Notes under the pieces: model-generated
The model's database searches: none
What the model was told of the DNA's origin: nothing
The model's input: the letters and a program-made list of their open reading frames with translations, nothing else
Position numbers and translations under genes: made by a program
Part shown: piece by piece, positions 1 through 64,000 of the stretch
Numbering within the stretch: the first letter of the stretch is position 1
How the letters are laid out: each line of letters begins with the position of its first letter
Source of the DNA: Candidatus Moraniibacteriota bacterium
GTDB lineage: Bacteria > Patescibacteriota > Minisyncoccia > Moranbacterales > UBA1568
NCBI GenBank assembly: GCA_963743885.1
Contig: CAVURJ010000002.1
Span: 433,706 to 497,705, forward strand
Length of the DNA: 64,000 nucleotides
Direction: 5' to 3'

Positions 1-734
1 TTCGATACAACCGATGGGACAATCTTTCCATTGATTAAGAATCCGCGAGGAGCGTTGAGCGTCGCGAAGCTTATAGTCGTACCAGTCTGGCTCTGCATCT
101 GAAAATCCGTCCCATCATAGATGACAGTCACGATCTGCCCTGCTTCGATATCACCATCAGCGAGATCCTGGTCGTGGTTTTTCTTGATGGTCTTTGCACC
201 GAGAGCGTTCACGTTGAGCGTCGCCGCGCCGGTGTTGGCAGTGTTCGCTTTGAAGACGACCATCATGCCGGCATAGTACGCGGCCGGGACTGGATCGAGC
301 GTGATAGCATAGGCATCGGTCGCACCAGCATCAGCACCGTACCGCACTGAGTCGATAGCGCTGATCAAAAGCTTCCCCGCCTGCGTCGCAAACGCGAGGA
401 TACCATCTATAACATCGTTCCAAAGCGTCGAGTCAATGACGATCTCAACGACGGCGCCGCCAGCGTGCGCCTGGGCGGTGCCTCCAATACCACGGGCGCA
501 TGAGACGATTCTTGAGCTATCAACGACTCCGCTAAGACGTTCCATCTTTTCAGGAGTCTGCACACCAGATGAACTAACCCTATCTACAGTGACAGTTACG
601 CCGGTCCCGGTAGGGAGCGACGTCGGAGATATGAGTCCGAAATTATCAATAGAGGCATTCGAGATACCAGAGGCGTCGAGCTGCCACCCGATATTCGGAG
701 CTATCTTCTTAAACTTGTCCAGTGCGCTTGACAT
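1..734 (-). CDS. Phage tail fibre protein, N-terminal part (gene runs off the left edge, 3' truncated)
   Basis: Minus-strand frame is open with no stops across 1-745. ATG at 734 sits 9 nt after the U-run of the terminator element. Translation contains ...AGMMVVFKANTANTGAATLNVNALGAKTIKKNHDQDLADGDIEAGQIVTVIYDGTDFQMQ..., a classic tail-fibre (TLNVNGLGAK) motif. The plus-strand ORF 436-741 is antisense to it. Confidence 0.5.
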   Translation of the reverse strand, partial: MSSALDKFKKIAPNIGWQLDASGISNASIDNFGLISPTSLPTGTGVTVTVDRVSSSGVQTPEKMERLSGVVDSSRIVSCARGIGGTAQAHAGGAVVEIVIDSTLWNDVIDGILAFATQAGKLLISAIDSVRYGADAGATDAYAITLDPVPAAYYAGMMVVFKANTANTGAATLNVNALGAKTIKKNHDQDLADGDIEAGQIVTVIYDGTDFQMQSQTGTTISFATLNAPRGFLINGKIVPSVVS

Positions 735-743
735 AGTGTAAAT

Positions 744-855
744 AAAAAAAGCGGCCTACCAGGTCGCCGCGCATTGGCGCTTGCCTGATAGGTCGCTTGG
801 TCCGCAATGTATGTGCTGCGGATATCGATCTACACCAGAATGATACCACCTTTCC
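744..855 (-). repeat. Conserved late-operon intercistronic element, copy 1 (body + GC hairpin GCGGC/GCCGC + U7)
   Basis: 100% identical over ~112 bp to 10079-10191. Hairpin at 751-770 with the T-run at 744-750 on the minus strand acts as a Rho-independent terminator after gene 872-2842. The next ATG is 9 nt downstream. Confidence 0.7.
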
Positions 856-871
856 ATGAATGGCGCAAGTC

Positions 872-2842
872 CTACCTGAACCAGGAGGCTGGTATCTTCT
901 TCGGCTTAATGACTCCCCTGGACTGTATCTTGAGGATGGTATATTCCGTATCCATCGAGTTCGACGATATCCTGAATTGGATGGCATACATCTCCTTTCC
1001 GACTTTCACGGCGCTCTTGATAGATGCCTGGGAATATGTCGTTGGGGCAGCCTCCTCGTCCTTGAGCGTTATCTCGCCCAGGAGGCCGGTCCAGAACTCG
1101 CTGACGCTGAGTGTATTCGCCACTGGCTTCGACGAGATGAGCGAGAAACCTTTCTTTGCCGTCAGGCCGTATACCTCGAAGGTTATATCCCCTTTTGCCC
1201 GACCGAGCACGCACAGAGCGTCCTTTATCTTCGCGGCGATAGTCTCATCGTCCTCGTCGATCGGTATGAGTCCGGAGATATACGATGTGCTGAAGGCTAC
1301 TCCGTCATCGCCGAGGATGTTCTCTGAGATCTCCGTCAGACGCGCGCCGGTCGTCGGTACGCCCAGAAGATGCGTATTCCCGTCGGAATCAGTGAACTCG
1401 AGGAACTGTCGGAATCCGATGGTCCACTTGTAGAACCACTCATCAAGCTCAGCATCATACCCGAAGATCATATCATTCTCATCGCCACCCTCTGATGCTG
1501 AGAATATGAGCTTCGAGTCGTAGAAATGCCCAGCCATCATCGGAAGCGATTTGAGCGAGGCGAATGTCGGACGGATATTCTCGGACATGGACTGTGTCGA
1601 GAGTATGTTCGTGACATTTTCCTTGTTGTTAAGCCTCGTTACTCCCTGGATAGACGGGAACCACAACGAGTCTTTCGCTTCCACGACCGCTCCTGGAGAC
1701 GTCGTTCCTACGGCGCCGGCTATCTTCGTTGGTGACGGGATGATGATTGTCTCGCCTGTTGAGGTGTCAACCAGGAATTGAACCTGCCATATCGACCCAT
1801 TCCCACCCGGGCCGCCCGTGATCGCTGTCGGCGCTGGATCTCCCTTTCCGGTCCGGAAATGCCCGACATACTGGAGCGTCTCGCCACATCCCTCATCGAG
1901 CTTCACCCAGCCACCGCCATCGGCATCGGCGAATGAAAAGAACTCCGCTCCGGTACCTGAGAAAAACACGGTATATGGATGGTTTTTCGGGTCGATTCCG
2001 ACGAGACGCGTCTCTGAGCGCCTGATCATGGAGAAGGCCGGGCCTTCCGTGGTATCGAAATCAGGGGCATCATTGAACGGGCTCGCCACAGCACTCGCAT
2101 CATCTTGGTATGAATTGGTGTATGCAATATCGAGCAGCTTCTCCTTTCCGGACTCGGTGGAATAGTACACCTGGTACTTCAGTGCGCCAGGGACGGCGGT
2201 CCATGACAGATCCACACGCTCGTTCGCATCTTTGTTCCATGTATTTCGCTCCTTGTTTACCGTGATATTGTACTCTGCACAGACGGGCGTCTCGCCTATA
2301 CCATTGAGAGCTGTCACTTTGTAGTAGAGATTGTATGTTCCTGACGTCAGGATGTTTCTCGTACCAGTCAGCCCAGTCGGGGTATCAAGCTTCACGAATC
2401 GGTCGAATATGGTTCCATTGAAGCGCGTAAGCGGATTCTCACCATTCGCTATGAGCAGATACCCGCCAGCCATTTCGAACCAGTACCGATTCGCATCCGT
2501 CGAGAAGGTTGCACCGGAAATCTCCGACCAGGTCACAGCATCCGATGATGAGTAGCCCTTTCCGCTACCGCATATCGCCAACAGCTTCTGAGTACCGTTC
2601 GATGCAGTGTATACCCCGGCGCCGACGATAGAGTCCTCACCTGGAACCTCGAGACCATATTTGGCCGTTCCCCAGCGCACCTTCCATTTTCCGTCCTGTG
2701 CCTGATAAAGATTGAGCGCTTCCTTGGCGTATATTTTTCCCAATACAATATCATCAAGGAGCGTCGCAACGCCCTTGAACACCTTTATGGACAGTGCCCA
2801 CCTCTTCTTTTGTGCGAACCCTCTCAGATTGGGAAACTTCAT
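872..2842 (-). CDS. Phage structural protein (tail/baseplate-like), 656 aa
   Basis: Large ORF in the structural module between the large virion protein and the tail fibre. No specific motif recognised. Confidence 0.4.
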   Translation of the reverse strand: MKFPNLRGFAQKKRWALSIKVFKGVATLLDDIVLGKIYAKEALNLYQAQDGKWKVRWGTAKYGLEVPGEDSIVGAGVYTASNGTQKLLAICGSGKGYSSSDAVTWSEISGATFSTDANRYWFEMAGGYLLIANGENPLTRFNGTIFDRFVKLDTPTGLTGTRNILTSGTYNLYYKVTALNGIGETPVCAEYNITVNKERNTWNKDANERVDLSWTAVPGALKYQVYYSTESGKEKLLDIAYTNSYQDDASAVASPFNDAPDFDTTEGPAFSMIRRSETRLVGIDPKNHPYTVFFSGTGAEFFSFADADGGGWVKLDEGCGETLQYVGHFRTGKGDPAPTAITGGPGGNGSIWQVQFLVDTSTGETIIIPSPTKIAGAVGTTSPGAVVEAKDSLWFPSIQGVTRLNNKENVTNILSTQSMSENIRPTFASLKSLPMMAGHFYDSKLIFSASEGGDENDMIFGYDAELDEWFYKWTIGFRQFLEFTDSDGNTHLLGVPTTGARLTEISENILGDDGVAFSTSYISGLIPIDEDDETIAAKIKDALCVLGRAKGDITFEVYGLTAKKGFSLISSKPVANTLSVSEFWTGLLGEITLKDEEAAPTTYSQASIKSAVKVGKEMYAIQFRISSNSMDTEYTILKIQSRGVIKPKKIPASWFR

Positions 2843-2854
2843 ATCTCGTGTCGT

Positions 2855-3499
2855 TTACATACCGAAACCCCAACCCGCCGGATTATCATCCGGCATGCTC
2901 GGTGGAAGATTCGGAATCTTCATCATGCGGAGCGCTTCCTGGGCGTTCGAGAGATTGACCTCTCCTTGGGAGAAATCCTCATCATCTATTCGCATCATGC
3001 CGATTCCGTACTGTACAATCATCGTTGGGTCGCTCATCTCCGGCTCCGTCGTCTCCTCACCGGTGGAGAATCGCGTCTCTTTCTTGAGATACTTAAACTC
3101 AGCCGTTCCGGAAGCAGCCGGAAGTGTACGAAGATTCTTGCCTTCTATCCAGGCGTAATACGGAGTAATACCCATGCGATCGGCCCGCACACCTTCCTGC
3201 GCGCTGACGACCAGGTAGAGGCTTCCTCCTACAGACACGCTGGCTCGGCCATCCGGCTCCCGGAAGAAATCCAAGAACTCGAGCCCGTGCAGATCTGTAC
3301 CGGTGCCACCGCACGCTACCGAAGCGTCGTTCTTGAGCTCCGGCCACTGTACACCCTCACGGACACATCTCTCATGCTCCGTTATGGCGCTATTCGCATG
3401 GCGGACCATAGTCGCCATCTCGTCGCTGCCGCTCTCTGGATACTCGGTATCCCCCGCGTACCCGACATGCATTTGCTTTATGATTTCCTGAAAATCCAT
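2855..3499 (-). CDS. Hypothetical phage structural protein, 214 aa
   Basis: Tightly packed in the late operon. No recognisable motifs. Confidence 0.35.
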   Translation of the reverse strand: MDFQEIIKQMHVGYAGDTEYPESGSDEMATMVRHANSAITEHERCVREGVQWPELKNDASVACGGTGTDLHGLEFLDFFREPDGRASVSVGGSLYLVVSAQEGVRADRMGITPYYAWIEGKNLRTLPAASGTAEFKYLKKETRFSTGEETTEPEMSDPTMIVQYGIGMMRIDDEDFSQGEVNLSNAQEALRMMKIPNLPPSMPDDNPAGWGFGM

Positions 3500-3516
3500 A
3501 TAGTTGCGTTATCTTG

Positions 3517-6500
3517 TTAGCGTCGGATTTTTCTGACCTTCTTAATCCTCGCCGGACGGAACGACATCATTCCGCGCCGCGAGATCGGTGCCGCCTTTGA
3601 ATCCATGAGTGCGAGCTCGAGGTCAATCATGTCCTTATCGATGAGTGGATAGCGAAACTTCTCCGGGAGCTTCTTCTCCGCTTTCGGCTTATTGAACGCC
3701 CCGCCGTATGATTCGAACTTCTCAGCTTCATTCGCGAGCGTATCTATCTGATTCTCATATTCCGAACGGTCCAAATCATCCACAGTAGGATCTGATACGA
3801 GCTTCTGAAGGAGCATATACTTCTTCTCAGCGTTATCGCGCCATTCCTGAAAGTTCTTTGCGCGCTTGTTCCCAGACATCCTGGCATTGAGGAGCTTCAC
3901 CGTGAACGAATCCTTCCGCTCCTGATACGCTGTACCGTCGTCTTTTTTCCTCAAGACATAGTCTCCGGCATCACGGAAGCTCTCATCTGAATCTTCGAAA
4001 TCCTCTCTCTCGATAGCCTGCCGCGCGAGTGTCTCGTTCTTGAAAGTCTTCGTATCAGACCTAAGTGCCGGAACGAAATACTTCCCGTCCTTGAGACGAT
4101 AGACACCTTCACCAACATCACCGGCCTCTCCCTGCTTGAGAGATCCACCAGCCTTGAGCCCCTCCTTCTCTTTGTTCGCTGAGCGGGAAGCCATAAGCGA
4201 TGAGTAGTATCCGCCTCGCTCGCCTTCCGGAAGCATTCGGAAAATCTCATCCTGTGTATCACCGAGAGGATTGCTGTCAGCTTCACGATAATCCTGCACC
4301 TCCTGAAGAGAGTTTTTACCGAAGAATAGTCCTTTTGCCATGTTGTACGGGCTCGATTCCACCGGCGTCATCACCTTGCCGGATGACGTCTCGGCAAATC
4401 CATCCATGAGCGTACCAACACCTTCGATGGAGTTCTTGATCTGCTTACCACCGAATGGTGGAGCGACCATGAAGAGTGGATCGGCGAAAGACTTGCTCAC
4501 AAGTAGACCACCACCGAATCTCGTCGGATCTTTATCTCCGAAAAGCTTCTCCCTTGTAGGAAGGTTGATTCCGGATCCCATGATGTCCTTCTTCCCATAT
4601 TCTGGATACATAGCCGCCACGGTCTGCCCAAGAGGGAGATTCGACAGTGCCTCTCCGGCGATACGTCCGCCGGCTCGCGTCAGTCCGGTACCGACAGTAT
4701 CTGACTCGCTATACGCTCCATACGCATCGATCATGGCCTGGATAGGATCAATGGCGACACCGCTTCCGCGTATCTCTTCAGCCGCCCGGTTCATCAGCCA
4801 CGTCGCCACAGAAAACTCCATGAGACGCTTCGCCAGAACAAGCTTACTCGGATCATTCTTCGCCCAGTCTCCGAATACTCTCCACTGGTTCGCTACCTCG
4901 AGCTGGAACGGTGCTATGAGCTGCGTAATCTTCGATTTTTGGAGGATAGGTACCTCTCCGATACCGCGGCCAGCCACCAGCTTCCGCGTCCAATCATCGG
5001 CATACTTCACCGGGTCGGACACGCCGAGTCCGAGCGCCTTCTGATACTGCGCGTTCCATGTGAATGTCGATCCTATCTTGTCCCCTATAGACGTAATCCA
5101 GACAGCGAAATCTTTCGTCCTATTGAGGATTCCAGGCTCAAACTTGTCATATCCGTTGAAATACCTCTCGTTCAGGAAAACGGAGCGCTTCGACGGAACA
5201 TCATCCTTCAGAATATCGACCATGCTATGGCCTATGGCGCGCGCCGAGTTCCTGACCCCCGCATTCGCGATTCCGTTCGGTATGCCGAAGAATTGTGCAA
5301 GCGCCGACGATGCGTTTCCAACGATTGTGTTCGCCTTCACTCGGCTATTGAGCCAATTTATCGCCTTGAAAGCCTGCCGTCCGAACATATTATCCTGGAA
5401 CGGCCTGTCGATTGGGTTCGTCTTACCGGCAAGGTCATTCGAGAAATTATCTAGGAACTTCAGGAAATTGTTGAGCTTGTTATCGGATGCCTCGGCAAGC
5501 GCCTTGGCATTGAACTCCGCCATTCCTTCTGGGGAGAGATTCTCGGTCATATACTCCTTCACCTTTCCGGCGTCCTTGATACCAGCGAGATCCTTCGCCA
5601 TGCGGACAGCGTCGCGGTCCTGGAGTCCTTTTCCGATGAGCAAGTTCTTGATTTCGTTCGGATCGGAAACACTGGCTATGCTTTCGAACGGATCCATCTT
5701 TTTCGAGAGCTCCTCCGCCAGTCCGACACTGGTATCGTCAAAGAACGCTCCGCGTGGAGTCTTTGACTTTATCTCTTGGTCTACTCCTCGGAAGCGCTGG
5801 ATGTGCGGATCAATATGCTTCGCGTACGCATTCGCCTTGATGTAATCGAGGAAGCCTCCAACGGCATCCATTTCGGTCTGCTTCCCAGTCCGCTTCTGAG
5901 CGAACGAGATCCACTTCGAGCTTGGCTTTGTGAACTGCGAAGACACGGCGAGAGCTGGATCGATATTCGCAGGCGTGTCGAAGATGTTCATGAGACCCTT
6001 GAATCCATCCGCCATCTCCTGGAAATGACGGTAGTAGTTCTCACGCTTCGGAATGACCTTAGTGCTCTCCGGGTGCAGCGGGTGCGTCGGGAAATAGAAC
6101 TCGCGGATGCGGTTCGTCTCATCGAGCATGTTGTCGTACATGTTCCGGAACCACTGGTCCGCCCGGACGACTTTGTCGGCCCCATCCTTTCCGAACTCTT
6201 TGACGAGGTCGTCATACGACATCCTCATCCCATCTGGCAATCCGGTATCTCCGTATTGCTGTACCGCCTGCGAAAGCCTGCTCCCCTTCTTGATACCGAG
6301 TCCGTCTACGATATGTTTCTGGAGTGCTTCGAGCTGCATACGCTGCTCATCGATAAACGCCCCCTTAGATGCGTCAAAAGGATCGAGAAGCTCGCTCTTC
6401 ACCTTCCCATAGGAATCGCCGAATACGTCCTCAAAGTTCCGATAGACGTCGCGCGTTCCAGCTTGGAGTGCTGATATATCCTTGAGCTTCACCGGGTCGA

Positions 6501-8112
6501 TTCCCTCCATGATCTTCGTATTGAGGTCTCGCTTCCTGGCGTAGTATTCCTTGAGCGTCTGATACGCCACGCGGTTCTTCAGGATGTTCTTCGTCATGTC
6601 AGAGCGGAAATCCATCATGGACTGGTGTCCCTTCGGATACCCAAGCCGCCCGAGCTCTGCGATGATCTTGCCTTCCTCCACGCCTATCTTCGCCGCTTCG
6701 GCCTTCTTGTATCCCATCGCGCGCAAAACATCCGGGACGTTCGCGATTTCCCGGAGATCCTGGATGATTTGCTTTCGCTTGTTGAAGGCGTCCTTCTGGT
6801 ACTTGTTATACCCTCCGGACGGAAACAGTGGCTCTGCCGGCTTCACAGGAGCCATAGGCTTCGCTGGATCAGGTATAGCATCCAATTCCTTCGATATGCG
6901 CTCGTCTATGCTCATAGGAGCGCTCTGAGGTGCTTTCTGGGGTGATGGCACCATCCTAGGCGCTACAGGAGCTCCTGGGGAAGTTTCCATGAGATTCCTG
7001 ACGGTTTCCTTAGCTGCGGCATTCTTCCTGGCGTTCAGAGCGTTCGCTTCGAGAGTGTTCTGGTTCCGTGGAGGACGACCGACGTTTTTGAGGCTCATAC
7101 CAGGCTGCGGCAGAGCATCCCGGACGGCCCGGCCGACATCAGAAAGCGTCGGGGAGGCTTTGCGCTCCACGACTTGCTCCGGGATGAGCTTCTCCTTGCG
7201 GATCCCATATACCGGAGACTGCGATACCTTGTCGAATCCAGCCTTGAAGGCCTTCCCAGAATACCGCTCCCCTTCTCCAAGCTTCGGTATCACCCCTGGC
7301 TTTCCATCAGCGTCGGAAGCGAATCTCACGACACCGCCATCACTCCAATGAGACTGTAGCCTTTCAGTTTTCAGAGGCTGTGTCCTGTTTCGTATCGAGT
7401 TCTTCGCCGCTTCCGGGACAGACTCCATGATCTCCTTCACCTTCTTCGCTGCTCCAGTAGCATCGTCAATACCTTCCTTCGCGAGAATGGTTGTCGGACG
7501 CATCAGGCCAGAAACGACACCGCCGAGAGCTGTACCCATTCCAGGTTTGAAAGTATCCGCGTTCGTCTTCTCTTCTTTCGACATCTTGTCGGCTACATCA
7601 TAGGCATACCCAAGTCCAGCGCCGCCAGCGACGCGTTTCACGACGCTCGGAGACATGAGCATCTTTGCTGTAGCCTTGATCTTGCCAAACGGAGCGATCT
7701 CTATGACAGACTTCGCTGTATCGGCGAGCATCTTCTTCGGAGTAAGATCCGTCACCGTCGGAAGAATATCGGTATTTCCAGCCTTGTACTGCTTCCTGAC
7801 ATTCTTGTCGACAGCGAATGCCGCACCCTCACCGATTACCTTCGGAGCCTTCGACAGAACGTTCTTCGTCCCGGAAAACATCTCTCCAACGTTATGGCTC
7901 GCCTCACGCACGAAATCCCGCGTCCGGAGTTCCGGAGCGGGCTCGAAATACCGTTCCACCGGCCGCGAACGCATCAGTTCGCTTGCGCTGTCCGCGGCCG
8001 ATTTCCCGATACGGGATATTTTCGATGTAGTGTTACCGAGAGCGTCAATGGCGCCATCTCCGATGTCGGAAATCTTCTTCTTCGCTTTTCGGTAAAAGTC
8101 AACGAGCGCCAT
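3517..8112 (-). CDS. Large virion protein, 1531 aa (tape-measure-like or internal/ejection protein)
   Basis: Single uninterrupted 4.6-kb ORF with Gly-rich and coiled-coil segments. Its position between head and tail genes is typical of tape-measure or internal virion proteins. Confidence 0.4.
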   Translation of the reverse strand: MALVDFYRKAKKKISDIGDGAIDALGNTTSKISRIGKSAADSASELMRSRPVERYFEPAPELRTRDFVREASHNVGEMFSGTKNVLSKAPKVIGEGAAFAVDKNVRKQYKAGNTDILPTVTDLTPKKMLADTAKSVIEIAPFGKIKATAKMLMSPSVVKRVAGGAGLGYAYDVADKMSKEEKTNADTFKPGMGTALGGVVSGLMRPTTILAKEGIDDATGAAKKVKEIMESVPEAAKNSIRNRTQPLKTERLQSHWSDGGVVRFASDADGKPGVIPKLGEGERYSGKAFKAGFDKVSQSPVYGIRKEKLIPEQVVERKASPTLSDVGRAVRDALPQPGMSLKNVGRPPRNQNTLEANALNARKNAAAKETVRNLMETSPGAPVAPRMVPSPQKAPQSAPMSIDERISKELDAIPDPAKPMAPVKPAEPLFPSGGYNKYQKDAFNKRKQIIQDLREIANVPDVLRAMGYKKAEAAKIGVEEGKIIAELGRLGYPKGHQSMMDFRSDMTKNILKNRVAYQTLKEYYARKRDLNTKIMEGIDPVKLKDISALQAGTRDVYRNFEDVFGDSYGKVKSELLDPFDASKGAFIDEQRMQLEALQKHIVDGLGIKKGSRLSQAVQQYGDTGLPDGMRMSYDDLVKEFGKDGADKVVRADQWFRNMYDNMLDETNRIREFYFPTHPLHPESTKVIPKRENYYRHFQEMADGFKGLMNIFDTPANIDPALAVSSQFTKPSSKWISFAQKRTGKQTEMDAVGGFLDYIKANAYAKHIDPHIQRFRGVDQEIKSKTPRGAFFDDTSVGLAEELSKKMDPFESIASVSDPNEIKNLLIGKGLQDRDAVRMAKDLAGIKDAGKVKEYMTENLSPEGMAEFNAKALAEASDNKLNNFLKFLDNFSNDLAGKTNPIDRPFQDNMFGRQAFKAINWLNSRVKANTIVGNASSALAQFFGIPNGIANAGVRNSARAIGHSMVDILKDDVPSKRSVFLNERYFNGYDKFEPGILNRTKDFAVWITSIGDKIGSTFTWNAQYQKALGLGVSDPVKYADDWTRKLVAGRGIGEVPILQKSKITQLIAPFQLEVANQWRVFGDWAKNDPSKLVLAKRLMEFSVATWLMNRAAEEIRGSGVAIDPIQAMIDAYGAYSESDTVGTGLTRAGGRIAGEALSNLPLGQTVAAMYPEYGKKDIMGSGINLPTREKLFGDKDPTRFGGGLLVSKSFADPLFMVAPPFGGKQIKNSIEGVGTLMDGFAETSSGKVMTPVESSPYNMAKGLFFGKNSLQEVQDYREADSNPLGDTQDEIFRMLPEGERGGYYSSLMASRSANKEKEGLKAGGSLKQGEAGDVGEGVYRLKDGKYFVPALRSDTKTFKNETLARQAIEREDFEDSDESFRDAGDYVLRKKDDGTAYQERKDSFTVKLLNARMSGNKRAKNFQEWRDNAEKKYMLLQKLVSDPTVDDLDRSEYENQIDTLANEAEKFESYGGAFNKPKAEKKLPEKFRYPLIDKDMIDLELALMDSKAAPISRRGMMSFRPARIKKVRKIRR

Positions 8113-8132
8113 ACCGCGTATCCGTTATTGGT

Positions 8133-9371
8133 TTATGCTACGGGTTCGGTGGCAGTCGTCTCCTCTGAATAGATCGGTTTTCCAAAGATGTCGTATCCAA
8201 CGATCTTCCGGTCTTTATTATTCTGATTATTCGGATCCGAGTCATCGAGCCAATCCTGCGCGCCATCAGAGAGCCCGTCGAGATTCCACTCTTCCGTGTA
8301 ATCAGGAACCTGGAGCTCCGCCGGTGCGTTCACGTCAATTTCCGCCGCCTGGATCTCATCGATGTTGATGCCCTGCTCCTGCGCCGCGATCGTGATGTTC
8401 TGCTTGAGTGTAGCCACCTTGCCGGAGATCTCAGCCACCTTGCCGAGGAACTTGTTGAGGTTCGCATCACTTTCTGCCTTAAGATCCTCCTGTTCCCATT
8501 TGTCAGCATTCTTCGAAAGCTTCGATATAGCTGATTCGTAGCGCTTGTATTCCTCCTTAGCAGCCTTCAGCTGCGTATCGTGCCATTCGTCGGCCTTCTG
8601 GATGCGGAGGGTGTACCGGTCCGTCTCGTCGCGCTCTGCCTGGTTCTGCTCGGCCGTCTGCGTGCCATATCCCTCAAGCTTCTCCTTGCGTTCTTGCCCG
8701 GCCTTCTTCCCGAGCACCTTAGCGAACCTTCTGGCCGCGGACGAGTTCGATGCCCCAAGGACACCGAGATTGATATTGGTACCAAAGATATTCTTCTTGA
8801 CGTCATCCGCTACCTTCTCGAGACTCTCTTTCTGGTTGCTCTGGATGAGCTGTTTGTTCCCAGCGATAGCCTCTTTCGTCTTCTCGAGGTAGCCCTTCGC
8901 CGCCTCTTTGTATTTGTCGCGAAGCGTCGGAATCTTCCCTATATCGGACTTCATAGAAGCTAGGTAGCCCTTCGCGTCCTTGAGCGTCGAGCTCGAGTCC
9001 TTCCAACCGGCGCCAATCATATCGAGCAGCTTCGAACTCTTATTCGACTCGTTCTGCCCGGCATACGAAGCTCCATACAGATCCTTGAGCGATGGGACAA
9101 CATTGCTGTTTCCATCACCACCTCCAGTAGATTGCATCTGACCACCACCGTCTTCGGAGGATCCGGCAGAAGAATACCCACTTTTTGATCCAAGGAAACC
9201 ATCAGGCGTAGCGAGGCCCTGCTTCGCTCGCTGGTATATGGCGGCGACATTTCCGCTCGTTATGGCACGACCAGCCTCCTGGAGACCAGGACGCCCGAAC
9301 AACCTTTCCGAAAGACCTTGCCCACTTTTACCGAGAATCGGCATATCATTGTCAGCCAATCGACCGCGCAC
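8133..9371 (-). CDS. Hypothetical phage structural protein, coiled-coil and Gly/Ser-rich, 412 aa
   Basis: Late-operon position and long coiled-coil K/E-rich segments. Confidence 0.35.
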   Translation of the reverse strand: MRGRLADNDMPILGKSGQGLSERLFGRPGLQEAGRAITSGNVAAIYQRAKQGLATPDGFLGSKSGYSSAGSSEDGGGQMQSTGGGDGNSNVVPSLKDLYGASYAGQNESNKSSKLLDMIGAGWKDSSSTLKDAKGYLASMKSDIGKIPTLRDKYKEAAKGYLEKTKEAIAGNKQLIQSNQKESLEKVADDVKKNIFGTNINLGVLGASNSSAARRFAKVLGKKAGQERKEKLEGYGTQTAEQNQAERDETDRYTLRIQKADEWHDTQLKAAKEEYKRYESAISKLSKNADKWEQEDLKAESDANLNKFLGKVAEISGKVATLKQNITIAAQEQGINIDEIQAAEIDVNAPAELQVPDYTEEWNLDGLSDGAQDWLDDSDPNNQNNKDRKIVGYDIFGKPIYSEETTATEPVA

Positions 9372-9386
9372 GGCTGTGCGCTAGTG

Positions 9387-9415
9387 TTGACAAAATTATT
9401 GATTTACACTATACT
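9387..9415 (+). promoter_or_regulatory. Sigma70-like promoter TTGACA-17-TATACT driving the plus-strand moron
   Basis: TTGACA at 9387-9392, a 17-nt spacer, and TATACT at 9410-9415. ATG of the downstream gene is at 9435. Confidence 0.45.
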
Positions 9416-9434
9416 TGCTCGTTATAATTGCCTT

Positions 9435-9812
9435 ATGGCTAGGAAACTTTTCATCGTCTCGTCGTTCGTGATCATATCGGCTTCGCTGGTTGTTTTTTCG
9501 ACTGCTTTCATCAACTGGACGAGCTATGGATTCAGCACCGGATTCGGTGATTCAATGATTCCAACTTTTCATCCTGGCACTCTGATATTTACTAACCCGC
9601 TCGAGACTCCAGAGATTGGTGATATTGTTTCATTCAAATGCTTGAGTAAGGAGAAATGCGACCGCTCTGGTGATATTGTTCATAGACTTGTTTCTGTCGA
9701 TCCTGACGGCTGCATGCATATTTACGGTGATAATGCTTCCATGAACTGGGACCCTAAGTGGTGCCTCTATCCAGACGAGATATCTATTTCAGGAGTGGTT
9801 CATAAGCTGTAA
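9435..9812 (+). CDS. Signal peptidase I-like (S26 family) protein, 125 aa
   Basis: N-terminal TM helix followed by the GDSMIPTF motif (S26 catalytic Ser box GDSMxPT). Plus-strand gene embedded in the minus-strand structural module. Start moved to the internal ATG at 9435 (MARKLF...). Confidence 0.55.
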   Translation: MARKLFIVSSFVIISASLVVFSTAFINWTSYGFSTGFGDSMIPTFHPGTLIFTNPLETPEIGDIVSFKCLSKEKCDRSGDIVHRLVSVDPDGCMHIYGDNASMNWDPKWCLYPDEISISGVVHKL

Positions 9813-9867
9813 TCATATGAAGACTCTGTTTGACTTGAAATGTTTTTAAATAATTAATTTTTTAAAT

Positions 9868-10065
9868 ATGTTGATACTTTTAAAAATATTCAGGATATTT
9901 TCGGTAATTTTCCTTGTATTACAGGTATCATCTTCATTGATACCGTATTTCATTACTAATCATTTCGGTGAGTTTCATGTTCCGACATTCTTTTTATGGC
10001 TTCTAATCTTTGCAATAACTCAAAACTATATTTCAAAGAAAATCGTTCCAGAAAAAGAATCCTGA
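9868..10065 (+). CDS. Small two-TM membrane protein, 65 aa (holin-like size, function unknown)
   Basis: AT-rich segment with two hydrophobic helices and a charged C-terminus. Co-oriented with the signal-peptidase-like gene. Confidence 0.3.
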   Translation: MLILLKIFRIFSVIFLVLQVSSSLIPYFITNHFGEFHVPTFFLWLLIFAITQNYISKKIVPEKES

Positions 10066-10078
10066 TTTTTTTCAAACA

Positions 10079-10191
10079 ACAAAAAAGCGGCCTACCAGGT
10101 CGCCGCGCATTGGCGCTTGCCTGATAGGTCGCTTGGTCCGCAATGTATGTGCTGCGGATATCGATCTACACCAGAATGATACCACCTTTCC
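10079..10191 (-). repeat. Conserved late-operon intercistronic element, copy 2
   Basis: Identical to 744-855. Hairpin at 10087-10106 with A8 at 10079-10086 (U-run on the minus strand), directly after the stop of 10221-11687. The plus-strand moron begins just downstream. Confidence 0.7.
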
Positions 10192-10220
10192 GAAAAGAGC
10201 GCAAGATGGTTTTTTGATGT

Positions 10221-11687
10221 CTACAACCACTCCACTGGGAATCGGAAGAACTCCTGTCCGCCCGGGCGCATATGGTATATCCACTTCACTCCGTCAGCTG
10301 TCACGAGGAACTTTGAGCGCTTCCCGTCGTATGCTCCTGGGTTCGCATACGGCATCGTCGGTCCTGGTTCGAGTATGCCGGTGACGAGGTTCAGTATCAT
10401 CGTACGCTTCTGGCTCTCCTTTGCGATGAAGATTTTACGCTCCCCATGCATGAAGGTGGAGGATGCGCCTGTTCCTATCGTCTCGCTCCCCCAGTAGGTC
10501 GTTATGGTCTCAAACGTCGCGAGGCCGAAGTTGTACCGATACAGTGTATTCCCGCCACCTCCGCGCAGGCAATAGAGCCCAAATGGGTCTGAATTGTGCG
10601 GATGGAACGTCATGCACCCGCCTGCTGGTGCTGCTGGGAAAGCCCCAAGAGATGCGCTCCATGCCGCACCGGTAGTCTGAGCAACATCAAGCCGGTAGAG
10701 TGTATTCGACGTGCTACCAGGGTTGTAATAGACGAAATCAGAAGACGGTACGATCTGGAAGACAGACGTGTCATCTGGAGGTGTCGTCCAGTTTCCGGTC
10801 CTGGCGTTTCCAGTGACTGCGGCCGCAAGCGTCAAGGTATCCGTCGTGTTCGACGCAATTCTCCTCCGCTGGCCGATGCCTGTTCCGGACAAGATCACAA
10901 CATCAGAAAAGGCATACTTGTTGGCCGTCCATCCAGCGCCAGTCATCACGAGTGTCGTTGACGATCCGGATGTCGCTGTCCCCTTTGGAGTGATGACGAT
11001 GAACGTATCCCCTGCGGTAGGTGCAGAGCCGAAAGCCGCCACGGTAAGCGTCTTCCCATTAGGTACAGCTGTGATTATCCTCCTCTGCCCGGAGAGCGCC
11101 CCGGATGTAAACTCGATATAGTTTCCGATAAGGCCAGAGAAGAATGTTCCGGTCGTTTCTTTCCCTGAAACATTGTCGATGATCGATGTAGCGGTACACC
11201 CGGAGGCTACTGCTCCATCATCGAGGTTTCCGCTCAGTGTCACGTCATCAGGGAGCACGATATTCGCTCCGTAGTCAGCCACGGCAGGAAGGACGACAGT
11301 GATAGTCGTAAGTGCTCTGGCGGCGCAGGAAACGTTGGCTATAGTGACGGTAGTAGTATTGAGGTTGAATACCTGCCACGACGTCAGACCGGCCCCATGG
11401 ATGATATAGAGGACATTCCTGACGGGGTCATATTCGATATCAAGACCCCTATTCCCGTTAGTAATCGTCGCGAGAGGCGTCCAACCAAGCGTCCACGTGT
11501 CAAAAATATACAAGACGGTCGTTGAGGCGCTCGTGGCTGTCGTACCGTACTGGATAGCCCAATACTGGTATCTTACGCCATCGTATGTGCATGATGTTCC
11601 ATGATACGATGGCCCGGGCATGAAGAAGTCCAGCCACTGCTTGACCACGAAATCGACACCCTTCTTGAAATAATAGTTCACCGACAT
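10221..11687 (-). CDS. Putative receptor-binding/tail protein (Thr/Gly-rich, beta-propeller-like), 488 aa
   Basis: T/G/S-rich repetitive beta-strand composition typical of phage fibre or receptor-binding proteins, in the late-operon context. Confidence 0.4.
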   Translation of the reverse strand: MSVNYYFKKGVDFVVKQWLDFFMPGPSYHGTSCTYDGVRYQYWAIQYGTTATSASTTVLYIFDTWTLGWTPLATITNGNRGLDIEYDPVRNVLYIIHGAGLTSWQVFNLNTTTVTIANVSCAARALTTITVVLPAVADYGANIVLPDDVTLSGNLDDGAVASGCTATSIIDNVSGKETTGTFFSGLIGNYIEFTSGALSGQRRIITAVPNGKTLTVAAFGSAPTAGDTFIVITPKGTATSGSSTTLVMTGAGWTANKYAFSDVVILSGTGIGQRRRIASNTTDTLTLAAAVTGNARTGNWTTPPDDTSVFQIVPSSDFVYYNPGSTSNTLYRLDVAQTTGAAWSASLGAFPAAPAGGCMTFHPHNSDPFGLYCLRGGGGNTLYRYNFGLATFETITTYWGSETIGTGASSTFMHGERKIFIAKESQKRTMILNLVTGILEPGPTMPYANPGAYDGKRSKFLVTADGVKWIYHMRPGGQEFFRFPVEWL

Positions 11688-11697
11688 ATGATTCTTG

Positions 11698-13053
11698 TTA
11701 TGTGATTACCCACTTCTGGCGACGAAGTTCCATGACGATTTCCGAGAACTCCCGCTCCATATCCCTCGTATCGGAGCCTGCTGGAGATCCGGTGCTGTAA
11801 GGGACCGGCTGTGAGTTGTAGCTTCCCCACTGCGGGACCATTGTAAGCGTTCCTGAGACGCGGAGCTGGTCTGAAGTATCCTTCGCATACGGAAGCGCAA
11901 TCTGGATCATTCCGTGCTTCGTAGCGCGCTCTATACCAGCCGTCAGATCAGCCATCTGCTGAACAAGTGCCTGAAGCAGTACCTGGTTCGATACGATACT
12001 GTCTTGCTTCTCCGAGGTAGCCAATCCGGCCGGGAGAGACTCCACGGAAACCGGCTGCGTATCTGCTGGAGTGGTCAACGCCGCGGTATTGGCCTCCAAC
12101 CCGTCTACCGCTGACGAAATAGCATCTAGAACGGTTCTGATACCTTTCAGGCGATCCTGCAGCGTATTGGACGTAGGACTGGCATCAACTTCACCTATAC
12201 GGTCCGACACCTCTTGCGTCTTTGCTTCCAATGTATCGGTATTGAGATTGACGCTGTCTGCAGTAATCTCGAGCTGGTCGGTATTAGCAGCCACCTCTGA
12301 TATGGCGGAAAGGATCGACTGGAGCGTCGCCTCCGTGGCGTCGCCTCCTGACTTTCCGAAGAATCCGGCGCCACCTACTCTGTCGACCGCTACCTTCACG
12401 CGTCCCTGCTCATCGAGCGGGAGATTCAGAGAACCTGATCCGGAAGACTTTCCAATTTCCCTGATAGCATCAATCACCTTCGAAAGGTCAAACTCCGGAA
12501 ACCATTTCGGCTTATTCGGAATATCTACCGTCATCTTGTCCGGAATCTCCACGTGCACGGTGCTTTCCGGGATGATAATCTCCGGCAGCTTTATCTCGGG
12601 AACCTTGATCTCTGGTACCTGGATCTTCGGAAGTTTGATTTCCGGGATGGATACATTCACCTCGATAGGCTCTTCCCGCTTACTTGCTACCTCTTTCCTC
12701 AGGACTCCTATGGCATCGATAAACGCTGTTTTGAGGCGGTCTATGGCCGATATAGTCCCAGAGCCCACCTGTATGCCAACACGGGCCTCCTGGCGCGTTT
12801 TCTTGAGTTCCTCGGTGAGCTTTTCTGACGCTTCCCGCAAATCTTTCCTGGCCCATCTTGATGTGGATACGATAGCCTGGATGATATCCTGGTCATCAAA
12901 ATCAGCCTTCTCCTTCACTATCTTGGACAACGCCGCTATCGCCTTCGGTGCGTCATCCTTTGATCGCAATATTTGAAAAACAAATTGAGCGATAAGATCA
13001 GTATCGCCCTTACTCTGCTGTTTTGCTCTGAGATATTCGTCTCTGTTTTCCAT
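11698..13053 (-). CDS. Phage structural protein with (I/V)PEIK(L/V)P repeats and coiled-coil segments, ~452 aa
   Basis: ORF 11698-13233 trimmed to the internal Met (MENRDEY...) so it does not overlap the upstream gene. Contains IPEIKLPKIQVPEIKVPEIKLPEIIIPE repeats. Confidence 0.4.
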   Translation of the reverse strand: MENRDEYLRAKQQSKGDTDLIAQFVFQILRSKDDAPKAIAALSKIVKEKADFDDQDIIQAIVSTSRWARKDLREASEKLTEELKKTRQEARVGIQVGSGTISAIDRLKTAFIDAIGVLRKEVASKREEPIEVNVSIPEIKLPKIQVPEIKVPEIKLPEIIIPESTVHVEIPDKMTVDIPNKPKWFPEFDLSKVIDAIREIGKSSGSGSLNLPLDEQGRVKVAVDRVGGAGFFGKSGGDATEATLQSILSAISEVAANTDQLEITADSVNLNTDTLEAKTQEVSDRIGEVDASPTSNTLQDRLKGIRTVLDAISSAVDGLEANTAALTTPADTQPVSVESLPAGLATSEKQDSIVSNQVLLQALVQQMADLTAGIERATKHGMIQIALPYAKDTSDQLRVSGTLTMVPQWGSYNSQPVPYSTGSPAGSDTRDMEREFSEIVMELRRQKWVIT

Positions 13054-13132
13054 ATAGTGTTCGCCTTCCCACTCCTGCCGCGATCGACCCACTCGCTTAC
13101 GCGAGCGCGGCATGAGCGGAGAGGCGAATGCC

Positions 13133-13477
13133 TCATTCCGCGGCCTCTTCAGCCAGTTTCGCCTCGATAAGAGCGGCAATAGCCGGATTCGTAGAACCTT
13201 CCGGAACGACGATTCCGAGCTTCTCGCACTCATTGAGAAGGTCAGCCTTCTTCATCTTGCCATAGTCGACAGGCTTCTGATCATCGGCCTTCTCCTCTTC
13301 GAGGATGGAGGCAAAAGCGACAGCCTGCGCTTCTGACAAGTACGAACGGCGCGCCCGGATGAAGGCGATGTCCTCCTTCTTGAGGGAGCTTACACGTACC
13401 TTCACGAGCTTTTCGAAGCGTGCCTGCGAATGCGGGTCCATTCCTTCGCTCGGTGCTTCTTCCATTTTTCGTGCCAT
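13133..13477 (-). CDS. Small acidic protein with HeH/Rho_N-like motif, 114 aa
   Basis: C-terminal ...KMKKADLLNECEKLGIVVPEGSTNPAIAALIEA... resembles HeH/SAP/Rho-N helices common in phage head-associated proteins. Confidence 0.35.
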   Translation of the reverse strand: MARKMEEAPSEGMDPHSQARFEKLVKVRVSSLKKEDIAFIRARRSYLSEAQAVAFASILEEEKADDQKPVDYGKMKKADLLNECEKLGIVVPEGSTNPAIAALIEAKLAEEAAE

Positions 13478-13568
13478 ATGCGCGTTGTTGCGTTAATTAG
13501 AGACTCGCCGACCTTACGAGCCTTATACTACTCCGGAGCATTGTCCGGAGTAGTAAAGACCAACAAGC

Positions 13569-14729
13569 CTAGGCAGACTTGTTGAACTTGGCAAAGAGGC
13601 AGACGCCAGCCTTGCGGCGCTCGTCCGCAACCTTCTCGCCATGGACGAAGAGTCCCTTGACGACGTCGCTGAACGACTCTCTGGAGTTCTCAGACTTGAT
13701 CACGTGCGGATCTTCGATGAAATCGAAGGCGCCAGTGATAAAGGCGCGATGACCACCAACACAGTAGAAACCGTCGGTGTTATCGCCTTCGAACCACTCG
13801 TCAGGAAGCATGTAGACAGTGAAACCGCTGATCTTCCCGATCTCTCCCTTCTCAGTCACCTCGTCGTACACCTTACCGATGCCAGTGCCGAGAGCAGCAG
13901 CCGCGCTGAGGAGCACAGGCTGTGCCGCGAGCGCCGGGAGCGCGATCCAGCGCTTCCCATCGTTCGGGATGCTGAGCTTCGTGAGCATCGCCGAGAGGGT
14001 ATCAAGGTAGAACTTGATAGTGAGCTCGGTAACGGCAAGCACGGTAGCAGCCTGGATCTCGTACGACGCGCCGGCCGAGATGGCACCGCCGGTGTATGCG
14101 GAATCCTTGTCGTCGCTGTCGTCCTCGATAGTGATGGACGTAGCTGACGAATAGGCCTTCACGCGAGACCAGGCGGAATGGCCATCAGCCTTGAACGGCT
14201 TACCGACCATATCTGAGGTGAACGCAGAGCTTGAGCCAGTGACAACACCGGTCGTAGCAGCGACGGCTACGGTACCAGCGACGTGCGACGTACCGAGCCA
14301 GTTGCCAGACGCGGCGCAGTCGTACATCGTCAGGAGCGACTTGTCCATCTCCTCATAGAGCTGGTTCGCTGCCTGGTTGATGAGCTCGCTATCCGGGTTC
14401 TCGACCGCCGACGCGAATGCATCGATGGACGGGATCTCATCGGAGAGCTCAAGCGGCGTATCGACGATAAGCCGCGAGATCACCTCCTCGACAGTCGAGT
14501 AAGTGATGGCACCCTTGCCGGTAGACGACTTCCAGCCGCCGCCCTTGAGGGTGGTGACCACGAACTCCTTGACGGTCTTCGTGATCTTCTTCTTCGCCTT
14601 CGGATCAGACACATTGGCGGCCTCGAAGTCCGAGTTCACCACGTCCACATACATGGACCGGCGAAAGAACTTCTGCAGGGCCCGCGTTTTGTACTTGATC
14701 GAAGTCGAGGTTGTTCCAAAATCGGACAT
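13569..14729 (-). CDS. Putative major capsid protein (HK97-like by context), 386 aa
   Basis: Follows the scaffold-like gene in the terminase-portal-scaffold-capsid order. Size and composition fit a major capsid protein. Confidence 0.5.
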   Translation of the reverse strand: MSDFGTTSTSIKYKTRALQKFFRRSMYVDVVNSDFEAANVSDPKAKKKITKTVKEFVVTTLKGGGWKSSTGKGAITYSTVEEVISRLIVDTPLELSDEIPSIDAFASAVENPDSELINQAANQLYEEMDKSLLTMYDCAASGNWLGTSHVAGTVAVAATTGVVTGSSSAFTSDMVGKPFKADGHSAWSRVKAYSSATSITIEDDSDDKDSAYTGGAISAGASYEIQAATVLAVTELTIKFYLDTLSAMLTKLSIPNDGKRWIALPALAAQPVLLSAAAALGTGIGKVYDEVTEKGEIGKISGFTVYMLPDEWFEGDNTDGFYCVGGHRAFITGAFDFIEDPHVIKSENSRESFSDVVKGLFVHGEKVADERRKAGVCLFAKFNKSA

Positions 14730-14751
14730 ATGACTTCACAATTACGCGGAA

Positions 14752-15741
14752 TTATTCCGGTATTTGCCCTTTACGAACCATTTCTCGGTACTTATCAGGG
14801 TCTTCTTTTGAAATCCGCTCGATTTCATCCCAACTGAGAGTCTTCGGAGCAGATGACTTGTCCGAGCCGGAGATGGCCCCGGATAACGCCGCTCTCCTTT
14901 CGTCCTCGACCTTCTTGGCTTCAATTTCGGCGACCTTCGCCTCGCTCTCTGCCTTGACGCCGGTTACGAGCTCGTATGCTTCTGATAGCTTCTTGCCGCT
15001 CGACACAAGTGCCGCACATGCCTCAGCTACCTTCTTGTCGTACTCAGGCTTGTCTTCCTGGAGATCAGGGTGGGACTCGTATGTATCACGAATGTCCTTG
15101 TTGAAAGCCTCGATACGATCCTCCTCTTGCTTCTGATGAAGCTTATCTTGGGCGCGAGATTCGACGATAACGTCGAGTTCCTCGTCTGGGATGGTGAAGG
15201 GTGTTTTGTCCCCTGGATTCTTGAGCCTACTCTTGAGAGCAAGGAGCTCCTTGAGCTTGGCTTCGCGTTGTTCGTATGGATACTTCGCGATTTCCTGGGC
15301 AAACTCATCGATATTGATGTCGGAAGCAGACTCGTCACCTTCGAGCACTTTGATGTCCCGGTAGAGCTGCGCAATGCGCTTATCTGACCGATACACCTTC
15401 GGACCTTGTACTGGCACCGTTTCCGGCTCCTTACCCTGGTCCGGCTTCGTCTCTCCGGCTTCTGGCTTCTTTCCGTCTTTCCCTTCCCCTTCGTCGCCTT
15501 CCTTCCGCTCCGGCTCTTGCGCGGCCGGCTTGGGTTCCTCTCCAGATTTCTCAGGTTCGGAAGCGGGTTTCTTGTCTTCTGCGGGCTTCGATGCAGGTTG
15601 CGCTCCCTGCTCGAAGTTTTCCTGTCCGACAAGATCCTTGATGCGCGGGTCGACTTCCTCTGACGCGGGAATGACGGGTTCGACCTTTGCTTCTGCGGGC
15701 GGAGTGGCGCCTCCGTCTGGCGTAAGATCCTTGGGATCCAT
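14752..15741 (-). CDS. Putative scaffolding protein (acidic, K/E-rich coiled-coil), 329 aa
   Basis: Highly charged low-complexity coiled-coil protein between the portal-like and capsid-like genes. Confidence 0.45.
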   Translation of the reverse strand: MDPKDLTPDGGATPPAEAKVEPVIPASEEVDPRIKDLVGQENFEQGAQPASKPAEDKKPASEPEKSGEEPKPAAQEPERKEGDEGEGKDGKKPEAGETKPDQGKEPETVPVQGPKVYRSDKRIAQLYRDIKVLEGDESASDINIDEFAQEIAKYPYEQREAKLKELLALKSRLKNPGDKTPFTIPDEELDVIVESRAQDKLHQKQEEDRIEAFNKDIRDTYESHPDLQEDKPEYDKKVAEACAALVSSGKKLSEAYELVTGVKAESEAKVAEIEAKKVEDERRAALSGAISGSDKSSAPKTLSWDEIERISKEDPDKYREMVRKGQIPE

Positions 15742-15837
15742 AAGTTTCGGCCTAATGGTTACGAGTGGGCCGACCTCGTATGCATACGGATCATCTCCTT
15801 GCGGAGAAGTACCCGAGGATGGGGAGTCGATACCCCA

Positions 15838-16236
15838 TTACTCGGAAACTCCTTCTGTTTCTGGTTGCGATGTTTCCTTCTCTTTTTCCTCTTCTGATTT
15901 CTGGTACACTTTCGCGGATGAGGTGCTCTGCGCCCAGGCGATGAGCTTCCTCATGTTCTTGATGCTTTCACTTCGAGCGATATCGATGGCTCCTATGAGT
16001 TCGAGCGAAGTATTTGAGCCAAGCTCTTCCGTATTGACCGGCTCGAGGAGTTCCACGATCATCTCCTCGGCATGCTCTACGATGAGCTGCCAACCTTGCG
16101 TCTGGACGGTCTCTGCCACCATGCATTCTTCTCGATTCTTCCGATCCATGTAGCCCTTCTCGTTGGATACGCGCTCCTTGATAGCCTTATCGCGGCGAGT
16201 CGAGACTTCCCTTATGATTTCTTTTACGTCGCTCAT
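15838..16236 (-). CDS. Hypothetical head-morphogenesis protein, 132 aa
   Basis: Translationally coupled (4-nt overlap) with the portal-like gene. Confidence 0.3.
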   Translation of the reverse strand: MSDVKEIIREVSTRRDKAIKERVSNEKGYMDRKNREECMVAETVQTQGWQLIVEHAEEMIVELLEPVNTEELGSNTSLELIGAIDIARSESIKNMRKLIAWAQSTSSAKVYQKSEEEKEKETSQPETEGVSE

Positions 16237-17996
16237 ATGGTCGGTTCGTTAACGGCTTCCTGCTGCGGCATGATCTCCGCCATCATCTGTTCCATCTGCG
16301 GGTCGACTTGCTCAGCCATAGGCTCAGCTGACGGTCCACCTTCACCTATGCCAGGTACTGATTCCGGGTTGACGGAATCGATGACGATCTTGTCCCAATC
16401 CGGAATCTTCTTGTCGATAGCGATACGCTTCACAACCTCGCCGTAGTCAACCTGCTTCCCTGAGTTCCTGAGGGATTCCTTCATGTCTGGGCTTTCCTCG
16501 ATAAGCTTCAGTATGCCGAGGAGATCTTCGGCTCCGCCGGGAAGCTTCCCAGATGAGCCTTCGTCGACCGTGTACCGGAAAGTACGGTCTTTGAGGAGAT
16601 TGTCGTCAACCTTACCGTTCGCGAAGATAGCGATGTCCTTGTCTTCGAAATTGATGCCGATACGCCTGATTGCATCCGAGATGTTCCTGATGGAAGCTCC
16701 GCCGACGCCGCCACGCTTCACGACCATGGCCATCATCTTGTCGGCCAGGCGCTCATGGAAACGCTCCTGCATGTAGCGGTCCCAGTTGTCGCGCGCGCCT
16801 TCGCGGTTCGCCTGCTGCTTGAGAGCCTCTGGCGTCTTTCCAAACCCAGGATCGACAGACTTTGGGACGGACGTGTCTGTAGTCGCCCCGAGAGACAAGA
16901 GGTTTCCCTTGACGATTCCGTAGGTGCTCTGGAAGGTCTCAGTGCCCTTCGGAGATACATTCGCGAACTTGATGCCTTCTACCTTGCCATCCTTCACGAA
17001 CCAGTTCTTGCTTGAGCCTCGGATGATGGATGACATGACGACATCCTCCGGATCCATGATCGCCGGCGGATTGATGGAAATAGCCACGGAATCGAGATAC
17101 ATCCGGATGAGCGTATCGATGGTCTTCTGCGACGTTTCGCCGCGCTCGTAGTCAGAAAGCCCCCAGTACCGGTCCAGGAGTGGGATAGTCTGCTTGTCGA
17201 CAATCGGGATGCCAGGGTTCCATTCCCTCTCATCGATGATGGTAATTCCAGTCACCTTGTCGATAAGCTTCCAGTCACCGTTCGAATCGAAGACATGGAC
17301 GAGCCAGAGACCCTTCTTGGTCTGCAGCGCGCGCCGCTCCTCGATAGTCATCATGAGAGAATCAGTATTCGGAATGGATGGGTTTCCGCCACTGTACTCA
17401 GCGAGAACTTTTTTTCCACCTTCTCCCCATATCTCTGGGAAGTTCTTCACTCTGTCAGCAAGCCATTTTATTGTTGGGAATGCGTCAACAAAGAGTCGGT
17501 CCATATCGTCGATGACGTACTTCCCCGGCTGCGGCTTGAAACGGCGCGGATGGATAAGCACTGATCCAGGGCCCTTATATGCGTCCGTCTGGATCCAATC
17601 GACGAAAACCGGCATCGTTCCGTATACGTTCGAAAAGACGTTGACCATGCGCTCCTTGGTCAGGAAATCCCCTCCCTGACGGTCGTTCGGTATGATATGT
17701 TCGTGGAATACGAGGTTCGCCGCGATGATGCTGGCGATATCATTCTCGTCGTCCAAGTGGAAGCGTCCGCTGAAAAGCTGGGCCATGATACGGCAGGACT
17801 TGTCGATGACGAGACCCTGCAGCTCTCCGGAGGAATACACCGACTTGGTGTTTTCGCGCTTATCCTTGTATCTGTGATAAAAAAGGCTTTCCCGGTCATC
17901 CCAGGTAAACCCGCTGTCAGCAACATCCTTCACCGCCTTCTCCGCTTCGGAGTATTCCTGAAGAATATCGTCGGATATTTTTTCGCCTACTGGCAT
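16233..17996 (-). CDS. Putative portal protein, ~587 aa
   Basis: Large ORF immediately downstream of the terminase large subunit. Start moved to MPVGEK (ATG 17996) because the annotated N-terminus MRGDLVGRFF is a translation of the repeat/terminator element. Confidence 0.5.
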   Translation of the reverse strand: MPVGEKISDDILQEYSEAEKAVKDVADSGFTWDDRESLFYHRYKDKRENTKSVYSSGELQGLVIDKSCRIMAQLFSGRFHLDDENDIASIIAANLVFHEHIIPNDRQGGDFLTKERMVNVFSNVYGTMPVFVDWIQTDAYKGPGSVLIHPRRFKPQPGKYVIDDMDRLFVDAFPTIKWLADRVKNFPEIWGEGGKKVLAEYSGGNPSIPNTDSLMMTIEERRALQTKKGLWLVHVFDSNGDWKLIDKVTGITIIDEREWNPGIPIVDKQTIPLLDRYWGLSDYERGETSQKTIDTLIRMYLDSVAISINPPAIMDPEDVVMSSIIRGSSKNWFVKDGKVEGIKFANVSPKGTETFQSTYGIVKGNLLSLGATTDTSVPKSVDPGFGKTPEALKQQANREGARDNWDRYMQERFHERLADKMMAMVVKRGGVGGASIRNISDAIRRIGINFEDKDIAIFANGKVDDNLLKDRTFRYTVDEGSSGKLPGGAEDLLGILKLIEESPDMKESLRNSGKQVDYGEVVKRIAIDKKIPDWDKIVIDSVNPESVPGIGEGGPSAEPMAEQVDPQMEQMMAEIMPQQEAVNEPTI

Positions 17997-18003
17997 AGAA
18001 AAA

Positions 18004-18059
18004 CAAAAAAAGCGGCCTACCAGGTCGCCGCGCATTGGCGCTTGCCTGATAGGTCGCTT
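18004..18059 (-). repeat. Conserved intercistronic element, copy 3 (hairpin + U-run conserved, body diverged)
   Basis: Same AAAAAAAGCGGCCTACCAGGTCGCCGCGCATTGGCGCTTGCCTGATAGGTCGCTT core as copies 1 and 2. U-run + 8 nt + ATG of the portal gene. Confidence 0.6.
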
Positions 18060-18123
18060 CGCTCTCGGTGCGTTTTTCTATGCCGCGTGAGAGTATCGAT
18101 CTACGCTGTCATGATAGCATGTA

Positions 18124-18492
18124 TCATGATTTTGCGCAAGGATTATTTCCAGCAATACTTCCTAATGGAATCTCTTTCCCATTGATGCGTACATGGAGGT
18201 TGATACCGGTAATCATTTTACCCTTTCGGTATATAGCCACCTTCCCAGGCTCATTCTGAAAATATGCGATGCTGAAACCACAGGATTTGATGATGAGGCG
18301 CTTCACGAGTTCGCTCGACGTCCGGAAATACAGGCTCCGGCGACGAGGAAACATCATGAGCGCTTTCATGATCATGGCATCAATTTCCTCGGCGTACCTC
18401 TTGGCGAGCTTCATGTACACCAGAGGACTTTCGACTGGGTCATTGACGATGACTTCATCAAGCGACTTGGCTAGATATCGTTCTTTTTCCAT
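18124..18492 (-). CDS. Hypothetical protein, 122 aa
   Basis: ORF between terminase and portal genes. No recognisable motifs. Confidence 0.3.
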   Translation of the reverse strand: MEKERYLAKSLDEVIVNDPVESPLVYMKLAKRYAEEIDAMIMKALMMFPRRRSLYFRTSSELVKRLIIKSCGFSIAYFQNEPGKVAIYRKGKMITGINLHVRINGKEIPLGSIAGNNPCAKS

Positions 18493-18513
18493 AGACTTAT
18501 AATTAATGGCTTA

Positions 18514-20226
18514 TTAAAGAGAAAACTCTTCTGGTTGCTTGAAATTGTCCCATTGTTTGTAGTCCTTCTTTTTCGTTGTGACTGGTGGAGAAACTCGGTT
18601 GAAAAGTTGGACTGTTCCAAAAAATGACATGACTCTGTCATCATGAGCCCCCCTGTCAGCCTCTGGCTTTCCAGTTCGTTCATTGATGATAAACGTGAAC
18701 ATCTCCTCGATGGTCTCCTTGTCGTAGATTGTGAACGACTTCGATTCGATGGAGTTTCTTCCATCTCCGCACATGATCGGACGGGTTGTCTTATTTGTAT
18801 CCCATCCAAGCTTCTTCTCCTTCTCGTCCTCTTCCTCTTCTTTGTCATCATCCTTTTTCTCTTCGTCTCCACCCGATTTTCCATACCCTATTTTTGGCAT
18901 CACGAAGATATTGAACTTTCCTGACCTGTTCAGTGAAGACAGTCGCTCCATCTCGCTTCCGCCACCGTTGTTGCGCTCGAAGGCGACAGTGGGCGGAACG
19001 CCCGTGATATCGTAGATCTTCTCAAGAATCGGGAATATATCTTCCGTCATGTTGGCTGCCACCCCATGCCTATGGTGCATAAGAGGAAAATCAAGCTTAT
19101 TCCTCGATAGGAACTTCACGTGGTTTGCATCAGAACCGCCCTGTGAACAGTCAGCGAATACTAAGAAAAACTCGCCCTTCTCGATAGGACGGTACTGCTT
19201 GAGCATTGGGTCGGACGGATACATGAGATCCTCCTTCATTGGCTCTATGGTGTTCGAAAGATACTTGTTGAGTATATTTACATCGAAATAGCAGCTTCCG
19301 GAAGACAGAAACGCCTCTCGATCCTCGAACGGGTATTCTCGGACCATCTTCGCTCTTTCCGTTGGCTTGAGCTTAGACTCGATCTTCTTGATGTACCAAT
19401 AGATCTGCTCTCTGGTAAGCCCAAACCGCTTGCGCTTCGCCTCCCATTCGGCTTGGATGATATATCCGTCTGGAACAGGGCGGCTATACTCCGGGTTCTC
19501 AAACCACGGGAAGAATCTCGACCTGAAATCGCCAAGCCCTTCTTTGCCTGCGAAATACTCCTCAGGCCAAAATCCTATCCTAGACTCACCTGTTGATTCA
19601 CGGAATATCTTCCCGATTCCATCAGCCACCTGCTGCTCGGCACCAATGACAAGATCCCTCGAATTGAGCACTGGAGTATTCGGGTAGAATCCACACTCCG
19701 ACCAGTGGATATTCTGAAGCGTTCCGCCGCGTCCAAGAGTCTTCGCTCCAGCTGTTCCGACGAATAACTCCGACCCTCGGAAGCCTTCGATATACGACAC
19801 CTTGTTGTCGGTTTTAAGAAATGCCTTCCTGTCTATGTTTGCCTTTTGCAAAAAGGAATCGATGAATAGGTCGACTCGCCTAAAGAGCGGCTTCGTGTCT
19901 GCTTCCTTGTGCGATATGATCTGACCACCTACCGCCGGTATATGTCCGAGCTCGGCCATAATGAAGTCAGCAGTCAGTATGGCATCGATAATCGACGAGA
20001 ATCCCTCCTGTCGCGCCTTGAGGTCGTTTTCGCGTATTCCCTGCATGTCTGGATATTCTTCCGTTAGGATGTCGTAATACCTGTTTTGTACGCCATTAAA
20101 TATGAACGGTATCTCTTCGCCCTTCTTGTTTCTGATGCGGAAATTGTCCTGGATGAACCTTCTATAATCGATTTTTGGCATAGTCGTTGATTTACGAAAT
20201 ATAGGTTTCGGTCCCTCGCCGGACAT
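18514..20226 (-). CDS. terL: Terminase large subunit, 570 aa
   Basis: N-terminal ATPase region (..GGTLQNIHWSECGFYPN..) and C-terminal nuclease-like region (..FADCSQGGSDANHV..), with an acidic K/D/E insertion. Follows the small-subunit gene. Confidence 0.8.
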   Translation of the reverse strand: MSGEGPKPIFRKSTTMPKIDYRRFIQDNFRIRNKKGEEIPFIFNGVQNRYYDILTEEYPDMQGIRENDLKARQEGFSSIIDAILTADFIMAELGHIPAVGGQIISHKEADTKPLFRRVDLFIDSFLQKANIDRKAFLKTDNKVSYIEGFRGSELFVGTAGAKTLGRGGTLQNIHWSECGFYPNTPVLNSRDLVIGAEQQVADGIGKIFRESTGESRIGFWPEEYFAGKEGLGDFRSRFFPWFENPEYSRPVPDGYIIQAEWEAKRKRFGLTREQIYWYIKKIESKLKPTERAKMVREYPFEDREAFLSSGSCYFDVNILNKYLSNTIEPMKEDLMYPSDPMLKQYRPIEKGEFFLVFADCSQGGSDANHVKFLSRNKLDFPLMHHRHGVAANMTEDIFPILEKIYDITGVPPTVAFERNNGGGSEMERLSSLNRSGKFNIFVMPKIGYGKSGGDEEKKDDDKEEEEDEKEKKLGWDTNKTTRPIMCGDGRNSIESKSFTIYDKETIEEMFTFIINERTGKPEADRGAHDDRVMSFFGTVQLFNRVSPPVTTKKKDYKQWDNFKQPEEFSL

Positions 20227-20309
20227 TATCGATTATCTGATTGAATTGCACTGCGGCGACTGCTTTAGGATCTTCTGATGAGTAGGCTCCGCGTATCTTT
20301 AAGAGCTTA

Positions 20310-20765
20310 TCAGAGAGCCTTATCCTGCACCAGATTGTCAGGCATTGAGTAAAATATATTCTTTTTCATGAACGACTGCTCCTCTCCCTTCTTGTTCTTG
20401 TAGACCACCTCGATCACGGATGCCTTTAGGAAAACTCCTCCAGCTTTTTTTATAACGTCCCTGATGTCTGAATCGGAGATGTCTGGATCAACCTGCATTT
20501 GCCTGAGTGTTTTGGCATCGAGGTGCTGCTTGCTCTTTTTCAAAAGTGTTTTATCATCGAGGCCAACCTCTACCAGAAGAGACTTCCAGCCGTCTGAATC
20601 TTTGAGTTTTTGAGGATTTTTGGCGTAGGCCGGTGAAAATCCAGCCTCAGACATAGCCGGGCTTATTTTTCCACCATTTTCCAACGCAATCTTCAAAGCC
20701 TTTCTTTGTCGCATTGTTGGCTCTTTTTTCAGATTTTTTTTGCTCTTTACGGCCTTCTTCGGCAT
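20310..20765 (-). CDS. terS: Terminase small subunit, 151 aa
   Basis: N-terminal basic tail then RQRKALKIALENGGKISPAMSEAGFSPAYAKNPQKLKDSDGW, the characteristic HTH of Terminase_2-type small subunits. Located immediately upstream of terL. Confidence 0.6.
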   Translation of the reverse strand: MPKKAVKSKKNLKKEPTMRQRKALKIALENGGKISPAMSEAGFSPAYAKNPQKLKDSDGWKSLLVEVGLDDKTLLKKSKQHLDAKTLRQMQVDPDISDSDIRDVIKKAGGVFLKASVIEVVYKNKKGEEQSFMKKNIFYSMPDNLVQDKAL

Positions 20766-20773
20766 ACTTCTGG

Positions 20774-21166
20774 CTATTCCTTAGGCGAATAATATATATT
20801 TATATGCTTTATCTTGTGCACTAACATGTTAAGAGCAGACGAAAAGCCTTCTGCTGATTCCTGGGTAAATGCTCTCTCTGCCACATTACGATCGTGGATG
20901 CCTCTTTCATCGCATGCTTTTCGCAGCCATTCTCTCTCGCCTTCCACGACACAAAGAATCTTTTCTAGATATGATTCGACAGCTTTATCGCAGCATGAAA
21001 CCATATCCGTTCCGATCATGTCGGCATGGATACTCGGAGGGAGGACGAGATGTCTTCCTTCTTTTACATTTGCAAGTGGAGTAAACTTCTCACACGGACC
21101 AGCGTGCATCTTTCCACAAAAATCACACCATGTTCCTTCCGTTTTCTTCAATTGATCTCCTATCAT
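20774..21166 (-). CDS. Cys-rich hypothetical protein (CxxC...CC), ~130 aa
   Basis: Start moved to the internal Met (MIGDQL) so it does not overlap the next gene. Motifs WCDFCGKMHAGPC and VSCCDK. Confidence 0.3.
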   Translation of the reverse strand: MIGDQLKKTEGTWCDFCGKMHAGPCEKFTPLANVKEGRHLVLPPSIHADMIGTDMVSCCDKAVESYLEKILCVVEGEREWLRKACDERGIHDRNVAERAFTQESAEGFSSALNMLVHKIKHINIYYSPKE

Positions 21167-21170
21167 ATGT

Positions 21171-21383
21171 TTAAAAAATAGGCTTAGGAACTCGTCCGTT
21201 CTCACAGAGCTCACACTCAATCTCCGTCGTGGTGCAATGCTCACACATGCAGTCGTGCTCAGTGTATCCTTTCCCATCACACGCCGGGCATGGATCGGTA
21301 GACTCGAGAATATCAAGGCGCTCCCGGAGCATCTTGATGATCTTTATGAGGCTACTATCACCAAAGGCCTTTTCAGCCCCCAC
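21171..21383 (-). CDS. Small zinc-finger protein with DnaJ-type CxxCxGxG motif, 70 aa
   Basis: CPACDGKG...CMCEHC...CELCENG: four Cys pairs. Confidence 0.4.
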   Translation of the reverse strand: MGAEKAFGDSSLIKIIKMLRERLDILESTDPCPACDGKGYTEHDCMCEHCTTTEIECELCENGRVPKPIF

Positions 21384-21446
21384 ACGATTGAACGCTGACA
21401 GCAGCTCTTTTCCAATTCTTCGATTTCCTGTTCCATACCATTCCGG

Positions 21447-21746
21447 CTATTCCTTATCCTTCCCGAAAAACCCTGCCACCGCCTTCTTCAAAGAATCCAC
21501 CTTCTCAGCGATAAACGCCTTCCGCTGCTGCCGTGCGACATACCGCATGATCTTCTTCTGATTCGCCTCCATCTTCCGCTGCCGCTCCATCATGAACTCC
21601 GGGGACTGCTTCCCGATGAACTGCTTCAGCTGGAGAAGGAGATCAGCGAGATCCTCATCGCTGAGATAGGCTATCGGGCAGCTGCCACCGGACCATATCT
21701 CCAGACGGTCGTCATTCTTGTTGAACTTAAGCTTGAGCTTAGACAT
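21447..21746 (-). CDS. Hypothetical protein, ~100 aa
   Basis: ORF trimmed to MSKLKLKF to remove the overlap with 21751-22062. Confidence 0.3.
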   Translation of the reverse strand: MSKLKLKFNKNDDRLEIWSGGSCPIAYLSDEDLADLLLQLKQFIGKQSPEFMMERQRKMEANQKKIMRYVARQQRKAFIAEKVDSLKKAVAGFFGKDKE

Positions 21747-21750
21747 ACGG

Positions 21751-22062
21751 TTATCTGTTATCAAAATGGATAAAAATGCCCCTTCTCGTCGCCGGCGTGA
21801 TGATGATAGCGGCATCCTGCCGTATCCACCCGCCCCGGCGCAGGAACGACACGATAGGGGCTATATACGCCGATTCAGGAAACGTCCCGGCTCTGATGCC
21901 TATCTCAACCGCTATCGCCTCTTCTGGACGCGCTAGAGATGCCATGAGCGCATCCCTGACGGCATCCGTCATGGTAGTCTTGCGGGCGGAGCGGATTGCC
22001 CAATTCAGGCGCCGGTGCTCCTTCTGCGTAGCCACCTCGATGTCGATTTTTATTTGGGGCAT
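21751..22062 (-). CDS. Hypothetical protein, 103 aa
   Basis: ORF in the phage early region. Confidence 0.3.
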   Translation of the reverse strand: MPQIKIDIEVATQKEHRRLNWAIRSARKTTMTDAVRDALMASLARPEEAIAVEIGIRAGTFPESAYIAPIVSFLRRGGWIRQDAAIIITPATRRGIFIHFDNR

Positions 22063-22073
22063 ATGAAAAATAC

Positions 22074-22355
22074 TTAGATGTTCGGGTGCACCTCTGACTT
22101 AATACGACGTTCTAGGTCTTCGAGATGGCACTCGATACCTGAAATATTCCCTTCAAAATCCCTGAAGTCTCTGGTTGCTAATAGCTTCCCAACCTCTACA
22201 AATATCTCTTCCCATGATGGAACTAATGCGTCTCTAAAATGGAAAGCTTTACCAAACTCCTTCCGACGGACACTATCAGTAGCAGCCATCTTCTCATTGA
22301 GAAGCTCAAGCCTCTCACACTTTGCGACCAACTCCTCCTTCGTGACCTTAGACAT
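22074..22355 (-). CDS. Hypothetical protein, 93 aa
   Basis: ORF in the phage early region. Confidence 0.3.
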   Translation of the reverse strand: MSKVTKEELVAKCERLELLNEKMAATDSVRRKEFGKAFHFRDALVPSWEEIFVEVGKLLATRDFRDFEGNISGIECHLEDLERRIKSEVHPNI

Positions 22356-22366
22356 ATTCGTATTGC

Positions 22367-22582
22367 TTACTGGTTACCATCATTACTCTGAAACAGCTGC
22401 TCCTGACCTTCCGCCACCATGTTCGACCTCCGGCACTTCCGGCAGACATGATTCTCGGCGTTCGTCCTCCTGTGCGACTGCGCCCTATTGCCGCACTTGC
22501 ACCTGAAGTACCAGATCCTCCGCTCTTTGTATTTCTTCCCTTCCATACCGGTATCGCTAAAATCCTCCTGGACGCCTGACAA
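22367..22582 (-). CDS. Zinc-ribbon protein, 71 aa
   Basis: CKCGN...CRKC Cys pairs. Confidence 0.35.
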   Translation of the reverse strand: MSGVQEDFSDTGMEGKKYKERRIWYFRCKCGNRAQSHRRTNAENHVCRKCRRSNMVAEGQEQLFQSNDGNQ

Positions 22583-23003
22583 TCCCCGTCACAGCAGCGA
22601 AGGTCGACCGCCTGTCCTTCGACACCTCACAGGCCACCATATCGCCTTCAGCGAGACCGTAGAACGATACCGACTGCTGGATGACTTTGAACGTCTTATC
22701 CGAGACACGGACCGTATTGTCTCCCAGGTAGGTACCGAAGACACTCTCCCTATCCACGTGCCTCATCTGCTTGAAAAACATCGTCCCGTCGCTCTTGATG
22801 ACCATCTTGAGCGCGTCGCCATCTATGAGCTTCGACTTCGAGGCATAGTTCCCAGAAACCGGATACGTAGTCCCGTCAGCGACCATACCCTCCCCATCGA
22901 ACACTCCGTAGACGCAGGACAGCTCCCTTACCGGCTGGCTCCTTTTTGATAGAAAATCCACCATAATCGCTTTCTTTAGAATCTTGTTACTTTTCTGCCG
23001 CAC
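22557..23003 (-). CDS. Hypothetical protein, 148 aa
   Basis: ORF in the phage early region. Confidence 0.3.
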   Translation of the reverse strand: MRQKSNKILKKAIMVDFLSKRSQPVRELSCVYGVFDGEGMVADGTTYPVSGNYASKSKLIDGDALKMVIKSDGTMFFKQMRHVDRESVFGTYLGDNTVRVSDKTFKVIQQSVSFYGLAEGDMVACEVSKDRRSTFAAVTGIVRRPGGF

Positions 23004-23102
23004 CCATTGCAGCGCTTCAGCTTATACCCTCCGAAATCCCACCAGTGACCTTTCCGCATGACATTCCTTGATCCGCATGTCGGGCAGGCTCCAGTGATGA
23101 TC

Positions 23103-23333
23103 CTATACGTTCTCAAGAAAATCTTTCGGATCATATGCCTTGATGCTGTTTACGGACAATCGCCTCATCTCGTGGTCTTCCCGTATCTTCTGCTTCACGC
23201 CACGAATATCTTGGTAGCAGTGCCGGCAGAGGAAATGCTGCTGGTAGAGATCCACTATCGAGACTACGAACGGCTTCAGCTGGCAGTGGCTGCAGAGAAG
23301 CTTGTTTTTCTTTTTTTTGAATGGGAGCTTCAT
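23103..23333 (-). CDS. Zinc-finger protein, 76 aa
   Basis: CSHCQ...CRHC Cys pairs with a basic N-terminus. Confidence 0.3.
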   Translation of the reverse strand: MKLPFKKKKNKLLCSHCQLKPFVVSIVDLYQQHFLCRHCYQDIRGVKQKIREDHEMRRLSVNSIKAYDPKDFLENV

Positions 23334-23686
23334 AAGATCTCAATAATGACCATGTCCGACTCTTGCTTTCTCTTCGCTATAAGCGTCACCGACTCCACCA
23401 CCTCGCCGTTATCATCAGGTATCACCTTCGCCGCCACTATCCCGTCGATGATCGGCTTCACGTAGAGATTGTCTGGGTCTCGCCTGTTCCCTCCCTTGAA
23501 CCGAGCCTCGATGCTTATCCTGACCGGGGCGCTGACGACCCGCTTCTCCCTTGGTATCGCCAACGTCTCCATGTACACCACGTTCTTGATATCCGACATC
23601 ACGCTCGACCGCTTCCTCCCATGGAGATTCTGGATATCATTCCAGCTCGGGCAGTACAGGTTTTTTATTTCCAGACGCATAATCAT
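23330..23686 (-). CDS. rusA: RusA-like Holliday junction resolvase, 118 aa
   Basis: Size (~120 aa) and motif RRDPDNLYVKPIIDGIV matching the RusA D-x-D-N-x-x-K-x-x-x-D signature. Confidence 0.6.
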   Translation of the reverse strand: MIMRLEIKNLYCPSWNDIQNLHGRKRSSVMSDIKNVVYMETLAIPREKRVVSAPVRISIEARFKGGNRRDPDNLYVKPIIDGIVAAKVIPDDNGEVVESVTLIAKRKQESDMVIIEIL

Positions 23687-24063
23687 GCAAACTCTTCAGG
23701 TATCACTACATTGTCAGGATGCTCACGGAAGAGCTCAGCCATACGCTCTACCGGATACCCAGCTATCCCGCACCCGACCTTCGTCACGAGAAACGTATGC
23801 TTCGGCATCAGTCTCGCTGTACGGAAAAGCGTCTCAGCGCTCTCTTTCAACTCATCATCCGTACGCTTCTCGAAATCCTTTCCGAGAGTAGGGAAGGCGT
23901 AGCATCTACCAGTCAGACCTTCCCCCTTCCCAAAACATGCTCCGAACCTCTCGGAAGCAACCTTCGCGGCTCCTCCGGAATGGATACCTGCGAGATTGCT
24001 CCCGAAGACGAATATCTCTCCTTCCGCGAGCTCTTGGATGTTTTCCGGAGTGTACCTAGTCAT
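23683..24063 (-). CDS. Rossmann-like (SLOG/DprA-LOG-like) nucleotide-binding domain protein, tentative, 126 aa
   Basis: Strand-then-Gly-loop pattern IFVFGSNLAGIHSGGAAKVA and a later VTKVGCGIAGY. Family identity not resolved by eye. Confidence 0.25.
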   Translation of the reverse strand: MTRYTPENIQELAEGEIFVFGSNLAGIHSGGAAKVASERFGACFGKGEGLTGRCYAFPTLGKDFEKRTDDELKESAETLFRTARLMPKHTFLVTKVGCGIAGYPVERMAELFREHPDNVVIPEEFA

Positions 24064-25489
24064 ACCACTCTTCCTTTGGCACTTCCCGGATTACCTTAAG
24101 CTCTGACGTCCTGACCTTCCCATCACAGTCATTCGCGACCACTATCGACCTCTTCGGCACCTCACACTCGAGGAGCGCCATGTCTTCCCATCCACGTCCG
24201 AACGCGAGAGCCCAGTTCTTGTCCGCTACATGCAGGCCGTAGGAGCAGCTTGATTCCTTGTCTTTGTTCACTTCGCATTCCGACTTCTTCCCCACCTCAT
24301 ACATGAACGATCTATCATAATCGGAATAGAACCTCACATCTCTCTTGTGAACCGCCTTGTATAGAATCGCGTTCTTTCCCTTCACGACGATCGGATACCG
24401 CTTGGCATAATCCTCGAACGTCGGCTTGAATGCTGGTATCACGATGAGATGAGAATCCTTGTTCATCTTCACGGTGACATACTCCTTCTGTCCGTTCATG
24501 ATACGCACGACGTTGTATCCGTGGCACTCGATGGACTTCGCAGAATATGCCGATACCATCGCCTCTCCGTAAAGCTTGACCTGAGAGCTTTCCCGCATCT
24601 CGCGGACCTGAGAGCTTTCCCGCATCTCGCGGACCTGAGAGCTTTCCCGCATCACGCCGACCTGAGAGCTTTCCCGCATCTCGCGGACCTGAGAGCTTTC
24701 CCGCATCACGCCGACCTGAGAGCTTTCCCACATCACGCGGACCTGAGAGCTTTCCCGCATCACGCCGACCTGAGAGCTTTCCCGCATCACGCCGACCTGA
24801 GAGCTTTCCCGCATCTCGCGGACCTGAGAGCTTTCCCGCATCACGCGGACCTGAGAGCTTTCCCGCATCACGCCGACCTGAGAGCTTTCCCGCATCACGC
24901 CGACCTGAGAGCTTTCCCGCATCTCGCGGACCTGAGAGCTTTCCCGCATCACGCCGACCTGAGAGCTTTCCCGCATCTCGCGGACCTGAGAGCTTTCCCG
25001 CATCACGCGGACCTGAGAGCTTTCCCGCATCACGCCGACCTGAGAGCTTTCCCACATCACGCGGACCTGAGAGCTTTCCCGCATCACGCCGACCTGAGAG
25101 CTTTCCCGCATCACGCCGACCTGAGAGCTTTCCCACATCTCGCGGACCTGAGAGCTTTCCCGCATCACGCCGACCTGAGAGCTTTCCCGCATCACGCCGA
25201 CCTGAGAGCTTTCCCGCATCTCGCGGACCTGAGCATCTCCTGAAAGATTCAGGAATGCCTCACCTTTGGAAATGACAACCGCATTCTCAAAATTGCGCTC
25301 GTACACGATAGGATCCTCGTACGTACCACCTTCGATGTAGATCGTGCCTTCAAAATCAGGCTTGATCTTATCGAGGTCTTTTTGTTTTCTAACGATTATT
25401 TCCTTTGACATAGCCATTTTGTGCTTATGTTCTGAAATTAAGAGATACGCTATACCGACCGCTGCGGCGGAAAAAAATATCATAGTCAT
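24056..25489 (-). CDS. Membrane-anchored protein with ~24 in-frame 9-aa repeats (MRESSQV[GR][VE]) and a C-terminal globular domain, 477 aa
   Basis: N-terminal TM helix; central block encoded by the 27-bp tandem array; sensible non-repetitive N- and C-terminal sequence in the same frame. Confidence 0.5.
   Translation of the reverse strand: MTMIFFSAAAVGIAYLLISEHKHKMAMSKEIIVRKQKDLDKIKPDFEGTIYIEGGTYEDPIVYERNFENAVVISKGEAFLNLSGDAQVREMRESSQVGVMRESSQVGVMRESSQVREMWESSQVGVMRESSQVGVMRESSQVRVMWESSQVGVMRESSQVRVMRESSQVREMRESSQVGVMRESSQVREMRESSQVGVMRESSQVGVMRESSQVRVMRESSQVREMRESSQVGVMRESSQVGVMRESSQVRVMWESSQVGVMRESSQVREMRESSQVGVMRESSQVREMRESSQVREMRESSQVKLYGEAMVSAYSAKSIECHGYNVVRIMNGQKEYVTVKMNKDSHLIVIPAFKPTFEDYAKRYPIVVKGKNAILYKAVHKRDVRFYSDYDRSFMYEVGKKSECEVNKDKESSCSYGLHVADKNWALAFGRGWEDMALLECEVPKRSIVVANDCDGKVRTSELKVIREVPKEEWYD
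24578..25238. repeat. Perfect/near-perfect 27-bp tandem repeat array, ~24.5 copies (GACCTGAGAGCTTTCCCGCATC[T/A]CGC[G/C])
   Basis: Directly visible head-to-tail 27-mers with only 2-3 variable positions; all three frames on both strands stay open across it. Confidence 0.9.
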
Positions 25490-25866
25490 ACTCCTGCCGC
25501 TACCGGATTACTCTCGAGACTCTCCACGCGCGCCGACTCCTGCCCCTTCGCGAACTCCCTCCGCTCACGAAGCTTGCAGAGCGCACCGTACTTGAGTCTC
25601 AGGAACCGGTACTCCGGCAGCTTATCGACCACGAACGATCCTGTCGGATAGGCCTGACTGTATCGGAAAATCCCATTCTCATGCAGGTAGAGCTCAAACC
25701 CAGAAAGATTCCGCTCAAATCGCCCATACCCAGCGAGGACAGTGACCACCCGCTGCTCGTACGGCGCGAGCTCCTTCTCGAACTCGAGGACGACGCGCTT
25801 GTCGTTCTGGTTGTCGATGTTAAAAGGCTCTCCTCTCTCTTCTTGTGTTGTTTTAGTGAAACCCAT
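25486..25866 (-). CDS. Hypothetical protein, 126 aa
   Basis: ORF coupled (4-nt overlap) to the repeat-protein gene. Confidence 0.3.
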   Translation of the reverse strand: MGFTKTTQEERGEPFNIDNQNDKRVVLEFEKELAPYEQRVVTVLAGYGRFERNLSGFELYLHENGIFRYSQAYPTGSFVVDKLPEYRFLRLKYGALCKLRERREFAKGQESARVESLESNPVAAGV

Positions 25867-25871
25867 AAGGA

Positions 25872-26726
25872 TTACTTCTTTGCGTTGATTAGAAATGTCT
25901 TGAGCGTGTGGAGGTTAAAATCCGTCACGTAGTCCGCGGCCATCATGCGCTTTATCGCCGCGCCGATCTGGTCATCATCGAACACTGAGAGATCTTTCGC
26001 CGCCTTCATCATCGGCTTGGACCATGCATGCCACTGGGCTACCGTCCGGAATCCAGGATCTCGTCCGGAGATACGGAGCTCATCCGCCCACTCCGCGATG
26101 ATCTTGATATGCCGAGACTCATGCCGGCGGAACCATTCCACGAACTGGAAGCACTGCATCGGCTCATGATTCTCGCAAAGGTACCGTCCGCGCATCGGGG
26201 CATTCTTGCATCCCTCTTTCGCACACGTGGAGGCCGGTGCGCCTTGCGCAGCGGAACCTTCTCTTTGTGTTACCTTCTCTTCTGTGTTACCTTCCATTGC
26301 CCTGGTGTCACCCGGCTTTATGTCGTTTTTGTCACCCGGACCGGTTGCCCGTATGTCACTCGGCTCCGGTTGCCCTAGTGTCACCCGGCTCGACTTCCAT
26401 TGCGATTGATCGACGAGGACGTATATATTCTTCATCTGACGCTTCGTCCTCTCATCCCTCCGTCGGATGACAGTGATGATAGAGCACTCCTCAAGCTTCT
26501 TGATTGACCGTATGACAGTGCGAGTAGTCATGCCATGCTGCTTGGCTATCCCAGCGATGCTTGGGAAGCATTCCTGACGCGTGTCAGCGTGCCGGCAGAG
26601 GCTCATGTAGACGCATGTTGCCGCTGCACCACAAATCTCCGAATATCCTCCATCGAGGTACTCGTCATCAATGCGGAACATCTGCCGGCGCCGCTTATCC
26701 CTGATCTCTATCTGCTTATCTTGCAT
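25872..26726 (-). CDS. Phage replication initiator/replisome-organiser-like protein with winged HTH, ~285 aa
   Basis: wHTH segment SIAGIAKQHGMTTRTVIRSIKKLEECSIITVIRRRDERTKRQMKNIYVL. Internal iteron-like DNA repeats. Start taken at the internal Met (MQDKQIE). Confidence 0.45.
   Translation of the reverse strand: MQDKQIEIRDKRRRQMFRIDDEYLDGGYSEICGAAATCVYMSLCRHADTRQECFPSIAGIAKQHGMTTRTVIRSIKKLEECSIITVIRRRDERTKRQMKNIYVLVDQSQWKSSRVTLGQPEPSDIRATGPGDKNDIKPGDTRAMEGNTEEKVTQREGSAAQGAPASTCAKEGCKNAPMRGRYLCENHEPMQCFQFVEWFRRHESRHIKIIAEWADELRISGRDPGFRTVAQWHAWSKPMMKAAKDLSVFDDDQIGAAIKRMMAADYVTDFNLHTLKTFLINAKK
26290..26400. repeat. Iteron-like direct repeats (TGTCACCCGG x4, CCGGTTGCCC x2, CTTCCATTGC x2) inside the replication gene: candidate origin
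   Basis: GGTGTCACCCGGC, TTGTCACCCGGA, ATGTCACTCGGC and GTGTCACCCGGC at ~25-bp spacing. Confidence 0.5.
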
Positions 26727-26971
26727 ACACGATTCCTTCTGATCACCCAGCAATGGTTTAGCTGCCCGTACGCCCCCATCCGACACTCATCCGTCTTGAT
26801 GAGCATTCCGACCTTCGTCATGTCGGTCATCGCCCGCCTGATCGAGGTGATTGGCGCTCTCAAACCGGAGAGCTTCAGCACTTCGAACGGCGTGAACGAC
26901 AGTCCGCGATTCTTCCCAGAGAAGACCTCAAGGATCTTCTGTTCCTGGAAATTAGCGTTCTTGATACCCAT
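26708..26971 (-). CDS. Small winged-helix DNA-binding protein (regulator/excisionase-like), 87 aa
   Basis: ..LSFTPFEVLKLSGLRAPITSIRRAMTDMTKVGMLIKTDE.. helix-turn-helix pattern, upstream of the replication gene. Confidence 0.35.
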   Translation of the reverse strand: MGIKNANFQEQKILEVFSGKNRGLSFTPFEVLKLSGLRAPITSIRRAMTDMTKVGMLIKTDECRMGAYGQLNHCWVIRRNRVCKISR

Positions 26972-27002
26972 ATGATGCGTTTAATGTTCATCGGGCGCCC
27001 TA

Positions 27003-27581
27003 TTAGAACTGCTTGATGTATTCGCAGCTCTCCGTGGCGTCACCGGTGTTGTAGAGGCAAAGAAGCTGCTTATCGCTCATTCCGAGCGCCTTCCTATGTG
27101 CTACCCAGCCGGCCACCGCCTTTGTATCCTCGTCCTTCTCGAAGCAGACATAGCTCCCGTCGCCCGGGATGTCGAATCCATACCGGTTATACTTTCCGAT
27201 AGCCTCGCACTTGGAGTAGTTCTTCACTCCGCGCGAAGACTCCTTCATGAAGATGTAATCGACGAGATCCTTTTCAGGCGCCGCCTCTACCTCGATCTGC
27301 TTCGCATACGCCACAGGTACAATCGACGGATTCTCGAATGCGAAGTCGTTCGGCTTGATGAAGTCAGCTGTCTCCTCCCTGACGAATCGCATGGTATCTG
27401 CGCCTTCGTAGCGGTAGGAAATGATGCTGAACGTCCATCCTATGCCAATCGAGAGCATGAGAGCTCCGATGAATACCTTGGAAGACGTGATGCGCTTGTA
27501 CTGCTTTCCGGCATACTGCCAAATAGGGCGAAATGCCTGCCTAACCTTGAGCTTGATGATGAACCACATATGATTCTGCAC
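27003..27581 (-). CDS. Membrane-anchored hypothetical protein, 192 aa
   Basis: One N-terminal TM helix and a Cys-containing extracytoplasmic domain. No recognisable motif. Confidence 0.3.
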   Translation of the reverse strand: MQNHMWFIIKLKVRQAFRPIWQYAGKQYKRITSSKVFIGALMLSIGIGWTFSIISYRYEGADTMRFVREETADFIKPNDFAFENPSIVPVAYAKQIEVEAAPEKDLVDYIFMKESSRGVKNYSKCEAIGKYNRYGFDIPGDGSYVCFEKDEDTKAVAGWVAHRKALGMSDKQLLCLYNTGDATESCEYIKQF

Positions 27582-27626
27582 AGCTCACCCAACTGTTTGT
27601 TTTTATTTTTTTAATGCTAGATTCCG

Positions 27627-27941
27627 CTAGATGACATCGGCGCGATTGATGCTGCTCCTGATTCGACGAGAAGTTCCTTCAAGGCTCTGGCAGATTTCTC
27701 CGACTGCCGCTGCCGTCTTTGAAGAAAAGGCTATCTCTCTATCATCGCCAGTAACATCACAACCAAGAGTGTTTGGCCTCTGATCAATGGCACATGAAAA
27801 CTTTTCTTCAAGAAGCGTGGCAAGTTCAGCGAACTCTTTTGCTATGCAAGTAGCCCTGAGAAGCTGCTCTCTGAGAGAACCCTCTTCAGCTGGACACTCG
27901 TCTCCTGGATGCTTGGACGCTGCTTCGCAATTTAAAATCAT
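27627..27941 (-). CDS. Hypothetical protein, 104 aa
   Basis: Right-most ORF of the phage-like block, with an AT-rich putative promoter region to its right. Confidence 0.3.
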   Translation of the reverse strand: MILNCEAASKHPGDECPAEEGSLREQLLRATCIAKEFAELATLLEEKFSCAIDQRPNTLGCDVTGDDREIAFSSKTAAAVGEICQSLEGTSRRIRSSINRADVI

Positions 27942-28330
27942 ATGAAAAATGTGATTGGTTTTTTATCAGAGGATCGACCACTTTTTTTTCCTCCTTTCGA
28001 TGAGCTAGGGGGTCTTTCCCTATCGACTCTATGCTCACCGAAAGCAAACAAAAAAAGCTTCTTACGTTTGTAAAAAGCTTTCTTTTTTGCCTTATTTAAG
28101 CACTATGTCCTGCAAGGAACATTATGAGACATTGTATATAAAAACCCCTGGAGAATAAAAGTCTATAAAATGCCTGGCGCGGATATCCGTTTTTATTCCG
28201 TATCACGATATATTTCATCTCTTCGTGTCTACTTCCTCCCCGTCGAGGATCCCTGATATTTTTCCGCTGATCTTTTTTTAAAAAAATAACGGGTATTTAT
28301 TAAGCCCGATTTTACCAGCACTCGCTCGGA

Positions 28331-28354
28331 AACGTCCCGCCATGGCGGGACGTT
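28331..28354. other. Perfect 24-bp palindrome AACGTCCCGCCATGGCGGGACGTT
   Basis: Exact reverse-complement symmetry in the AT-rich intergenic region between the phage block and the GGDEF gene. Confidence 0.9.
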
Positions 28355-28394
28355 TCACTCGCTTCGTTTGATAATAGCAAATAGAATAAAAAAA

Positions 28395-28440
28395 TCCGGG
28401 GGTGTTCCTTGTTCGGAAACTCCCCCGATTTTTATGCGTA
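28395..28440 (-). terminator. Rho-independent terminator after the GGDEF gene
   Basis: Minus strand reads CGGGGG-loop-CCCCCG followed by ATTTTTTT, just downstream of the stop at 28452. Confidence 0.55.
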
Positions 28441-28451
28441 TCAGTTTTTGC

Positions 28452-29294
28452 TCATCCATCGCTGACGGTCAGATCCTGATACGAATCTTCGCGCATGATG
28501 CGTATCCCATTGCGACCACTTCCTTTGGTGGCGTAGAGAGCTGCATCAGCCCGTCTGGTGATGGCCGACAACACCTCGCCCCACTTCCTCTCTTCGAGCG
28601 GGATGATTCCAGATGCGATTCCGATGCTGAGTGTGACGCCGGCGCCGTGCGTCAACTGCTTGATCTCTTCGGAATTCGCGATCGCGTCCAACAGGCAGCG
28701 CTTTCCGTTAGTACAGTCCTCAAGCTTCTTCTTGAGCTCGCTGGCCTGCATCTGCGGCACCATGACCAAAAACTCATCTCCGCCTTGGCGCATGACGATA
28801 TCTATGCCGCGTGGGAAGACAGTCCGCAACACCTCGCCGACTGCTTGGATCACTTTATCGCCAGCCTGATGGCCATGCGAGTCATTGATCTTCTTGAGAT
28901 GATCGACGTCGATGAAGGCAACCGCCACTTTTATTCCTGGGCTCTCTAGCCGCTCCTTCTCGTTGAACTGGCGGAAGATAGCGCTGAGCTCTCGCTTAAG
29001 CGCGTCTTCTCCACCGCGCCGATTGAGGAGTCTGGTAAGCGGGTCGATAACCGCTTGCTCGTTCAGCTGGTAGATTTCTTTCCAGAGCAGAAAGAGCATC
29101 GCTGATGGCAGCAAGAGCTCGATTGTCAGGATAATCACTTCCCATATACCATCAACATCGAACAGTCTTGTTATATGATCAGCGATGATCGGCAGTATGA
29201 CGCAGGCTGCCAATATCTGCATCTTAGCCCGAAGGCTCAGCCGGCTGTTAATCGATTCGATGACATTGAGCACCCTTCTAAGAAGCAGTCTCAC
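28452..29294 (-). CDS. Diguanylate cyclase (GGDEF domain) with N-terminal TM segment, 280 aa
   Basis: N-terminal hydrophobic helices, then VMRQGGDEFLVMV (GGDEF) and the upstream RxxD-type region. Confidence 0.85.
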   Translation of the reverse strand: MRLLLRRVLNVIESINSRLSLRAKMQILAACVILPIIADHITRLFDVDGIWEVIILTIELLLPSAMLFLLWKEIYQLNEQAVIDPLTRLLNRRGGEDALKRELSAIFRQFNEKERLESPGIKVAVAFIDVDHLKKINDSHGHQAGDKVIQAVGEVLRTVFPRGIDIVMRQGGDEFLVMVPQMQASELKKKLEDCTNGKRCLLDAIANSEEIKQLTHGAGVTLSIGIASGIIPLEERKWGEVLSAITRRADAALYATKGSGRNGIRIMREDSYQDLTVSDG

Positions 29295-29544
29295 GGATGA
29301 TTCCTCCTACCATGACGTGTTTCATGAGTCCCTCGTTCAGCTTGCGCAACTCGAGGATTTCAGCTTCCAATTTCTTATTGCGACGCATGAGGGCGCGGAG
29401 CGCTTCCTCAAGTACGGCAATCGTCCCCTCAGCATAGAGGTACCGCTTGAGCGTTTCCTTATAGAGGACACGGAAAAGCTGTTTCATCCGCGCTTGGAAA
29501 AGCGCGATTCCAATGATAGTCAAAACAGGATTCTGGAACGGCAT
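29278..29544 (-). CDS. Small coiled-coil protein, 88 aa
   Basis: Overlaps the GGDEF start by 17 nt; heptad-rich. Confidence 0.3.
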   Translation of the reverse strand: MPFQNPVLTIIGIALFQARMKQLFRVLYKETLKRYLYAEGTIAVLEEALRALMRRNKKLEAEILELRKLNEGLMKHVMVGGIIRETAS

Positions 29545-29733
29545 TTCAGGCTCTCCTTCTAGAAAAAGTCGTTGGATAAATTGTTCAGGTACTATCCATA
29601 TATGATACCACTAAAATAAGATCGTGTCAAGGGTGCGGGATGCGGAGCGAATTGCTACAATAAAGATACGTTTTACTAATATGCTATCCCATTTTCACTT
29701 ACTACTTATTACTAGACACTAATCGCTGCCCAT

Positions 29734-30891
29734 ATGCGCATCTCCTACTCGAGCTACGACACATACCGCACGTGTCCGCTCAAATACAAATACCGCGAGA
29801 TCGACCGGATCCCTGAACCGAAATCCAAAGAAGCTGTCTTCGGTACGCTCATCCACGCCGTGCTCAAGTACGTCCACACGCCTTCCCTCCTTCCTCCGAC
29901 GCTCGACCAAGCGCTCGACTATTTCTCCAAAGGCTGGAACAGCGCTGTCTACGAGGAGGAGATGGAGGAACGCGCCGCTTTCACCCAGGGCGTCGAGATC
30001 ATCAGCCGCTACTACGACAAGAATCGCATCGCGGACTACACCATCGTCGACCTGGAAAGCCGCTTCTCGATAGAGATCGGGAACGACGAGACGGGTCGTC
30101 ATACAGTCTCCGGTATCATCGACCGCATCGACAAGACCGCGGATGGCTACGAGATCATCGACTACAAGACCACGCGCAAGATGCCATCGCAGGACAAAGT
30201 AGACCACGACGTCCAGCTCTCCGTCTATCTCAAAGCGTTCCTCGACCGCTATCCCAAAGAAGCTGCCAATCTCGAAAAGATCACCGTCAGCCTCTACTTC
30301 CTGAAACACGGCGTGAAACTCTCCTCGACCCGCACGAAAGAGCAGCTCGACACGATCGAGAATGATTTCCTCGGCGCCATCCGCTCCATCGAAGAAGCGA
30401 AGTTCGACCCGATCCTCTCGCCTCTCTGCGACTGGTGCGGCTACCAGAAGATCTGCCCGCTGTGGAAGCACAAGTTCGCCGAGACAAGGAAGCTCGAGAC
30501 AGAAGACGTCAAGCAGTCTATCGCCGAATACCTCGAGCTCAAGGGCCGAATGAGCGAAGAGAAGCTCCGCCTTGGCAAGCTCCAGGCAATGATCCTCGAC
30601 TACATGGAACAGGAAGGTGTCGATCGCGTCTTCGACAACCAGGGCATCGTCGGCAAATCGAAGCGCACCACATACAAGTATGACGAGGAGAAGCTCCGCG
30701 CCATCCTCGAACCACTCGACAAATGGGAGAGTGTGCTGAAGGTCGATGGCATTGCGCTTCGGAACATCCTTGCCATCCTCCCCTCACCTACTCGGAAAGC
30801 CGCCGAGGAAGCCAAGGAGGTCGACAAGGAAAGCGTCTCCCTCTCGGTCAAGAAACGAACGATCGAGGTAGACGACGAGCTCGCCGCCTAA
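29734..30891 (+). CDS. PD-(D/E)XK nuclease, Cas4/AddB-type with C-terminal Cys cluster, 385 aa
   Basis: N-terminal YRTCPLKYKY, core GIIDRIDKTADGYEIIDYKTT (D...E/DxK), and C-terminal CDWCGYQKICPLW (C-x2-C-x5-C), a four-Cys FeS-like cluster as in Cas4/AddB nucleases. Confidence 0.7.
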   Translation: MRISYSSYDTYRTCPLKYKYREIDRIPEPKSKEAVFGTLIHAVLKYVHTPSLLPPTLDQALDYFSKGWNSAVYEEEMEERAAFTQGVEIISRYYDKNRIADYTIVDLESRFSIEIGNDETGRHTVSGIIDRIDKTADGYEIIDYKTTRKMPSQDKVDHDVQLSVYLKAFLDRYPKEAANLEKITVSLYFLKHGVKLSSTRTKEQLDTIENDFLGAIRSIEEAKFDPILSPLCDWCGYQKICPLWKHKFAETRKLETEDVKQSIAEYLELKGRMSEEKLRLGKLQAMILDYMEQEGVDRVFDNQGIVGKSKRTTYKYDEEKLRAILEPLDKWESVLKVDGIALRNILAILPSPTRKAAEEAKEVDKESVSLSVKKRTIEVDDELAA

Positions 30892-30905
30892 AAAAAGAAC
30901 TATAG

Positions 30906-30933
30906 AAAAAACCGGCTAGAGGCCGGTTTTTTC
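30906..30933. terminator. Bidirectional terminator CCGGC-TAGAG-GCCGG + T6 between the nuclease and hemerythrin genes
   Basis: Hairpin with flanking A-run and T-run. Confidence 0.6.
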
Positions 30934-30948
30934 TATTTCAAAATCTCG

Positions 30949-31359
30949 TCACGCAACACCGCCTTTATGGAACAAATCGACGTATTTCTGATCTACGCCA
31001 GTGATATGACCTATCCACCAATCTTCGAGAAAATCCAGTATCTCATATGGAAGCAGTTTTTCCCCATCCTTATATTCCAAGACGAATCCCATGATCTTTT
31101 CCCGGTATAGCTCGTGCGTCTTGATGTGTGATTCCTTCTCCGGATACTCCAACTTTTCAAAATATGCTTCCTCTGTAGAAAAATGGTAATCAGCATAGTC
31201 AACCAGCTCTCCAAGCACCCTCTTCAAGACTTCTTTGTCAGAATTCTCCATCGCATGGAATAAATCATTGATGATAGAGAACATCTTCTTATGCTGACTA
31301 TCTATTTCCTCGATGCCGAGATTATATTCCTCTTTCCACGCGATGAGACTCATACGCAT
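30949..31359 (-). CDS. Hemerythrin-like (bacteriohemerythrin) protein, 136 aa
   Basis: WKEEYNLGIEEIDSQHKKMF...HFSTEEAYF...HIKTHE...: the His/Glu ligand pattern of hemerythrin-like metal-binding domains. Confidence 0.8.
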   Translation of the reverse strand: MRMSLIAWKEEYNLGIEEIDSQHKKMFSIINDLFHAMENSDKEVLKRVLGELVDYADYHFSTEEAYFEKLEYPEKESHIKTHELYREKIMGFVLEYKDGEKLLPYEILDFLEDWWIGHITGVDQKYVDLFHKGGVA

Positions 31360-31474
31360 TGATGATAGATTACACTACTTCTAGTCTATAACCAAATATC
31401 TGATACTGCAATATGCTTTCATTACTCTGTCAATAGCGTACATGACCCATCTGATCCCGCATGATCCCATCCCC

Positions 31475-31521
31475 TTGACGGGGTTTTCTGTCCCTGCTAC
31501 TATACCTATACCATAGGTATA
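31475..31521 (+). promoter_or_regulatory. Promoter TTGACG-17-TACTAT overlapping the palindromic operator TATACCTAT-ACC-ATAGGTATA
   Basis: -35 at 31475-31480, -10 at 31498-31503, and a 9-bp-arm inverted repeat at 31501-31521 immediately upstream of the CsoR/RcnR-like gene. Confidence 0.5.
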
Positions 31522-31557
31522 CGTATTAAACATTGTAACAAGCTAACGGACACATGT

Positions 31558-31839
31558 ATGGGTACGACAGAACAGAAGAACAAGGTAGCAATCGCGCTCC
31601 GCAAGGCCAAGACGAGCCTGGAAAAGATCCTCGATCGGATCGAACAGGATGATGCCGAGTGCTTCCCGGCCATGCAGCAGACGCTCGCCGTCATCGGCCT
31701 CCTCAAGTCAGCCAACGCCCTCATGCTCGAGAGTCATATCGAACGCGAGATGGACCGCCTGCCTGGCGGCTCCAGCAAACGCGCAACCGAACTCCGTTCG
31801 GAGATCCTGCGTGTCGTGAAGACGCTCCAGAACAAATGA
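31558..31839 (+). CDS. CsoR/RcnR/FrmR-family (DUF156) metal-sensing transcriptional repressor, 93 aa
   Basis: LRKAKTSLEKILDRIEQDDAECFPAMQQTLAVIGLLKSANALMLESHIE matches the three-helix CsoR/RcnR signature. Stop overlaps the next start (ATGA). Confidence 0.55.
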   Translation: MGTTEQKNKVAIALRKAKTSLEKILDRIEQDDAECFPAMQQTLAVIGLLKSANALMLESHIEREMDRLPGGSSKRATELRSEILRVVKTLQNK

Positions 31840-32987
31840 TCCCTAGTATTAATCGTATCCCCTCTATGAAAAAGGGTATTTTCGCTGTTGTCGGCATCAT
31901 AGCCATCGCTGCCGCCTGGTACGTTTTCGCAGACAAGCATGCGAGCCAGGAGAACGATCCAGAAAAAAAGATCGTGAAGACAGCTCTCATCTCCCCCATC
32001 CCCTTCCAGGAGACCGCTATGTTCTCCGGATTCGTCCGCGGGGAGCGCCAAGCCGACATTGCTGCGAAGACCGGCGGCTACCTCGTCCGCCTCACCAAGG
32101 ATGAAGGAGACCGCGTCAATCGCGGTGAGACGCTCGCCATTATCGATGGCAGTGAGCTTTCAGCTGCGAGACAGAGCGCGCTCCTCTCGCTCCAGTCCAC
32201 TGACAAGGCCATCCGCGCCGCCGAAGAATATTATGATCAGAAAGTAGACGAAGCCAAGACCGCCTATGACAACGCGTCGGGCTCGAACGAACGCGACAGC
32301 GCCGAAGAAGCACTGAAGAGCGCCAAGCGTCTACGCGATGCCGAGCTCGCCTCGCTCAAATCACAAAAAGCCGGAGTAGAGGGCTCAGTCCTCGTAAGCG
32401 AGGCGAGTGCCGGAAACCTCGTCATACGCGCGCCCTGGAGCGGCATCGTGACCATGAAGCATGCCTCGCTCGGATCATTCGTCCAGCCCGGCACTTCGAT
32501 CTATTCCATCGCGTCCCCGGAATCGATAGAGATCGCCGTAGCACTTCCAGAATCAATCGCCTCCCGCATTATACGAGGTGCTGTCGTCTCCGTCTCGGAT
32601 AGCCGCGGCGGCCGCGCCGAAGGAACGATAGCCGCTCTCGCGACAGCAGCCAGTGAATCTTCGCAGCGCGCGACAGCCCGCATCCGCTTCACGAACCTCC
32701 CGGAAGGCTTCCGTATCGGCCAGCATGTCCGCGTCTCCTTTCCCGTCGGATCACCAAGAGACGCCTTACTCGTACCAGAACAGGCTATCATCGCCCTGTA
32801 TGATAACTTCTTTATCTACACGGCTGAAGATGGCCGCGCCGTACGCCATACCGTCACGCTCGGCGCCCCAGCAGATGGAGGACGCCGCGAGATCCTCTCA
32901 GGCCTCCAGGGCGATGCCTCCATCATCATAGAAGGCGCTCATGCCGTCCGCGATCAGCAGCCTATCGAAGAATCCTATGCAGACTAA
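31836..32987 (+). CDS. Efflux RND periplasmic adaptor (membrane fusion protein, HlyD-like), ~383 aa
   Basis: N-terminal TM anchor, biotin-lipoyl-like hairpin (..GGYLVRLTKDEGDRVNRGETLAIIDGSEL..), and a coiled-coil then beta-barrel region. Start set at the ATG overlapping the regulator stop. Confidence 0.8.
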   Translation: MIPSINRIPSMKKGIFAVVGIIAIAAAWYVFADKHASQENDPEKKIVKTALISPIPFQETAMFSGFVRGERQADIAAKTGGYLVRLTKDEGDRVNRGETLAIIDGSELSAARQSALLSLQSTDKAIRAAEEYYDQKVDEAKTAYDNASGSNERDSAEEALKSAKRLRDAELASLKSQKAGVEGSVLVSEASAGNLVIRAPWSGIVTMKHASLGSFVQPGTSIYSIASPESIEIAVALPESIASRIIRGAVVSVSDSRGGRAEGTIAALATAASESSQRATARIRFTNLPEGFRIGQHVRVSFPVGSPRDALLVPEQAIIALYDNFFIYTAEDGRAVRHTVTLGAPADGGRREILSGLQGDASIIIEGAHAVRDQQPIEESYAD

Positions 32988-35900
32988 CCCGCTCGGACCA
33001 GCCGGCCGCATCGTCGGAGTCTTCCTCCGCAATCGCGAGCTTTCCGTCCTCACCATCATCGTACTCGCGGCCTGGGGCATCCTCTCATTCGTCCTCATGC
33101 CCAAGCAGTACAATCCCGAAATCGTCGCACCGGCCTTCCTTGTGACGACCGATTTTCCTGGCGCCTCCGCCTCAGAGGTTCATGAACTCATCACCCGTCC
33201 CATGGAGGACAAGCTCTCCGAGCTGCCGGATGTCGACGAGATATCATCGCAGAGTTTCCCTGGTGGCCGAAGCATGGTCACCGTCAAATTCTATGTCGGA
33301 TCAGATCGTGAAGCAGCCAAGGTCACGCTCAATCAGAAGCTTCGCGACAACATCGCAGAAAAGCCGAAGGCAGCGAACGAGCCGGTGATCCAGTCCATCG
33401 ATCCGGACGATGTGCCGATCCTCGACATCGGGCTTTCCTCCCCCGCCCTTTCTGAGAGCTCGCTCCGCAAGCTCGCCTTCGATGCGGCTGACGACCTCAA
33501 GCTCGCCACTGGCATCTCCAAAGTCGAGATCAAGGGTGGCCGCACCAATCATCTCGAGGTGACTCTCGACGGCTCGCTCCTCGCAGCCCGCGGTCTCTCA
33601 GTGGATGAAGCTATCGCTGCCATCTCTGGAGCAAACGACGTCTATACTTCCGACACGCTCCGTTCCGACAGCCGCCATACGACTGTCAACGTCATCGGCG
33701 CCATCACGGATGCCGATGCTCTCAGCGATATCGTCATCCGTCATGAAGGAAGCGATATCGTTCGTTTACGCGATATCGGAACAGTCTCCTATGGCCCTGG
33801 CGAGATCACCAACTACGTCCGCAAGACCAGCGCAGATGAAACATCGACCCCAGTCGTCCATATCGCCCTCTCCAAGCTGAAGGGCGCCAATTCGACCGAT
33901 GTCGCTTCTGGAGCGCTCGCGCGCCTCGAAGCGCTCAAAGGGAATCTCATCCCGTCTGATACAGAAGTCACTCTCTTAAACGATGAGGGCAAGACCGCGA
34001 GCGACGAAATTGGCAAGCTCACCTTCGACCTCGCGAAATCCATCGCGATCGTCGGCGTACTCCTGTATTTCTTCCTCGGATTCAAAAATTCCCTCATTGC
34101 CTCGATCTCGATCCCGCTCGTGCTCCTCGCCGTCTTCGGGACGGGCCTCCTCTTCGGCCAGACCGTGAACCGCATCACGCTCTTCGCGCTCATCCTCTCG
34201 CTTGGTCTCCTGGTCGATGACGCGATCGTGGTCGTCGAGAACATCGCCCGATACTTCCGCCTCTATCCGGACGAAAAGCGTCTCACGCTCGTTATCCGGG
34301 CCGTAGACGAAGTCGGCGGTGCACTCGCCCTCTCAACCTTCACCATGGCGCTCGCCTTTGTCCCGATGGCCTTCGTCGGCGGTATGATGGGTCCATATAT
34401 GGGGCCGATTCCGTTCTTCGTCCCAGTGGCGCTCTTCGCGTCACTCATCTTCGCTGTGACCATCAATCCTTTCCTCGCCTATATCTTCGCCAAGGGCAGT
34501 CTCGGAAAAAAAGATGAGCATGCATACGAATTAGGCTTCTTCTACCGTCTCATCAAGCGGATAGAAGCCCGCTATGCCACATTCCTCTCCTCGCTCATCG
34601 CGGGAGAGCAGAGGCGCCGCCGCTTCCTCATCGGTACCTTCGCTATACTTGTCCTCTCGCTCATCCTGGTCGTAACGCCACTCGTTCCCTTCCGCATGCT
34701 ACCAAAGGCTGACAAGGACCAGTTCTATGCCTATCTCGACCTGCCAGATGGTGCCTCCATCGAACGGACCGATGCCATCGCAAAAGCCCTCGAACACGAA
34801 ATGCTCGCTGAGGATGGCATCGAAAGCGTCGAAAGCTTCGTGGGAGAATCGCAGGTCATCGACTTCAACGGCCTCTTCAAAGGAAGCTCCAGTCGTGTCC
34901 TTGAAAGCCAAGCGACTATCAAAGCACACCTCATACGTCATACGGAACGCGACCTGACCTCCGAGGAGATTGCTACATCACTTCGGCATCATCTCGACGC
35001 CTTTATTGCTGAGCATCCGGATGCGACGATCCGCCTCGTCGAAGACCCGCCCGGACCACCTGTCCTCGCGACTTTTCTCCTCAAGGTAAAAAGCAGCGAC
35101 GACACTCTGCGTGAACAGATTGTCCGCGACCTCGAGCCTTTGGTCCGCGCGACCCGCGGCATCGTCGACATCGATACCTCGCTCCCCGAGCGCGGCATGC
35201 AGCTCGGCTATCGAATCGACCAGGAAAAAGCCGGACTCCTCGGCATCGCGCCGCGAGAGATCGTCTCAGCACTCCATACCGCCCTCTCGGGATCATCGGT
35301 CGGTCTCTACCATGCCTCCCTACGTCCAGATCTCCGCAAGCCGGAGCAAGAGCATATCATTGTCCGCTTCTCCAAAGAAAGCCGCGACGATGAACGCGAC
35401 CTCTCACTCATCACGCTCGCTGGAACACAGGGCATCCGTATCCCGCTCACCGAGGTCCTCATCCCAACAGACGAGACCATTGATACGCCCATCGCTTCCG
35501 ATGAACGGCAGCGGACCAGTTACCTCTCTGGTGAGATGGAAGGACGGAGTGTCATCTACGCCGTCATTGACCTCTTTCCCGCGCTTCTCGACTACCGCCT
35601 CCCGGACGGGACCGGCGAGCGCACCTCCTGGTCACTCCTTGGTACCTCCTACGAGGATCCTGTGACACACGCTACCGCCTCCATCGAGATCGGCGGCGAG
35701 TGGGATCTGACGCTCGAAGTCTTCCGCGACCTCGGGATCGCCATGGGCCTCGCGATCTTCCTCATCTACTTCGTCCTCTCCGCCAAGACGGAATCGCTCT
35801 TCATTCCACTCCTCATCATGGTCAGCATCCCGCTCTCCTTGATCGGTGTCCTTCCAGGCTTCGCCATCCTCCAGGCGGTCAAAGGCACGTACTTCAACGC

Positions 35901-36237
35901 GACCTCCATGATCGGCGTCATCGCTCTGGCCGGTCTCGCGGTCAAGAACGCTGTCATCTACCTCGAATACCTTGAGCCGCTCAAGAAAGCCGGCAAACCG
36001 ATCGAAGAAGCGCTCGTCGAAGCGGGCCGCATCCGTCTCCTCCCTATCGTCCTCACATCCCTCGCTGCCATCCTCGGCTCGCTCACCATCGTTAGCGACC
36101 CGGTCTGGGAAGGCCTGGGTTGGTCGATCATCTTCGGCCTCACTGCCTCGACCGTGCTGACTCTCGTCGTCTTCCCGCTCGTCTACTACGTCTTCGAAAA
36201 GGATTCATGGTACCATACAGAAAGAGAACATCACTAA
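32977..36237 (+). CDS. Efflux RND permease (AcrB/CzcA superfamily), ~1086 aa
   Basis: Twelve-TM RND architecture with two large periplasmic loops and the TM4 motif GLLVDDAIVVVENI. Start overlaps the membrane-fusion-protein stop. Confidence 0.9.
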   Translation: MQTNPLGPAGRIVGVFLRNRELSVLTIIVLAAWGILSFVLMPKQYNPEIVAPAFLVTTDFPGASASEVHELITRPMEDKLSELPDVDEISSQSFPGGRSMVTVKFYVGSDREAAKVTLNQKLRDNIAEKPKAANEPVIQSIDPDDVPILDIGLSSPALSESSLRKLAFDAADDLKLATGISKVEIKGGRTNHLEVTLDGSLLAARGLSVDEAIAAISGANDVYTSDTLRSDSRHTTVNVIGAITDADALSDIVIRHEGSDIVRLRDIGTVSYGPGEITNYVRKTSADETSTPVVHIALSKLKGANSTDVASGALARLEALKGNLIPSDTEVTLLNDEGKTASDEIGKLTFDLAKSIAIVGVLLYFFLGFKNSLIASISIPLVLLAVFGTGLLFGQTVNRITLFALILSLGLLVDDAIVVVENIARYFRLYPDEKRLTLVIRAVDEVGGALALSTFTMALAFVPMAFVGGMMGPYMGPIPFFVPVALFASLIFAVTINPFLAYIFAKGSLGKKDEHAYELGFFYRLIKRIEARYATFLSSLIAGEQRRRRFLIGTFAILVLSLILVVTPLVPFRMLPKADKDQFYAYLDLPDGASIERTDAIAKALEHEMLAEDGIESVESFVGESQVIDFNGLFKGSSSRVLESQATIKAHLIRHTERDLTSEEIATSLRHHLDAFIAEHPDATIRLVEDPPGPPVLATFLLKVKSSDDTLREQIVRDLEPLVRATRGIVDIDTSLPERGMQLGYRIDQEKAGLLGIAPREIVSALHTALSGSSVGLYHASLRPDLRKPEQEHIIVRFSKESRDDERDLSLITLAGTQGIRIPLTEVLIPTDETIDTPIASDERQRTSYLSGEMEGRSVIYAVIDLFPALLDYRLPDGTGERTSWSLLGTSYEDPVTHATASIEIGGEWDLTLEVFRDLGIAMGLAIFLIYFVLSAKTESLFIPLLIMVSIPLSLIGVLPGFAILQAVKGTYFNATSMIGVIALAGLAVKNAVIYLEYLEPLKKAGKPIEEALVEAGRIRLLPIVLTSLAAILGSLTIVSDPVWEGLGWSIIFGLTASTVLTLVVFPLVYYVFEKDSWYHTEREHH

Positions 36238-36266
36238 ACTTTAAGAGAATTACTAACAAAAACCCT

Positions 36267-36479
36267 ATGCTCTATCGCATGGATACCTCGAGCTGGTCAG
36301 TCGAACGCGCCATGTTCGCCTTCGGCGGATCACTCGCTCTCACCTTCGCGCTCCTCGCTCTCTTCGTCCATCCTAGCTTCGCCTGGGGATCAGCATTCGT
36401 CGGCGCGATGTGCGTCAATTTTGCCATCACAGGCTGGTGTCCTGGTGCTATCATCGCCGCCAAACTCATGGGCAAATGA
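36267..36479 (+). CDS. DUF2892 (YgaP-like) small membrane protein, ~70 aa
   Basis: ERAMFAFGGSLALTFALLALF...MCVNFAITGWCPGAIIAAKLMG: the DUF2892 R..R/GxCP motif. Start trimmed to the internal ATG. Confidence 0.5.
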   Translation: MLYRMDTSSWSVERAMFAFGGSLALTFALLALFVHPSFAWGSAFVGAMCVNFAITGWCPGAIIAAKLMGK

Positions 36480-36499
36480 CAAAAAAGCTCCCGATACGG

Positions 36500-36860
36500 T
36501 GGCTTTTTCTTTCTCTGAGCAGATGTTTGGCAGCTCCCCAGACCAGTGCTACACTGTAGTTGAAAGCCTTCAGAATGGAGAGTGAAGGGCCTCCCTCGAG
36601 AATCTCTTCCGTTGCGAAGACTCAGTATTGCGAGCGAAAAACATAAAGGATGAGGATGGCTATATGAAAATATAACCAGACGAATCGTGAATGTTTTGCA
36701 GCCGCAATACTGAGTCTGCAGCAGGATATGGATTCTAGAGGGAGGCCCCGAATTGAGACCCACCTGGATTATCAGGGAAAAATGTAATTTTTTCCGTTAC
36801 TCATTTTCATGGGACTCAGCCGCCCTCCTGCATTGAAGGCTTTTACCTTAGCTGACACAA
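36500..36860. repeat. Nested imperfect inverted-repeat element (inner arms ~36588-36638 / 36698-36750; outer arms ~36553-36575 / 36828-36850)
   Basis: GGGCCTCCCTCGAGAATC...CGTTGCGAAGACTCAGTATTGCG pairs with CGCAATACTGAGTCTGCAGC...GATTCTAGAGGGAGGCCCC; the outer GAAAGCCTTC pairs with GAAGGCTTT. Confidence 0.6.
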
Positions 36861-36865
36861 AGATT

Positions 36866-37144
36866 ATGGAACAGAAACAATTCGAACTTGATTTGAACCC
36901 AAGGCAAAATATTCAGGAAACACCAAAAGAGGCATTAGCAGAAGGTCAGCCAGCGCTCGAGAATCGCGGATATAACGAACTTGAGATACTCTATCGAAAG
37001 AAAATCGGTGTCAGTCATCGCGGCCTCAACCGCGGCGAACTCATCAGCAGTATCCAGGATCCAGAGACGGAGAAAGCTCGGCTCAAGGAAATCGACGACG
37101 AAGATGATCACGCTGAGCGTTCTTCCAGTCGCGCCGGCAGATAG
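36866..37144 (+). CDS. Hypothetical small protein with Rho_N/SAP-like helix, ~92 aa
   Basis: ..YNELEILYRKKIGVSHRGLNRGELISSIQD.. Start taken at the internal Met. Confidence 0.3.
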   Translation: MEQKQFELDLNPRQNIQETPKEALAEGQPALENRGYNELEILYRKKIGVSHRGLNRGELISSIQDPETEKARLKEIDDEDDHAERSSSRAGR

Positions 37145-37160
37145 TCCAACCGAATACAAC

Positions 37161-37186
37161 AAAACCGGCTCATGGCCGGTTTTTTA
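37161..37186. terminator. Bidirectional terminator CCGGC-TCATG-GCCGG + T6
   Basis: Hairpin flanked by A-run and T-run between convergent genes. Confidence 0.6.
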
Positions 37187-37250
37187 ATGCTTAAAAGAAA
37201 AGGCCTGTCGACAACGCGTGTCAACAAGCCTTCGTTTCGGACGGAAAACC

Positions 37251-37664
37251 CTAGGAGCCCATCACCGGTACCGGACGCTGAAGCGGCCGATCTTCGCTCA
37301 AGCGAATCATTCCCTTCGCTACCCGATACAGTTCCCAGCACCAGACAACGAAGAGGATGACGAACCCGATGAGGACGACTGATGTGATGAATCCAACCAC
37401 ATACCACAGCAGCGACCACCAGAAGGTCCGAATCTGCCAGCTGAAATGGCTGGCCAGGACAGGATCATCTTGGACATCATCCCTCTTTACGTAATTGAAG
37501 ATGACCCCAAGGATGGCGGTCAGCCCCACAAAAAGACTGGCTGCTTGCAGGAAGTAAACCACCCACGTCCACTGCTTATTCGTGAACATTTTCAATCTCC
37601 CATTCATGGTTGAAAAGAGCTTCTTCAGCATCAATGCTGAAGAAATATTATAGCGCACTTTCAT
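37251..37664 (-). CDS. Membrane protein (multi-TM, DUF4870-like), 137 aa
   Basis: Three to four hydrophobic helices with W/F-rich loops. Confidence 0.4.
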   Translation of the reverse strand: MKVRYNISSALMLKKLFSTMNGRLKMFTNKQWTWVVYFLQAASLFVGLTAILGVIFNYVKRDDVQDDPVLASHFSWQIRTFWWSLLWYVVGFITSVVLIGFVILFVVWCWELYRVAKGMIRLSEDRPLQRPVPVMGS

Positions 37665-37784
37665 TATTTTGTCAACAATAATAAAGAAATAGTTTTTCCA
37701 TTCCTCTTGATAAGAATCCTGATTTTTGATACACTGTTTCCACGAGTCGCTTGATGGCTTTTTTTATTGGTCTAAAGCGGATTT

Positions 37785-37856
37785 TGGGGAGTAGCCAAGC
37801 GGTAAGGCAGTGGGTTCTGGTCCCACCATGCGAAGGTTCGATCCCTTCCTCCCCAG
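37785..37856 (+). tRNA. tRNA-Gln (anticodon CTG)
   Basis: Cloverleaf: acceptor TGGGGAG/CTCCCCA (U1-A72), anticodon stem GTGGG/CCCAC with loop TTCTGGT, T-arm GAAGG-TTCGATC-CCTTC, discriminator G; no encoded CCA. A terminator hairpin follows at 37873-37898. Confidence 0.8.
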
Positions 37857-38072
37857 CATATATAAAGCAACAAAACCGTCTGAAAAGGCGGTTTTTTCAT
37901 TCCTCAAATCCCCCCTTTCTATCATTGACAAAATAGCTTTTTTGCGCTATACTATACAGTTCGTACTTGATTCCGGCTACGCCGAGCAAATACGGATATA
38001 GTAGTTTCACAATTCCGCAACACCACCCTAAAGAAGGGGCTTTTCCTCCTTCTCTTCACGAAAGGAATCACC

Positions 38073-39368
38073 ATGACGCAGCAACTTGGTTGGAAGTTCG
38101 TCACGCATCATTGGACTCATTTCGACGAGTACGTCGCAATGGCACTGCTCCGGATGTACGGACCGACCGCCGGCCTCAAGGGCATCATCGCGGCCACAGT
38201 CAACTTCGTCGATGCCGGCAGCGATGCTCCCAGCTATCTCGTTGGGCGCGATTGGGAACAAGAACACATCGTTCCGTTCGGCGTCTGGAAAGACTGGGGC
38301 CCGTTCGACGAGCATCGTGGGGAAAACCAGATCCGACAGCACCAAGAATCAGCTGCGAGTCTGGTGCTCGGATTCCTCAAGAAGCGCATCCCGGATTTCA
38401 ACGATCCACGAGCAGACGCGATTTCCGCGTATGCGACCCAGATCGACCTCATGGGCGGCGCGACGAAGCAGTCGCTTCCGAATATCGTCAAGAACATGAA
38501 CTGGCTCGGCGGTCAGGAACAGACTCTTCAATGGGTACTGGAAGGCATCAATGTCTATCTGAAGCATGGCGACCCATCACAGACGGATTTCAACCTCGAA
38601 ACGATAGGTGCACTCATGTCGCAGAAAGACGGTGCCACGACCAAGTGGCTCCTCCAAGGGCATGAGGCCATCGTGTGGGAGCAAAACACCTTTCAGGCAG
38701 CGATCGAGTCAGTCAAGAACGAGAAACAGCGCCTTCGTCTGGAGCACGTCGGCCGGAAAAACGACTCGACCGTCAAAATTGCCGCCTTCGAAAGCGACAA
38801 TCCCATGATGGCGCGGGCGATGTTGGTCTTCCTTAAGGCTGATGTAGCCATCGTCAAGAAACCGAATGGCCATGTTGCCATACTCAGCAGCGGCAAATCG
38901 CGTATCGACCTTACTGGTCTTGCGCGGATGTTGAACCGGGCTGAGCTTGAGCTCCGCAAGGACCAACGGGTAGCCGAAATGAAATTCGGCGAACTGAGTC
39001 CTGACGGGGCTGTTCCGGGCAGTGTCTGGTCATTCCAACGCAGCGCAAAGAATCAGAGTCTGCTCAATGGTGCGCCATCGGCTCCATCGGTGCATCCGAC
39101 ACAGATCGGATTCAAGCGGATCTTCGAGATAGCCACCCTGGCTCTCGACGAAAAGCGCTTCGCAACACAAGAAGCCGACGGATACGCCTGCAATAGCTGT
39201 GATTCACGCAATAAGCAGGCATGCCCATTCTTCAGCTACGGGCTACCGCGCTGCCAAGACATCCGTGTTGCCAAACGGAATACCAAACAGGGTCACCAGC
39301 ACCCGTCCGGTAATCGCATCATCGACCCGTGCATGGCAAAGCTCAAAGAGCTCCAAGCGGCCGCGTAA
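38073..39368 (+). CDS. MYG1/UPF0160-like metal-dependent hydrolase, tentative, 431 aa
   Basis: N-terminal KFVTHHWTHFDEYVAMALLRMYG resembles the MYG1 THxGxFHxDExxAxALLR motif. C-terminal Cys-rich tail. Confidence 0.3.
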   Translation: MTQQLGWKFVTHHWTHFDEYVAMALLRMYGPTAGLKGIIAATVNFVDAGSDAPSYLVGRDWEQEHIVPFGVWKDWGPFDEHRGENQIRQHQESAASLVLGFLKKRIPDFNDPRADAISAYATQIDLMGGATKQSLPNIVKNMNWLGGQEQTLQWVLEGINVYLKHGDPSQTDFNLETIGALMSQKDGATTKWLLQGHEAIVWEQNTFQAAIESVKNEKQRLRLEHVGRKNDSTVKIAAFESDNPMMARAMLVFLKADVAIVKKPNGHVAILSSGKSRIDLTGLARMLNRAELELRKDQRVAEMKFGELSPDGAVPGSVWSFQRSAKNQSLLNGAPSAPSVHPTQIGFKRIFEIATLALDEKRFATQEADGYACNSCDSRNKQACPFFSYGLPRCQDIRVAKRNTKQGHQHPSGNRIIDPCMAKLKELQAAA

Positions 39369-39398
39369 GTCATTCTGAGATACATCATGTGTCTCAGC

Positions 39399-39440
39399 CG
39401 CGTATCTCTCTCGTATGAGGGGTACGCGGATTTTTTTTGC
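39399..39440 (+). terminator. Terminator CCGCGTA-loop-TACGCGG + T8
   Basis: 7-bp stem followed by ATTTTTTTT, after the stop of 38073-39368. Confidence 0.55.
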
Positions 39441-39503
39441 AAAGAAAAAAGCGCCATCGACAGAATACTATTCTATCGACGGCGCCTATTATACGGAGAC
39501 TTT

Positions 39504-40253
39504 TCATGAAGCCGAGAGCTCGAGATTGCACTGAAGCCCGTCCATCGGCGGACTGTTATGCTTCTCGAGCAGCTCGATTGCCCCTTCGATCTCATGGATA
39601 AGGATGCATTGCTCCTCAGCCCAGAAAAGATAGTGGTCGCGCGTCTCGGCGATCTTGCGGCGACGTTTCTCAAGGCTGCAGGCCCAGAGCGTGATCAAGT
39701 TGTGTAGCCGATCAGCCAGCTTGATGAGAAAGAATCCCCGCGGCGCGAAACGGAAACGCCTGTGATAGATGGCGACGCATTCCTCGTCGGTCTTTCCTGG
39801 AAACTTGTGCTTCGTCAGAAAATCGACAAGCAGCGCTACTTCGTCCCCAAACTCGGCCCTGACCCGTTGAACGGTCCATTCCGGACAATCCTCGACGAGA
39901 TCATGAAGCAAAGCCGCGATGATGAGATTGTGATTCTTCACCCGCAGATGGACGATGAGAATGAGCGCGACGGCACGAAGATGCTCAAAATATCGCTGCC
40001 CTCCCTCGCGCTTGACCTCACGGAACGCGTCCTTGGCAACATTATATGCCCTCTCAATGGCCAGATAGCGCGGATCAAGTACCGGAAAAAAGAGAACGAT
40101 GCGAGCGAAGAATGTCTCACGGTTTTCGCTACCGGACTGCAGAAGAGCGATAAGGCGAGTGAGTATCACGATGTACCTCCCTTTCAGATAGGATTCAACA
40201 AGTTGGTAAGAAACTGAATATTCGAATATATGATAAAACCGACCCTGAGTCAA
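39504..40253 (-). CDS. HD-domain (p)ppGpp hydrolase, RelA/SpoT-type small alarmone hydrolase, ~249 aa
   Basis: HLRAVALIL.., AALLHDLVED and KLADRLHNLITL match the SpoT/Mesh1 HD motifs. The annotated start is a TTG inside a hairpin, so the true N-terminus is uncertain. Confidence 0.65.
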   Translation of the reverse strand: MTQGRFYHIFEYSVSYQLVESYLKGRYIVILTRLIALLQSGSENRETFFARIVLFFPVLDPRYLAIERAYNVAKDAFREVKREGGQRYFEHLRAVALILIVHLRVKNHNLIIAALLHDLVEDCPEWTVQRVRAEFGDEVALLVDFLTKHKFPGKTDEECVAIYHRRFRFAPRGFFLIKLADRLHNLITLWACSLEKRRRKIAETRDHYLFWAEEQCILIHEIEGAIELLEKHNSPPMDGLQCNLELSAS

Positions 40254-40283
40254 GGGTCGGTTTTTGGTCCGAAAAAGCCGTTC

Positions 40284-41204
40284 CTACGCCTTGAGATAGC
40301 GATGGATGGCGATATAGCTCGAGAGAACGCCGAGGCCCATGCCGAGGAGTGCCACGGACGGCAAGACGATCCAGAAGTATCCGAGGTAGAGGCCCATGAA
40401 GTTGCCCTGCGGGACCGCCCCTTCGGTCATCGGCGAGATATAGTACGCAACAACGAAGAGGAGGAGGATCGTGGCGAGCGCCGCCGCGAGGCCGTAGAGG
40501 ATGCCTTCAAAAACAAACGGCATGCGCACATACGTGTTGGACGCACCGACCAGGCGCATGATCTCGAATTCCTGGCGATGCGAGTAAATCGTGATGCGGA
40601 TTGTATTGAAGGTGATGAGGATAGCGATGAAGATGAACGCTGCTCCGAGAATCATGCCCGCCTTCTCCGTCGCAGCGCCGATACGCTCGAGCCGGTCAAA
40701 GATGCGCTTGTTCTTCTGATAGTTGATACGGCTCACGTCGCTCTGAAAATTCGAATTCTCGATACGGTTCACGATGACCTCATAATCCTCTGGACGCACC
40801 GATTTGATGACGACCGAGGCGAGCAGTGGGTTCTCCCCTATCTCGTCGATCGCCTGCGCGATAAGCGGATCATTGCCACTCTCAGCGAGGAAATCCTGAA
40901 GCGCCTGGTCGCGCGAGACATACGTCACAGAAGATATCTCCCTGGTATACTTGGTAAGTTCATCGCGGACGGCGAGGATACGCTCCTCCGGCACATCCGG
41001 ATTGAAGGAGACGCTCACACTCACCTTGTCGCGCATGCCTTCGAGCACAAAATGCGTCGTCGCCCCGAGGAGCGCCGAAAGTGTGACGATGAAGAGCGAG
41101 AGCGAAAGGATAGAGACCGTCGCGAAGGAGAGCCAGCCGTTGCGGCGGAAGTTCTGCCATCCCTCCCTGAAGGTCCTCCAGAGCTTGAGTGTTTTCATAG
41201 GCAT
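40284..41204 (-). CDS. ftsX: Cell division permease FtsX, ~306 aa
   Basis: Four-TM FtsX-like topology with the large periplasmic loop after TM1. Start moved to MPMKTL because the longer N-terminus translates a heptad repeat tract. Confidence 0.8.
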   Translation of the reverse strand: MPMKTLKLWRTFREGWQNFRRNGWLSFATVSILSLSLFIVTLSALLGATTHFVLEGMRDKVSVSVSFNPDVPEERILAVRDELTKYTREISSVTYVSRDQALQDFLAESGNDPLIAQAIDEIGENPLLASVVIKSVRPEDYEVIVNRIENSNFQSDVSRINYQKNKRIFDRLERIGAATEKAGMILGAAFIFIAILITFNTIRITIYSHRQEFEIMRLVGASNTYVRMPFVFEGILYGLAAALATILLLFVVAYYISPMTEGAVPQGNFMGLYLGYFWIVLPSVALLGMGLGVLSSYIAIHRYLKA

Positions 41205-41297
41205 GTATCTAGTATCTTGTATTTTGTATCTAGTATTTTGTATCTGGTATCCACTCCCCTCTCTTGCCTCCTTCGTCTTACCTCTCATCTCTTCCTA

Positions 41298-41999
41298 TCA
41301 GCTGATGATATATTTCCCCTTGCGATCATCATGTGTGATGCGGCCCTGCTCGAGTGCAATGACACGCTTGCCGATCTTGTCGACGATACCCTTGTTATGG
41401 GTCGCAAGGATCACGGTTGTACCAAAGGAATTGATCTCGAGCAGAAGCTTGATGATATCAGCGGTCGAGACGGGATCGAGGTTGCCGGTCGGTTCATCAG
41501 CGATGATTACCTTGGGACGATGGATGAGAGCACGCGCCAAAGAGACACGCTGCTGCTCGCCACCAGAAAGCTGCTTCGGGAACTGATGCATCTTGCTGCC
41601 GAGACCGACGATCTCGAGGATCTCCGGCACTTCAGCCTGAATCTCTTCAGTGCTCTTGCCATCCACCTCGAGCGCATACGCGACATTCTCAAAAGCGGTC
41701 TTCTGCGGCAGCAGCTTGAAATCCTGAAAGACGGTTCCAATCTGACGCCGAAAAAACGGCAAGTGCTTGCGGTTGATCGCGCCGATCGGCCGGCCATTGA
41801 AGTACACCTCGCCGGAGCTCGGAATCTCTTCCGCATAGATAAGCTTGAGCAGCGTCGATTTGCCCACCCCACTATGACCGACGAGCGAGATGAACTCACC
41901 CGGGAAGATGGAAAAATCGATATCCTCGAGCACTTTAATATCTCCAGGGAAGACCTTGGAGACATTTTCGAAACGGATGATGGGGGTATTCTCTGGCAT
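41298..41999 (-). CDS. ftsE: Cell division ATP-binding protein FtsE (ABC ATPase), 233 aa
   Basis: Walker A GHSGVGKST, ABC signature LSGGEQQR, Walker B VIIADEPTGNLD. Confidence 0.9.
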   Translation of the reverse strand: MPENTPIIRFENVSKVFPGDIKVLEDIDFSIFPGEFISLVGHSGVGKSTLLKLIYAEEIPSSGEVYFNGRPIGAINRKHLPFFRRQIGTVFQDFKLLPQKTAFENVAYALEVDGKSTEEIQAEVPEILEIVGLGSKMHQFPKQLSGGEQQRVSLARALIHRPKVIIADEPTGNLDPVSTADIIKLLLEINSFGTTVILATHNKGIVDKIGKRVIALEQGRITHDDRKGKYIIS

Positions 42000-42134
42000 A
42001 AAACAGCTTTTTTCTTTTGTCTTTTAAAAATGTGCGCTTGCGATTCTTACCACGAGTAACGAGTAATCAGTAATGAGCGACTTGGATTCCCTCTTTATTC
42101 CTAGTTACTAGTTACGAATTACCAATTACGCATT

Positions 42135-43217
42135 TTATACATTATTATTTTTACTGAAAAATCGGAGTTCACTTTCGATGAACATGTCGAGGTCGCCATC
42201 GAGCACTCCTTGCGCATTGCTCGTTTCGGCAGCGGTCCGGTGATCCTTGACCATCGTATACGGGTGGAGCACGTAAGAGCGGATCTGATTGCCCCACTCG
42301 GCGCTTTTGACCTCGCCGCGGAGCTTGCGCTTCTCCTCTTCCTGCTCTTCTATCATTTTTTGCACCAGCTTGCTACGGAGCATCTTCATGGCCTCCTCGC
42401 GATTCTGGAGCTGCGAACGTTCACTCTGGCAGGCAGCGACGAGATTGGTCGGGATATGTGTGATACGCACGGCACTCTCAGTCTTGTTCACATTCTGGCC
42501 GCCGGCACCCTGCGAGCGATACGTATCGATACGTAAGTCTTCCGTCTTGATCTCGACGGTCTTATCGTCATCAATGACCGGCATGACCTCTACCGCCGCA
42601 AACGACGTCTGGCGGAGACTGTTCGCATTAAAAGGTGATAGCCGCACCAGCCGATGGATACCGGCCTCGCCGTGCAGGTAGCCGTAGGCATACGCACCGG
42701 AAAGCTCGATCGTTGCGCTCTTGATCCCAGCCTCGCCGCCACGCGACTCATCGAGCACGACGCTCTTCCAGCCGCGACGTTCAGCATAACGGATATACAT
42801 GCGATAGAGCATCTCGGCCCAGTCCTGAGCATCGGCGCCGCCGGCGCCGCTCCGAATAGTGAGGAGCGCGCTCGCATGGTCATACTCCCCGCCCAGGAGG
42901 GCGCGGAATTCCCAATCATCGATCGCTTTCTCGGCCTCGGCATATTCGCGCCCGATATCGGCGAGTGTCGCCTCATCGAGATCATCCATAGCCGCGAATC
43001 CTTCGATATCAGACAAAGATCGATCCAGCCGACCAAAAGAGGCGCGATCAGACTCTATCGACTCGAGTTCCTGCATGATGCGGCCCGCCCGCTTGGGATC
43101 ATCCCAAAATCCGGACTTGCCGCTCTCAGCGCGGAGTTCCTCCGCACGGGCAGTCTTCCCTGGCCAGTCAAAGATAGTCCTGCAGGTGCAGGAGTTTTTG
43201 TCGAAGAACGGCTATCT
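42135..43217 (-). CDS. prfB: Peptide chain release factor 2 with programmed +1 frameshift
   Basis: Short ORF0 MQDKIAVLRQKLLHLQDYL ends at CTT TGA C (plus 43157-43163); the +1 frame continues DWPGKTARAEELRAESGKSGFWDDPKRAGRIMQELESIES... through the GGQ motif (RSQGAGGQNVNKTESAVRITHIPT). Confidence 0.85.
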
Positions 43218-43270
43218 TGTCTTGCATAGCATCCATACGCATTTCAGTATACCATATCTTCCGCTAGGAC

Positions 43271-43303
43271 AAAACAAAAACAGGCTATAAAGCCTGTTTT
43301 TTT
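43271..43303. terminator. Bidirectional terminator CAGGCT-ATAA-AGCCTG with flanking A/T runs
   Basis: 6-bp stem with T7 on the plus side and T-rich sequence on the minus side, between tRNA-Thr and prfB. Confidence 0.55.
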
Positions 43304-43304
43304 C

Positions 43305-43380
43305 TGGAGCCACCTCGCGGGATCGAACCGCGGACCTACACGTTACGAGTGTGTCGCTCTGCCAACTGAGCTAAGGTGGC
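43305..43380 (-). tRNA. tRNA-Thr (anticodon CGT), CCA encoded
   Basis: Minus strand reads GCCACCT-TA-GCTC-AGTTGGCA-GAGC-G-ACACA-CTCGTAA-CGTGT-AGGTC-CGCGG-TTCGATC-CCGCG-AGGTGGC-T-CCA. Confidence 0.85.
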
Positions 43381-43392
43381 TTTTAAATTACC

Positions 43393-43833
43393 TCACGTAA
43401 GAGTACCACGTAACCGCGCCCGATTACTAGGTCTCCGATTCAATCTCCCTCTACCCTTATTCAAAGCAGCAAAAGTCGGAGTGAACGCATCGCAATTCGG
43501 ACATATCAGACGCAAATTGCTTTCTTTGTTATTGGACCAATCACCATCGATATGATCCGCTACCAACGGCACAAGATTTGTCGATGGATTGACCTCCGCC
43601 CATCCACAGAGACAGCATTTATTGCCAAACTTCCGACGTAAATAACGTTTTATATGTTTGGAAACTACTCCTATGTTTCTCAAGCCCGTTATCGTACCCG
43701 ATTTCCAACGCTCAATGAAAATACCATATTGGTATTCCTGTTGGCATGCATTGCTGCAATATTTATACCGAGCCCGCGCAACTTCCTTGCCGCAAACCGG
43801 ACATTCAGGAAGAGCTTTTTTATGTCTTGGCAT
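43393..43833 (-). CDS. HNH endonuclease, 146 aa
   Basis: CPVCGK..., CCLCGW..., LVADHIDGDWSNNKESNLRLICPNCD: an HNH motif with zinc-binding Cys pairs. Confidence 0.65.
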   Translation of the reverse strand: MPRHKKALPECPVCGKEVARARYKYCSNACQQEYQYGIFIERWKSGTITGLRNIGVVSKHIKRYLRRKFGNKCCLCGWAEVNPSTNLVPLVADHIDGDWSNNKESNLRLICPNCDAFTPTFAALNKGRGRLNRRPSNRARLRGTLT

Positions 43834-43958
43834 AACCCTATACTACCAAATTGTCAACCAAAGCGCAACTTGACGATGGTAAGCATCTATTATCAAGCGA
43901 GATAAGCGAAACGGAATTATACTTTCGTTTTTAGAACGTGAACACCCCAACAGGGCGC

Positions 43959-43987
43959 TTGACAAAAATATAAAAAAGGAGTATAAT
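43959..43987 (+). promoter_or_regulatory. Consensus sigma70 promoter TTGACA-17-TATAAT
   Basis: TTGACA at 43959-43964, a 17-nt spacer, TATAAT at 43982-43987; a ~95-nt leader with a GGGGC-AGCC-GCCCC hairpin precedes the ATG at 44088. Confidence 0.6.
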
Positions 43988-44087
43988 TTAAAATCGAGTA
44001 CCTTAAGTCGGGGCAGCCGCCCCTAGCCGCTTTTCCCCCCAACCTATACCCCCTCGAGTCATCTATGGGGTTAAAAAGGAGACGAAA

Positions 44088-44657
44088 ATGTCGGCTACTA
44101 CTATCGTCGTACTGCCCCCTGGCGAACAAGAAGAACTGCGTACCGCTTTCAGGTTTGCACGTGGAAAGAATAAGTTCGGAAAGTGGCAAGGATGCAAACC
44201 GGGAACCGAAGAAAAGGACGAATATGACGACACTGCCGTATACGTCCTCGCCATCAACGAGAGAAAGGAGATCATCTTCGGAGTCCGGGTCATCACCAAG
44301 ACCCAAGAATTGCCGCTTCCAATCGAACGGTATGTTCCAGGAATCAATCCTCCCGTCGACAGCGTCGAATTCTCTCGCGCACTACGGGTCAGGTTCTCAC
44401 CGACGATGGATGCCACACGCATCTACCGACTGCTCTTCAAGATGTACCATACCGCGCCGGAAACGTACGCGAGTATCCACAAAGAATTCAAGGCGAGCCT
44501 TCTCCTCCAGTTCGGCCAATTCATGAGGGTACTTCCGGCCAGGCCGTTCCGCAAAGGCAAGGATGTCTTCGTCCCAGTAGAGTTCCTAGTCGAAGAGGCG
44601 CGACAGGCGCTGTTCTCTGCTAGCAACGAGGAACATCAGATCAGTAGGGCGGCCTGA
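44088..44657 (+). CDS. Hypothetical protein; possible LuxI-like/GNAT-fold N-acyl (amino acid or homoserine lactone) synthase, 189 aa
   Basis: ..EELRTAFRFARGKNKFGKWQGCKPGTEEKDEYDDTAVYVLAINERKEIIFGVRVI.. resembles the LuxI pattern R..VF...LGW....GxE.DxYD....Y.L.....G..R. Weak, by-eye only. Confidence 0.25.
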   Translation: MSATTIVVLPPGEQEELRTAFRFARGKNKFGKWQGCKPGTEEKDEYDDTAVYVLAINERKEIIFGVRVITKTQELPLPIERYVPGINPPVDSVEFSRALRVRFSPTMDATRIYRLLFKMYHTAPETYASIHKEFKASLLLQFGQFMRVLPARPFRKGKDVFVPVEFLVEEARQALFSASNEEHQISRAA

Positions 44658-44749
44658 ACTGCCGACTATGCGGTGCAACACAAGAAAAGCGGACCCTCCA
44701 CGTGAGGCATCCGCTTTTTTCTTTTTTACCAAAAATCGGCGATAGAAGT

Positions 44750-45811
44750 CTACTTCATCAGCTCCTCCTCGATAGCTATCTTGAGGTCTTGGGCGCTCAT
44801 GACACCGCCGAAGAACCGACCGTTCACGAAGATACCAGGAGTGCCACCCACGGCATATTTCTCGGCCTCGGCCATATCGGCATCGATCTGACCCTGATAG
44901 CGCTTCTCATCAAGACACTTCGAGAAAGCGCGGCCGTCAAGACGCAGGTACCAGGCATAATCCTTGAAACGCTGCGTATCAGTCCGCTTGCTCCACTCAT
45001 CCTGCTTTCGGAAGAGGTGATCGGCATACGTCTGGAATTTCCCCTGCTCGTGCGCGCATGAAGCGGCGAGCGCAGCTGGCTCGGCCTGACGATGGATCGA
45101 GGTGAGCGGAAGATGCTTGTAGATGAAGAGTACGCGACCCTCATACTCCTTGAGCACCCTGGAAAGCTCCGGCTGGAATGTCTTGCAGTACGGGCACTGA
45201 AAATCGGAAAATTCGACCACGCGCACCTTCGCGTCCTTCGGTCCGATCGTGATGGAGTCATCACGCGCCTCCGGCAGCTCGAGGTACTTACCGACCGGCA
45301 AGCCGATCGCGCTCATATCGAAGAAATATCGACCGTTCACCGGACGGAAGAGACTGCCCGCCTGCGTAAAGAAATCAGTCCGCTCAATATCATCGGAAAA
45401 AACGAACGCTGGCAGCGCGGCGATATCAAAACGCTCGATGAGTGCCTTCCCCTCCGCTGATCCGGCCGCCACCTCGGTCGCCTCAATAGTCGGAGCGACG
45501 CGACGCAGCCACACGAGCGCTTCGGAATAGTCGCATTCGACGCACTCACGATCAGTGACGACTTCGACCGAGACCTTCGGATCAGCATACGCAACCCAAG
45601 TCTTACCCTCAGCCTCGAGCAGATTGTGCGTGCGAATCGCACGACCAGAAAACCCCTTACCCGTAGCGAGCTGGACGAAATCAACGAAGAGACTGCCAAT
45701 GAAGAGTCCGGCAAGCACGATGCCAAGCGCGACGAGATTCTGCACCTTTCGCTTATCACTGTCCGCCTTCCCGATGATGATCTGTTCCATGTCCGACATA
45801 TCGCCTACCAT
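44750..45811 (-). CDS. DsbA-like thiol:disulfide oxidoreductase with N-terminal TM anchor, 353 aa
   Basis: Thioredoxin fold with FSDFQCPYCK (CxxC) plus a second degenerate Trx-like region (CVEC). Confidence 0.7.
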   Translation of the reverse strand: MVGDMSDMEQIIIGKADSDKRKVQNLVALGIVLAGLFIGSLFVDFVQLATGKGFSGRAIRTHNLLEAEGKTWVAYADPKVSVEVVTDRECVECDYSEALVWLRRVAPTIEATEVAAGSAEGKALIERFDIAALPAFVFSDDIERTDFFTQAGSLFRPVNGRYFFDMSAIGLPVGKYLELPEARDDSITIGPKDAKVRVVEFSDFQCPYCKTFQPELSRVLKEYEGRVLFIYKHLPLTSIHRQAEPAALAASCAHEQGKFQTYADHLFRKQDEWSKRTDTQRFKDYAWYLRLDGRAFSKCLDEKRYQGQIDADMAEAEKYAVGGTPGIFVNGRFFGGVMSAQDLKIAIEEELMK

Positions 45812-45827
45812 TAATCATTTATCCGTA

Positions 45828-46193
45828 TCACTTCGAACACGATGCGCCCGCCGCCTGATCCGCGACCGGCATCGATCCGCCCTTCCGGATCATCTCCTTC
45901 TGGAGCGCATCGATATCGATGAGCGCCGCTGCTGGCTTGAGCCGATAATCCTCATACCCGATCGTGAAGGTATCCGATGCCACGACCTTGAGCCCCGCCC
46001 CGAGGACAATTGCTAGGACGAGCAAGACAACACCATCACGCATAGTGTATTCCCGCTTCGTGAGACCAGCTGAAGCGTCCTTGAGACGCTTCCAGACAGC
46101 CACGGCCCGAAAGAGCCATTCTGTGGCGCATGCCCTCACCTTTCCCTTCATGATTTCGAGATCCATAGGCAGTTTCGTATATCCGGATACCAT
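45828..46193 (-). CDS. Small membrane protein, ~122 aa
   Basis: GGAAGG RBS 6 nt before the ATG at 46193. One TM helix. Confidence 0.35.
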   Translation of the reverse strand: MVSGYTKLPMDLEIMKGKVRACATEWLFRAVAVWKRLKDASAGLTKREYTMRDGVVLLVLAIVLGAGLKVVASDTFTIGYEDYRLKPAAALIDIDALQKEMIRKGGSMPVADQAAGASCSK

Positions 46194-46258
46194 ATCACAC
46201 CTTCCGGCCTGGCGGCAAGGGATAAGAAAAAGAGCCCCAGAAAGGGCTCCACAGATAC

Positions 46259-46627
46259 TCACAGTTTCTCCAGATCATCGAGGACATCGTCTAGGTCATC
46301 GATACTCCTCGACCCCAGGCCGTCGGCCTTGCACGATGGGTCATCGAGCGCGGTACGCACATCCTCCGCAACGGAAATAGGTTTCACACCGCGCATGATA
46401 TTGTCATTGACCGCGATATTGGGTCCGTCCTCGCAACAGCCGAAGCACTTCCGCACCGACAAGACAACAGCCTCTTCTGGAGCGAAGCTGCCCTTGAGAA
46501 CACGAAAAACATCCTCGCCTCCGCGAGCAGAGCACTTCTTGCCGAGACAAACTTTGATGGTCGCTCGTCTAGCAACCTGGTGCGGATCATGCAGATGAGC
46601 CCGTAACGCCGAAATATCATGCCACAT
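46259..46627 (-). CDS. Thioredoxin-like [2Fe-2S] ferredoxin (NuoE-like) domain protein, ~122 aa
   Basis: CLGKKCSARGGEDV...VRKCFGCCEDGPNIAVND: a four-Cys pattern of Trx-like 2Fe-2S ferredoxins. Confidence 0.45.
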   Translation of the reverse strand: MWHDISALRAHLHDPHQVARRATIKVCLGKKCSARGGEDVFRVLKGSFAPEEAVVLSVRKCFGCCEDGPNIAVNDNIMRGVKPISVAEDVRTALDDPSCKADGLGSRSIDDLDDVLDDLEKL

Positions 46628-46745
46628 AAAAAATACCTTACTACAATACGAGGACACCAACTTTTGACACGACCACTATTTCGTGGTATCACAAAATATG
46701 CTTTTTAACAACATCCATCAGGCAAAGAAAAGGAGGGTTGCACCA

Positions 46746-47078
46746 ATGACGAAAGAATCCTGGCTGTATCGCATGATAGGCGATATATTGCGGCATTTCA
46801 ATCTGATTACACTCAGCTATGAGGAGGCTATCCTTCGCCTGCTCAGACCGCCATCTGACAATGGTCCATTTTGGCGGGAAGAAGAAGTGATCGTGGATCA
46901 GACGCAACGACTTCTCAGAATCGAAAGGAAAGATATCCTGGTCATACTCAATCGCCTCGCACTGGAAGGAATGATTGAATCAAAAACACAGATTCACAAC
47001 GAAGGAGACTACCGCAGCCGTCTCTATGCTGTCCCGCACAAACACCATCGCTACAACCATACCAGAAACAGGACTTGA
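46746..47078 (+). CDS. Hypothetical winged-helix-like protein, ~110 aa
   Basis: AAGGAGG RBS 9 nt upstream of the ATG at 46746. ..ILVILNRLALEGMIESK.. is wHTH-like. Confidence 0.4.
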   Translation: MTKESWLYRMIGDILRHFNLITLSYEEAILRLLRPPSDNGPFWREEEVIVDQTQRLLRIERKDILVILNRLALEGMIESKTQIHNEGDYRSRLYAVPHKHHRYNHTRNRT

Positions 47079-47141
47079 TACTATCGTCCAAAGAGGAGCA
47101 TGATCACATCTCCTCTTTTTTCATGCGTCTACCTGATCCCG

Positions 47142-48038
47142 CTAATCTTTCGCTTGTCCAACAGGAACTTCTGGAACCGAATCCGCCGCTACGGATACTG
47201 TTTCATCGGTTTGGCGGATATTGATCAGCGCAAGACAAAAGAGAATCGCCGTAGAAACGAACGGGATACCCAAACATATAGGTAACGCATCATATACTAC
47301 CGGAACTGTGATAAGATACAGGCCAGCCTTATAGGCCGTGCCATAGCTCCAATTAGTCTTGCATAATCGCGACACAGCCCAGATGACAAGCGCTCCGAGG
47401 AGGAGGTAGACGAGATACGACACGAGGAGTCCGCCGAAGACTATAATCGGGACGAGGAAAAGGAGTGCGACGCTAAATCCCTTAATCAGCTTCTCAACCT
47501 TGGCCACAAACTTCGCATACTCGTCCTTCACGAGCGTGAACTGCCCGTCCTCGAGGAATTGGCCGATCTCCTGGATCTGCACCTTGCCCTTCTCTTCTTC
47601 GATGGCGCCGATCGTATCCTCACCGAGGATGATAAGCGTATCGTACTCATCGAAATCAGACACTTCGATCGGCTTCTCGGTGTTGATGACAATCAGATTA
47701 GCTGGCAGGGGTTCATCACCTTCGTCCTCGGCAGCACCGCGCGGCATCGGGATGGCGAACGGGCTTTCGGCATTCATCGAAAGCTTGCCGCCCTCCACCT
47801 TGAGCTCGAGCCAGTCGGGATAGAGATCGAGCACCTGCTGTCTGATCGAGTTGACTTCTTCAGACGAATGGAAGACGAAGGAATAGATGCCGCTAATAGC
47901 TGGAAAAGAGACGGCGAGCGAAGCGACGAAGACGACCAGCGCGAAATAACCGAGTGCCAAAGAAGACTTCCGTTCCTTCATGGAACGATAGAACGCCGGA
48001 TCGTACACGCTCGCCTTGAACGATTGCCAGAGCCACAT
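47142..48038 (-). CDS. Multi-TM membrane protein (DUF1189-like), ~298 aa
   Basis: MWLWQSFKASVYDPAFY N-terminus with several TM helices. Start uncertain (the annotated ORF start overlaps engB). Confidence 0.4.
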   Translation of the reverse strand: MWLWQSFKASVYDPAFYRSMKERKSSLALGYFALVVFVASLAVSFPAISGIYSFVFHSSEEVNSIRQQVLDLYPDWLELKVEGGKLSMNAESPFAIPMPRGAAEDEGDEPLPANLIVINTEKPIEVSDFDEYDTLIILGEDTIGAIEEEKGKVQIQEIGQFLEDGQFTLVKDEYAKFVAKVEKLIKGFSVALLFLVPIIVFGGLLVSYLVYLLLGALVIWAVSRLCKTNWSYGTAYKAGLYLITVPVVYDALPICLGIPFVSTAILFCLALINIRQTDETVSVAADSVPEVPVGQAKD

Positions 48039-48099
48039 AAGCAAAAAACTAAGGATATTACTCCTTCTAGTATAGCACTTATTCTGCCTGTGCGGCGTC

Positions 48100-48672
48100 T
48101 CACTCGCCGAAGAGCGTCTCATGCAGCCGGTCGCGGCCAGAGCCGGTCTTGGCCGAGAAACGGATGACCGGTGATGGAGCGAACTCCTCTTCTAGCTTGG
48201 CAATGTTCTTGGCAGTATCGGATTGCCTCCCCTTGTCAGCTTTGTTAGCAAGTATGAGCACGTTCCGGCCATACTCACGGAGGAGCGCATAGGTCTCGCG
48301 ATCGGAATCCTTGGCACCGACCTCGGCATCGACGACAAGCACCGCCCACTTGAGGTCAATCGCCATATTGGCCGCATACCACGAGAGGTAGCCCGCAATC
48401 TTCTTCCGGAGCTTCTCAGGCAGCTTGGCATACCCGTAGCCAGGCAGATCAGCGATATACCAACTGTCATTGATGAGGAAATAGTTGATCTCGGTCGTGC
48501 GGCCAGGACGCGAATTGGAATGTGCCAAATCACGTTGCCCCACAAGCGTATTGATAATGCTCGATTTTCCAGCATTGGAACGGCCGAAAAAAGCGACCGT
48601 CGGACGCGACGGCTGCGGCATCCCCTCGGAGCCGATGACACCTTTTATGAATTGTGCAGAAGTGATTTTCAT
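48100..48672 (-). CDS. engB: Ribosome biogenesis GTP-binding protein EngB/YihA, 190 aa
   Basis: G1 GRSNAGKSS, G3 DLPGYGY, G4 NKADK; typical EngB length. Confidence 0.85.
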   Translation of the reverse strand: MKITSAQFIKGVIGSEGMPQPSRPTVAFFGRSNAGKSSIINTLVGQRDLAHSNSRPGRTTEINYFLINDSWYIADLPGYGYAKLPEKLRKKIAGYLSWYAANMAIDLKWAVLVVDAEVGAKDSDRETYALLREYGRNVLILANKADKGRQSDTAKNIAKLEEEFAPSPVIRFSAKTGSGRDRLHETLFGE

Positions 48673-49179
48673 GTAGGACAGTATATGGTATCTGGTATCT
48701 AGTATTTAGTATACCGTATCTCGTATAAAGAGAAAGAAAAAAGGCGTCGCGATAACTTCATCGTCGACGCCTACACGCTCCACTTTACCGTCAAGAAACT
48801 ACGTCCGATAGGCGGTTTGGGCGATGCCACATCCGTCTCCCGGCTTGACCCGAAGCTTCGGTACTCTGCGTCAGGATCTTCTCAACAGAGATTCTCGATT
48901 CGGCGTTCACCTGCCGGCTCACCTTAGCTTTCGGTCTGGGTCGAGTAGCATAACGCTACGAACTCTGCCCTTTCAGCGCACAAGAGAGTTCCCTCGTGCC
49001 ACTCCAGGAATCATGTACGATCCCCTCTACTTTTCAAGCTTCAGCGCGTGCGGGAAGAGTCTACCAGCCAAAGGCCGCCATGTCAATGACTCATTGACCC
49101 TTGTTACAAACAGGCAACATCTTTCGGCTCTAATGAAGCAAATACATGTGATGCAAAGGTATTGAAACATTACGAAACA

Positions 49180-49208
49180 TTGACTTTTTTATATTTTAGG
49201 TGTATAAT
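49180..49208 (+). promoter_or_regulatory. Consensus sigma70 promoter TTGACT-17-TATAAT
   Basis: TTGACT at 49180-49185, a 17-nt spacer, TATAAT at 49203-49208; GAAAGGAAG RBS precedes the ATG at 49250. Confidence 0.55.
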
Positions 49209-49249
49209 ATGCATGAGTACATTTCACAACCAGCCAGAAAGGAAGCGCC

Positions 49250-49465
49250 ATGGGCAACGAAACTTCTGATTCTTTCATACCGCCACGCATCCTAGCAAGA
49301 CGCGAAGGAGATGCGAAAAAAGGGTCCGTGTTAATCGATGCTAACGGCGTACGGGCGGAAATCGCATCGCCATCCGGACCGGATGGTATACAGATCGTCT
49401 CTCTGAACGCCGCCGCCCCATTCCTTCTTTCTGAGGCCATACCAAAAACGAAACGGCTGGTCTAA
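49250..49465 (+). CDS. Hypothetical small protein, 71 aa
   Basis: Strong promoter and RBS upstream. No known motif. Confidence 0.4.
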   Translation: MGNETSDSFIPPRILARREGDAKKGSVLIDANGVRAEIASPSGPDGIQIVSLNAAAPFLLSEAIPKTKRLV

Positions 49466-49678
49466 TCCCCACCCTATACAAAAAGGAGTCGCAACGCGCC
49501 TCCTTTTCTCTTTCTCTTGTTTGTTACCAAACGAATGAGAGAAAGATCATGTCAGGTATAGGACTCGCCCCGCGGCACATACCCGTTATTACCGGCTTGT
49601 TTGACTTTTCTCCTTCTCGGATATACTCTGTCATGAAGTTCTTTTCCAATCAAACCAAGCGAAAAGGAGAAATTCCTT

Positions 49679-49948
49679 ATGCAATCGCTCAAGGTACATC
49701 TGCCGCGCGCAGTCCGATATTTCAAGCGTTACGGATACACACTTTCGAAAACGGATGATTATCTCAGTGCCGGAAGCGAAGTGCGTCTCGGCAAGCCAGT
49801 TCCACTCTTTTATGATCATTGTAATCAGCAGGCCGCCCCTTTCATAAAGGATGGGCTAGAATTCTATGTCCTCGTAGAAGAGGTCTATGTAGACGGCCTT
49901 TTCGAAAAACTGGACCGGTTGCCGAAATTCGAACTCGTCAAAGGATAG
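49679..49948 (+). CDS. Hypothetical small protein, 89 aa
   Basis: AAAGGAG RBS 9 nt upstream of the ATG. Confidence 0.4.
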   Translation: MQSLKVHLPRAVRYFKRYGYTLSKTDDYLSAGSEVRLGKPVPLFYDHCNQQAAPFIKDGLEFYVLVEEVYVDGLFEKLDRLPKFELVKG

Positions 49949-49956
49949 AAAAAGAG

Positions 49957-50067
49957 ATGAGGATCACGAATTATCAGATCTGCTTCGAAGTCTATCATGG
50001 CACTGGCGGATGCTCATTCGCAGTAGTCGACAAAACACTCGCCAAGTGCCAGAAAGCCCTCCTCTGA
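49957..50067 (+). CDS. Possible 36-aa Cys-containing peptide (MRITNYQICFEVYHGTGGCSFAVVDKTLAKCQKALL)
   Basis: Short ORF with an AAAGAG RBS-like sequence, followed by the terminator at 50083-50115 (GGAACTC-TCCG-GAGTTCC + T-run). Confidence 0.2.
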   Translation: MRITNYQICFEVYHGTGGCSFAVVDKTLAKCQKALL

Positions 50068-50134
50068 GCAACCGCTCGAAACTAAAAGGAACTCTCCGGA
50101 GTTCCTTTTTTCTTTTTTCAGTAAAATCTGGTGT

Positions 50135-50178
50135 TTTGGAAATGTAACATAATCTGACGGCCGTCGGATTATGTTACT
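50135..50178. repeat. R1 promoter/operator-like repeat, copy a (34-bp near-perfect palindrome GTAACATAATCTGACGGCCGTCGGATTATGTTAC)
   Basis: Contains the TGACGGCCGTC core shared with the other R1 copies. Overlaps the 3' end of the PaaX-like gene. Confidence 0.6.
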
Positions 50179-50773
50179 TTTTAGTTTTGTGGAGTTTCTG
50201 TGTTTTTGTAGATTTTTTGGAGCTAAAGAAATGTTTTTTAAGCTTCTGCTCATTATCAATCCAATCGACCGACATGATACGCACGAAAGAATCCGCTCGA
50301 TAGAGCGACACGAGCTCTGCGAGCTGCTTCTCGCACGGATGCGGCGAGACGAAGACGCTTTGCTGGATCCTATAGAATTTCAACTCCCAAAGGTGCTCAC
50401 GAAGAATAGTACGGAACTCGCGACTTTTCTCTGGGATATCAAACATCACGACGCGCCATTTACCATCCCATTGCCGCTTGTTCTTGAACTTGATTGAGTT
50501 ACCAAAGAGGAACTGGATACGCGCCTGGCGCTTTCCTTCCTCCGTCAAAACGAGCTTGAATGACCCATCCGGCTGCACGACCTCCCTCACGAGCTTTTCA
50601 TTACAAAGCCGCCTCACGGATCGTTTGATGCTCCGCTTATCGACCTCCTTCCACTCCCGTATCAATATCCCGAGCTTCCGATAGTACCGGATGGATGAAG
50701 TCTCCATACCGAGAGCAATTCCTCCCACAAGGAGGATGAGCAATTTCTGCTGCACTGGTCCAACCCTGAACAT
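50174..50773 (-). CDS. PaaX-family transcriptional regulator (N-terminal wHTH + PaaX_C domain), 199 aa
   Basis: N-terminus ..LLILLVGGIALGMETSSIRYYRKLGI..SIKRSVRRLCNEKLVREVVQPDGSFKLVLTEEGK.. and C-terminus WDGKWRVVMFDIPEKSREFRTILREHLWELKFYRIQQSVFVSPHP match the PaaX N and C patterns. Confidence 0.6.
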   Translation of the reverse strand: MFRVGPVQQKLLILLVGGIALGMETSSIRYYRKLGILIREWKEVDKRSIKRSVRRLCNEKLVREVVQPDGSFKLVLTEEGKRQARIQFLFGNSIKFKNKRQWDGKWRVVMFDIPEKSREFRTILREHLWELKFYRIQQSVFVSPHPCEKQLAELVSLYRADSFVRIMSVDWIDNEQKLKKHFFSSKKSTKTQKLHKTKK

Positions 50774-50794
50774 ATGATTTTACTTTACGTTTTT

Positions 50795-50925
50795 TTTCAT
50801 TTTCCCACCTTTTCAAATTGTAACACGAAATGACGGCCGTCATTTCAGGTAACAATTCAAAAACAGATACTAAATCATGAAAAGGTGACGCGAGCCGACG
50901 GCCGTCATTTGGGGTAACAATTGGT
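50795..50925. repeat. R1 copies b and c (ATGACGGCCGTCAT palindrome boxes; TTGTTA..TTACAAT promoter-like on the minus strand)
   Basis: b: TTGTAACACGAAATGACGGCCGTCATTTCAGGTAACAA. c: GGTGACGCGAGCCGACGGCCGTCATTTGGGGTAACAATT. Confidence 0.6.
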
Positions 50926-50987
50926 TTGGGGAAGATTTGGGGAGGTTTTGGGGAGATAGGAGGGAATCGGATGCCACGATTGGGTTG

Positions 50988-51112
50988 GGTACGTAATCAA
51001 TTACGTAATTATCTTTCTTTCCTCTCTAAAAAAGTGTTTACCACCGTCGTCCATGGACGACGTGGCTTGCCTGCCCGCCCCTGGAGAGACCACTTTTCTT
51101 CTCCTAAAGATT
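50988..51112. repeat. R2 repeat copy 1 (TACGTAATcAATTACGTAA box + CCACCGTCGTCCATGGACGACGTGG terminator palindrome)
   Basis: Near-identical to 54768-54895. On the minus strand the palindrome is followed by T6, so it terminates gene 51104-52600. Confidence 0.65.
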
Positions 51113-52600
51113 TCTTTCCAGTCGCTGGCTAATAATTTTCCCTATCTCCTTAAAAAGTTTTTTTCTCTTCTCTTGCGTATCTTCGTCTCTTTCATTTGAA
51201 AGATTTTCATAATAATGATCAACAACATTATCAGAAACTATATGAAGATAAGAAAATCTTTTCTTTGTCTCATTACAAGCCTTCGCCATGTGGCCAATTT
51301 CTGGATCAATAAAAACTCCATGCTTTTGAAAAAACTCAACAGCATCTTTTGTCTCATCAATTACTGATCCACACGTAACATGGCTTCCAAACAAAACATC
51401 CTGACGATCAGAAATTTCATTTTCAAAAATATTGCTCCACGTAATAGAATCTCCATGTACATAGCTCTCTGAACCACTCGCTATCCATTCGTTCGGAACA
51501 ATACCAGATTTAAGACTCCCAAGCTTTCCTATATATACAAATGTTGTGAATAAATGAAACCGAGCTAAAAATTTTATCATAAAATAAGCAGCGTCTCCCC
51601 AGATACTAAATTGACACCCAAGCAAAAGCACTCTGCAAGCACCAATATTTCCAATTTTCCATCTAAAATCTCCATCTCCATCAAACTCCACACCTTCAAA
51701 CAACCCAATACGATCAATATTCCCAAAAAGAATAACATCTGCCGTCGGAATACTCTCCAAGTTGGTATCTTTAAACGCCTGAAAAATCCTCTCATCATCA
51801 GCATGGATATAGGACACTTCTTTCTTCTTGTTCAGATTGCAAAAATAAGTAGCAACAAGATTGGCATAATGACGTATATAATCATATCCAGGGAAACAAC
51901 AGAGATAAAGCGTATCTCCATCTAAGAAAACCGTTGGCCTTTCAAAATTAAATAACTTATCATTCTTCTCATCGGTCGAGACATGCGCACTCCGATCATG
52001 ACTACCTATAACGCGCACTTTCGAAAATTCATCCTGTTTCGACCGAATAAGATGATGCATCTTCATTTCTATATACCGATGAAGAGCATCCCCCATAGAA
52101 TGTTCACTTGATAGACAGGTTGAAACATCGAAATGTTCCTTATTCGACGAAATATTCTTAACGAATTGCAAAACAGTATAGTCTCGTAACTCCGGCACTT
52201 CCTTCAACGAAACAAATTGAACCACTTCATGCTTTCCTTCTTCCATGTTGCGCGCTTCACTTTCATCGGCCACCTCGGCTACATAATACAATCCGAGCCA
52301 GTGCGTATTCTGAATAATCATTTTCTTCGTCGTCAAAAGCTCTAGGCTCGTAATGCGAAGATTGGTTTCTTCTAGAATTTCACGAATAAGTGAAGACTCA
52401 ATATCTTCTCCAAATTCAACTGTTCCGCCAGGCAAAAGCCATGCTCCCGCGCCAATCCTTTGATCTGATTTCTTTTTCAAAAGTAACACGCGTTCCTTGG
52501 TCTTATCAAAAACGATAGCCCGCGCATAAAAACGAAATATCGGCTGATTTTGATCACTGCTCATACGCTCAAATAGAAAACTTACACTACCAGTATACAC
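51104..52600 (-). CDS. Nudix hydrolase fused to a nucleoside phosphorylase/AMP-nucleosidase-like (PNP_UDP_1) domain, 498 aa
   Basis: N-terminal Nudix box GGTVEFGEDIESSLIREILEETNL. C-terminal ..VILFGNIDRIGL..ACRVLLLGCQFSIWGDAAYF..GSVIDETKDAVEFFQKHGVFIDPEIGHMAKAC..YLHIVSDNV resembles the PNP/MTA/AMP nucleosidase family. Confidence 0.55.
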   Translation of the reverse strand: MYTGSVSFLFERMSSDQNQPIFRFYARAIVFDKTKERVLLLKKKSDQRIGAGAWLLPGGTVEFGEDIESSLIREILEETNLRITSLELLTTKKMIIQNTHWLGLYYVAEVADESEARNMEEGKHEVVQFVSLKEVPELRDYTVLQFVKNISSNKEHFDVSTCLSSEHSMGDALHRYIEMKMHHLIRSKQDEFSKVRVIGSHDRSAHVSTDEKNDKLFNFERPTVFLDGDTLYLCCFPGYDYIRHYANLVATYFCNLNKKKEVSYIHADDERIFQAFKDTNLESIPTADVILFGNIDRIGLFEGVEFDGDGDFRWKIGNIGACRVLLLGCQFSIWGDAAYFMIKFLARFHLFTTFVYIGKLGSLKSGIVPNEWIASGSESYVHGDSITWSNIFENEISDRQDVLFGSHVTCGSVIDETKDAVEFFQKHGVFIDPEIGHMAKACNETKKRFSYLHIVSDNVVDHYYENLSNERDEDTQEKRKKLFKEIGKIISQRLERNL

Positions 52601-52647
52601 CCATCCAAAAACCTAGTCAGTTCTCAAATTTGACACAAAATCTAGTG

Positions 52648-52815
52648 TTTTGGAAAGGTGACGCGAGCCGACCCTCCGGAGGCGGGTAAACGGCCACCCG
52701 CCTAGACTCGGCGAGGCTGGTCATTTGGGGTTACTTTTTGGAAATGAGAAGATTGAGAGGAAAACGGCTGGGTTGGGTACGTAATCAATTACGTAATTAT
52801 CTTTCTTTCCTCTCA
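52648..52815. repeat. R1 copy d (interrupted by a 47-nt hairpin insertion) plus partial R2 copy 2
   Basis: TTTTGGAAAGGTGACGCGAGCCGAC[cctccggaggcgggtaaacggccacccgcctagactcggcgaggctg]GTCATTTGGGGTTAC, then GGGTACGTAATCAATTACGTAATTATCTTTCTTTCCTCTC. Confidence 0.55.
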
Positions 52816-52872
52816 AGAAAAAAGGATGGCCTTTACGGTCATCCTTTGCAAGTCATTGCCTGATCTTTGCGT

Positions 52873-53334
52873 TCAAGCCGAAACCAAAACCTCCCAGCCA
52901 CGCTCCCGAAGCTCGCCGCGAAGCTTCATCCACAGCTTGCCGAGATGGTTCAGCCCCTGCCAGTCCGGACCGCGCCCCCAGAACGAATCCTTGGGCGAAT
53001 CCTCGACAAGCTCGGCGTTACCAGTCTCGAGTAGCTTCTCGCGGACATACGCATGCTGTTCAATCTTCATCCGGAGAAACTTCTCCATGATATCAAGCTT
53101 GATATCGTTCCAATCAGCACGAACCTTGTCCTGATACTTCCGGCCGATCTTTTTGGAATCATGCGCCGACATCGCCGTCCGGATCTCTTCGACAATAGCC
53201 GGATCGGTAAACTTCGCCGCCTGATATGCATGCTCGACGGTCATCCAAATGACACCATCTTGCAAAATCGCAAACGACGAGAAATTGGAAAGGAAATACC
53301 GCTTACCTTCGTAAAACAGAACTTTCTCTTGCAT
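52873..53334 (-). CDS. NADAR (YbiA/DUF1768) domain protein, ~153 aa
   Basis: MQEKVLFYEGKRYFLSNFSSFAI...TVEHAYQAAKF...KKIGRKYQ...LLETGNAELVEDSPKDSFWGRGPDWQGLNHLGKLWMKLR: the full NADAR signature. Start trimmed to the internal Met. Confidence 0.8.
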   Translation of the reverse strand: MQEKVLFYEGKRYFLSNFSSFAILQDGVIWMTVEHAYQAAKFTDPAIVEEIRTAMSAHDSKKIGRKYQDKVRADWNDIKLDIMEKFLRMKIEQHAYVREKLLETGNAELVEDSPKDSFWGRGPDWQGLNHLGKLWMKLRGELRERGWEVLVSA

Positions 53335-53419
53335 GTCCCACCTCCTGCCAGAAAAAAGAAACGTAAAAGAACTTCCGTAGAGTATCGCAAGAAATAGCCA
53401 AGAAGTCAATTTCGAATGA

Positions 53420-53560
53420 TTTTGGAAAGGTGACGCGAGCCGACGGCCGTCATTTGGGGTAACAATTCTGATTTGTGAGGTTTTGGGATGAGGACAAATT
53501 AGGTACGTAATCAATTACGTAATTATCTTTCTTTCCTCTCTAAAAAAGGTGTTTAGTTAA
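53420..53560. repeat. R1 copy e plus partial R2 copy 3
   Basis: TTTTGGAAAGGTGACGCGAGCCGACGGCCGTCATTTGGGGTAACAATT ... AGGTACGTAATCAATTACGTAATTATCTTTCTTTCCTCTCTAAAAAAGGTGTTTAG. Confidence 0.6.
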
Positions 53561-53638
53561 TTTTCTTCTTAAGTAAAGAAAAGGAGGTCCGTCAGATCCT
53601 GACAAACCCCCTATTTAGCGCTTAATCGAAGCGAGGCG

Positions 53639-54061
53639 CTATCCGCTAACTGGGCATTCAACTCCGAGCGGAACCTCGATACCATTGAGCTCCATAGTCT
53701 GGCGCCGTACTTCAAAAAAGGCATACCAGTTGGAAATCTCGTTGAGATCGATAGCACTCGGAATCTGGAGCAGCCGATTCAGGTATGCGAAGGCTTTCGG
53801 TGAAGAAAGCGCCCACTCCCTTGCCATGGTAGTGACATCAGCATTGCCAGAAAACTCCACCAGGCACTTGGCCATCGATGCATCGACGGCGTAGAGCAAG
53901 GACAAGACTTCTTGGACTGCCTCGGTGGGCGTTGTCCACATCTGGCCGGCATCCAATGCTATCAATATCCCGAGTGGTGATTCCATCCGTTTTCTGATGC
54001 TGGCGAACAACAGCGCATCAGATGCATCACCTGGCATGAACACAAACTTGCAATCTGACAT
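53639..54061 (-). CDS. Hypothetical protein, 140 aa
   Basis: KFVFMPGDAS...ILIALDAGQMW.. looks Rossmann-like. Family unknown. Confidence 0.3.
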   Translation of the reverse strand: MSDCKFVFMPGDASDALLFASIRKRMESPLGILIALDAGQMWTTPTEAVQEVLSLLYAVDASMAKCLVEFSGNADVTTMAREWALSSPKAFAYLNRLLQIPSAIDLNEISNWYAFFEVRRQTMELNGIEVPLGVECPVSG

Positions 54062-54072
54062 GGTAGACCTCC

Positions 54073-54474
54073 TCAGACGACTGTGGTAGCGGTACCGGAA
54101 AGATACTTCCGGATCTCGTCGACATAGCGTACAGGCACGATGACAGAGCCCTTTCTCGTACTAGTGTTGTAGTTCGAAAAGATAAACTCCGATTCGGGCC
54201 TCCGATGACTTCTCGTGTAGAGTAATACGAGGTCCTTCCGGAACATCCCCTTCATCGTCACGTTGTACGGTGGCGATACCATCTCGTAAGCCGTGATAAC
54301 GAGTGAGACGTCGATACTCGGTCCGCCTTCCCTCCCGAACCAAAAAACAACTGGGGGCGGTTCGCATTCAAGCACTGTGAGGCATCCGAGCGAAAGCAGG
54401 CAGCGCTGTGCGTTCGATCCCTCGAATACGCCAAGTGTGTGTGTTTGCGACGAATCGCTGTTTGGATGGGTCAT
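54073..54474 (-). CDS. Hypothetical protein, 133 aa
   Basis: Co-operonic with 53639-54061. A degenerate R1-like sequence lies upstream (54590-54650). Confidence 0.3.
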   Translation of the reverse strand: MTHPNSDSSQTHTLGVFEGSNAQRCLLSLGCLTVLECEPPPVVFWFGREGGPSIDVSLVITAYEMVSPPYNVTMKGMFRKDLVLLYTRSHRRPESEFIFSNYNTSTRKGSVIVPVRYVDEIRKYLSGTATTVV

Positions 54475-54767
54475 CCGACTTCTCCTTGTAAAAAGAACTG
54501 CCCTATCATGACGTAGAGCATCGCCGTTACTGCCTTACGACAGCCACCTCCGCATCCGCAGAGGAATTCAGGGTATAGTAGCCTACACGCAAAAACATGT
54601 CAATTCCGCATGAAATCAGGGGTTTTGAAAATGTATCATAATTCCACCTTCCGGAGACAGGCGAGTGATCTGGAATATGTCTTACTATTTTCGCGATTGC
54701 GTAAATTGTAAGACTTTTTGTTTAAGAGAAAAAAGGGAGGAAAAGATGTGGCAGAAAAAGAATGAAT

Positions 54768-54895
54768 ACGTAATCAATTACGTAATTATCTTTCTTTCCT
54801 CTCTAAAAAAGGTGTTTACCACCGTCGTCCATGGACGACGTGGCTTGCCTGCCCGTCTCTGGAGGGACCACTTTTCTTCTTCTTAGAAAACAGTT
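54768..54895. repeat. R2 repeat copy 4 (full, with the CGTCGTCCATGGACGACG palindrome)
   Basis: TACGTAATCAATTACGTAATTATCTTTCTTTCCTCTCTAAAAAAGGTGTTTACCACCGTCGTCCATGGACGACGTGGCTTGCCTGCCCG... Confidence 0.65.
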
Positions 54896-54901
54896 CTTAT
54901 A

Positions 54902-55792
54902 TTAAAACAGGTCGTCAAGAAAAACCTTTATAGCAAGTGCTGGACCAGTAATATCAGTAATATCAAATTTTATTGTAAAAGAATGCTGGGAACTATCTAT
55001 AAGAATTTTATAACTAACAATATCTTTATAAAAACGGCCCGCACTCAAAAATCTCTCTACTTTGCCCAATAACTCTTTTGTATTAAAAAATTCACCATCC
55101 TTTTTAATTTCTTCCTCAAGATTTTCCGCTTGAAATTTTCTAACAACGGCCAATGGTAGTATCCGTCTTAAAAGAAGAATGCATGCATTTGATTTAGCAT
55201 GTTCGTAATTAAAATTAAATTCTTCACATAATGCCGCAATATCTTTCGGAACCGCCTTTAAAAGAGTGGCGGAGAAAATTGTTACCGTAGCAACTTTTTT
55301 GTCTGTAGGCTCATCCACATTTTCTGAAGATTCTAATTCACCAGGAAAAATTAATGGGCCATTATCCATATAATTATTCAAAAGAAAACCTTTATTTTGA
55401 AATAGGGCTTCCAATGGACCTATAAGACTACGAAGCTTATAGATTCTCTCATTATTTTGTTGGGTCTTGTAATCTTTCTTCTCTAGTTTTCCAAGCTCAT
55501 CTCGCCAAGAAATCAACATGCGATGTGTAAGCATTGATAAACTCTCAATCATCTTTTCTGGTATCTCAATTTCTACAGCATGAGGTTCCCCGTCACACAT
55601 CTTGTTAGGGTCTTCATAATTCAAGTTAAAACTATCAATTTTATTTCCAATATCAACGTATGCTTCCAGCAAATCATCGATCTGCTCACGAACATCATCA
55701 TTGACAGATATGTGTCTTAAATCCTGTATATCCTTAAGAAAACGATAAATCGCAATCCTAAAATATTTCAAAGTTGTAGAATAAATCCTCAT
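54902..55792 (-). CDS. Hypothetical protein in the AT-rich block, 296 aa
   Basis: Low-GC ORF. No known motif. Confidence 0.35.
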   Translation of the reverse strand: MRIYSTTLKYFRIAIYRFLKDIQDLRHISVNDDVREQIDDLLEAYVDIGNKIDSFNLNYEDPNKMCDGEPHAVEIEIPEKMIESLSMLTHRMLISWRDELGKLEKKDYKTQQNNERIYKLRSLIGPLEALFQNKGFLLNNYMDNGPLIFPGELESSENVDEPTDKKVATVTIFSATLLKAVPKDIAALCEEFNFNYEHAKSNACILLLRRILPLAVVRKFQAENLEEEIKKDGEFFNTKELLGKVERFLSAGRFYKDIVSYKILIDSSQHSFTIKFDITDITGPALAIKVFLDDLF

Positions 55793-55797
55793 ACAAA

Positions 55798-56211
55798 TTA
55801 TCTATTCCTACATTGCTCTTGATACGCTGGATTTGATTTTACAAAATTCAATGCTTTTTCCAAATACGAGGCGCCTTGAAATTTAGGAATCACAGTATAG
55901 GTAAGCATTGCCTGATAAGCCCCCGAAGAGTTATTGGCTCGAACTCTGGAAACCAAAGAATTAAACTCCTCCTTATTTAAGGTTCCAATAAAAGCATTCT
56001 GGGTACTAAAAGCACTCGCTTCATCAGCATAGCATTGAGGAAACGTTTCGTATGATTTTCCTATCTCTTGTGAATCGCTACCCATATTTACGAAAACAGA
56101 TCCGTCAATATGATTCAAAACATGTTTTATTTCGTGAGCTAACAATATCGCAGTGAGCAAATCATCTTTGGCACTATATTTCGGAGAAACAAGAATATCA
56201 TACTCATCCAA
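55798..56211 (-). CDS. HExxH zinc-metallopeptidase-like domain protein (possibly the C-terminal part of a frameshifted larger gene), 137 aa
   Basis: AILLAHEIKHVLNH (HExxH). The annotated start is a TTG; the frame stays open 5' until a TGA only ~25 codons upstream, overlapping the 3' end of 56139-56888. Confidence 0.35.
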   Translation of the reverse strand: MDEYDILVSPKYSAKDDLLTAILLAHEIKHVLNHIDGSVFVNMGSDSQEIGKSYETFPQCYADEASAFSTQNAFIGTLNKEEFNSLVSRVRANNSSGAYQAMLTYTVIPKFQGASYLEKALNFVKSNPAYQEQCRNR

Positions 56212-56888
56212 AGATTGGGTGGGAGAAAAAGAAACATACCCTCAGCCCCGGCCATTTCCTGATCTGATTTGGCATATTGTATATTTAAACAATTTGATAC
56301 AGCTCTAACTCCTTCGCTATATACAATATTACCTTTATCTCCGGATTGTTCCATGCGCTGCGAAATCAGACTTATTGCCCTTTTAAATTCGTCCGGGATA
56401 CCATATCCAATATCTCTTATGCAATAAAATGGGTTAAGATCGTCAAAGAACCAATCATTATTTTCATATATGAAACCAGCATAGCGCCGCAAGCTGCTCT
56501 CTCCATTTTTACATTCGACCACAGAACAATCTCGTATCGTTTGAATCGCATATCCTTTACCGTCTCTTACAACCGCGCTATTTTCAACAAAAGCAAGATT
56601 CCCCGACTTATCATTAAGTTTTAAATATATCTCTCTAGAGATTTTCTGTTTCGCTTCATTCGTAAAATATAAATCGTATATTTTCCCATAATCACCCCTA
56701 TCTGATAACTCAACCATCTCTTTAATTCTTTGCTCTAACTTGCCAGAATTCTGATCCAATACAATGGCTGGCGAGCTCGTTCTCATACTAGCCATAACAA
56801 TAATAGCGCCTCCAAGCGCCAAGAAAATCCACAGGAATATTTGAGTTGTTCTAATCTTCATAATGTTTACAAACAAAAAAAGAAACAA
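56139..56888 (-). CDS. Secreted/membrane-anchored hypothetical protein, 249 aa (nonsense-like C-terminal tail; possible frameshift into 55798-56211)
   Basis: N-terminal signal/TM helix. The last ~30 residues (MFLFLPPNLWMSMIFLFLRNIVPKMICSLRYC) look like out-of-frame read-through, and a T5 run sits at the junction. Confidence 0.35.
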   Translation of the reverse strand: MFLFLFVNIMKIRTTQIFLWIFLALGGAIIVMASMRTSSPAIVLDQNSGKLEQRIKEMVELSDRGDYGKIYDLYFTNEAKQKISREIYLKLNDKSGNLAFVENSAVVRDGKGYAIQTIRDCSVVECKNGESSLRRYAGFIYENNDWFFDDLNPFYCIRDIGYGIPDEFKRAISLISQRMEQSGDKGNIVYSEGVRAVSNCLNIQYAKSDQEMAGAEGMFLFLPPNLWMSMIFLFLRNIVPKMICSLRYC

Positions 56889-56993
56889 CGAAAGAAAAAA
56901 TCAAGAAAGTGTTTGTTTATGCCTCAAGTATATCATTTTCCCTTAAAAAAGGTACTTGACCCCTTTTCTTCTTGTTTTCTTCTCTCATAAAAT

Positions 56994-57512
56994 TTAAGAT
57001 TTTTCTTTGTTTACGCGCCCCATCAAGCCCATTGATAAATACCTTCGTTTTGCATTACAAAAAACAATATCATTGTTCAAAATGTCTTTTCTGAGTCCAT
57101 GGTACGCCATCCTCAAATTACAAGCGAAGTCTTCCAAGTTCAACATTATTTTCCCATTTGGTGTAGCTTCAAAATGATGCCCCGCTTTGTTTGCGTCAGT
57201 AAAAACATACGTTCCTCCTTCAGCATAAGAATGGACAAGTCCACAGCGAAGATCTTCCCATAATTTTTCAGAGTTATAATTCGGAAGATATTTTTCCGTA
57301 AAATTAATAAACCTCGCTCTTGAACCGCCTTTCACACTTCCCTTTTCCAAGCCAGCAAAAAACCCAGCCATAGCATCTATAAAACATGCTCCTAAAATAA
57401 AACCGGCCAGTTTAGCCTCTCCGGCAATTGATGCTCTTTCAATATCCCCATATTCCCAGCCAAGGAGATATTCGTCCAAAGTTTCCACTAATTTTTCTTT
57501 TGTGAGATTCAT
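56994..57512 (-). CDS. Hypothetical protein, 172 aa
   Basis: ORF in the AT-rich block. Confidence 0.3.
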   Translation of the reverse strand: MNLTKEKLVETLDEYLLGWEYGDIERASIAGEAKLAGFILGACFIDAMAGFFAGLEKGSVKGGSRARFINFTEKYLPNYNSEKLWEDLRCGLVHSYAEGGTYVFTDANKAGHHFEATPNGKIMLNLEDFACNLRMAYHGLRKDILNNDIVFCNAKRRYLSMGLMGRVNKEKS

Positions 57513-57518
57513 ATGAAT

Positions 57519-57863
57519 TTAGAAACGAGAGCGTCCTGCTCTTAAAATAGCAACAAATTCGGAAAGTCTAGAAGAGTCATCAACATACCCACCACTTGGG
57601 CCATCATTTGCAAATTGCCAATAACCCTCTTCACACCAAACAACACCGGTATTTATTGTCTTGCCTCCATCTATGTATACAACTTCAATATCACTCCCAA
57701 AATGAGGGATATCAAAGACCCGACAAACAACCGCGTCAATATACGGATAGACTTTCCCAATCGATATCCAACTTTTTGACTGTACCTGTGGTTTTTCGAT
57801 TAACACAATATAATTAAATAAATTATTTAGATTTGATAATAATTTCTGCCGCTTTTCCTGCAT
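57519..57863 (-). CDS. Hypothetical protein, 114 aa
   Basis: ORF in the AT-rich block. Confidence 0.3.
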   Translation of the reverse strand: MQEKRQKLLSNLNNLFNYIVLIEKPQVQSKSWISIGKVYPYIDAVVCRVFDIPHFGSDIEVVYIDGGKTINTGVVWCEEGYWQFANDGPSGGYVDDSSRLSEFVAILRAGRSRF

Positions 57864-58596
57864 TTTTCAGCAACTCTTTTGAAAGAATTGGCTCTTTTGT
57901 TTCTGAAATACTAGGTGCACAAAAAACATCTGCTGCTTTTTTCATAAATTCTTTTTTAATTTCCGTATTTATTGTATTTTCTTCAGACTCACTTGTTTCA
58001 CCAATACTCAAAAGTATATTGTGATACGTTTGCGCCAGTGTTTTCCTATTGGCATAGTCATTTCTCAACTTCACATAATACGAATATTGGGCAGCAGAAA
58101 ACCATACAGCGCTTATAAATATAAAATCCAAAATGTAAAATTCAAACCTTTCAAACCAAGGTTTTCCATTTGCTTGATGAAGCGCCCAAAAAAATGATCC
58201 CGCTAACGCAGAAAAAGAAAGAAAAATAACAACTAGCCAGTTTATAATACTTTTTTTATATTCCTCTTCTTGTTCCGCGTAAGCTTCAGCCATCTTTCTT
58301 AATTCTCTTTTATTTATCTCGCTCTGTTTTTGATTATTAGCCTCCTCGAGGGAAGAAACTTTTTTTATTAATTCTTCCTTCTCTACTTCCAATCCACTTA
58401 TCTTTAAACTAGAGTCCAACTCTTTATCAGAAATTCTTTTATCAAAATCAGACTTGGCATCCGTAAACGCTTGTTTGGAGGATACTAATTCCTCTTCAAG
58501 TTTAGAATTATCTTCTGATAATTTAGCGACTTGAGATTCTAGATTTCGTTTCTCATTTTGCAACTCTATATAAGAAGCTTTATATGCTTTACCCAT
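57823..58596 (-). CDS. Membrane protein with long N-terminal coiled-coil and two TM helices, 257 aa
   Basis: K/E-rich heptads then WLVVIFLSFSALAGSFFWALH and FYILDFIFISAVWFSAAQYSYY. Confidence 0.4.
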   Translation of the reverse strand: MGKAYKASYIELQNEKRNLESQVAKLSEDNSKLEEELVSSKQAFTDAKSDFDKRISDKELDSSLKISGLEVEKEELIKKVSSLEEANNQKQSEINKRELRKMAEAYAEQEEEYKKSIINWLVVIFLSFSALAGSFFWALHQANGKPWFERFEFYILDFIFISAVWFSAAQYSYYVKLRNDYANRKTLAQTYHNILLSIGETSESEENTINTEIKKEFMKKAADVFCAPSISETKEPILSKELLKNAGKAAEIIIKSK

Positions 58597-58602
58597 AAAA
58601 TT

Positions 58603-58632
58603 AGTTAAAAAGCGGGGCCAAAATGGCCCCGC
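58603..58632 (-). terminator. Terminator GCGGGGCC-AAAAT-GGCCCCGC + U-run downstream of dnaK
   Basis: 8-bp GC stem. On the minus strand it is followed by TTTTT. Confidence 0.65.
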
Positions 58633-58639
58633 TTATTAG

Positions 58640-60604
58640 TTACTTTTTCTCCTCGTCAGCTGGCTTGTTCCCTTCGACATGCTCAGGGCCGTTGGCTTCG
58701 GCTGCGGGCTCGGTTTCAGCATCTTTAGGCTGCTCTGTAGCACCCGAGGCTCCGGCTTCGCCTGTACCCTGTCCACTATCCCCTGTACCCTGTGGTGCGG
58801 CTTGTGCCGCGGCATACAGTTTCTCGCCAATCTTCTGGGCTGCCTGGGAGAGGGCTTCGGTCGCCTTCTTGATCACTTCGAGGTCGTCGCCATTCTTCAC
58901 TTTGGCGAGCTCAGCGATAGCATCTTCGACCGGCTTCTTCTCTTCGGCTGTCAGCTTGTCGCCCGCATCCTTCATTGCCTTTTCGGTCGTATAGGAGAGC
59001 GTGTCAGCCATGTTGCGCGCTTCGATCAGTTCCTTCTTACGCTTGTCTTCCTCGGCGTGGAGCTCGGCATCCTTCTTCATGCGCTCGATCTCATCCTTGG
59101 AAAGTCCAGTGGACGCTTCGATGCGGATGTTCTGAGACTTACTGGTCGCCTTGTCCTTGGCCGTGACGGTCAGGATGCCGGAGGCGTCGATGTCGAAGGT
59201 TACCTCGACCTGTGGCACGCCGCGCGGAGCGGGAGCGATGCCATCGAGGATGAATTGTCCGAGCGACTTGTTGTCACCTGCCATCTCGCGCTCGCCCTGG
59301 AGCACATGGATCTGCACGGACGGCTGGTTGTCAGCCGCGGTCGAGAAGACCTGGGAGCGCGATACCGGCACAGTCGTATTGCGGTCGATGAGCGGCGTAC
59401 GCACACCACCGAGCGTCTCGATACCGAAGGTGAGCGGGGTCACATCGAGGAGGAGCACATCCTTCACGCTGCCCTCGAGCACACCACCCTGGATGGCCGC
59501 GCCGGCGGCGACGACTTCATCCGGATTGACGGTGATGTTCGGCTTCTTGCCGAAGAACTTCTCGACGCTTGCGAGCACGAGCGGCATACGGGTCATACCA
59601 CCGACCAGCACCACTTCGTTGATGTCGCTCGGGGAGAGCTTGGCATCAGCGAGGGCTTTCTTCACTGGCTCAAAAGTCGCCTCCACCAGGTCATGCACCA
59701 GCTCCTCGAGCTTGGCGCGGGTCATCTTGATGAGGAGGTGCTTCGGACCATTGGCATCGCTCGTGATGAACGGCTGGTTGATCTCGGTATCCTGCGCGGT
59801 CGAGAGTTCGATCTTGGCCTTCTCGGCGGATTCCTTGATGCGCTGGAGCGCGAGCGGATCGCGGCCTAGGTCGATGCCTTCCTGCTTCTTGAACTCACCC
59901 AAGATCCAGTGGATGATGCGCTGGTCGAAGTCGTCACCACCTAAGTGTGTATCACCGTTGGTCGATTTCACTTCGACGGTGTCCTCGGCTACTTCCAGGA
60001 TGGAGATATCGAAGGTACCGCCACCGAGGTCATACACGGCGATCTTCTCGTCTTTCTTCTTGTTGAAACCATAGGCGAGCGCGGCCGCGGTCGGCTCGTT
60101 GATGATGCGGCGGACATTGAAGCCAGCGATCGTGCCTGCCTCCATGGTCGCCTTGCGCTGCGAGTCGTCGAAATACGCCGGGACGGTGATGACGGCATCG
60201 GTGATCTTCTCTCCGAGCTTCTCTTCGGCATCGGCCTTCAGCTTGGCGAGGATCATAGCGGAGATCTCCTGCGGTGTGTATTCCTTGCCGCCCATGACGA
60301 TCTTCACGCCTTCACCGGCCTGGATGATCTTGTACGGGAGGGTCTTCGCGTCGCGGCTTACTTCCTCGTCATTGAAATGACGGCCGATCAAGCGCTTCAC
60401 GGAGAAGAGCGTGTTTTCCGGGTTGGTCACGCCCTGGCGCTTGGCCAGGAGGCCCACCAGGCGCTCACCGGTCTTGGAGATAGCCACCATCGACGGGGTC
60501 GTGCGGTTGCCTTCCTTGTTCTCAAGGATGGTCGGGCTGCCACCCTCCACCACGGCCATGCAGGAGTTAGTTGTTCCCAAATCGATACCTAAGATCTTGC
60601 TCAT
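58640..60604 (-). CDS. dnaK: Molecular chaperone DnaK (Hsp70), 654 aa
   Basis: [22 protein letters not shown]..., [12 protein letters not shown], and a C-terminal EEKK tail: canonical Hsp70. Confidence 0.95.
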
Positions 60605-60795
60605 ATTCGTAATTATTAGTCAGTTAACGGGTTAACGCGTTAACGAGTTTATTAATGCGATGAATTAGATAATTTACTATCCAGTTAACGGGTTTGTAAG
60701 AGTCCGAACACCGAATTAACGGGTTAACGGGTTCTTAAGAAACCAACTAACAGGTTACTGTGTTAACGAGTTTATTAATGCGATGAATTAAATGC

Positions 60796-61188
60796 TTATT
60801 TACGTTGGATAAATTCTTTTTCTTTTCTTTTTTTCTCGAGATAACTGATGAATGCTCCTATTTGACCGGAAAGTTTTTCCAACTCATCCATAATTCTGTC
60901 AAAATCCTTCTTTGCGACGTATCCGATAGCGAATGCTATATGCATCTGATTTCTTGTCTCTCCCGCCGAGCCCTTGGCTATCTTCAGGAAACGGATGAAT
61001 TCATTGTTATTGTTCTTCTCAAATCCCTCGACTATATTGGAACTGACTGACACTATAGCTCTCTGTATCTGATCTCTCAGACCGAAGTCTTTGGCAAACT
61101 TTCCTTGTGATGTAATATCGTATACATCCTTTGTCAAAGCCAAACTCGATTTCCAAATGTTCAGCTCTTCGAATTTTTGTATTTTCAT
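60796..61188 (-). CDS. Four-helix-bundle protein (23S rRNA intervening-sequence protein family), 130 aa
   Basis: FEELNIWKSSLALTKDVYDIT..FAKDFGLRDQIQRAIVSVSSNIVEGFEKNNNNEFIRFLKIAKGSAGETRNQMHIAFAIGYV matches the TIGR02436-type signature. Confidence 0.75.
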   Translation of the reverse strand: MKIQKFEELNIWKSSLALTKDVYDITSQGKFAKDFGLRDQIQRAIVSVSSNIVEGFEKNNNNEFIRFLKIAKGSAGETRNQMHIAFAIGYVAKKDFDRIMDELEKLSGQIGAFISYLEKKRKEKEFIQRK

Positions 61189-61297
61189 AACAACGTATCA
61201 GTTGTTCGGTTAACGAGTTCACGAGTTAACGGGTTGGGAATACAGACCTTGCATTTAATTAAACTCGTTAGCCCGTTAACGCGTTAACATATTAATT

Positions 61298-61849
61298 TTA
61301 ACGGACGATTACTCTTGCTGCTCGTATTACTTTGTCTCCGAGGCGGTAGCCTTTTTGGATGACTTTGGAGATTTGGTGATTGCTTTCTTCCTGTTCACTG
61401 TTCACTGCTGACTGTTCACTGTCTATGGCCTCGTGAATGGTAGGGTCGAACGCCTCCCCTTCCTTCGCTTCGATCGTCTGCATACCATTGTCAGTGAGGA
61501 CGGTCTCGAGCTGCTTCTCGATGTATTGGATGCCGACCACCCACGGGCTCTCCTTCTGTTCAGCCGGCACGTGCATCGTGGCGGAGCGGAAATTGTCGAG
61601 GACTGGGATGATATCGAGCACGAGCTTCTCTATCAGGTATCCGCCGAGCTCCTTCTGGGATTCCGCCTGGCGCTTCTTGTAGTTCTCGAAGTCCGCCTGG
61701 CAGCGCTTGAGATCGTTCAGATACTCTTCGGCCTTCGACTGCCACTCCGATTCTTCCTTCATTTCTTCGGTAATGGTCGTCGGCTCATCTGTATCAATAA
61801 TCTTCTCGTCGCCTGACTCTTCGACTTCTTGTTTCTTTTTGTGCGGCAT
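61298..61849 (-). CDS. grpE: Nucleotide exchange factor GrpE, 183 aa
   Basis: Coiled-coil N-terminus, then ..VLDNFRSATMHV.., FDPTIHEAI and GYRLGDKVIRAARVIV. Confidence 0.9.
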   Translation of the reverse strand: MPHKKKQEVEESGDEKIIDTDEPTTITEEMKEESEWQSKAEEYLNDLKRCQADFENYKKRQAESQKELGGYLIEKLVLDIIPVLDNFRSATMHVPAEQKESPWVVGIQYIEKQLETVLTDNGMQTIEAKEGEAFDPTIHEAIDSEQSAVNSEQEESNHQISKVIQKGYRLGDKVIRAARVIVR

Positions 61850-62006
61850 AGGCTTCTTATATAAATTCTAAACTCAAAATTACAAGCTCCAAATAAATCT
61901 CAAATCCGAAATTCAAACTTTTGAAATTGTGATTTTTGATTTATTTGGAAATTGGGATTTTGGATTTTGACATTTGACAGCTCGCTACGATTACCGACTC
62001 TCTTCA

Positions 62007-62750
62007 TCAGGAAAATGGGATAAAAAGGACAAGTATCAACGATGAGGAGAGCAGTTTCTTCATGTATTCGATCAGGGACTTATTCTTGGCGTACTCCATG
62101 CGCTTGGGACCGATGATAGCGAGCATACCGCGCTCACCTTCTTTGTTCTCATATGGCGCAACGATCATGGAGCAATTGTCGATACCGGAGATAGGGTTCT
62201 CGTCGCCGATGAAGATGCGGGTCTCACCGCTCTTCAGCTTGACCATGACGTCGTCGAGCTTCTCATCGAGCGAGTCGAGCGTCTCCACCAGACGGCAGAG
62301 CTCGTCGATCTCCTGGAACTCCGGCTTCTCGATGAGTTCCTTCATGCCGAAGTCATAGAGCTCGTCGCGGCCGATGATGCCGGAGACAGCCAGGTTGCCC
62401 GAGAGCGCCGAGAGGAGCTTGGCGGTGCTGCGACCCATGCGGGTCTGCTTGGCCTTCATCACGAGAAGCTCTTTCTGGAGCTTGCGCTGATCCTCGCGGG
62501 AAAGGTCCTCATCACCCATCATCTCTTCGACATACAGGCGATAGCCCTGATCGGTCGGGATGCGGCCGGCGGACGTGTGCGGCTGGTAGAGGTAGCCCTC
62601 CTCCTCGAGCGCCACCATATCGTTCCGAAGCGTCGCCGAAGACACCGGGAACTCGAAGTGCTCAAGGAGCGCCTGCGAGCCGACTGGCAGCGCGGTCTTG
62701 GTATACAGCTCGACGATGGCCGAGAGGACTTGTTTTTGACGAGAGTTCAT
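62007..62750 (-). CDS. hrcA: Heat-inducible transcription repressor HrcA (short form), 247 aa
   Basis: MNSRQKQVLSAIVELYTKTALPVGSQALLEHFEFPVSSATLRNDMVALEEEGYLYQPHTSAGRIPTDQGYRLYV. Confidence 0.85.
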   Translation of the reverse strand: MNSRQKQVLSAIVELYTKTALPVGSQALLEHFEFPVSSATLRNDMVALEEEGYLYQPHTSAGRIPTDQGYRLYVEEMMGDEDLSREDQRKLQKELLVMKAKQTRMGRSTAKLLSALSGNLAVSGIIGRDELYDFGMKELIEKPEFQEIDELCRLVETLDSLDEKLDDVMVKLKSGETRIFIGDENPISGIDNCSMIVAPYENKEGERGMLAIIGPKRMEYAKNKSLIEYMKKLLSSSLILVLFIPFS

Positions 62751-62881
62751 AGGGAAGCCGGTATTATGTATCCGGTATTATGTATCATGTATAAGATGCG
62801 AGATTCTTCGCTTCGCTCAGAATGACCAAAATTACAAATTTTCGGATCATTCGTATCGATATATACAGTATAAAATATGGT

Positions 62882-62908
62882 TTAGCAGTCGTCAAGAGAG
62901 AGTGCTAA
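62882..62908. promoter_or_regulatory. CIRCE operator TTAGCAGTC-N9-GAGTGCTAA
   Basis: One mismatch to the TTAGCACTC-N9-GAGTGCTAA consensus; ~130 nt upstream of the hrcA start. Confidence 0.8.
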
Positions 62909-63049
62909 TATAACAGGGTTTAGGGTATAGAGATATAAGCCAAAGGGACTAGATCCCGGGTCCCTCCATAGGCGGGCAGGCAGGCCCGGGATGACAAAAA
63001 AGAAAGTTTTGTAATTTAAGGTTTAATGGTATTTAAAAGATAGAAAAGG

Positions 63050-63085
63050 GAAAAGCCAGGGCGCGTTGCGCTCCTGGCTTCATTC
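63050..63085 (-). terminator. Terminator GCCAGGAGCGC-AACG-GCGCCCTGGC + U-rich tail after the Cys-rich ORF cluster
   Basis: On the minus strand the hairpin is followed by TTTTCCCTTTTCTATCTTTT, downstream of the stop at 63102. Confidence 0.5.
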
Positions 63086-63101
63086 GGTCAAACGGGTGAG
63101 T

Positions 63102-63338
63102 TCACCCGCAATTCTTGCGCTTCTCACGGGCACACTTTCCCCGCTTGGCCTCGCTACAGCACTTCTGACAGCTGGTAGGGTCATACCACTGAGCGATCTC
63201 AACGTGGGTATTCAAGTCTGGAAATCGCGGGCAGAAGACATCCTGCTCGTTGGTGTAACCCTCAGGAACCTCCGCGCGCTGGATGGCGGCGGAAACTTCG
63301 GGTGCTACTGCGACAGCTGTACTTGCTGGCATTTTCAA
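63102..63338 (-). CDS. Cys-rich small protein paralog A, 78 aa
   Basis: ..FCPRFPDLNTHVEIAQWYDPTSCQKCCSEAKRGKC..; shares the [FY]CP...C..CC pattern with the two ORFs upstream. Confidence 0.35.
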   Translation of the reverse strand: MKMPASTAVAVAPEVSAAIQRAEVPEGYTNEQDVFCPRFPDLNTHVEIAQWYDPTSCQKCCSEAKRGKCAREKRKNCG

Positions 63339-63393
63339 CCCCTTGGAATAGTTGGTTGGCTGTTTTCTCTCTGTCGGGGTCGGATATATGCGG

Positions 63394-63687
63394 CTAATGC
63401 TGGCCGCCGTATTTCGAATTGCAGCAACGCTGACTCTGATAGCACCTGCTACATGAAGCCTCCGGATTCATGCCGTTGAAATGCGCCCTCGCGATCTTCG
63501 CGATACCACCCTCGATGCGGATCGTCGGGCAATAGACGGGATCGTCAGGAAGCGGTATCGGCCCGATGACCGAAATCACCGGTACCGGAAACGGCTTTTC
63601 CGGAAAACCACCGCACTCACAGACGTTCCACACGGAGTGCAGAAACGGTTTTCCTGGATCAATCCCGACAACAACGCTTTGACTCAT
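63394..63687 (-). CDS. Cys-rich small protein paralog B, 97 aa
   Basis: ..YCPTIRIEGGIAKIARAHFNGMNPEASCSRCYQSQRCC.. Confidence 0.35.
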   Translation of the reverse strand: MSQSVVVGIDPGKPFLHSVWNVCECGGFPEKPFPVPVISVIGPIPLPDDPVYCPTIRIEGGIAKIARAHFNGMNPEASCSRCYQSQRCCNSKYGGQH

Positions 63688-63711
63688 GCGAATCTCCTTT
63701 TCCGGAAAACT

Positions 63712-63975
63712 TCAATGATGCTCGAGACTGCTTTGCATCTTCTCGGCCAACTTACTGCACTCGTCATGCAAATCGCAGTGCGTGCAAGCCGGATCTCTGC
63801 AGCAGTACTTCTCGGCAGCTTCCGGAAGCGGTATGGTGTGGCGATGGACAGGACAATACTCTCCTGGCTCGCTGTTCTCGCTAAACCCCTGGAAAGACTC
63901 TTCGTTGACATTGGCCCTATCGACCAATCCTGCCGGACCGATCGGGACATTTCCTACTCGTAGTGACATGATCAA
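63712..63975 (-). CDS. Cys-rich small protein paralog C, 87 aa
   Basis: ..YCPVHRHTIPLPEAAEKYCCRDPACTHCDLHDEC.. Confidence 0.35.
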   Translation of the reverse strand: MIMSLRVGNVPIGPAGLVDRANVNEESFQGFSENSEPGEYCPVHRHTIPLPEAAEKYCCRDPACTHCDLHDECSKLAEKMQSSLEHH

Positions 63976-64000
63976 GCTCCTTCGTTTCTAGTGGACATTC

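Follow-up and report, generated by a model that had tools for sequence, protein, structure and literature searches.

The locus lies in a metagenome-assembled contig, of which a 64-kb stretch (the window) was analysed. Phage genes occupy the left ~28 kb of the window, as the first-pass annotation had claimed; terminase, capsid, nozzle, RusA and initiator were identified by profiles or folds, and a probable portal by a weaker profile match (Table 1). The phage genes run in one direction on the minus strand nearly throughout, and the late operon has the head-to-tail order originally described, with the tail fibre gene leaving the window at its left edge. All of the ~25 phage ORFs are intact and syntenic with those of relatives, and frameshifts are absent. 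Megablast against 50,697 phage records of GenBank gave no nucleotide-level relative. The genes to the right, earlier called host-like, are specifically those of Moranbacteria (CPR): Pfam identifies the operon HrcA-GrpE-DnaK together with genes for an RND pump and a release factor, and the DnaK shares 85–90% identity with proteins named Candidatus Moranbacteria or Moraniibacteriota (one Minisyncoccota, one Patescibacteria group). On sequence grounds, the host is an ultra-small, uncultivated member of Moranbacteria (CPR/Patescibacteria).

Table 1. Features of the phage region and the adjoining host flank (window coordinates).
Feature	Position	Strand	Basis or remark
Tail fibre, N-terminal 244 codons	3-734	-	Frame open at left window edge; phrog_4900 tail protein, 1.7e-11
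Repeat copy 1	740-872	-	Between nozzle and fibre genes; long hairpin then U7, intrinsic-terminator type
Tail nozzle, 656 aa	872-2842	-	AF2 pLDDT 85.8; Foldseek
Portal-to-nozzle adaptor, 214 aa	2855-3499	-	Homologues at 33–45% identity
1531-aa virion protein	3517-8112	-	Same slot in relatives, 37–46% identity
412-aa conserved virion-module protein	8133-9371	-	Same-slot proteins of 400–428 aa in relatives, 34–44% identity
"Moron" insert in late operon	9388-10065	+	Promoter and two ORFs
Repeat copy 2, terminator-type	10076-10205	-	Downstream of 488-aa gene
Variable large ORFs (two) of 488 and 511 aa	10221-13233	-	Weak or partial relatives; weak coiled-coil matches only
Major capsid protein, HK97 fold, T7-like affinity, inserted domain	13569-14729	-	Family profile against PDB
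Scaffolding protein (inferred)	14752-15741	-	Between portal and capsid genes; acidic, low complexity
Probable portal protein, 587 aa from ATG at 17996	16233-17996	-	SU10-type; position and size fit
Repeat copy 3, terminator hairpin	18001-18059	-	Directly upstream of portal gene
Large terminase (TerL)	18514-20226	-	phrog_24361 terminase, 1.7e-13; one ORF for both ATPase and nuclease domains
Putative small terminase (TerS)	20310-20765	-	Position upstream of TerL; 65% identity to L001 neighbour
RusA-like Holliday-junction resolvase	23330-23686	-	phrog_34, 3.1e-13
477-aa protein with DUF7666-like C-terminus	24056-25489	-	PF24703, 5e-5, under cut-off
Replication initiator, wHTH, lambda-O-like	25872-26786	-	HTH_36, 5e-14; phrog_270, 1.7e-13
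First three early-operon genes (104, 192, 87 aa)	26708-27941	-	87-aa ORF: phrog_9069, 3.4e-16
Right prophage-host junction, att core expected here	28095-28118	.	End of homology to phage-free L024
Host-side flank, non-phage	28105-31359	.	Same gene set in phage-free L024; Pfam; conserved intergenic segment
GGDEF gene	28452-29294	-	Host flank
PD-(D/E)XK exonuclease gene	29734-30891	+	Host flank
Hemerythrin gene	30949-31359	-	Host flank

Packaging and Head Genes

The profile searches proposed in the first-pass annotation for the structural genes were positive for capsid and TerL; the portal reached PF23899 SU10_portal at 8e-7 and 28.3 bits, just below the cut-off of 30. TerL probably starts at 20181, giving 555 aa. 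Residues 1–310 of its AF2 model matched the folds of the T4 gp17, P74-26 and HK97 terminase ATPases (E from 9e-10 to 6e-5). The C-terminal half was modelled poorly, with a weak match to the T4 gp17 nuclease region; most database matches span the ATPase half alone. The gene is a single fused ORF in this phage and in its closest relative, L001, and is split into ORFs of 334, 59 and 227 aa in L022. The portal is 67% identical to that of L001 and matches phrog_1216 at 4e-4, with no match among PDB sequences.

The capsid assignment comes from a profile of its 386-aa family, which reached PDB capsids with values from 4.8e-24 to 4e-4 (8e16, 4.8e-24; 9jwb, 4.7e-14; 8i4l, 1.7e-8; also 4bml and T7 2xvr). 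The protein is 71% and 65% identical to those of L001 and L003, respectively. The earlier calls of TerS and scaffold hold as far as position and conservation in relatives go, the scaffold being kept in L001 (53%) and L003 (29%); family matches were absent for both.

Tail Genes, Reverse-Strand Insert and Hairpins

The best 28 Foldseek matches of the nozzle in the PDB are all podovirus tail nozzles (E from 2e-18 to 6e-11), including those of cyanophage A4, Pa223, SU10 (7z4b), T7 gp12 (7boy) and P22 gp10. PF24175 SU10_adaptor is matched by six of ten homologues of the adaptor (best 2.8e-10) and not by the window protein itself. Tail tube, sheath and tape-measure families gave no match, the one exception being a weak coiled-coil match (1.2e-4) between the 511-aa ORF and a tape-measure PHROG. 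The 1531-aa protein has no match in Pfam, PHROG or PDB searches, and its position alone suggests an internal or ejection protein. A family match was also absent for the 412-aa protein. The 488- and 511-aa ORFs, whose nearest relatives are a 361-aa protein of L001 (36%) and one of L033 (29%), are probably accessory virion proteins.

The late operon is interrupted by a "moron" on the opposite strand, with a promoter (TTGACA-17-TATACT, 9388-9416) followed by an ORF for a 125-aa membrane protein (9435-9812) and one for a hydrophobic 65-aa protein (9868-10065). The former is signal peptidase-like (S26/S24-like, GDSM motif) and matches Peptidase_S26 at 4e-4, under the cut-off. Homologues occupy the same slot in L029, L070, L026 and L007. 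Three copies of a terminator-type hairpin are also present; the first folds at −46.6 kcal/mol (z = −2.8), the second is 96–100% identical to it over 111–125 nt, and the position of the third is also occupied in L001 (12080-12128).

Early and Replication Genes

RusA and the wHTH replication initiator with iterons were found as first annotated. Four iterons, TGTCAC(C/T)CGG, at 26306, 26330, 26354 and 26379, lie inside the initiator gene and are predicted to form an internal origin. The "many zinc-ribbon ORFs" of the first-pass annotation amount to a few CxxC...CxxC ORFs recognised by eye, for which Pfam hints are weak. The 477-aa protein carries 24 tandem 9-aa repeats with a 27-nt period (24578-25233, TRF score 1151). 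Profile searches with the 104- and 192-aa early ORFs gave no match, and a phage RNA polymerase was not found in the phage.

Right Junction and Host Flank

The end of the block, formerly placed in an AT-rich gap at 27,950–28,450, was refined by comparison of the right side with L024, a closely related genome that carries a phage-free version of the neighbourhood in the order GltX, M23 peptidase, S9 peptidase / GGDEF, exonuclease, hemerythrin, CsoR, HlyD, AcrB. The source contig also has the orthologue of the M23 peptidase gene. The two sequences share 84–93% nucleotide identity between ~28,105 and 36.5 kb, with no homology left of that stretch, and this empty site places the right junction inside the gap, at about 28,095–28,118. 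As reported before, there is no tRNA at the boundary, the nearest being at 37785. The palindrome noted in the gap is indeed perfect, although it measures 28 bp (14+14, 28329-28356) instead of 24 bp; it was rejected as the attachment site because it falls on the host side of the junction and L024 lacks it.

The flanking host region is itself a variable spot, where the GGDEF and hemerythrin genes share 38% and 30% identity, respectively, with their L024 counterparts amid DNA that is otherwise 84–93% identical.

Phage affinities of the exonuclease raise the question of whether the prophage reaches right to ~30.9 kb, with the GGDEF cyclase and exonuclease as phage genes. The exonuclease matches phage exonuclease families (phrog_69, 3.5e-31) and DUF2800; moreover, a 62%-identical copy adjoins the early genes of L001 and a 47%-identical copy is located beside the integrase end in L007. 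Nevertheless, phage-free L024 has the exonuclease (86% nucleotide identity), the GGDEF gene and the intergenic DNA to 28,105, and the L007 copy falls outside the att repeat of that prophage. We therefore regard such an extension as highly unlikely.

It was also considered that a free (lytic or extrachromosomal) phage contig had been misjoined, near 28.1 kb, to a contig of the Moranbacteria chromosome. The metagenomic origin of the assembly would allow for this, and only short pieces, of 9.3 kb and 3.7 kb, came out of another assembly of this material (Logan ERR12035942). A misjoin is very improbable nonetheless, as the L024 homology breaks in the spacer that separates convergent genes, the 400 nt of this spacer that are missing would be expected at the other prophage end, the two sides agree in GC content (phage part, 52.3%; host part, 53.0%), and relatives are integrated beside host genes in long Moranbacteria contigs, one of them with att-like repeats.

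Predicted Left End and Integrase, and Extent of the Probable Prophage

The absence of an integrase or recombinase, pointed out in the first-pass annotation, was confirmed over the 64 kb by tblastn with the tyrosine integrases of relatives and with an HMM built from them. Relatives indicate where the integrase would be. Eight distinct close relatives have at least 47% nozzle identity and enough downstream sequence, and in seven of them a tyrosine integrase gene follows the fibre, holin and M23 peptidase genes, 3.5–5.7 kb downstream of the nozzle gene. Host genes follow the integrase in L003. A 101-nt direct repeat (93% identical, copies ~31.2 kb apart) marks the ends of the L022/L007 prophage, and the integrase is ~550 nt from the repeat. 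Most probably, then, the integrase is not visible here because the window cuts off the last 4–5 kb, where close relatives have the lysis genes and the integrase. As the left end is outside the window, the integrase and attL are predicted to lie just to the left, and the left host flank is likewise a prediction. One close relative, L026, has no integrase in the 6.6 kb of sequence that follows its nozzle gene, and most distant IMG/VR relatives (34–41% nozzle identity) have none within 10 kb of theirs, which means that a temperate life is not universal in the wider family.

These observations bear on the possibility of a defective (cryptic) prophage that no longer possesses an integrase and lysis end, in which case no integrase would be present left of the window either. 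Repressor and lysis genes, like the recombinase, were not identified within the window, no integrase was seen in the 6.6 kb past the L026 nozzle gene, and the host flank is variable. This reading is unlikely, given that the phage ORFs are undamaged and syntenic, the left edge is reached with the fibre ORF still open, and seven of the eight close relatives keep the lysis-integrase end.

An initiator with iterons and no integrase in view would also suit a phage-plasmid kept extrachromosomally by an iteron-type initiator. This we consider extremely unlikely: the phage DNA is continuous with a chromosomal stretch that holds the DnaK operon, a release factor gene and tRNA genes, a relative has the empty site, integrases are present in relatives, no partition or plasmid-type genes were found among the ORFs scanned, and iterons within the initiator gene are the ordinary lambda-O arrangement. 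Thus, among the three readings first offered, an att/int region left of the window is favoured by the integrases and 101-nt repeats of relatives, while a lytic-phage contig junction and a phage-plasmid are not.

Taken together, positions 1 to ~28,100 are phage DNA and very probably make up the larger part (~85%) of a ~32-kb temperate prophage of podovirus type in a Moranbacteria (CPR/Patescibacteria) chromosome. We infer the temperate lifestyle, and any statement on inducibility would be of the same kind. Site-specific recombination would have placed the phage in the spacer between two convergent host genes, those for an S9-type peptidase and a GGDEF cyclase. In the order of transcription, the early genes are followed by the initiator with the predicted origin inside, RusA, TerS, TerL, portal, scaffold and HK97-type capsid, then by the accessory and internal virion proteins, and finally by adaptor, nozzle and fibre. 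The remaining 4–5 kb just past the left edge would hold the rest of the fibre gene, holin, endolysin, tyrosine integrase and attL.

Comparison with Known Systems

By its HK97-fold capsid and large terminase the element is a Caudoviricetes phage. Its initiator shares with lambda-type O the wHTH (HTH_36 and "O-like" PHROGs) and four direct repeats within the gene, spaced 24–25 nt; it differs in that no P/DnaC-type loader was recognised beside it and that the origin is a predicted one.

The portal-adaptor-nozzle tail is common to this phage and to SU10 (Escherichia phage, Kuravirus), T7-like and P22-like podoviruses. The nozzle fold resembles those of SU10, T7 gp12 and P22 gp10 at ~10% sequence identity, the capsid profile reaches T7-like capsids, and the Pfam SU10_portal and SU10_adaptor matches are weak, the window's own proteins being below the gathering cut-off. 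The phage belongs to none of these genera or families; for Kuravirus/SU10-like phages, sequence-level relatedness was rejected, as there is no megablast match and the SU10 models score below cut-off. Unlike these podoviruses, the phage appears to be an integrated temperate one that infects a CPR host and replicates by a lambda-type module, and no phage RNA polymerase was found in it.

The closest counterparts are metagenomic prophages and phages of uncultivated Patescibacteria (CPR), among them relatives in the Moraniibacteriota bins GCA_041596615.1 (JBFHIG010000006.1) and GCA_003507475.1 (DNVQ01000031.1) and 79 IMG/VR contigs; the genome bins with nozzle homologues are those of Moraniibacteriota, Parcubacteria and further Patescibacteria. 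Temperate phages have been reported as dominant among predicted Patescibacteria phages, and prophages of ~44 kb in Paceibacteria (PMC12911398, PMC12455944). The relatives, on contigs of 30–43 kb, are integrated in CPR chromosomes, have a tyrosine integrase gene following those for lysis, and share the structural module in the same order, at identities from 34–54% (nozzle) to 65% (capsid). The window phage differs from them in its integration site and in the two extra large ORFs (488 and 511 aa) after the capsid gene.

Phage identity and structural genes

The leftmost 28 kb or so of the window consists of minus-strand ORFs in a nearly unbroken series, and this part is phage. The first-pass annotation had read it as a phage or prophage block, a reading now substantiated by the assignments of TerL, portal, capsid, nozzle, adaptor and fibre; the TerL match to a PHROG and the capsid profile match to the PDB are positive, while the portal reaches its Pfam family under the cut-off (see table). 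In nucleotide searches, GenBank phages and E. coli genomes gave no nucleotide-level match to the window.

The virion type (HK97 capsid, portal, adaptor, nozzle and fibre) was assigned by fold. The predicted N-terminal domain of TerL superposes on the terminase ATPases of T4 gp17, P74-26 and HK97. The 386-aa protein alone matched no family, and in a full HMMER scan only 97 of 1.84 billion cluster representatives proved related to it; a profile built from 24 of these matched solved major capsid proteins (8e16 at 4.8e-24) and reaches T7-like capsids. The model of the 656-aa protein (pLDDT 85.8) had podovirus tail nozzles, including T7 gp12, P22 gp10 and SU10, as its best PDB matches in 28 cases out of 28. 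The 214-aa protein preceding it is, judging from its homologues (6/10 matching SU10_adaptor), the predicted adaptor. No phage-related match was obtained for the portal and a 1531-aa protein against PDB sequences, or in the adaptor-family and nozzle-family profile searches. TerS and scaffold are putative assignments from position and conservation only.

Features of the prophage, its junction and the adjoining host DNA (window positions unless a locus is named)
Feature	Position	Strand	Remark
Tail fibre	start 734, open to base 1	minus	tail-protein PHROG match
Nozzle, 656 aa	872-2842	minus	
Adaptor, 214 aa	2855-3499	minus	
Capsid, 386 aa	13569-14729	minus	
Portal	16233-17996	minus	SU10_portal 8e-7 (just below Pfam cut-off); portal PHROG
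TerL	18514-20226	minus	terminase PHROG match 1.7e-13
Split TerL of a relative	L022 10001-11938		334 aa + 59 aa + 227 aa
Terminator-like hairpin, three copies	740-872, 10076-10205, 18001-18059	minus	
Hairpin copies in L001	12080-12128, 20910-20964		
Opposite-strand insert	9388-10065	plus	homologue at L007 16786-17193
Early gene with tandem repeats	24056-25489		repeats at 24578-25233
No identity to L024 (DNA)	left of about 28,105		
Identity to L024 (DNA)	28105-28289		84%
Stretch missing in L024	28290-28372		
Palindrome	28329-28356		
Identity to L024 (DNA)	28373-28427		93%
Identity to L024 (DNA)	29731-30891		86%
Identity to L024 (DNA)	31468-36512		89%
PD-(D/E)XK exonuclease	29734-30891; L001 310-1473; L007 17244-18377		
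101-nt direct repeat	L022 1626-1726 and L007 16492-16592		contig JBFHIG010000006.1
Inverted 45-nt partial copy of repeat	L007 15977-16021		
tRNA-Gln and two large ORFs	37785-42059		
Low-GC island	about 50,000-58,600		

Right boundary and empty site

The empty site was provided by L024, a close relative of the host whose AcrB falls in the same 90% cluster. Its genes run GltX, M23 peptidase, S9 peptidase, GGDEF, a 100-aa ORF, exonuclease, hemerythrin, CsoR, HlyD and AcrB, with no phage. The point at which identity to L024 ceases places the right end of the phage, by sequence comparison, at about 28,095-28,118, between the S9-peptidase and GGDEF genes, whose 3' ends face each other across this spacer. 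This position lies inside the AT-rich gap at which the first-pass annotation had let the block end, with no tRNA at the boundary; none occurs before 37,785. An M23 orthologue is also present on the source contig, which is 500,284 bp long. A second, shorter assembly from this material (ERR12035942, with identical proteins) carries GltX, M23 and S9 and stops 224 nt past S9; this piece is the expected left flank. A search for the att core, made with the junction sequence, turned up neither a further copy within the window nor a match at any of the relatives' loci.

The gap had also been said to contain a perfect 24-bp palindrome; perfect it is, the length being 14+14 bp (28 bp). As an att or telomere site it was ruled out, since it lies within an 84-nt stretch that L024 lacks and so belongs to the host side. 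Near-direct repeats, ACTCGCT(C/T)CG, flank it, and the segment resembles a small inserted hairpin element.

A right end at about 30.9 kb, with the exonuclease and GGDEF genes counted as phage genes, was considered and rejected. In L001, the closest relative (TerL 69%, capsid 71%), an exonuclease gene whose identity to that of the window is 62% adjoins the early genes; the phage-free L024, however, carries both genes together with the intergenic DNA down to 28,105, and the L007 copy sits outside the att repeat. The phage-type, DUF2800-like exonuclease adjoins the prophage in three lineages. In L007 it flanks the integrase end, in the window and L001 the early end; an insertion hot spot may be marked by it, or it may be the remnant of an older prophage. 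When window 28452-31359 is set against L024 5647-8494, identity is 84-93% in the exonuclease gene and the intergenic DNA, but only 38% between the GGDEF proteins and 30% between the hemerythrins, which are moreover inverted. Genes appear to have been swapped as cassettes around the conserved exonuclease gene. The GGDEF protein of the window retains the GGDEF motif and RxxD site.

A false joining of phage and host DNA during assembly is unlikely in view of the empty-site pattern, the existence of integrated relatives and a GC content equal on both sides (52.3% to about 28 kb, 53.0% over the next 22 kb).

Integrase and relatives

As the first reading had remarked, no integrase is visible: the 64-kb window encodes no tyrosine recombinase. 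In L003, a Moranbacteria prophage (nozzle 51%, capsid 65%), the nozzle is followed by fibre, holin, M23 peptidase, integrase and then host genes, and L007, L012, L013, L017, L025 and L028 are arranged likewise. The integrase stands 3.5-5.7 kb past the nozzle in 7/8 distinct close relatives with enough sequence. From this synteny, we infer that only the final 4-5 kb of the prophage are probably missing from the window. A decayed prophage that has lost its integrase is a possible but improbable alternative, every ORF being intact and syntenic. Among the more distant IMG/VR relatives, most have no integrase within 10 kb.

In the bin that contains L022 and L007, the two copies of a 101-nt direct repeat, 93% identical, enclose about 31.2 kb; the integrase is about 550 nt away from the repeat. 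This att repeat is absent from the window. An inverted 45-nt copy of part of it directly follows the integrase gene. Nozzle homologues belong mostly to Moraniibacteriota, Parcubacteria and other Patescibacteria bins; IMG/VR adds 79 loci, whose contigs reach about 43 kb.

Organization of the late and early regions

TerL is a single ORF of 555-570 aa in the window and in L001, and is split in L022. Among the best database matches listed, most are 315-340 aa long and comprise the ATPase half only. Intein or homing-endonuclease domains occur in a few relatives (P0100).

A long hairpin of 55-59 nt followed by U7, which has the shape of an intrinsic terminator, is found at three gene boundaries of the late operon. 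The copies are 95-100% identical and two extend to 111-125 nt; L001 also carries the hairpin, with the copy before the portal gene in place. An Rfam scan returned two tRNAs only, so the hairpin belongs to no known RNA family. It points to regulated read-through (antitermination) or to a linker for recombination between modules.

Within the structural operon lies an opposite-strand insert. It comprises a near-consensus promoter (TTGACA-17-TATACT), a membrane protein of 125 aa whose GDSM motif resembles that of signal peptidases, and a hydrophobic ORF of 65 aa. Its homologues occupy the equivalent slot in relatives, and one lies outside the att repeat of L007. The insert is a candidate for expression in the lysogen.

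Upstream of the structural genes are those for a RusA resolvase and a wHTH initiator. Internally, the initiator gene holds four TGTCAC(C/T)CGG repeats at spacings of 24, 24 and 25 nt. A phage-plasmid is unlikely, as the element is contiguous with the chromosome, partition genes are lacking among the ORFs scanned and the putative origin is of the ordinary lambda type. In one early gene a 27-nt unit is repeated in tandem 24.3 times (94% matches); it encodes the 9-aa repeat MRESSQVGV / MRESSQVRE, which precedes a DUF7666-like C-terminal domain.

Host

Because the phage sits in the chromosome, the host assignment is direct. The right part of the window encodes an RND efflux pair, a release factor, a DsbA-like protein and HrcA-GrpE-DnaK, the DnaK being 85-90% identical to proteins named Candidatus Moranbacteria or Moraniibacteriota (one Minisyncoccota, one Patescibacteria group). 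The two ORFs that follow tRNA-Gln, of 431 aa and 609 aa, gave no Pfam or PHROG match and are not integrases. Just before the DnaK operon lies a low-GC island (40.8% vs about 53% elsewhere). It includes a run of minus-strand ORFs, of which the four scanned (54902-58596) had no Pfam match; a NUDIX-fusion protein of 498 aa and a protein with a NADAR domain are also encoded inside it. The island may be another acquired region.

Significance and comparison with known phages

CPR/Patescibacteria account for a large part of bacterial diversity and are almost entirely uncultivated, and their phages are known mainly through statistical host predictions. According to metagenomic studies, Patescibacteria carry prophages and are themselves linked mostly to temperate phages (PMC12455944, PMC12911398); we found no paper on prophages of Moranbacteria. 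The present prophage is well delimited on one side, where the empty-site comparison fixes the junction within about 25 bp, and reveals neither a new kind of element nor a new mechanism. It is a concrete, checkable case of Moranbacteria lysogeny, and its layout can serve as a reference for about 80 related metagenomic contigs.

Tentatively, and with more doubt than conviction, we propose that it and roughly 80 metagenomic relatives make up a distinct phage lineage, as yet undescribed, that is short-tailed, temperate and specific to CPR/Patescibacteria. Three traits may characterize such a lineage: an identical long terminator hairpin at three late-operon gene boundaries, which would imply processive antitermination; a large terminase normally split in two genes and fused in the window prophage; and recurrent insertions beside the host PD-(D/E)XK exonuclease gene. 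If this is true, the prophage, with its empty site and junction defined, could be a handle for studies of lysogeny in organisms without a genetic system. The likeness of its tail to those of SU10, T7 and P22 is confined to architecture and fold, and its initiator carries the repeats inside its own gene, as lambda O does.

Follow-up and report, generated by a model that had tools for sequence, protein, structure and literature searches.

A late promoter that is always on, with termination directly after it and a short RNA as the product, has been described (PMC7547250). In the lambdoid PR′-qut-tR′ arrangement (6S RNA / StxS), which works with Q, an intrinsic terminator comes within about 100-200 nt after a constitutive sigma-70 promoter, directly ahead of the late genes and in a prophage, and by default a short RNA is made (PMC7547250). 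The repeated minus-strand elements analyzed here (hereafter cassettes) resemble it in these respects, with a promoter and then an intrinsic terminator upstream of late genes. They differ in being present two or three times per genome versus once, in lying inside the virion-gene region downstream of terminase, in a shorter leader (70-100 nt), in the sequence conservation of the terminator itself and of a 5′ box, and in lacking a convincing -10-like pause element and a Q homologue; among the ORFs at 18-29 kb, no member of the Q, N or other known antiterminator families was detected using Pfam and PHROGs. The nut (boxA/boxB)/N and HK022 put RNAs are also promoter-proximal RNA elements with more than one copy per phage, and their copies, like those here, match within a phage and differ between phages, as would be expected for a site that is read by a phage-specific factor or acts on RNA polymerase. 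However, the terminators on which nut and put act lie downstream, and neither is itself a terminator, no N-like protein was found here, and a conserved boxB-like loop was seen only in a sister-clade leader, not in this family. Ordinary Rho-independent terminators share the GC-rich hairpin with U6-8 directly after it, whereas the hairpin here is unusually long (15 + 4 pairs, asymmetric loop), its stem base is sequence-conserved, and an upstream promoter is always coupled to it at a fixed architecture.

The window, a 64,000-nt stretch from a Candidatus Moraniibacteriota bacterium, contains a prophage of about 30 kb adjoining the genes of its host, a tiny-genome (CPR-type) bacterium. The phage genome had been taken to be otherwise unique, but the element belongs to a family with members in no fewer than 12 contigs of related phages or prophages. 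Upstream, the genes follow a lambdoid-like order, with an O-like replication initiator first, a RusA-like resolvase and small proteins next, and the late region after them. The cassettes are positioned within the virion-gene region, downstream of the terminase gene; portal/head and tail blocks lie downstream of them. The ORF starting at 734, earlier labeled a tail fibre, had no match in Pfam. The following features were assigned:

18111..18139, minus strand: copy 3 (site a, before portal), promoter TTGCGC-N17(..TGc)-TATCAT, by regular expression and a table of 16 copies
18094..18104, minus strand: copy 3, A box GTAGATCGATA, 6 nt past the -10 box, by sequence reading and the 16-copy table
18062..18093, minus strand: copy 3, hairpin 1 (CUCUC..GCG..CGC..GAGAG), by comparison with copies 1 and 2 and folds
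18005..18059, minus strand: copy 3, long terminator hairpin 18010-18059 plus U7 18005-18011, 8 nt before the portal ATG at 17996, by folds and covariation
10176..10204, minus strand: copy 2 (site b, after head module), promoter TTGCGC-N17(..TGg)-TATCAT, by regular expression and the 16-copy table
10159..10169, minus strand: copy 2, A box GTAGATCGATA
10137..10158, minus strand: copy 2, hairpin 1 (UCCGCAGcacauacaUUGCGGA), by folds
10081..10134, minus strand: copy 2, long terminator hairpin 10085-10134 plus U6 10081-10086, facing convergent plus-strand genes, by folds
840..868, minus strand: copy 1 (site c, before last virion gene), promoter TTGCGC-N17(..TGg)-TATCAT, by regular expression and the 16-copy table
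823..833, minus strand: copy 1, A box GTAGATCGATA
801..822, minus strand: copy 1, hairpin 1, identical to that of copy 2, by folds
744..798, minus strand: copy 1, long terminator hairpin 749-798 plus U7 744-750, 9 nt before the next ATG at 734, by folds
29592..29630, minus strand: fourth promoter of the same type, TTGACA-N17(..TGg)-TATCAT-N6-ATAG, by promoter-pattern search
9435..9812, plus strand: signal-peptidase-like (S26/S24) gene, convergent on copy 2
21751..22062, minus strand: q103, a 103-aa degenerate RusA-like protein

A repeat search aligned 745-869 with 10081-10205 at 96% identity over 125 nt of the minus strand. The identity reported by the sequence-only reading for 744-855 and 10079-10191 is real, but the fully identical stretch is 745-855 = 10081-10191 (111 nt, minus strand); the next 3′ base is T in copy 1 and G in copy 2, so the earlier ends were wrong by 1-2 nt. 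Copy 3, said to keep the 3′ half and hairpin, does so (46-mer 18012-18057 identical, 59-mer 18001-18059 98% identical), and further upstream it also retains CTTGCGC, TGnTATCAT and GTAGATCGATA, which had been overlooked; the boxes common to all three copies are TGnTATCAT-N6-GTAGATCGATA. The 46-mer core occurs three times versus 0.00 expected from shuffles. Hairpin 1 of copy 3 is unlike that of copies 1 and 2 in sequence with the stem-loop retained, and its orthologue in contig L001 carries a U-A to C-G change. As first described, the element is intercistronic in the virion-gene region, each copy is preceded by a stop codon (872-874, 10221-10223, 18124-18126), and the spacing from the U-tracts to the ATGs at 734 and 17996 agrees.

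Each copy consists of a promoter, a predicted start at RTAG, an optional variable hairpin and a hairpin of ~50 nt with U6-7. The promoter is of the sigma-70 extended -10 type (TTGCGC-N17-TGnTATCAT), and TTGNNN-N16-18-TGn-TAnnnT-N6-RTAG, with variable spacers, was present in 16/16 family copies; the full pattern was found four times in the window versus 0.03 expected. The ~85 nt previously treated as an anonymous body thus start with a conserved promoter, and each copy is very probably a minus-strand unit of promoter, short RNA and intrinsic terminator. The first purine of the A box is the predicted transcription start, RTAG lying at that distance in all 16 copies. The -35 box of copy 3 falls within the end of the upstream 122-aa ORF. 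The host hrcA promoter is canonical (TTGACG-17-TATACT). The fourth promoter stands at the head of a minus-strand phage gene cluster, has no terminator, and is followed ~50 nt downstream by the ATG at 29544; as it too has RTAG at +1, this is a signature of the promoters of this phage. RTAGA(U) is conserved at +1 to +6, but position 6 of the hexamer is C, G or A in most copies, so the box is not convincing as a -10-like pause element and a qut-type mechanism is not indicated; nor could an element for Q binding be defined. Leaderless-like ATGs without a Shine-Dalgarno sequence had been presented as part of the element. SD-like motifs are absent from most of 37 genes checked (a loose scan flagged only six) and from host dnaK, grpE and hrcA, so this absence is genome-wide and not an element property, and no promoter is placed to start at those ATGs.

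In place of the GCGGC-N10-GCCGC hairpin proposed earlier, folds and covariation support a terminator hairpin of ~50 nt with 15 + 4 pairs, the 5′ arm of which is AAGCGACCUAUCAGG; the element folds with a minimum free energy of -37 to -44 kcal/mol. Covariation across 16 copies in related phages, one of the checks proposed with the original observation, strongly supported this long hairpin: 95.4% of cells were paired over 19 pairs, double changes occurred at 7 of the 19 (29 cells), the score was reached in 0/500 shuffles, and slid controls paired just 32-46%. Stem cells contained 20 G.U versus 4 A.C, indicating constraint on the RNA of the minus strand. With a U6-8 tract at the stem in all 16 copies, the element ends in a GC-rich, stable hairpin and then a U-tract on the transcribed strand, the form of an intrinsic (Rho-independent) terminator. 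Sequence is conserved at the stem base (GCGRYCUAU / RUAGGYCGC), in the 5′ box RUAGAUCG, and in GCGRCC, which partly repeats the stem base on the 3′ side of the internal loop. Covariation is free in the mid-stem and upper stem, the sequence of the upper loop is unconstrained across the family, and the gap from 5′ box to 5′ arm is 5 to 40 nt.

Repeated 9-mers (TAGATCG, CGACCTA, GCGACC, TAGGTCGC), or the inverted repeat as a cruciform, might instead be bound as DNA by a phage protein such as q103, for repression, module-junction recombination or packaging. The copies are at module boundaries, q103 derives from a junction-resolving enzyme, and the sub-sites are sequence-conserved in both orientations. 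Such a function is nonetheless very unlikely: the G.U bias is strand-specific and fits RNA, not a cruciform or duplex operator, the upper and mid-stem behave as a hairpin would, the spacing of the 5′ box is variable, and the U-tract and promoter geometry would be left unexplained. RNase III-type sites lie between T7 genes, and a long intercistronic hairpin with a conserved 3′ internal loop (GCGRCC), repeated between gene blocks, could likewise be cut in a polycistronic late RNA to leave a protective 3′ hairpin. This is the least credible of the readings considered, as U6-8 directly at the stem in every copy is a hallmark of intrinsic termination and the hairpin is preceded by its own promoter.

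As in BglG/LicT-RAT, TRAP, PyrR and riboswitch platforms, a 5′ segment can pair with the terminator 5′ arm in every member (5′ box with 5′ arm in 15/15 truncated folds), with a variable hairpin in the loop of the alternative helix. Unlike in those systems, the alternative helix does not covary, the terminator persists, and there is neither an aptamer-like conserved core nor an Rfam match. An RNA-only antiterminator switch was rejected because the 5′ box/5′ arm pairs show no covariation, being either invariant or mismatched (A.C in several lineages), and because the 3′ half alone keeps a hairpin of -10 to -13 kcal/mol beside the U-tract; no conserved, mutually exclusive helix abolishing the terminator was found. 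Rfam 15 returned no family for the element at the gathering threshold (two tRNAs alone in the window, nothing in L003 and L179), and its E-value mode gave only sub-threshold terminator-like matches, to the terminator parts of sRNAs.

Those matches are the sole, weak Rfam similarities in favor of small regulatory RNA genes, in which the 70-100-nt RNA would be the functional product and its position before late genes secondary, acting in trans either by way of the conserved, single-stranded RUAGAUCG at its 5′ end or as a protein-binding RNA. At the sequence level the cassette has what an sRNA gene needs, namely its own promoter and terminator and a discrete short RNA of fitting size, with the conserved 5′ box unpaired in the most stable fold; it is multi-copy and evolves in concert, and StxS, from PR′, is a precedent (PMC7547250), which also illustrates that such a role can coexist with termination control. 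Nevertheless, the complement of the 5′ box in the window amounted to one site with 1 mismatch versus 1.3 expected, RTAG at the fourth (mRNA) promoter and at +1 of sister-clade leaders means that the "seed" core may be mere promoter context, and a tight 8-17-nt gap to the next ATG is not required of an sRNA gene that stands alone. Terminator/antiterminator and small RNA, both raised at the outset, are live readings, and an intrinsic terminator is indeed found at the 3′ end; we consider an sRNA as the main function unlikely.

Relatives carry 2-3 copies at three shared places: before portal (site a: window copy 3, L001, L003, L016, L108, L179, L193, L194, L195, L198, L199), after the head module (site b: window copy 2, L003, L016, L179, L182, L189, L198) and before the last virion gene (site c: window copy 1 and L183, at 9734-9805, with flanking proteins 49-52% identical). 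At sites a and c, 8-17 nt separate the U-tract from the ATG that follows in 7/8 relatives with downstream sequence read; in the eighth, L016a, no ATG comes directly after it. Assembly duplication, offered as a refutation, was rejected, as flanks differ and diverged copies occupy matching syntenic sites in related phages. Copies are more alike within than between genomes (window, L183/L193, L196 a/b), that is, they evolve in concert, which upholds the proposal that their identity reflects selection or conversion; the stem base is conserved across phages whose portals share just 32-69% identity. At site b, the plus-strand gene described as a moron is present but is signal-peptidase-like with its own promoter (TTGACA-17-TATACT, 9387-9415), and the slot is similarly filled by opposite-strand genes in L003, L016, L179, L180, L182 and L196; no promoter was seen upstream of the gene after this slot. 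Read-through at site b would run antisense through a conserved gene, which counts against a checkpoint.

Terminators shortly before the portal gene recur throughout the clade: a strong hairpin and U-run within 200 nt upstream of portal was found in 79/112 distinct relatives versus 37/547 control windows, with a promoter 57-220 nt upstream in at least 48 of the 79. That such terminators are common regardless of leader sequence would suit constitutive attenuators or insulators, partial stops that close off the preceding unit and fix the transcript ratios between modules while internal promoters top up transcription, with no dedicated antitermination factor. A leaky attenuator of this kind fits the identical anatomy, no antiterminator homologue was found among the ORFs at 18-29 kb, and at site b a terminator would sensibly shield the convergent gene. 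But a promoter before its own very strong terminator (-27 kcal/mol hairpin + U7) is odd for topping up, the stem base, GCGRCC loop box and 5′ box are conserved beyond structural need, and within-genome concerted evolution together with co-occurrence with q103 points to specific recognition, leaving unregulated attenuation doubtful.

All 14 q103-bearing loci, which include 5/5 contigs fetched via q103 alone, had at least one cassette-model match (11 of them strong, 50 bits or more), and q103 was absent from eight family-negative loci with enough upstream DNA; cassette-positive loci fall in two separated clades of the portal tree. The q103 family matched phage RusA-like proteins (hhalign, probability 97.8%, E 8e-13), and the RusA-like profile matches PDB 1Q8R (E 4.6e-5); judged by these profiles, q103 descends from a junction-resolving enzyme. 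In every q103 member, xxxPExx and non-acidic residues stand where RusA has its acidic catalytic motifs (RRDPDN, DDNG). In a fold search the best PDB match had E 0.014, and RusA was at a TM of about 0.4. The link to the cassette is a co-occurrence correlation; q103 is the leading, tentative candidate for a cognate partner, and we think it rather unlikely that it is the trans factor.

Of the readings considered, the most probable is that the cassette is a promoter-proximal termination checkpoint for late genes; regulated read-through at the cassettes is a reasonable but tentative proposal. RNA would be initiated at the RTAGA purine by an extended -10 promoter of host (sigma-70) type whose -35 box is weak, and the 70-100-nt RNA would, in this phage, pass a variable hairpin and end at the very stable long hairpin with U6-7, 8-9 nt ahead of the next virion-gene start codon at sites a and c and facing a convergent gene at site b. 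Since no other promoter is evident between terminator and genes, we infer that polymerase, whether it started at the cassette promoter or entered from genes upstream, has to read through for expression of the portal/head, tail and last-virion-gene blocks. The short RNA alone would be the default product in the prophage or early in infection; late in infection a phage factor would suppress termination, following the logic of lambda PR′-tR′/Q. A phage-specific partner is hinted at by the stem base, GCGRCC and 5′ box, which co-evolve among within-genome copies. It is conceivable, though doubtful, that cassette and q103 constitute a previously undescribed late-gene termination-control system in phages of CPR bacteria. 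In that event q103 would recognize the stem base, GCGRCC box and 5′ box of a multi-copy RNA able to fold either as one long hairpin or as three, and its binding would turn terminators off, or on, at all virion-gene blocks together.

The repeat on the minus strand of the prophage is real and non-random, and each copy is a promoter-leader-terminator unit (a cassette) belonging to a new RNA/regulatory family. Three copies lie in the window:

745-869 (-), copy 1, at site c, before the last virion gene
10081-10205 (-), copy 2, at site b, after the head module
18005-18139 (-), copy 3, at site a, before the portal gene

Copies 1 and 2 are 96% identical over 125 nt, with 111 nt identical throughout (745-855 and 10081-10191), while copy 3 shares its 3′ 59 nt with both at 98-100%, retains the boxes CTTGCGC, TGnTATCAT and GTAGATCGATA, and has a different stem-loop in its middle. 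A 46-nt core is found three times, where none would be expected by chance. The stop codons, U-tracts and following ATGs, read at the copies, lie where the sequence-only reading had placed them. That reading's view of a 'leaderless-like' ATG as a property of the element was not upheld. In a loose scan of 37 phage and host genes, an SD-like motif was flagged, weakly, in only six, and host dnaK, grpE and hrcA were among those with no Shine-Dalgarno motif (examples of starts of this kind are 60604, 61849, 62750, 17996 and 734). Since such starts are common to phage and host genes, the trait is one of the genome and not of the element. An exception is the ATG at 29544, the first gene after an unattenuated phage promoter, which has a clear GAAGGAGAG upstream.

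The prophage takes up the leftmost 30 kb of the window, with nearly all of its genes on the minus strand. Its portal relatives are on contigs labelled Moranbacteria or Parcubacteria, which makes a CPR bacterium the probable host. The prophage landmarks are:

25872-26786, O-like initiator
23330-23686, RusA-like resolvase
18514-20226, terminase
16233-17996, SU10-type portal
13569-14729, capsid homologue
3517-8112, 1531-aa protein

A 477-aa ORF of the prophage (24056-25489) includes, at 24443-25363, a 27-nt unit repeated in tandem ~34 times, which encodes a 9-residue repeat; the ORF has weak RIIB-like/DUF7666 similarity. Bacterial genes (AcrB/HlyD, tRNAs, release factor, DsbA, DnaK-GrpE-HrcA) run from ~31 kb on. 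A bidirectional terminator-like palindrome (AAAACCGGC-N-GCCGGTTTTTT) occurs in two similar forms, at 30908-30932, between the prophage-edge nuclease gene and the host hemerythrin gene, and at 37161-37185. Several families of intergenic repeats lie in the host part at 50134-54883, between NUDIX, NADAR and PaaX/Cas2-like genes; they comprise a 58-nt unit that contains ACGTAATCAATTACGTAAT and is present four times, palindromes built around GACGGCCGTC, and a pair of 78-nt repeats. Short arrays of another unit, 14 nt long and GTATCTnGTATnT-like, lie at 41197-41265, 48680-48734 and 62753-62793, one of which is upstream of hrcA. The release-factor ORF (42135-43076, -) begins at position 29 of the PCRF profile, as would be expected of a prfB-type gene whose N-terminus is missing or frameshifted.

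Cassette anatomy was derived by comparing the window with a 69%-identical relative (locus L001) and then with 15 further copies. All 16 copies contain the pattern TTG(C)NN, 16-18 nt ending in TGn, TAnnnT, 6 nt and RTAG, with unrelated spacers, and by this pattern the promoter is a predicted sigma-70 extended -10 promoter starting at the RTAG purine. The window holds four matches to the whole pattern, where 0.03 would be expected; the fourth, 29630-29592, stands at the head of the phage gene cluster and is not followed by a terminator. Downstream, the 5′ box RUAGAUCG is followed by an optional hairpin, which exists in three unrelated versions and is missing from most relatives. The long hairpin then begins with the 5′ arm A-A-GCGRYCUAU-NNNN and a variable upper stem-loop, and returns through a 3′ internal loop with GCGRCC and the 3′ arm NNNN-RUAGGYCGC-U-U. 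A run of U6-8 closes the cassette, with the next ATG 8-17 nt downstream at sites a and c. Because of the weak -35 box and the long hairpin, the cassettes were overlooked by a generic promoter/terminator scanner.

A covariance model trained on eight copies recovered 16 copies, scoring 51-85 bits; none of ~170 other loci gave a comparable match. Pairing holds in 95.4% of cells of the 16-sequence alignment, against only 32-46% in slid-register controls, and seven pairs show compensatory double changes (29 cells); the covariation score was reached by none of 500 shuffles. Nine pairs at the stem base are nearly invariant in sequence, and the middle and upper stem covary freely. G.U cells far exceed A.C cells (20 versus 4), so the constraint acts on the RNA of the late-gene strand.

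Across the window and related phages and prophages, cassettes were found at three homologous places: site a in 11 genomes, site b, where one or more opposite-strand genes face the late genes, in 7 genomes, and site c in the window and in locus L183, with flanking proteins 49-52% identical. Copies within a genome are more alike than copies from different genomes. The gene opposite the late genes at site b in the window (9435-9812, +, promoter 9387-9415) encodes a signal-peptidase-like (S26/S24) protein with an N-terminal membrane segment, and Peptidase_S26-like genes are found at the corresponding position in L180, L182 and L196. More widely, a strong hairpin with a U-run lies in the 200 nt preceding the portal ATG in 79 of 112 distinct portal relatives versus 37 of 547 control windows, and in at least 48 of the 79 a promoter is present as well, 57-220 nt upstream. 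Phages of a sister clade (L180:9750-9890, L181, L006/L103, L083, L101, L106) have a different, longer portal leader (95-140 nt) with a conserved hairpin GGG-UGAAAUAY-CCC, in which a boxB-like loop tops a covarying stem, and with its own long covarying terminator. Neither the cassette RNAs nor this leader gave a credible match to an Rfam family in gathering or E-value mode. The element and its surrounding 12 kb had no BLAST match among GenBank phages, scanning IMG/VR for exact 24-mers found nothing, and a search with the portal protein alone yielded no close relatives. Unrelated low-GC phages in IMG/VR (L184-L188 and L191, GC ~33%) have terminators with the cassette stem base (AGCGAUCUAU...AGGUCGCUUUUU), without the cassette promoter or 5′ box; as a few matches are expected in a library that large, these terminators probably fit the pattern searched for by chance.

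Each cassette promoter is followed by a terminator of its own, and no further promoter was seen ahead of the downstream genes, so the portal/head, tail and last-virion blocks would be expressed only by passing these terminators. Regulated read-through, which would switch on the virion-gene blocks, is the most likely function of the cassette, at a confidence that reaches or falls just short of the halfway mark. The design is like that of lambda PR′-tR′, where a promoter directly ahead of a terminator before the late genes is always on and yields a short RNA until Q permits read-through (PMC7547250). The cassette is best filed under promoter-proximal late-gene termination control; its short RNA may additionally act in trans. 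Because the element is present in three syntenic copies, laid out as promoter and terminator, we set aside a pac/cos site, a replication origin, a CRISPR-repeat mimic and a phi29-type packaging RNA. An antiterminator made of RNA only, with the 5′ box paired to the 5′ arm, can be folded in all members, but this pairing does not covary and contains mismatches in several lineages, RTAG is found in other leaders and at the unattenuated promoter as well, and the 3′ half alone still folds into a hairpin (-10 to -13 kcal/mol) next to the U-tract; the RNA-only antiterminator was dropped as the mechanism.

For regulated read-through by a protein, Pfam and PHROGs searches of ORFs at 18-29 kb gave no homologue of known antiterminators (Q/N-like or other regulators), returning only the O-like initiator, the RusA-like resolvase, a small zinc-ribbon protein and a weak RHH-like match (E 0.012, below threshold) to q103, a 103-aa protein encoded at 21751-22062 (-). 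By correlation, q103 is a candidate cassette partner: homologues (L001, L003, L004, L016, L179, L182, L193-L199) occur in every cassette-positive locus that spans this stretch, and eight cassette-negative loci have none. In the portal tree the cassette-positive loci fall into two clades that lie apart. Co-occurrence was tested on five contigs retrieved via q103 homologues alone. All five have a model match just before the portal gene, three strong and two from a weaker variant in which the copies at sites a and b are nearly identical. Judged from hhalign to RusA-like proteins (probability 97.8%; RusA link to PDB 1Q8R), q103 is a diverged RusA-like protein that has lost its acidic catalytic motifs; its AlphaFold model is moderate (pLDDT 75.6), and a single-sequence search with it matched only itself. 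In a PDB fold search its best match had E 0.014, and RusA scored a TM of ~0.4. It is a paralogue of the phage RusA-like resolvase, known, among the loci examined, only from cassette-bearing phages. Just upstream, the 71-aa zinc-ribbon protein (CxC...CxxC; 22367-22582, -) has homologues in cassette-positive (L001) and cassette-negative (L006, L181) phages alike and is possibly a general late regulator.

To our knowledge, almost nothing is known of gene regulation in Candidate Phyla Radiation phages or of the transcription signals of these bacteria. The cassette supplies concrete, testable signals (a promoter consensus, a start site and a covariation-supported terminator) in pieces short enough for in vitro or E. 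coli work, with no need for host cultivation, and new RNA family entries could be proposed for both the cassette family and the leader of the sister clade. A terminator directly ahead of the portal gene in ~70% of 112 related phages represents a conserved regulatory architecture. If read-through is factor-dependent, the genome-specific multi-copy cassette and the degenerate RusA-like q103 would constitute a new antitermination pair.

Follow-up and report, generated by a model that had tools for sequence, protein, structure and literature searches.

Type I signal peptidases are normally housekeeping enzymes of the host, and phages would be expected to borrow them instead of carrying their own. 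In bacteria the type is represented by SpsB of S. aureus and SipS of B. subtilis (PF10502; MEROPS S26A, without domain II), proteins of about 180-190 residues with an N-terminal anchor and a β-barrel of the SF clan. The ER/archaeal type (SEC11A/C, yeast Sec11, and B. subtilis SipW; TIGR02228) has a histidine in a VHR box and no S.DSR motif. SipW is a dedicated peptidase, encoded beside its substrates in the tapA-sipW-tasA operon. The small enzymes SodX (the NiSOD maturation protease, TIGR02754) and TraF (of conjugative plasmids) likewise exemplify S26 enzymes that serve a single substrate encoded alongside them. Small proteins of 122-138 residues with a predicted S26 fold are annotated in two phages, Bacillus phage BCD7 and Myoviridae sp. 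ctZgq1. A literature search found no papers on these two proteins, and nothing relevant on phage-encoded signal peptidases or on signal peptidases in CPR phages.

The locus described here lies in a prophage within a window of 64,000 nucleotides from a Candidatus Moraniibacteriota bacterium. We consider it rather probable, judging from sequence comparisons, that it encodes an active type I signal peptidase, which heads a phage envelope cassette and is a fixed core gene of a new podovirus-like clade. The window peptidase resembles SpsB and SipS in its anchor and barrel, and shares with them the SM.PT, GD[IV][IV].F, [K/H]R, and GDN boxes; the lysine-type members of its own mini-family share the full box E as well, GDN..S.DSR..G. 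It differs from SpsB and SipS in being only about 125 residues long; in having histidine in place of the general-base lysine; in the loss of S.DSR; in four family-specific cysteines; and in being encoded as a core phage gene. With the ER/archaeal type it has in common the histidine in a VHR box and the missing S.DSR, although its TIGR02228 score is far below the cut-off. The operon logic of SipW, a peptidase with adjacent exported cargo, is the same as that of the cassette in the window.

The SodX profile gives a weak match (TIGR02754, 22.6 bits, far below the 63.25 cut-off); no NiSOD or conjugative pilin gene is nearby, and the partners of peptidases of the window type are variable. The phage-annotated S26 proteins match in predicted structure (ctZgq1 "Peptidase S26 domain-containing protein", E = 2e-5, TM 0.59; BCD7 putative signal peptidase I, E = 3.6e-3), but sequence identity is only 19-20%, and nothing suggests core-gene status for them. 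Finally, phage morons (lambda lom and bor, HK97) have a promoter and a terminator of their own and a deviant base composition, and the cassette is like them in its candidate promoter, lower GC content, site between structural genes, and variable downstream content; patchy presence, however, is a property of the downstream genes and not of the peptidase.

A miniature S26 peptidase with a predicted histidine base

The peptidase gene (ORF1) occupies positions 9435-9812 of the plus strand. Its reading frame is open over 9318-9812, and the sensible start is the ATG at 9435, supported by the N-termini of homologues and by the position of the promoter; the product is then 125 residues long (MARKLFIV...). 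The sequence supports an S26-type (signal peptidase I-like) protein behind a predicted membrane anchor. A hydrophobic helix covers residues 4-27 or so (Kyte-Doolittle peak 2.28; residues 2-28 in the AF2 model). The conserved boxes are then met in order: GDSMIPTF, containing the presumed nucleophile Ser40 (codon 9552-9554); box C, GDIVSF, at residues 62-67; VHRL, containing His83 and Arg84 (histidine codon 9681-9683); and GDN, at residues 98-100 (9726-9734). The S.DSR portion of box E is missing. Four conserved cysteines, C69, C75, C93, and C110, are specific to the family.

Ser40 and His83 align with the serine of SGSMEP and the histidine of IVHRV in human SEC11A, and also with the serine and lysine of bacterial signal peptidases (YVKRI of 4nv4). 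The alignment with SEC11A takes in the serine and histidine boxes for the single peptidase sequence, and continues to GDN with the family profile. The initial annotation had pointed to the S26 catalytic box behind a transmembrane anchor, and had proposed a search for a lysine or histidine partner and for a profile match to S26 or S24. Box, anchor, and partner are all present. The single sequence scores just below the Pfam S26 cut-off (PF10502, 21.4 bits, E = 2.7e-4, against 22.9), and the profile match is clear at the level of the family; S26 is matched at E ≤ 0.01 by 37 of 47 sampled family members, with a best E of 4.7e-16. The Pfam S24 match of the window peptidase is weaker, at 17.1 bits. 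Its NCBIfam scores are 26.5 bits for sigpep_I_arch (TIGR02228, cut-off 51.85) and 20.8 bits for sigpep_I_bact (TIGR02227, cut-off 47).

A phmmer search with the peptidase returned 157 cluster representatives (50% identity) at E ≤ 1e-3, nearly all of 110-180 residues, and several family members are named "signal peptidase I" in their source records. Ser40, Met41, Pro43, Arg84, and G98-D99-N100 are invariant in the 92 members that were aligned, and D63 nearly so. Position 83 is histidine in 39 members and lysine in 53, and nothing else. Box E in its S26-specific form, GDN..S.DSR..G, is kept by 49 of the 53 lysine-type relatives, and graded box-E intermediates occur within the family. The top PDB profile matches are signal peptidases and SEC11. 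By these comparisons the family clearly belongs to S26.

The nearest sequence relatives are bacterial mini-peptidases of the lysine type (E down to about 1e-11); Sec11 and SipW are more distant (E about 1e-2 to 1e-6). Because the nearest relatives are lysine-type and box E is graded within the family, the histidine is most simply explained as an independent lysine-to-histidine switch, and not by common descent with Sec11. On this sequence evidence the window peptidase has the predicted base of an ER-type enzyme, yet is no member of that type by descent: its TIGR02228 score is low and its closest relatives are lysine-type and bacterial.

The AF2 model (pLDDT 94.5) has the LexA/UmuD/SpsB fold. 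The top Foldseek matches are UmuD', LexA, SpsB, the lambda cI C-terminal domain, and SipA, all with probability 1.0 and with query-normalised TM scores of 0.46-0.58, and the catalytic β-barrel of the SF clan is recognisable. The single N-terminal helix is probably oriented N-in, which would place the core of roughly 95 residues outside the cytoplasmic membrane. This topology is predicted from charge distribution and from analogy with S26 enzymes; the N-terminal MARK and the four cysteines fit an outside location. In ten family members C69 and C75 are kept and the other two cysteines are missing, a hint that the four may form two disulfide pairs. For catalysis the peptidase would rely on Ser40 for the nucleophile and on His83 for the general base; D106, an aspartate beside a conserved tryptophan, may be a third catalytic residue.

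Promoters, ORF2, and the borders of the cassette

A 500-kb contig that also carries dnaK, hrcA, and prfB contains the phage block in integrated form. About 30 neighbouring phage proteins were compared with PHROGs, Pfam, and NCBIfam. The matches are weak ones to portal, terminase, and replication proteins; the terminase is only 25% identical to those of known podoviruses; and none of the proteins compared was matched to a lysin, holin, integrase, or repressor. In L004 (see below) a homologue of the peptidase stands next to hrcA; a host copy in the corresponding place was looked for in the window and is not there. The cassette had been described as holding the only plus-strand genes of the block. 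This is true of the structural part, 1-20.2 kb, as judged from reading frames, codon-position GC, and hydropathy. A plus-strand ORF at 436-741, beside the first copy of the repeated element described below, was considered as a second such gene and rejected, since it shadows a minus-strand tail-fibre-like ORF starting at 734.

To the left of the cassette, and divergent from it, is a minus-strand virion-module gene of 403 codons at 8133-9344, whose true start is the ATG at 9344 (MPILGK), as in the gene call of an identical Logan contig. It has no Pfam, PHROG, or INPHARED match. To the right, a minus-strand gene of 488 codons (10221-11687) converges on the cassette; the stretch to which it belongs, from the cassette to the head genes, is variable, and related loci hold different genes at this place.

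The divergent intergenic region contains two overlapping promoter candidates on the plus strand. The first (P1, 9387-9415) is the TTGACA-17-TATACT promoter reported at the outset, with TTGACA at 9387-9392 and TATACT at 9410-9415, matching 11 of 12 consensus positions. The second (P2, 9399-9428) consists of TTGATT, an 18-nt spacer, and TATAAT, with 10 of 12 positions matching. Promoter-like sites in 9000-10600 are no more numerous than expected by chance (3, against 2.0 ± 1.5 in shuffled sequences). A TTGAC[AT] box lies just past the start of the divergent gene in seven of the nine related loci whose upstream regions were read. Since the -10 box of P2 ends at 9428, 6 nt before the ATG, this promoter implies a leaderless or near-leaderless mRNA. 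The same layout, a -10 box, 6 nt, and an ATG, is found in L002, L005, and L013, with 8 nt in L001. The missing Shine-Dalgarno box was rejected as evidence of leaderless mRNA, such boxes being absent from every gene in the window. Seven nucleotides upstream of the -35 box of P1, at 9365-9380, the sequence contains a perfect palindrome, GCGCAC-GGCT-GTGCGC, which may be an operator or a hairpin; it is missing from the related loci, whose intergenic regions are shorter.

ORF2 (9868-10065, plus strand) is the only cargo gene in the window. It is the tiny two-helix protein of the initial annotation: 65 residues with two hydrophobic, membrane-helix segments and a charged C-terminus (SKKIVPEKES). The very AT-rich 3' half noted there is equally evident, with 26.3% GC over 9813-10078 (26% in the DNA of ORF2) against 44.2% in the peptidase gene and 52-54% in the flanking phage DNA. 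In every locus examined the cassette is lower in GC than the rest of the phage. ORF2 has no family match in Pfam, NCBIfam, PHROGs, or PADLOC. It is nevertheless a real gene, because a 56-residue ORF directly after the peptidase in two other phages (L005 and L006) is 48% identical to it over 52 residues (E = 6e-8), with the common motif VPT..FWLL[IV]FAI[TS]QNYISK. A minus-strand ORF of 39 codons antisense to it (9956-10075) was rejected as a gene; the conserved homologue exists for ORF2 only. The first helix of ORF2 has only a weak cleavage-like site (VSSS↓L). As a holin candidate, ORF2 has the size, the two helices, and the charged tail, but no adjacent endolysin and no match to a holin family.

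Immediately 3' of ORF2 lies the second copy (10076-10205, minus strand) of an element of about 125 nt that is repeated in the minus-strand operon. Within it the hairpin GCGGCGACCTGGTAGGCCGC precedes a T-run. The copy marks the 3' limit of the plus-strand cassette, and transcription converges there. The three copies are at 740-869, 10076-10205, and 18001-18059 (RNA fold z = -3.2), and an Rfam search of 1-31000, the element included, found no family. This hairpin, with its T-run on the opposite strand only, is the sole 3' structure of the cassette. The cassette had been placed downstream of the second copy, which is correct only if one reads along the minus-strand structural operon; in the cassette's own direction the copy follows ORF2.

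A constant peptidase and variable cargo in related phages

The peptidase occupies the same divergent position, between the virion-module gene of about 400 codons and the head genes, in all 14 related phage contigs that were found. That gene is its left-hand neighbour in every related phage (30-35% identity across six phages). When IMG/VR loci were retrieved with the neighbouring gene in place of the peptidase, six of six carried the peptidase, and five of these loci were new. The histidine-type enzyme fills the slot in seven contigs and the lysine-type enzyme in seven, so that the types interchange. All recovered members of this phage clade, which has not been described before, thus have the peptidase in one fixed place. 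Such constancy is unusual for phages and suggests a role in the basic infection cycle.

These comparisons alter the view of the locus as a moron inserted into this particular phage. The peptidase is no sporadic insert, being present at the same divergent position throughout the 14 contigs; the term fits the genes after it, which are patchily distributed among close relatives as those of morons are. Membrane or secreted proteins are encoded directly downstream of the peptidase in 12 of the 13 contigs with readable DNA. One recurrent cargo family comprises cysteine-rich proteins with canonical cleavage sites (ALA↓G, SDA↓G, SLA↓T); it has 719 homologues, the named ones mostly from Patescibacteria genomes. 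A cargo protein with the motif CCSxHGG is absent from all six frames of the window. In L011 the peptidase is followed by a PIF1-type helicase, so a strict pairing of peptidase and substrate is not universal.

Homologues of the peptidase also stand in chromosomal, housekeeping neighbourhoods: in L004 (Candidatus Moraniibacteriota) and in the metagenomic contigs L010 and L012. A blastn search of 8000-12000 against INPHARED gave no match, and tblastn recovered no recognisable homologue of the peptidase among the phages deposited there, the histidine type giving weak matches to S24 repressors and the lysine type nothing; the enzyme has, in consequence, no characterised viral precedent. A pattern scan of IMG/VR with alignment A2 confirmed no relative.

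Together, these observations are consistent with the following model. The peptidase would belong to the core genes of podovirus-like (pro)phages that form a new clade and probably infect Patescibacteria; the host of this prophage is likely such an ultra-small bacterium. It would head a separately promoted envelope cassette, in which the small membrane or exported genes that follow (here ORF2) are interchangeable. The phage would in effect supply a copy of the host's own kind of minimal signal peptidase, and its exported proteins, possibly together with host pre-proteins, would then be cut and set free at the membrane without recourse to the host enzyme. The cargo proteins may thus be substrates of the peptidase. 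Virion proteins were an earlier suggestion. A crude hydropathy scan of the structural proteins at 872-20226 found no N-terminal signal-like segment, which leaves virion protein maturation without support.

Alternative roles and implications

What the phage gains from the cassette, and when it is expressed, could be seen differently. An unlikely alternative, though one with several points in its favour, is that this is a lysis cassette, in which two-helix proteins are holins, coiled-coil and lipoprotein cargos are spanin-like, and the peptidase is the constant component. A lytic factor, secreted or tethered to the membrane, could be matured or set free by the enzyme, or the enzyme could itself attack an envelope protein. 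ORF2 is holin-sized, with two membrane helices and a charged C-terminus, and small two-helix proteins recur in related loci (two in L009, of 50 and 59 residues; one of 81 residues in L002 and L014). N-terminally anchored coiled-coil proteins are encoded in L005 and L017, and a lipoprotein in L015. No other candidate for holin or endolysin was found among the roughly 30 phage proteins scanned, and a gene shared by the whole clade would suit an indispensable step, egress for example. However, no peptidoglycan-hydrolase domain was found in the block, inside or outside the cassette; the cassettes of L001, L007, L013, and L016 have no holin-like gene; and the cassette runs against the late operon, from its own candidate promoter of σ70 type. 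Chromosomal homologues with the same motifs in housekeeping contexts argue for ordinary signal-peptide cleavage. Moreover, the prevailing view is that Patescibacteria have no outer membrane, which would leave spanins without a target.

A module for lysogenic conversion or superinfection exclusion is also doubtful, a shade more so than lysis. The surface of the lysogen would be altered by the peptidase together with its exported partners, and the change would block related phages or benefit the host; a receptor could be clipped or masked, or host-like surface proteins could be added. Integration of the block beside host genes fits this, as do the consensus promoter, the lower GC content, and the direction, which is opposite to that of the late genes. 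The cargo is hypervariable, with genes shuffled from one phage to another, as an arms race predicts, and the named homologues of the cysteine-rich family, being mostly from Patescibacteria, suggest host-like surface proteins. Yet genes of this kind tend to occur sporadically, in contrast to the peptidase, which is found throughout the clade; the peptidase, ORF2, and the cargo proteins match no PADLOC defence model; and the portion of the prophage that the window covers showed neither an integrase nor a repressor.

It is very improbable that the protein is a catalytically dead S26 homologue serving as a chaperone or assembly factor, after SipA/LepA of the Streptococcus pilus islands. The S. pyogenes SipA structure (4n31, TM 0.58) is among the fold matches, as is a BFVD entry, "SipA" of an uncultured siphovirus. 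SipA is without catalytic residues; in the family described here Ser40, [HK]83, Arg84, and GDN are invariant in all 92 aligned members. Least credible is a membrane-tethered, self-cleaving S24 regulator of the LexA/cI/UmuD kind, to which the best Foldseek matches (UmuD', LexA, the lambda cI C-terminal domain), the weak Pfam S24 match, and the repressor families matched by family members in PHROGs might point: those autopeptidases are soluble, with an N-terminal DNA-binding or cleavable domain and an internal site of self-cleavage, whereas the window peptidase begins with a membrane helix, matches no DNA-binding domain or HTH, scores higher with S26 than with S24, has signal peptidases and SEC11 as top PDB profile matches, and has lysine-type relatives that keep the S26-specific box E.

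An active signal peptidase at the head of an envelope cassette is the reading that we prefer. A stronger version of it has a small chance of being right: that the peptidase is essential and clade-defining in a new lineage of Patescibacteria phages, a constant part of the machinery for egress or envelope change, with proteins of the ORF2 type as the gate. If so, maturation or release of the proteins by which a virus opens or remodels the host envelope would hinge on a copy of a general-secretion enzyme that the virus itself encodes. The family would also document a switch from lysine to histidine as the base in a bacterial and phage lineage, independent of Sec11 and SipW.

If the peptidase is only a passenger derived from the host, then nothing but the location of the gene is out of the ordinary. 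If it is active, it would be among the smallest natural signal-peptidase scaffolds, of use for structural or inhibitor work, and its family would provide a natural series of lysine-type, intermediate, and histidine-type enzymes for studying the exchange between Ser-Lys and Ser-His mechanisms. The clade seems to infect Patescibacteria (CPR), a group about whose phages and envelopes very little has been learned; an active enzyme would provide a handle on how phages deal with the envelope of these ultra-small cells.

The cassette and its start region

A short plus-strand cassette lies between two minus-strand genes of the phage structural block that encode proteins of 403 (8133-9344) and 488 residues (10221-11687). 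It consists of the peptidase gene (9435-9812) and ORF2 (9868-10065), whose 65 residues include two hydrophobic segments and end in a charged tail. GC content is about 53% in the flanking phage DNA, 44% in the peptidase gene, and 26% in 9813-10078, confirming the AT-rich 3' half noted in the initial annotation. The promoter proposed there is also present: TTGACA at 9387, a 17-nt spacer, and TATACT ending at 9415 match 11 of 12 consensus positions. A second plus-strand candidate, TTGATT-18-TATAAT, is separated from the ATG at 9435 by 6 nt. Promoter-like sites in the region number three against 2.0 +/- 1.5 expected, a count not above chance. A TTGAC[AT] box lies just past the divergent gene start in seven of nine related loci read, and in four of those the -10 box lies 6-8 nt before the peptidase ATG. 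This suggests that the peptidase mRNA leader is very short or absent.

A Shine-Dalgarno-like sequence is missing from the 30 nt upstream of all 24 window genes checked, phage and host (including dnaK, grpE, hrcA, and prfB), so that its absence at the peptidase gene is uninformative; the organism seems not to rely on Shine-Dalgarno-led initiation. The divergent intergenic region also contains a perfect palindrome, GCGCAC-GGCT-GTGCGC (9365-9380), 7 nt 5' of the -35 box. It is absent from the shorter intergenic regions of related phages, and may be an operator.

Although the peptidase reading frame is open from 9318, translation most sensibly begins at the ATG at 9435 and gives 125 residues: this codon lies directly 3' of the promoter-like boxes, and the resulting amino terminus (MARK plus a 22-residue hydrophobic helix) aligns with those of all homologues. 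The exact 125-residue sequence is recorded solely for a 9.3-kb Logan contig and not for the 500-kb NCBI/ENA contig that carries the neighbouring genes, so public annotation may omit the gene or use another start. The 403-residue neighbour is recorded on the NCBI/ENA contig as 334 residues.

A predicted minimal S26 signal peptidase

Taken singly, the peptidase scores just below the curated threshold for Pfam S26 (21.4 bits; cut-off, 22.9), with 17.1 bits for Pfam S24 and 26.5 for sigpep_I_arch (cut-off, 51.85). In an exhaustive phmmer search against 1.84 billion representatives, 157 relatives passed E <= 1e-3 and 35 of them E <= 1e-10; almost all measure 110-180 residues. Pfam S26 matches 37 of 47 aligned family members (best E = 4.7e-16), several members bear the name 'signal peptidase I' at source, and the assignment to S26 in the initial annotation is thus correct at the family level.

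Seven residues never vary among 92 aligned members: S40, M41, P43, R84, and G98-D99-N100. Position 83 is always His (39 members) or Lys (53). Ser40 and His83 align with the SGSMEP serine and the IVHRV histidine of human SEC11A, supplying the catalytic partner; the family profile also aligns to the Ser and Lys boxes of the bacterial signal peptidases 4me8 and 4nv4. The S26-specific GDN..S.DSR..G box occurs in 49 of the 53 Lys-type relatives. An AlphaFold model built from the 47-sequence alignment (pLDDT 94.5) joins one long amino-terminal helix to a small beta-barrel, which Foldseek assigns to the LexA/UmuD/signal-peptidase clan, with UmuD', LexA, SpsB, the lambda cI carboxyl-terminal domain, and SipA each matched at probability 1.0. 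The protein has a predicted membrane anchor where the self-cleaving S24 repressors have a DNA-binding domain; this anchor and the GDN..S.DSR..G box of the relatives set S26 apart from those repressors.

The window peptidase is of the His type, and catalysis by His is predicted as in the endoplasmic reticulum and archaeal enzymes (Sec11, SipW). Its sequence, however, is far closer to Lys-type mini-peptidases than to Sec11, and box E is graded among His-type members, from GDNQ..A.DTRDYGCLMP to GDNP.YDWS...C.YP. These features are read as a switch to His that probably arose inside the mini-peptidase family. The aligned family proteins (P0001-P0192; loci L004, L009, and L010 included) form one tight family with either general base, and each type is found on chromosomes as well as at the common phage position. 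Four cysteines are family-specific: C69, C75, C93, and C110. Ten members retain C69 and C75 and lack the other two, a pattern compatible with two disulfide pairs in what would be an extracytoplasmic domain. The product of 9435-9812 is thus predicted to be a minimal, four-Cys, His-type S26 signal peptidase.

A constant slot with exchangeable neighbours

Every related phage contig found shares a common layout: minus-strand genes for proteins of ~655, ~205-214 (SU10-adaptor-like in contig L007), 1,460-1,930, and ~400 residues; the plus-strand peptidase with small variable genes; and minus-strand head genes. The first related loci were found through the peptidase itself. In a less biased test, IMG/VR was searched with an alignment of the ~400-residue neighbour; all six loci recovered, five of them new, encode the peptidase on the opposite strand, directly upstream of that neighbour. 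Altogether, 14 phage contigs carry it in this slot, seven His-type and seven Lys-type. Because either type can fill the slot, the pattern argues that activity, rather than a particular gene lineage, is what is kept. The label 'moron' from the initial annotation therefore suits the variable cargo slot but not the peptidase, which is no one-off insert: all 14 contigs have it.

No homologue of the peptidase or of the ~400-residue neighbour was detectable among deposited phages in INPHARED, and the terminase is only 25% identical to those of known podoviruses. A few small phage S26 proteins in BFVD, such as that of Bacillus phage BCD7, are uncharacterised and only 19-20% identical to the window peptidase; a literature search found nothing on them. 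An undescribed phage clade, with CPR bacteria as likely hosts, has the peptidase as a hallmark gene.

Searches of Pfam, NCBIfam, PHROGs, and PADLOC gave no match to ORF2. By our own rough estimate, a 65-codon frame in 26% GC DNA is unlikely to arise by chance (a few percent). More decisively, L005 and L006 contain an uncalled 56-residue homologue directly 3' of the peptidase gene (48% identity over 52 residues; E = 6e-8 in a search limited to the collected loci), sharing the motif VPT..FWLL[IV]FAI[TS]QNYISK. ORF2 is thus a real gene.

Cargo genes, those 3' of the peptidase gene, belong to a few recurring families shuffled independently of peptidase type. Small two-helix proteins include the ORF2 family (window, L005/6), an 81-residue family (L002/3, L014), and a pair of 50 and 59 residues (L009). 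Cys-rich secreted proteins (CCS.HGG.S.C...G.YSPSC; cleavage sites ALA|G, SDA|G, and SLA|T) occur in L001, L002/3, L013/18, L014, and L016, and are absent from the window. This family has 719 relatives, a few with DUF3761; those named are mostly from Patescibacteria (Moraniibacteriota, Parcubacteria, Woesebacteria). The remainder are amino-terminally anchored coiled-coil proteins (L005/6, L017), other anchored proteins (L007, L019), a lipoprotein with a three-helix protein (L015), and, as sole exception, a PIF1-like helicase (L011). Such recurrence makes the cassette best described as a constant predicted signal peptidase plus a swappable set of envelope proteins. The L015 cassette (4061-5481, minus strand) encodes the three-helix membrane protein and the lipoprotein (LSGC lipobox, DRDSDGSACE motif), and its next two small ORFs look HicA/HicB-like by eye.

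The cassette also abuts a repeated intercistronic element, reported initially and present as three minus-strand copies of ~125 nt in the late operon (740-869, 10076-10205, and 18001-18059). Its minus-strand sequence has promoter-like boxes (TTGCGC-17-TATCAT), a structured part (z = -3.2), and, at the end, a T-run preceded by a GC hairpin. At copies 1 and 3, 8-9 nt separate the end of this T-run from the ATG of the minus-strand gene that follows. Copy 2 has no minus-strand gene behind it; instead, the cassette stops 10 nt before the element. The cassette thus takes up the space of one gene behind copy 2; transcription would converge on the element hairpin. No Rfam family was found for the element, which possibly serves as a terminator/promoter unit or encodes a small RNA. 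Near copy 1, a tail-fibre-like minus-strand ORF has its start at 734 and continues past the window's left end. For the portal gene (16233-17996, minus strand), 17996 is a likelier start than 18035, since element copy 3 overlaps the longer version.

Host setting and likely role

The left 28 kb encodes a terminase, an SU10-like portal (weak matches), and a protein resembling replication initiators, along with many products that match nothing. To the right lie ordinary genes of a cell (GGDEF, hemerythrin, RND efflux, prfB, dnaK, grpE, hrcA). The capsid-position gene and host genes are on record from one 500,284-nt NCBI/ENA contig, so the phage block is integrated. The prophage extends beyond the window's left edge, and neither integrase nor repressor was found inside the window. 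Patescibacteria prophages are rarely described. DnaK and a short HrcA are 71% and 52% identical to their counterparts in a Candidatus Moraniibacteriota MAG, where dnaK, grpE, and hrcA follow in the same order. The phage host is related to Candidatus Moraniibacteriota and likely a member of the Patescibacteria.

The chromosome of this MAG further carries a His-type mini-peptidase gene (39% identity), which stands by itself with hrcA on one side and yidD/corA on the other. Two further chromosomal examples, both Lys-type and on metagenomic contigs, lie between uppP and ygjP/aspS and beside rpmI-rplT, respectively. Judged by these neighbourhoods, the mini-peptidase is a cellular gene type in the Moraniibacteriota genome and the two contigs, and the phage copies are host-like.

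Two side features deserve record. Low-GC islands in the host region 51000-58000 (34-37%, against ~53%), which include a gene for a 498-residue Nudix-domain protein, may be further horizontally acquired DNA. Gene 24056-25489 (minus strand) encodes 477 residues with an amino-terminal hydrophobic helix; at 24443-25363, ~34 tandem copies of a 27-nt unit specify the nine-residue repeat [RW]ESSQV[GR][VE]M, and weak, possibly repeat-driven PHROG 'RIIB' matches span this region.

The window protein is most likely an active, membrane-anchored Ser/His signal peptidase. The analysis shows its family, motifs, fold, conserved position, and host-like origin, and that its neighbours are exported; we infer its activity, topology, substrate identity, and timing. 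It would act at the outer face of the membrane on exported proteins, above all those that the phage cassette itself encodes. Three features speak for a role in egress: ORF2 is holin-like in shape, no other lysis candidate was found, and the peptidase has core-gene status. Surface remodelling or exclusion during lysogeny is suggested instead by an orientation opposite to the flanking genes, a promoter of its own, low GC, and cargo turnover that resembles an arms race. Virion protein maturation, raised initially, is unlikely, since a hydropathy scan of the structural proteins revealed no signal-like amino terminus. Conservation of the catalytic residues argues against a dead, chaperone-like S26 homologue.

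S26 signal peptidases as a kind are known; the minimal four-Cys His-type version as a phage-clade hallmark gene is new. This version is moderately interesting now, and would be considerably more so if the enzyme proved essential for phage exit or envelope handling.
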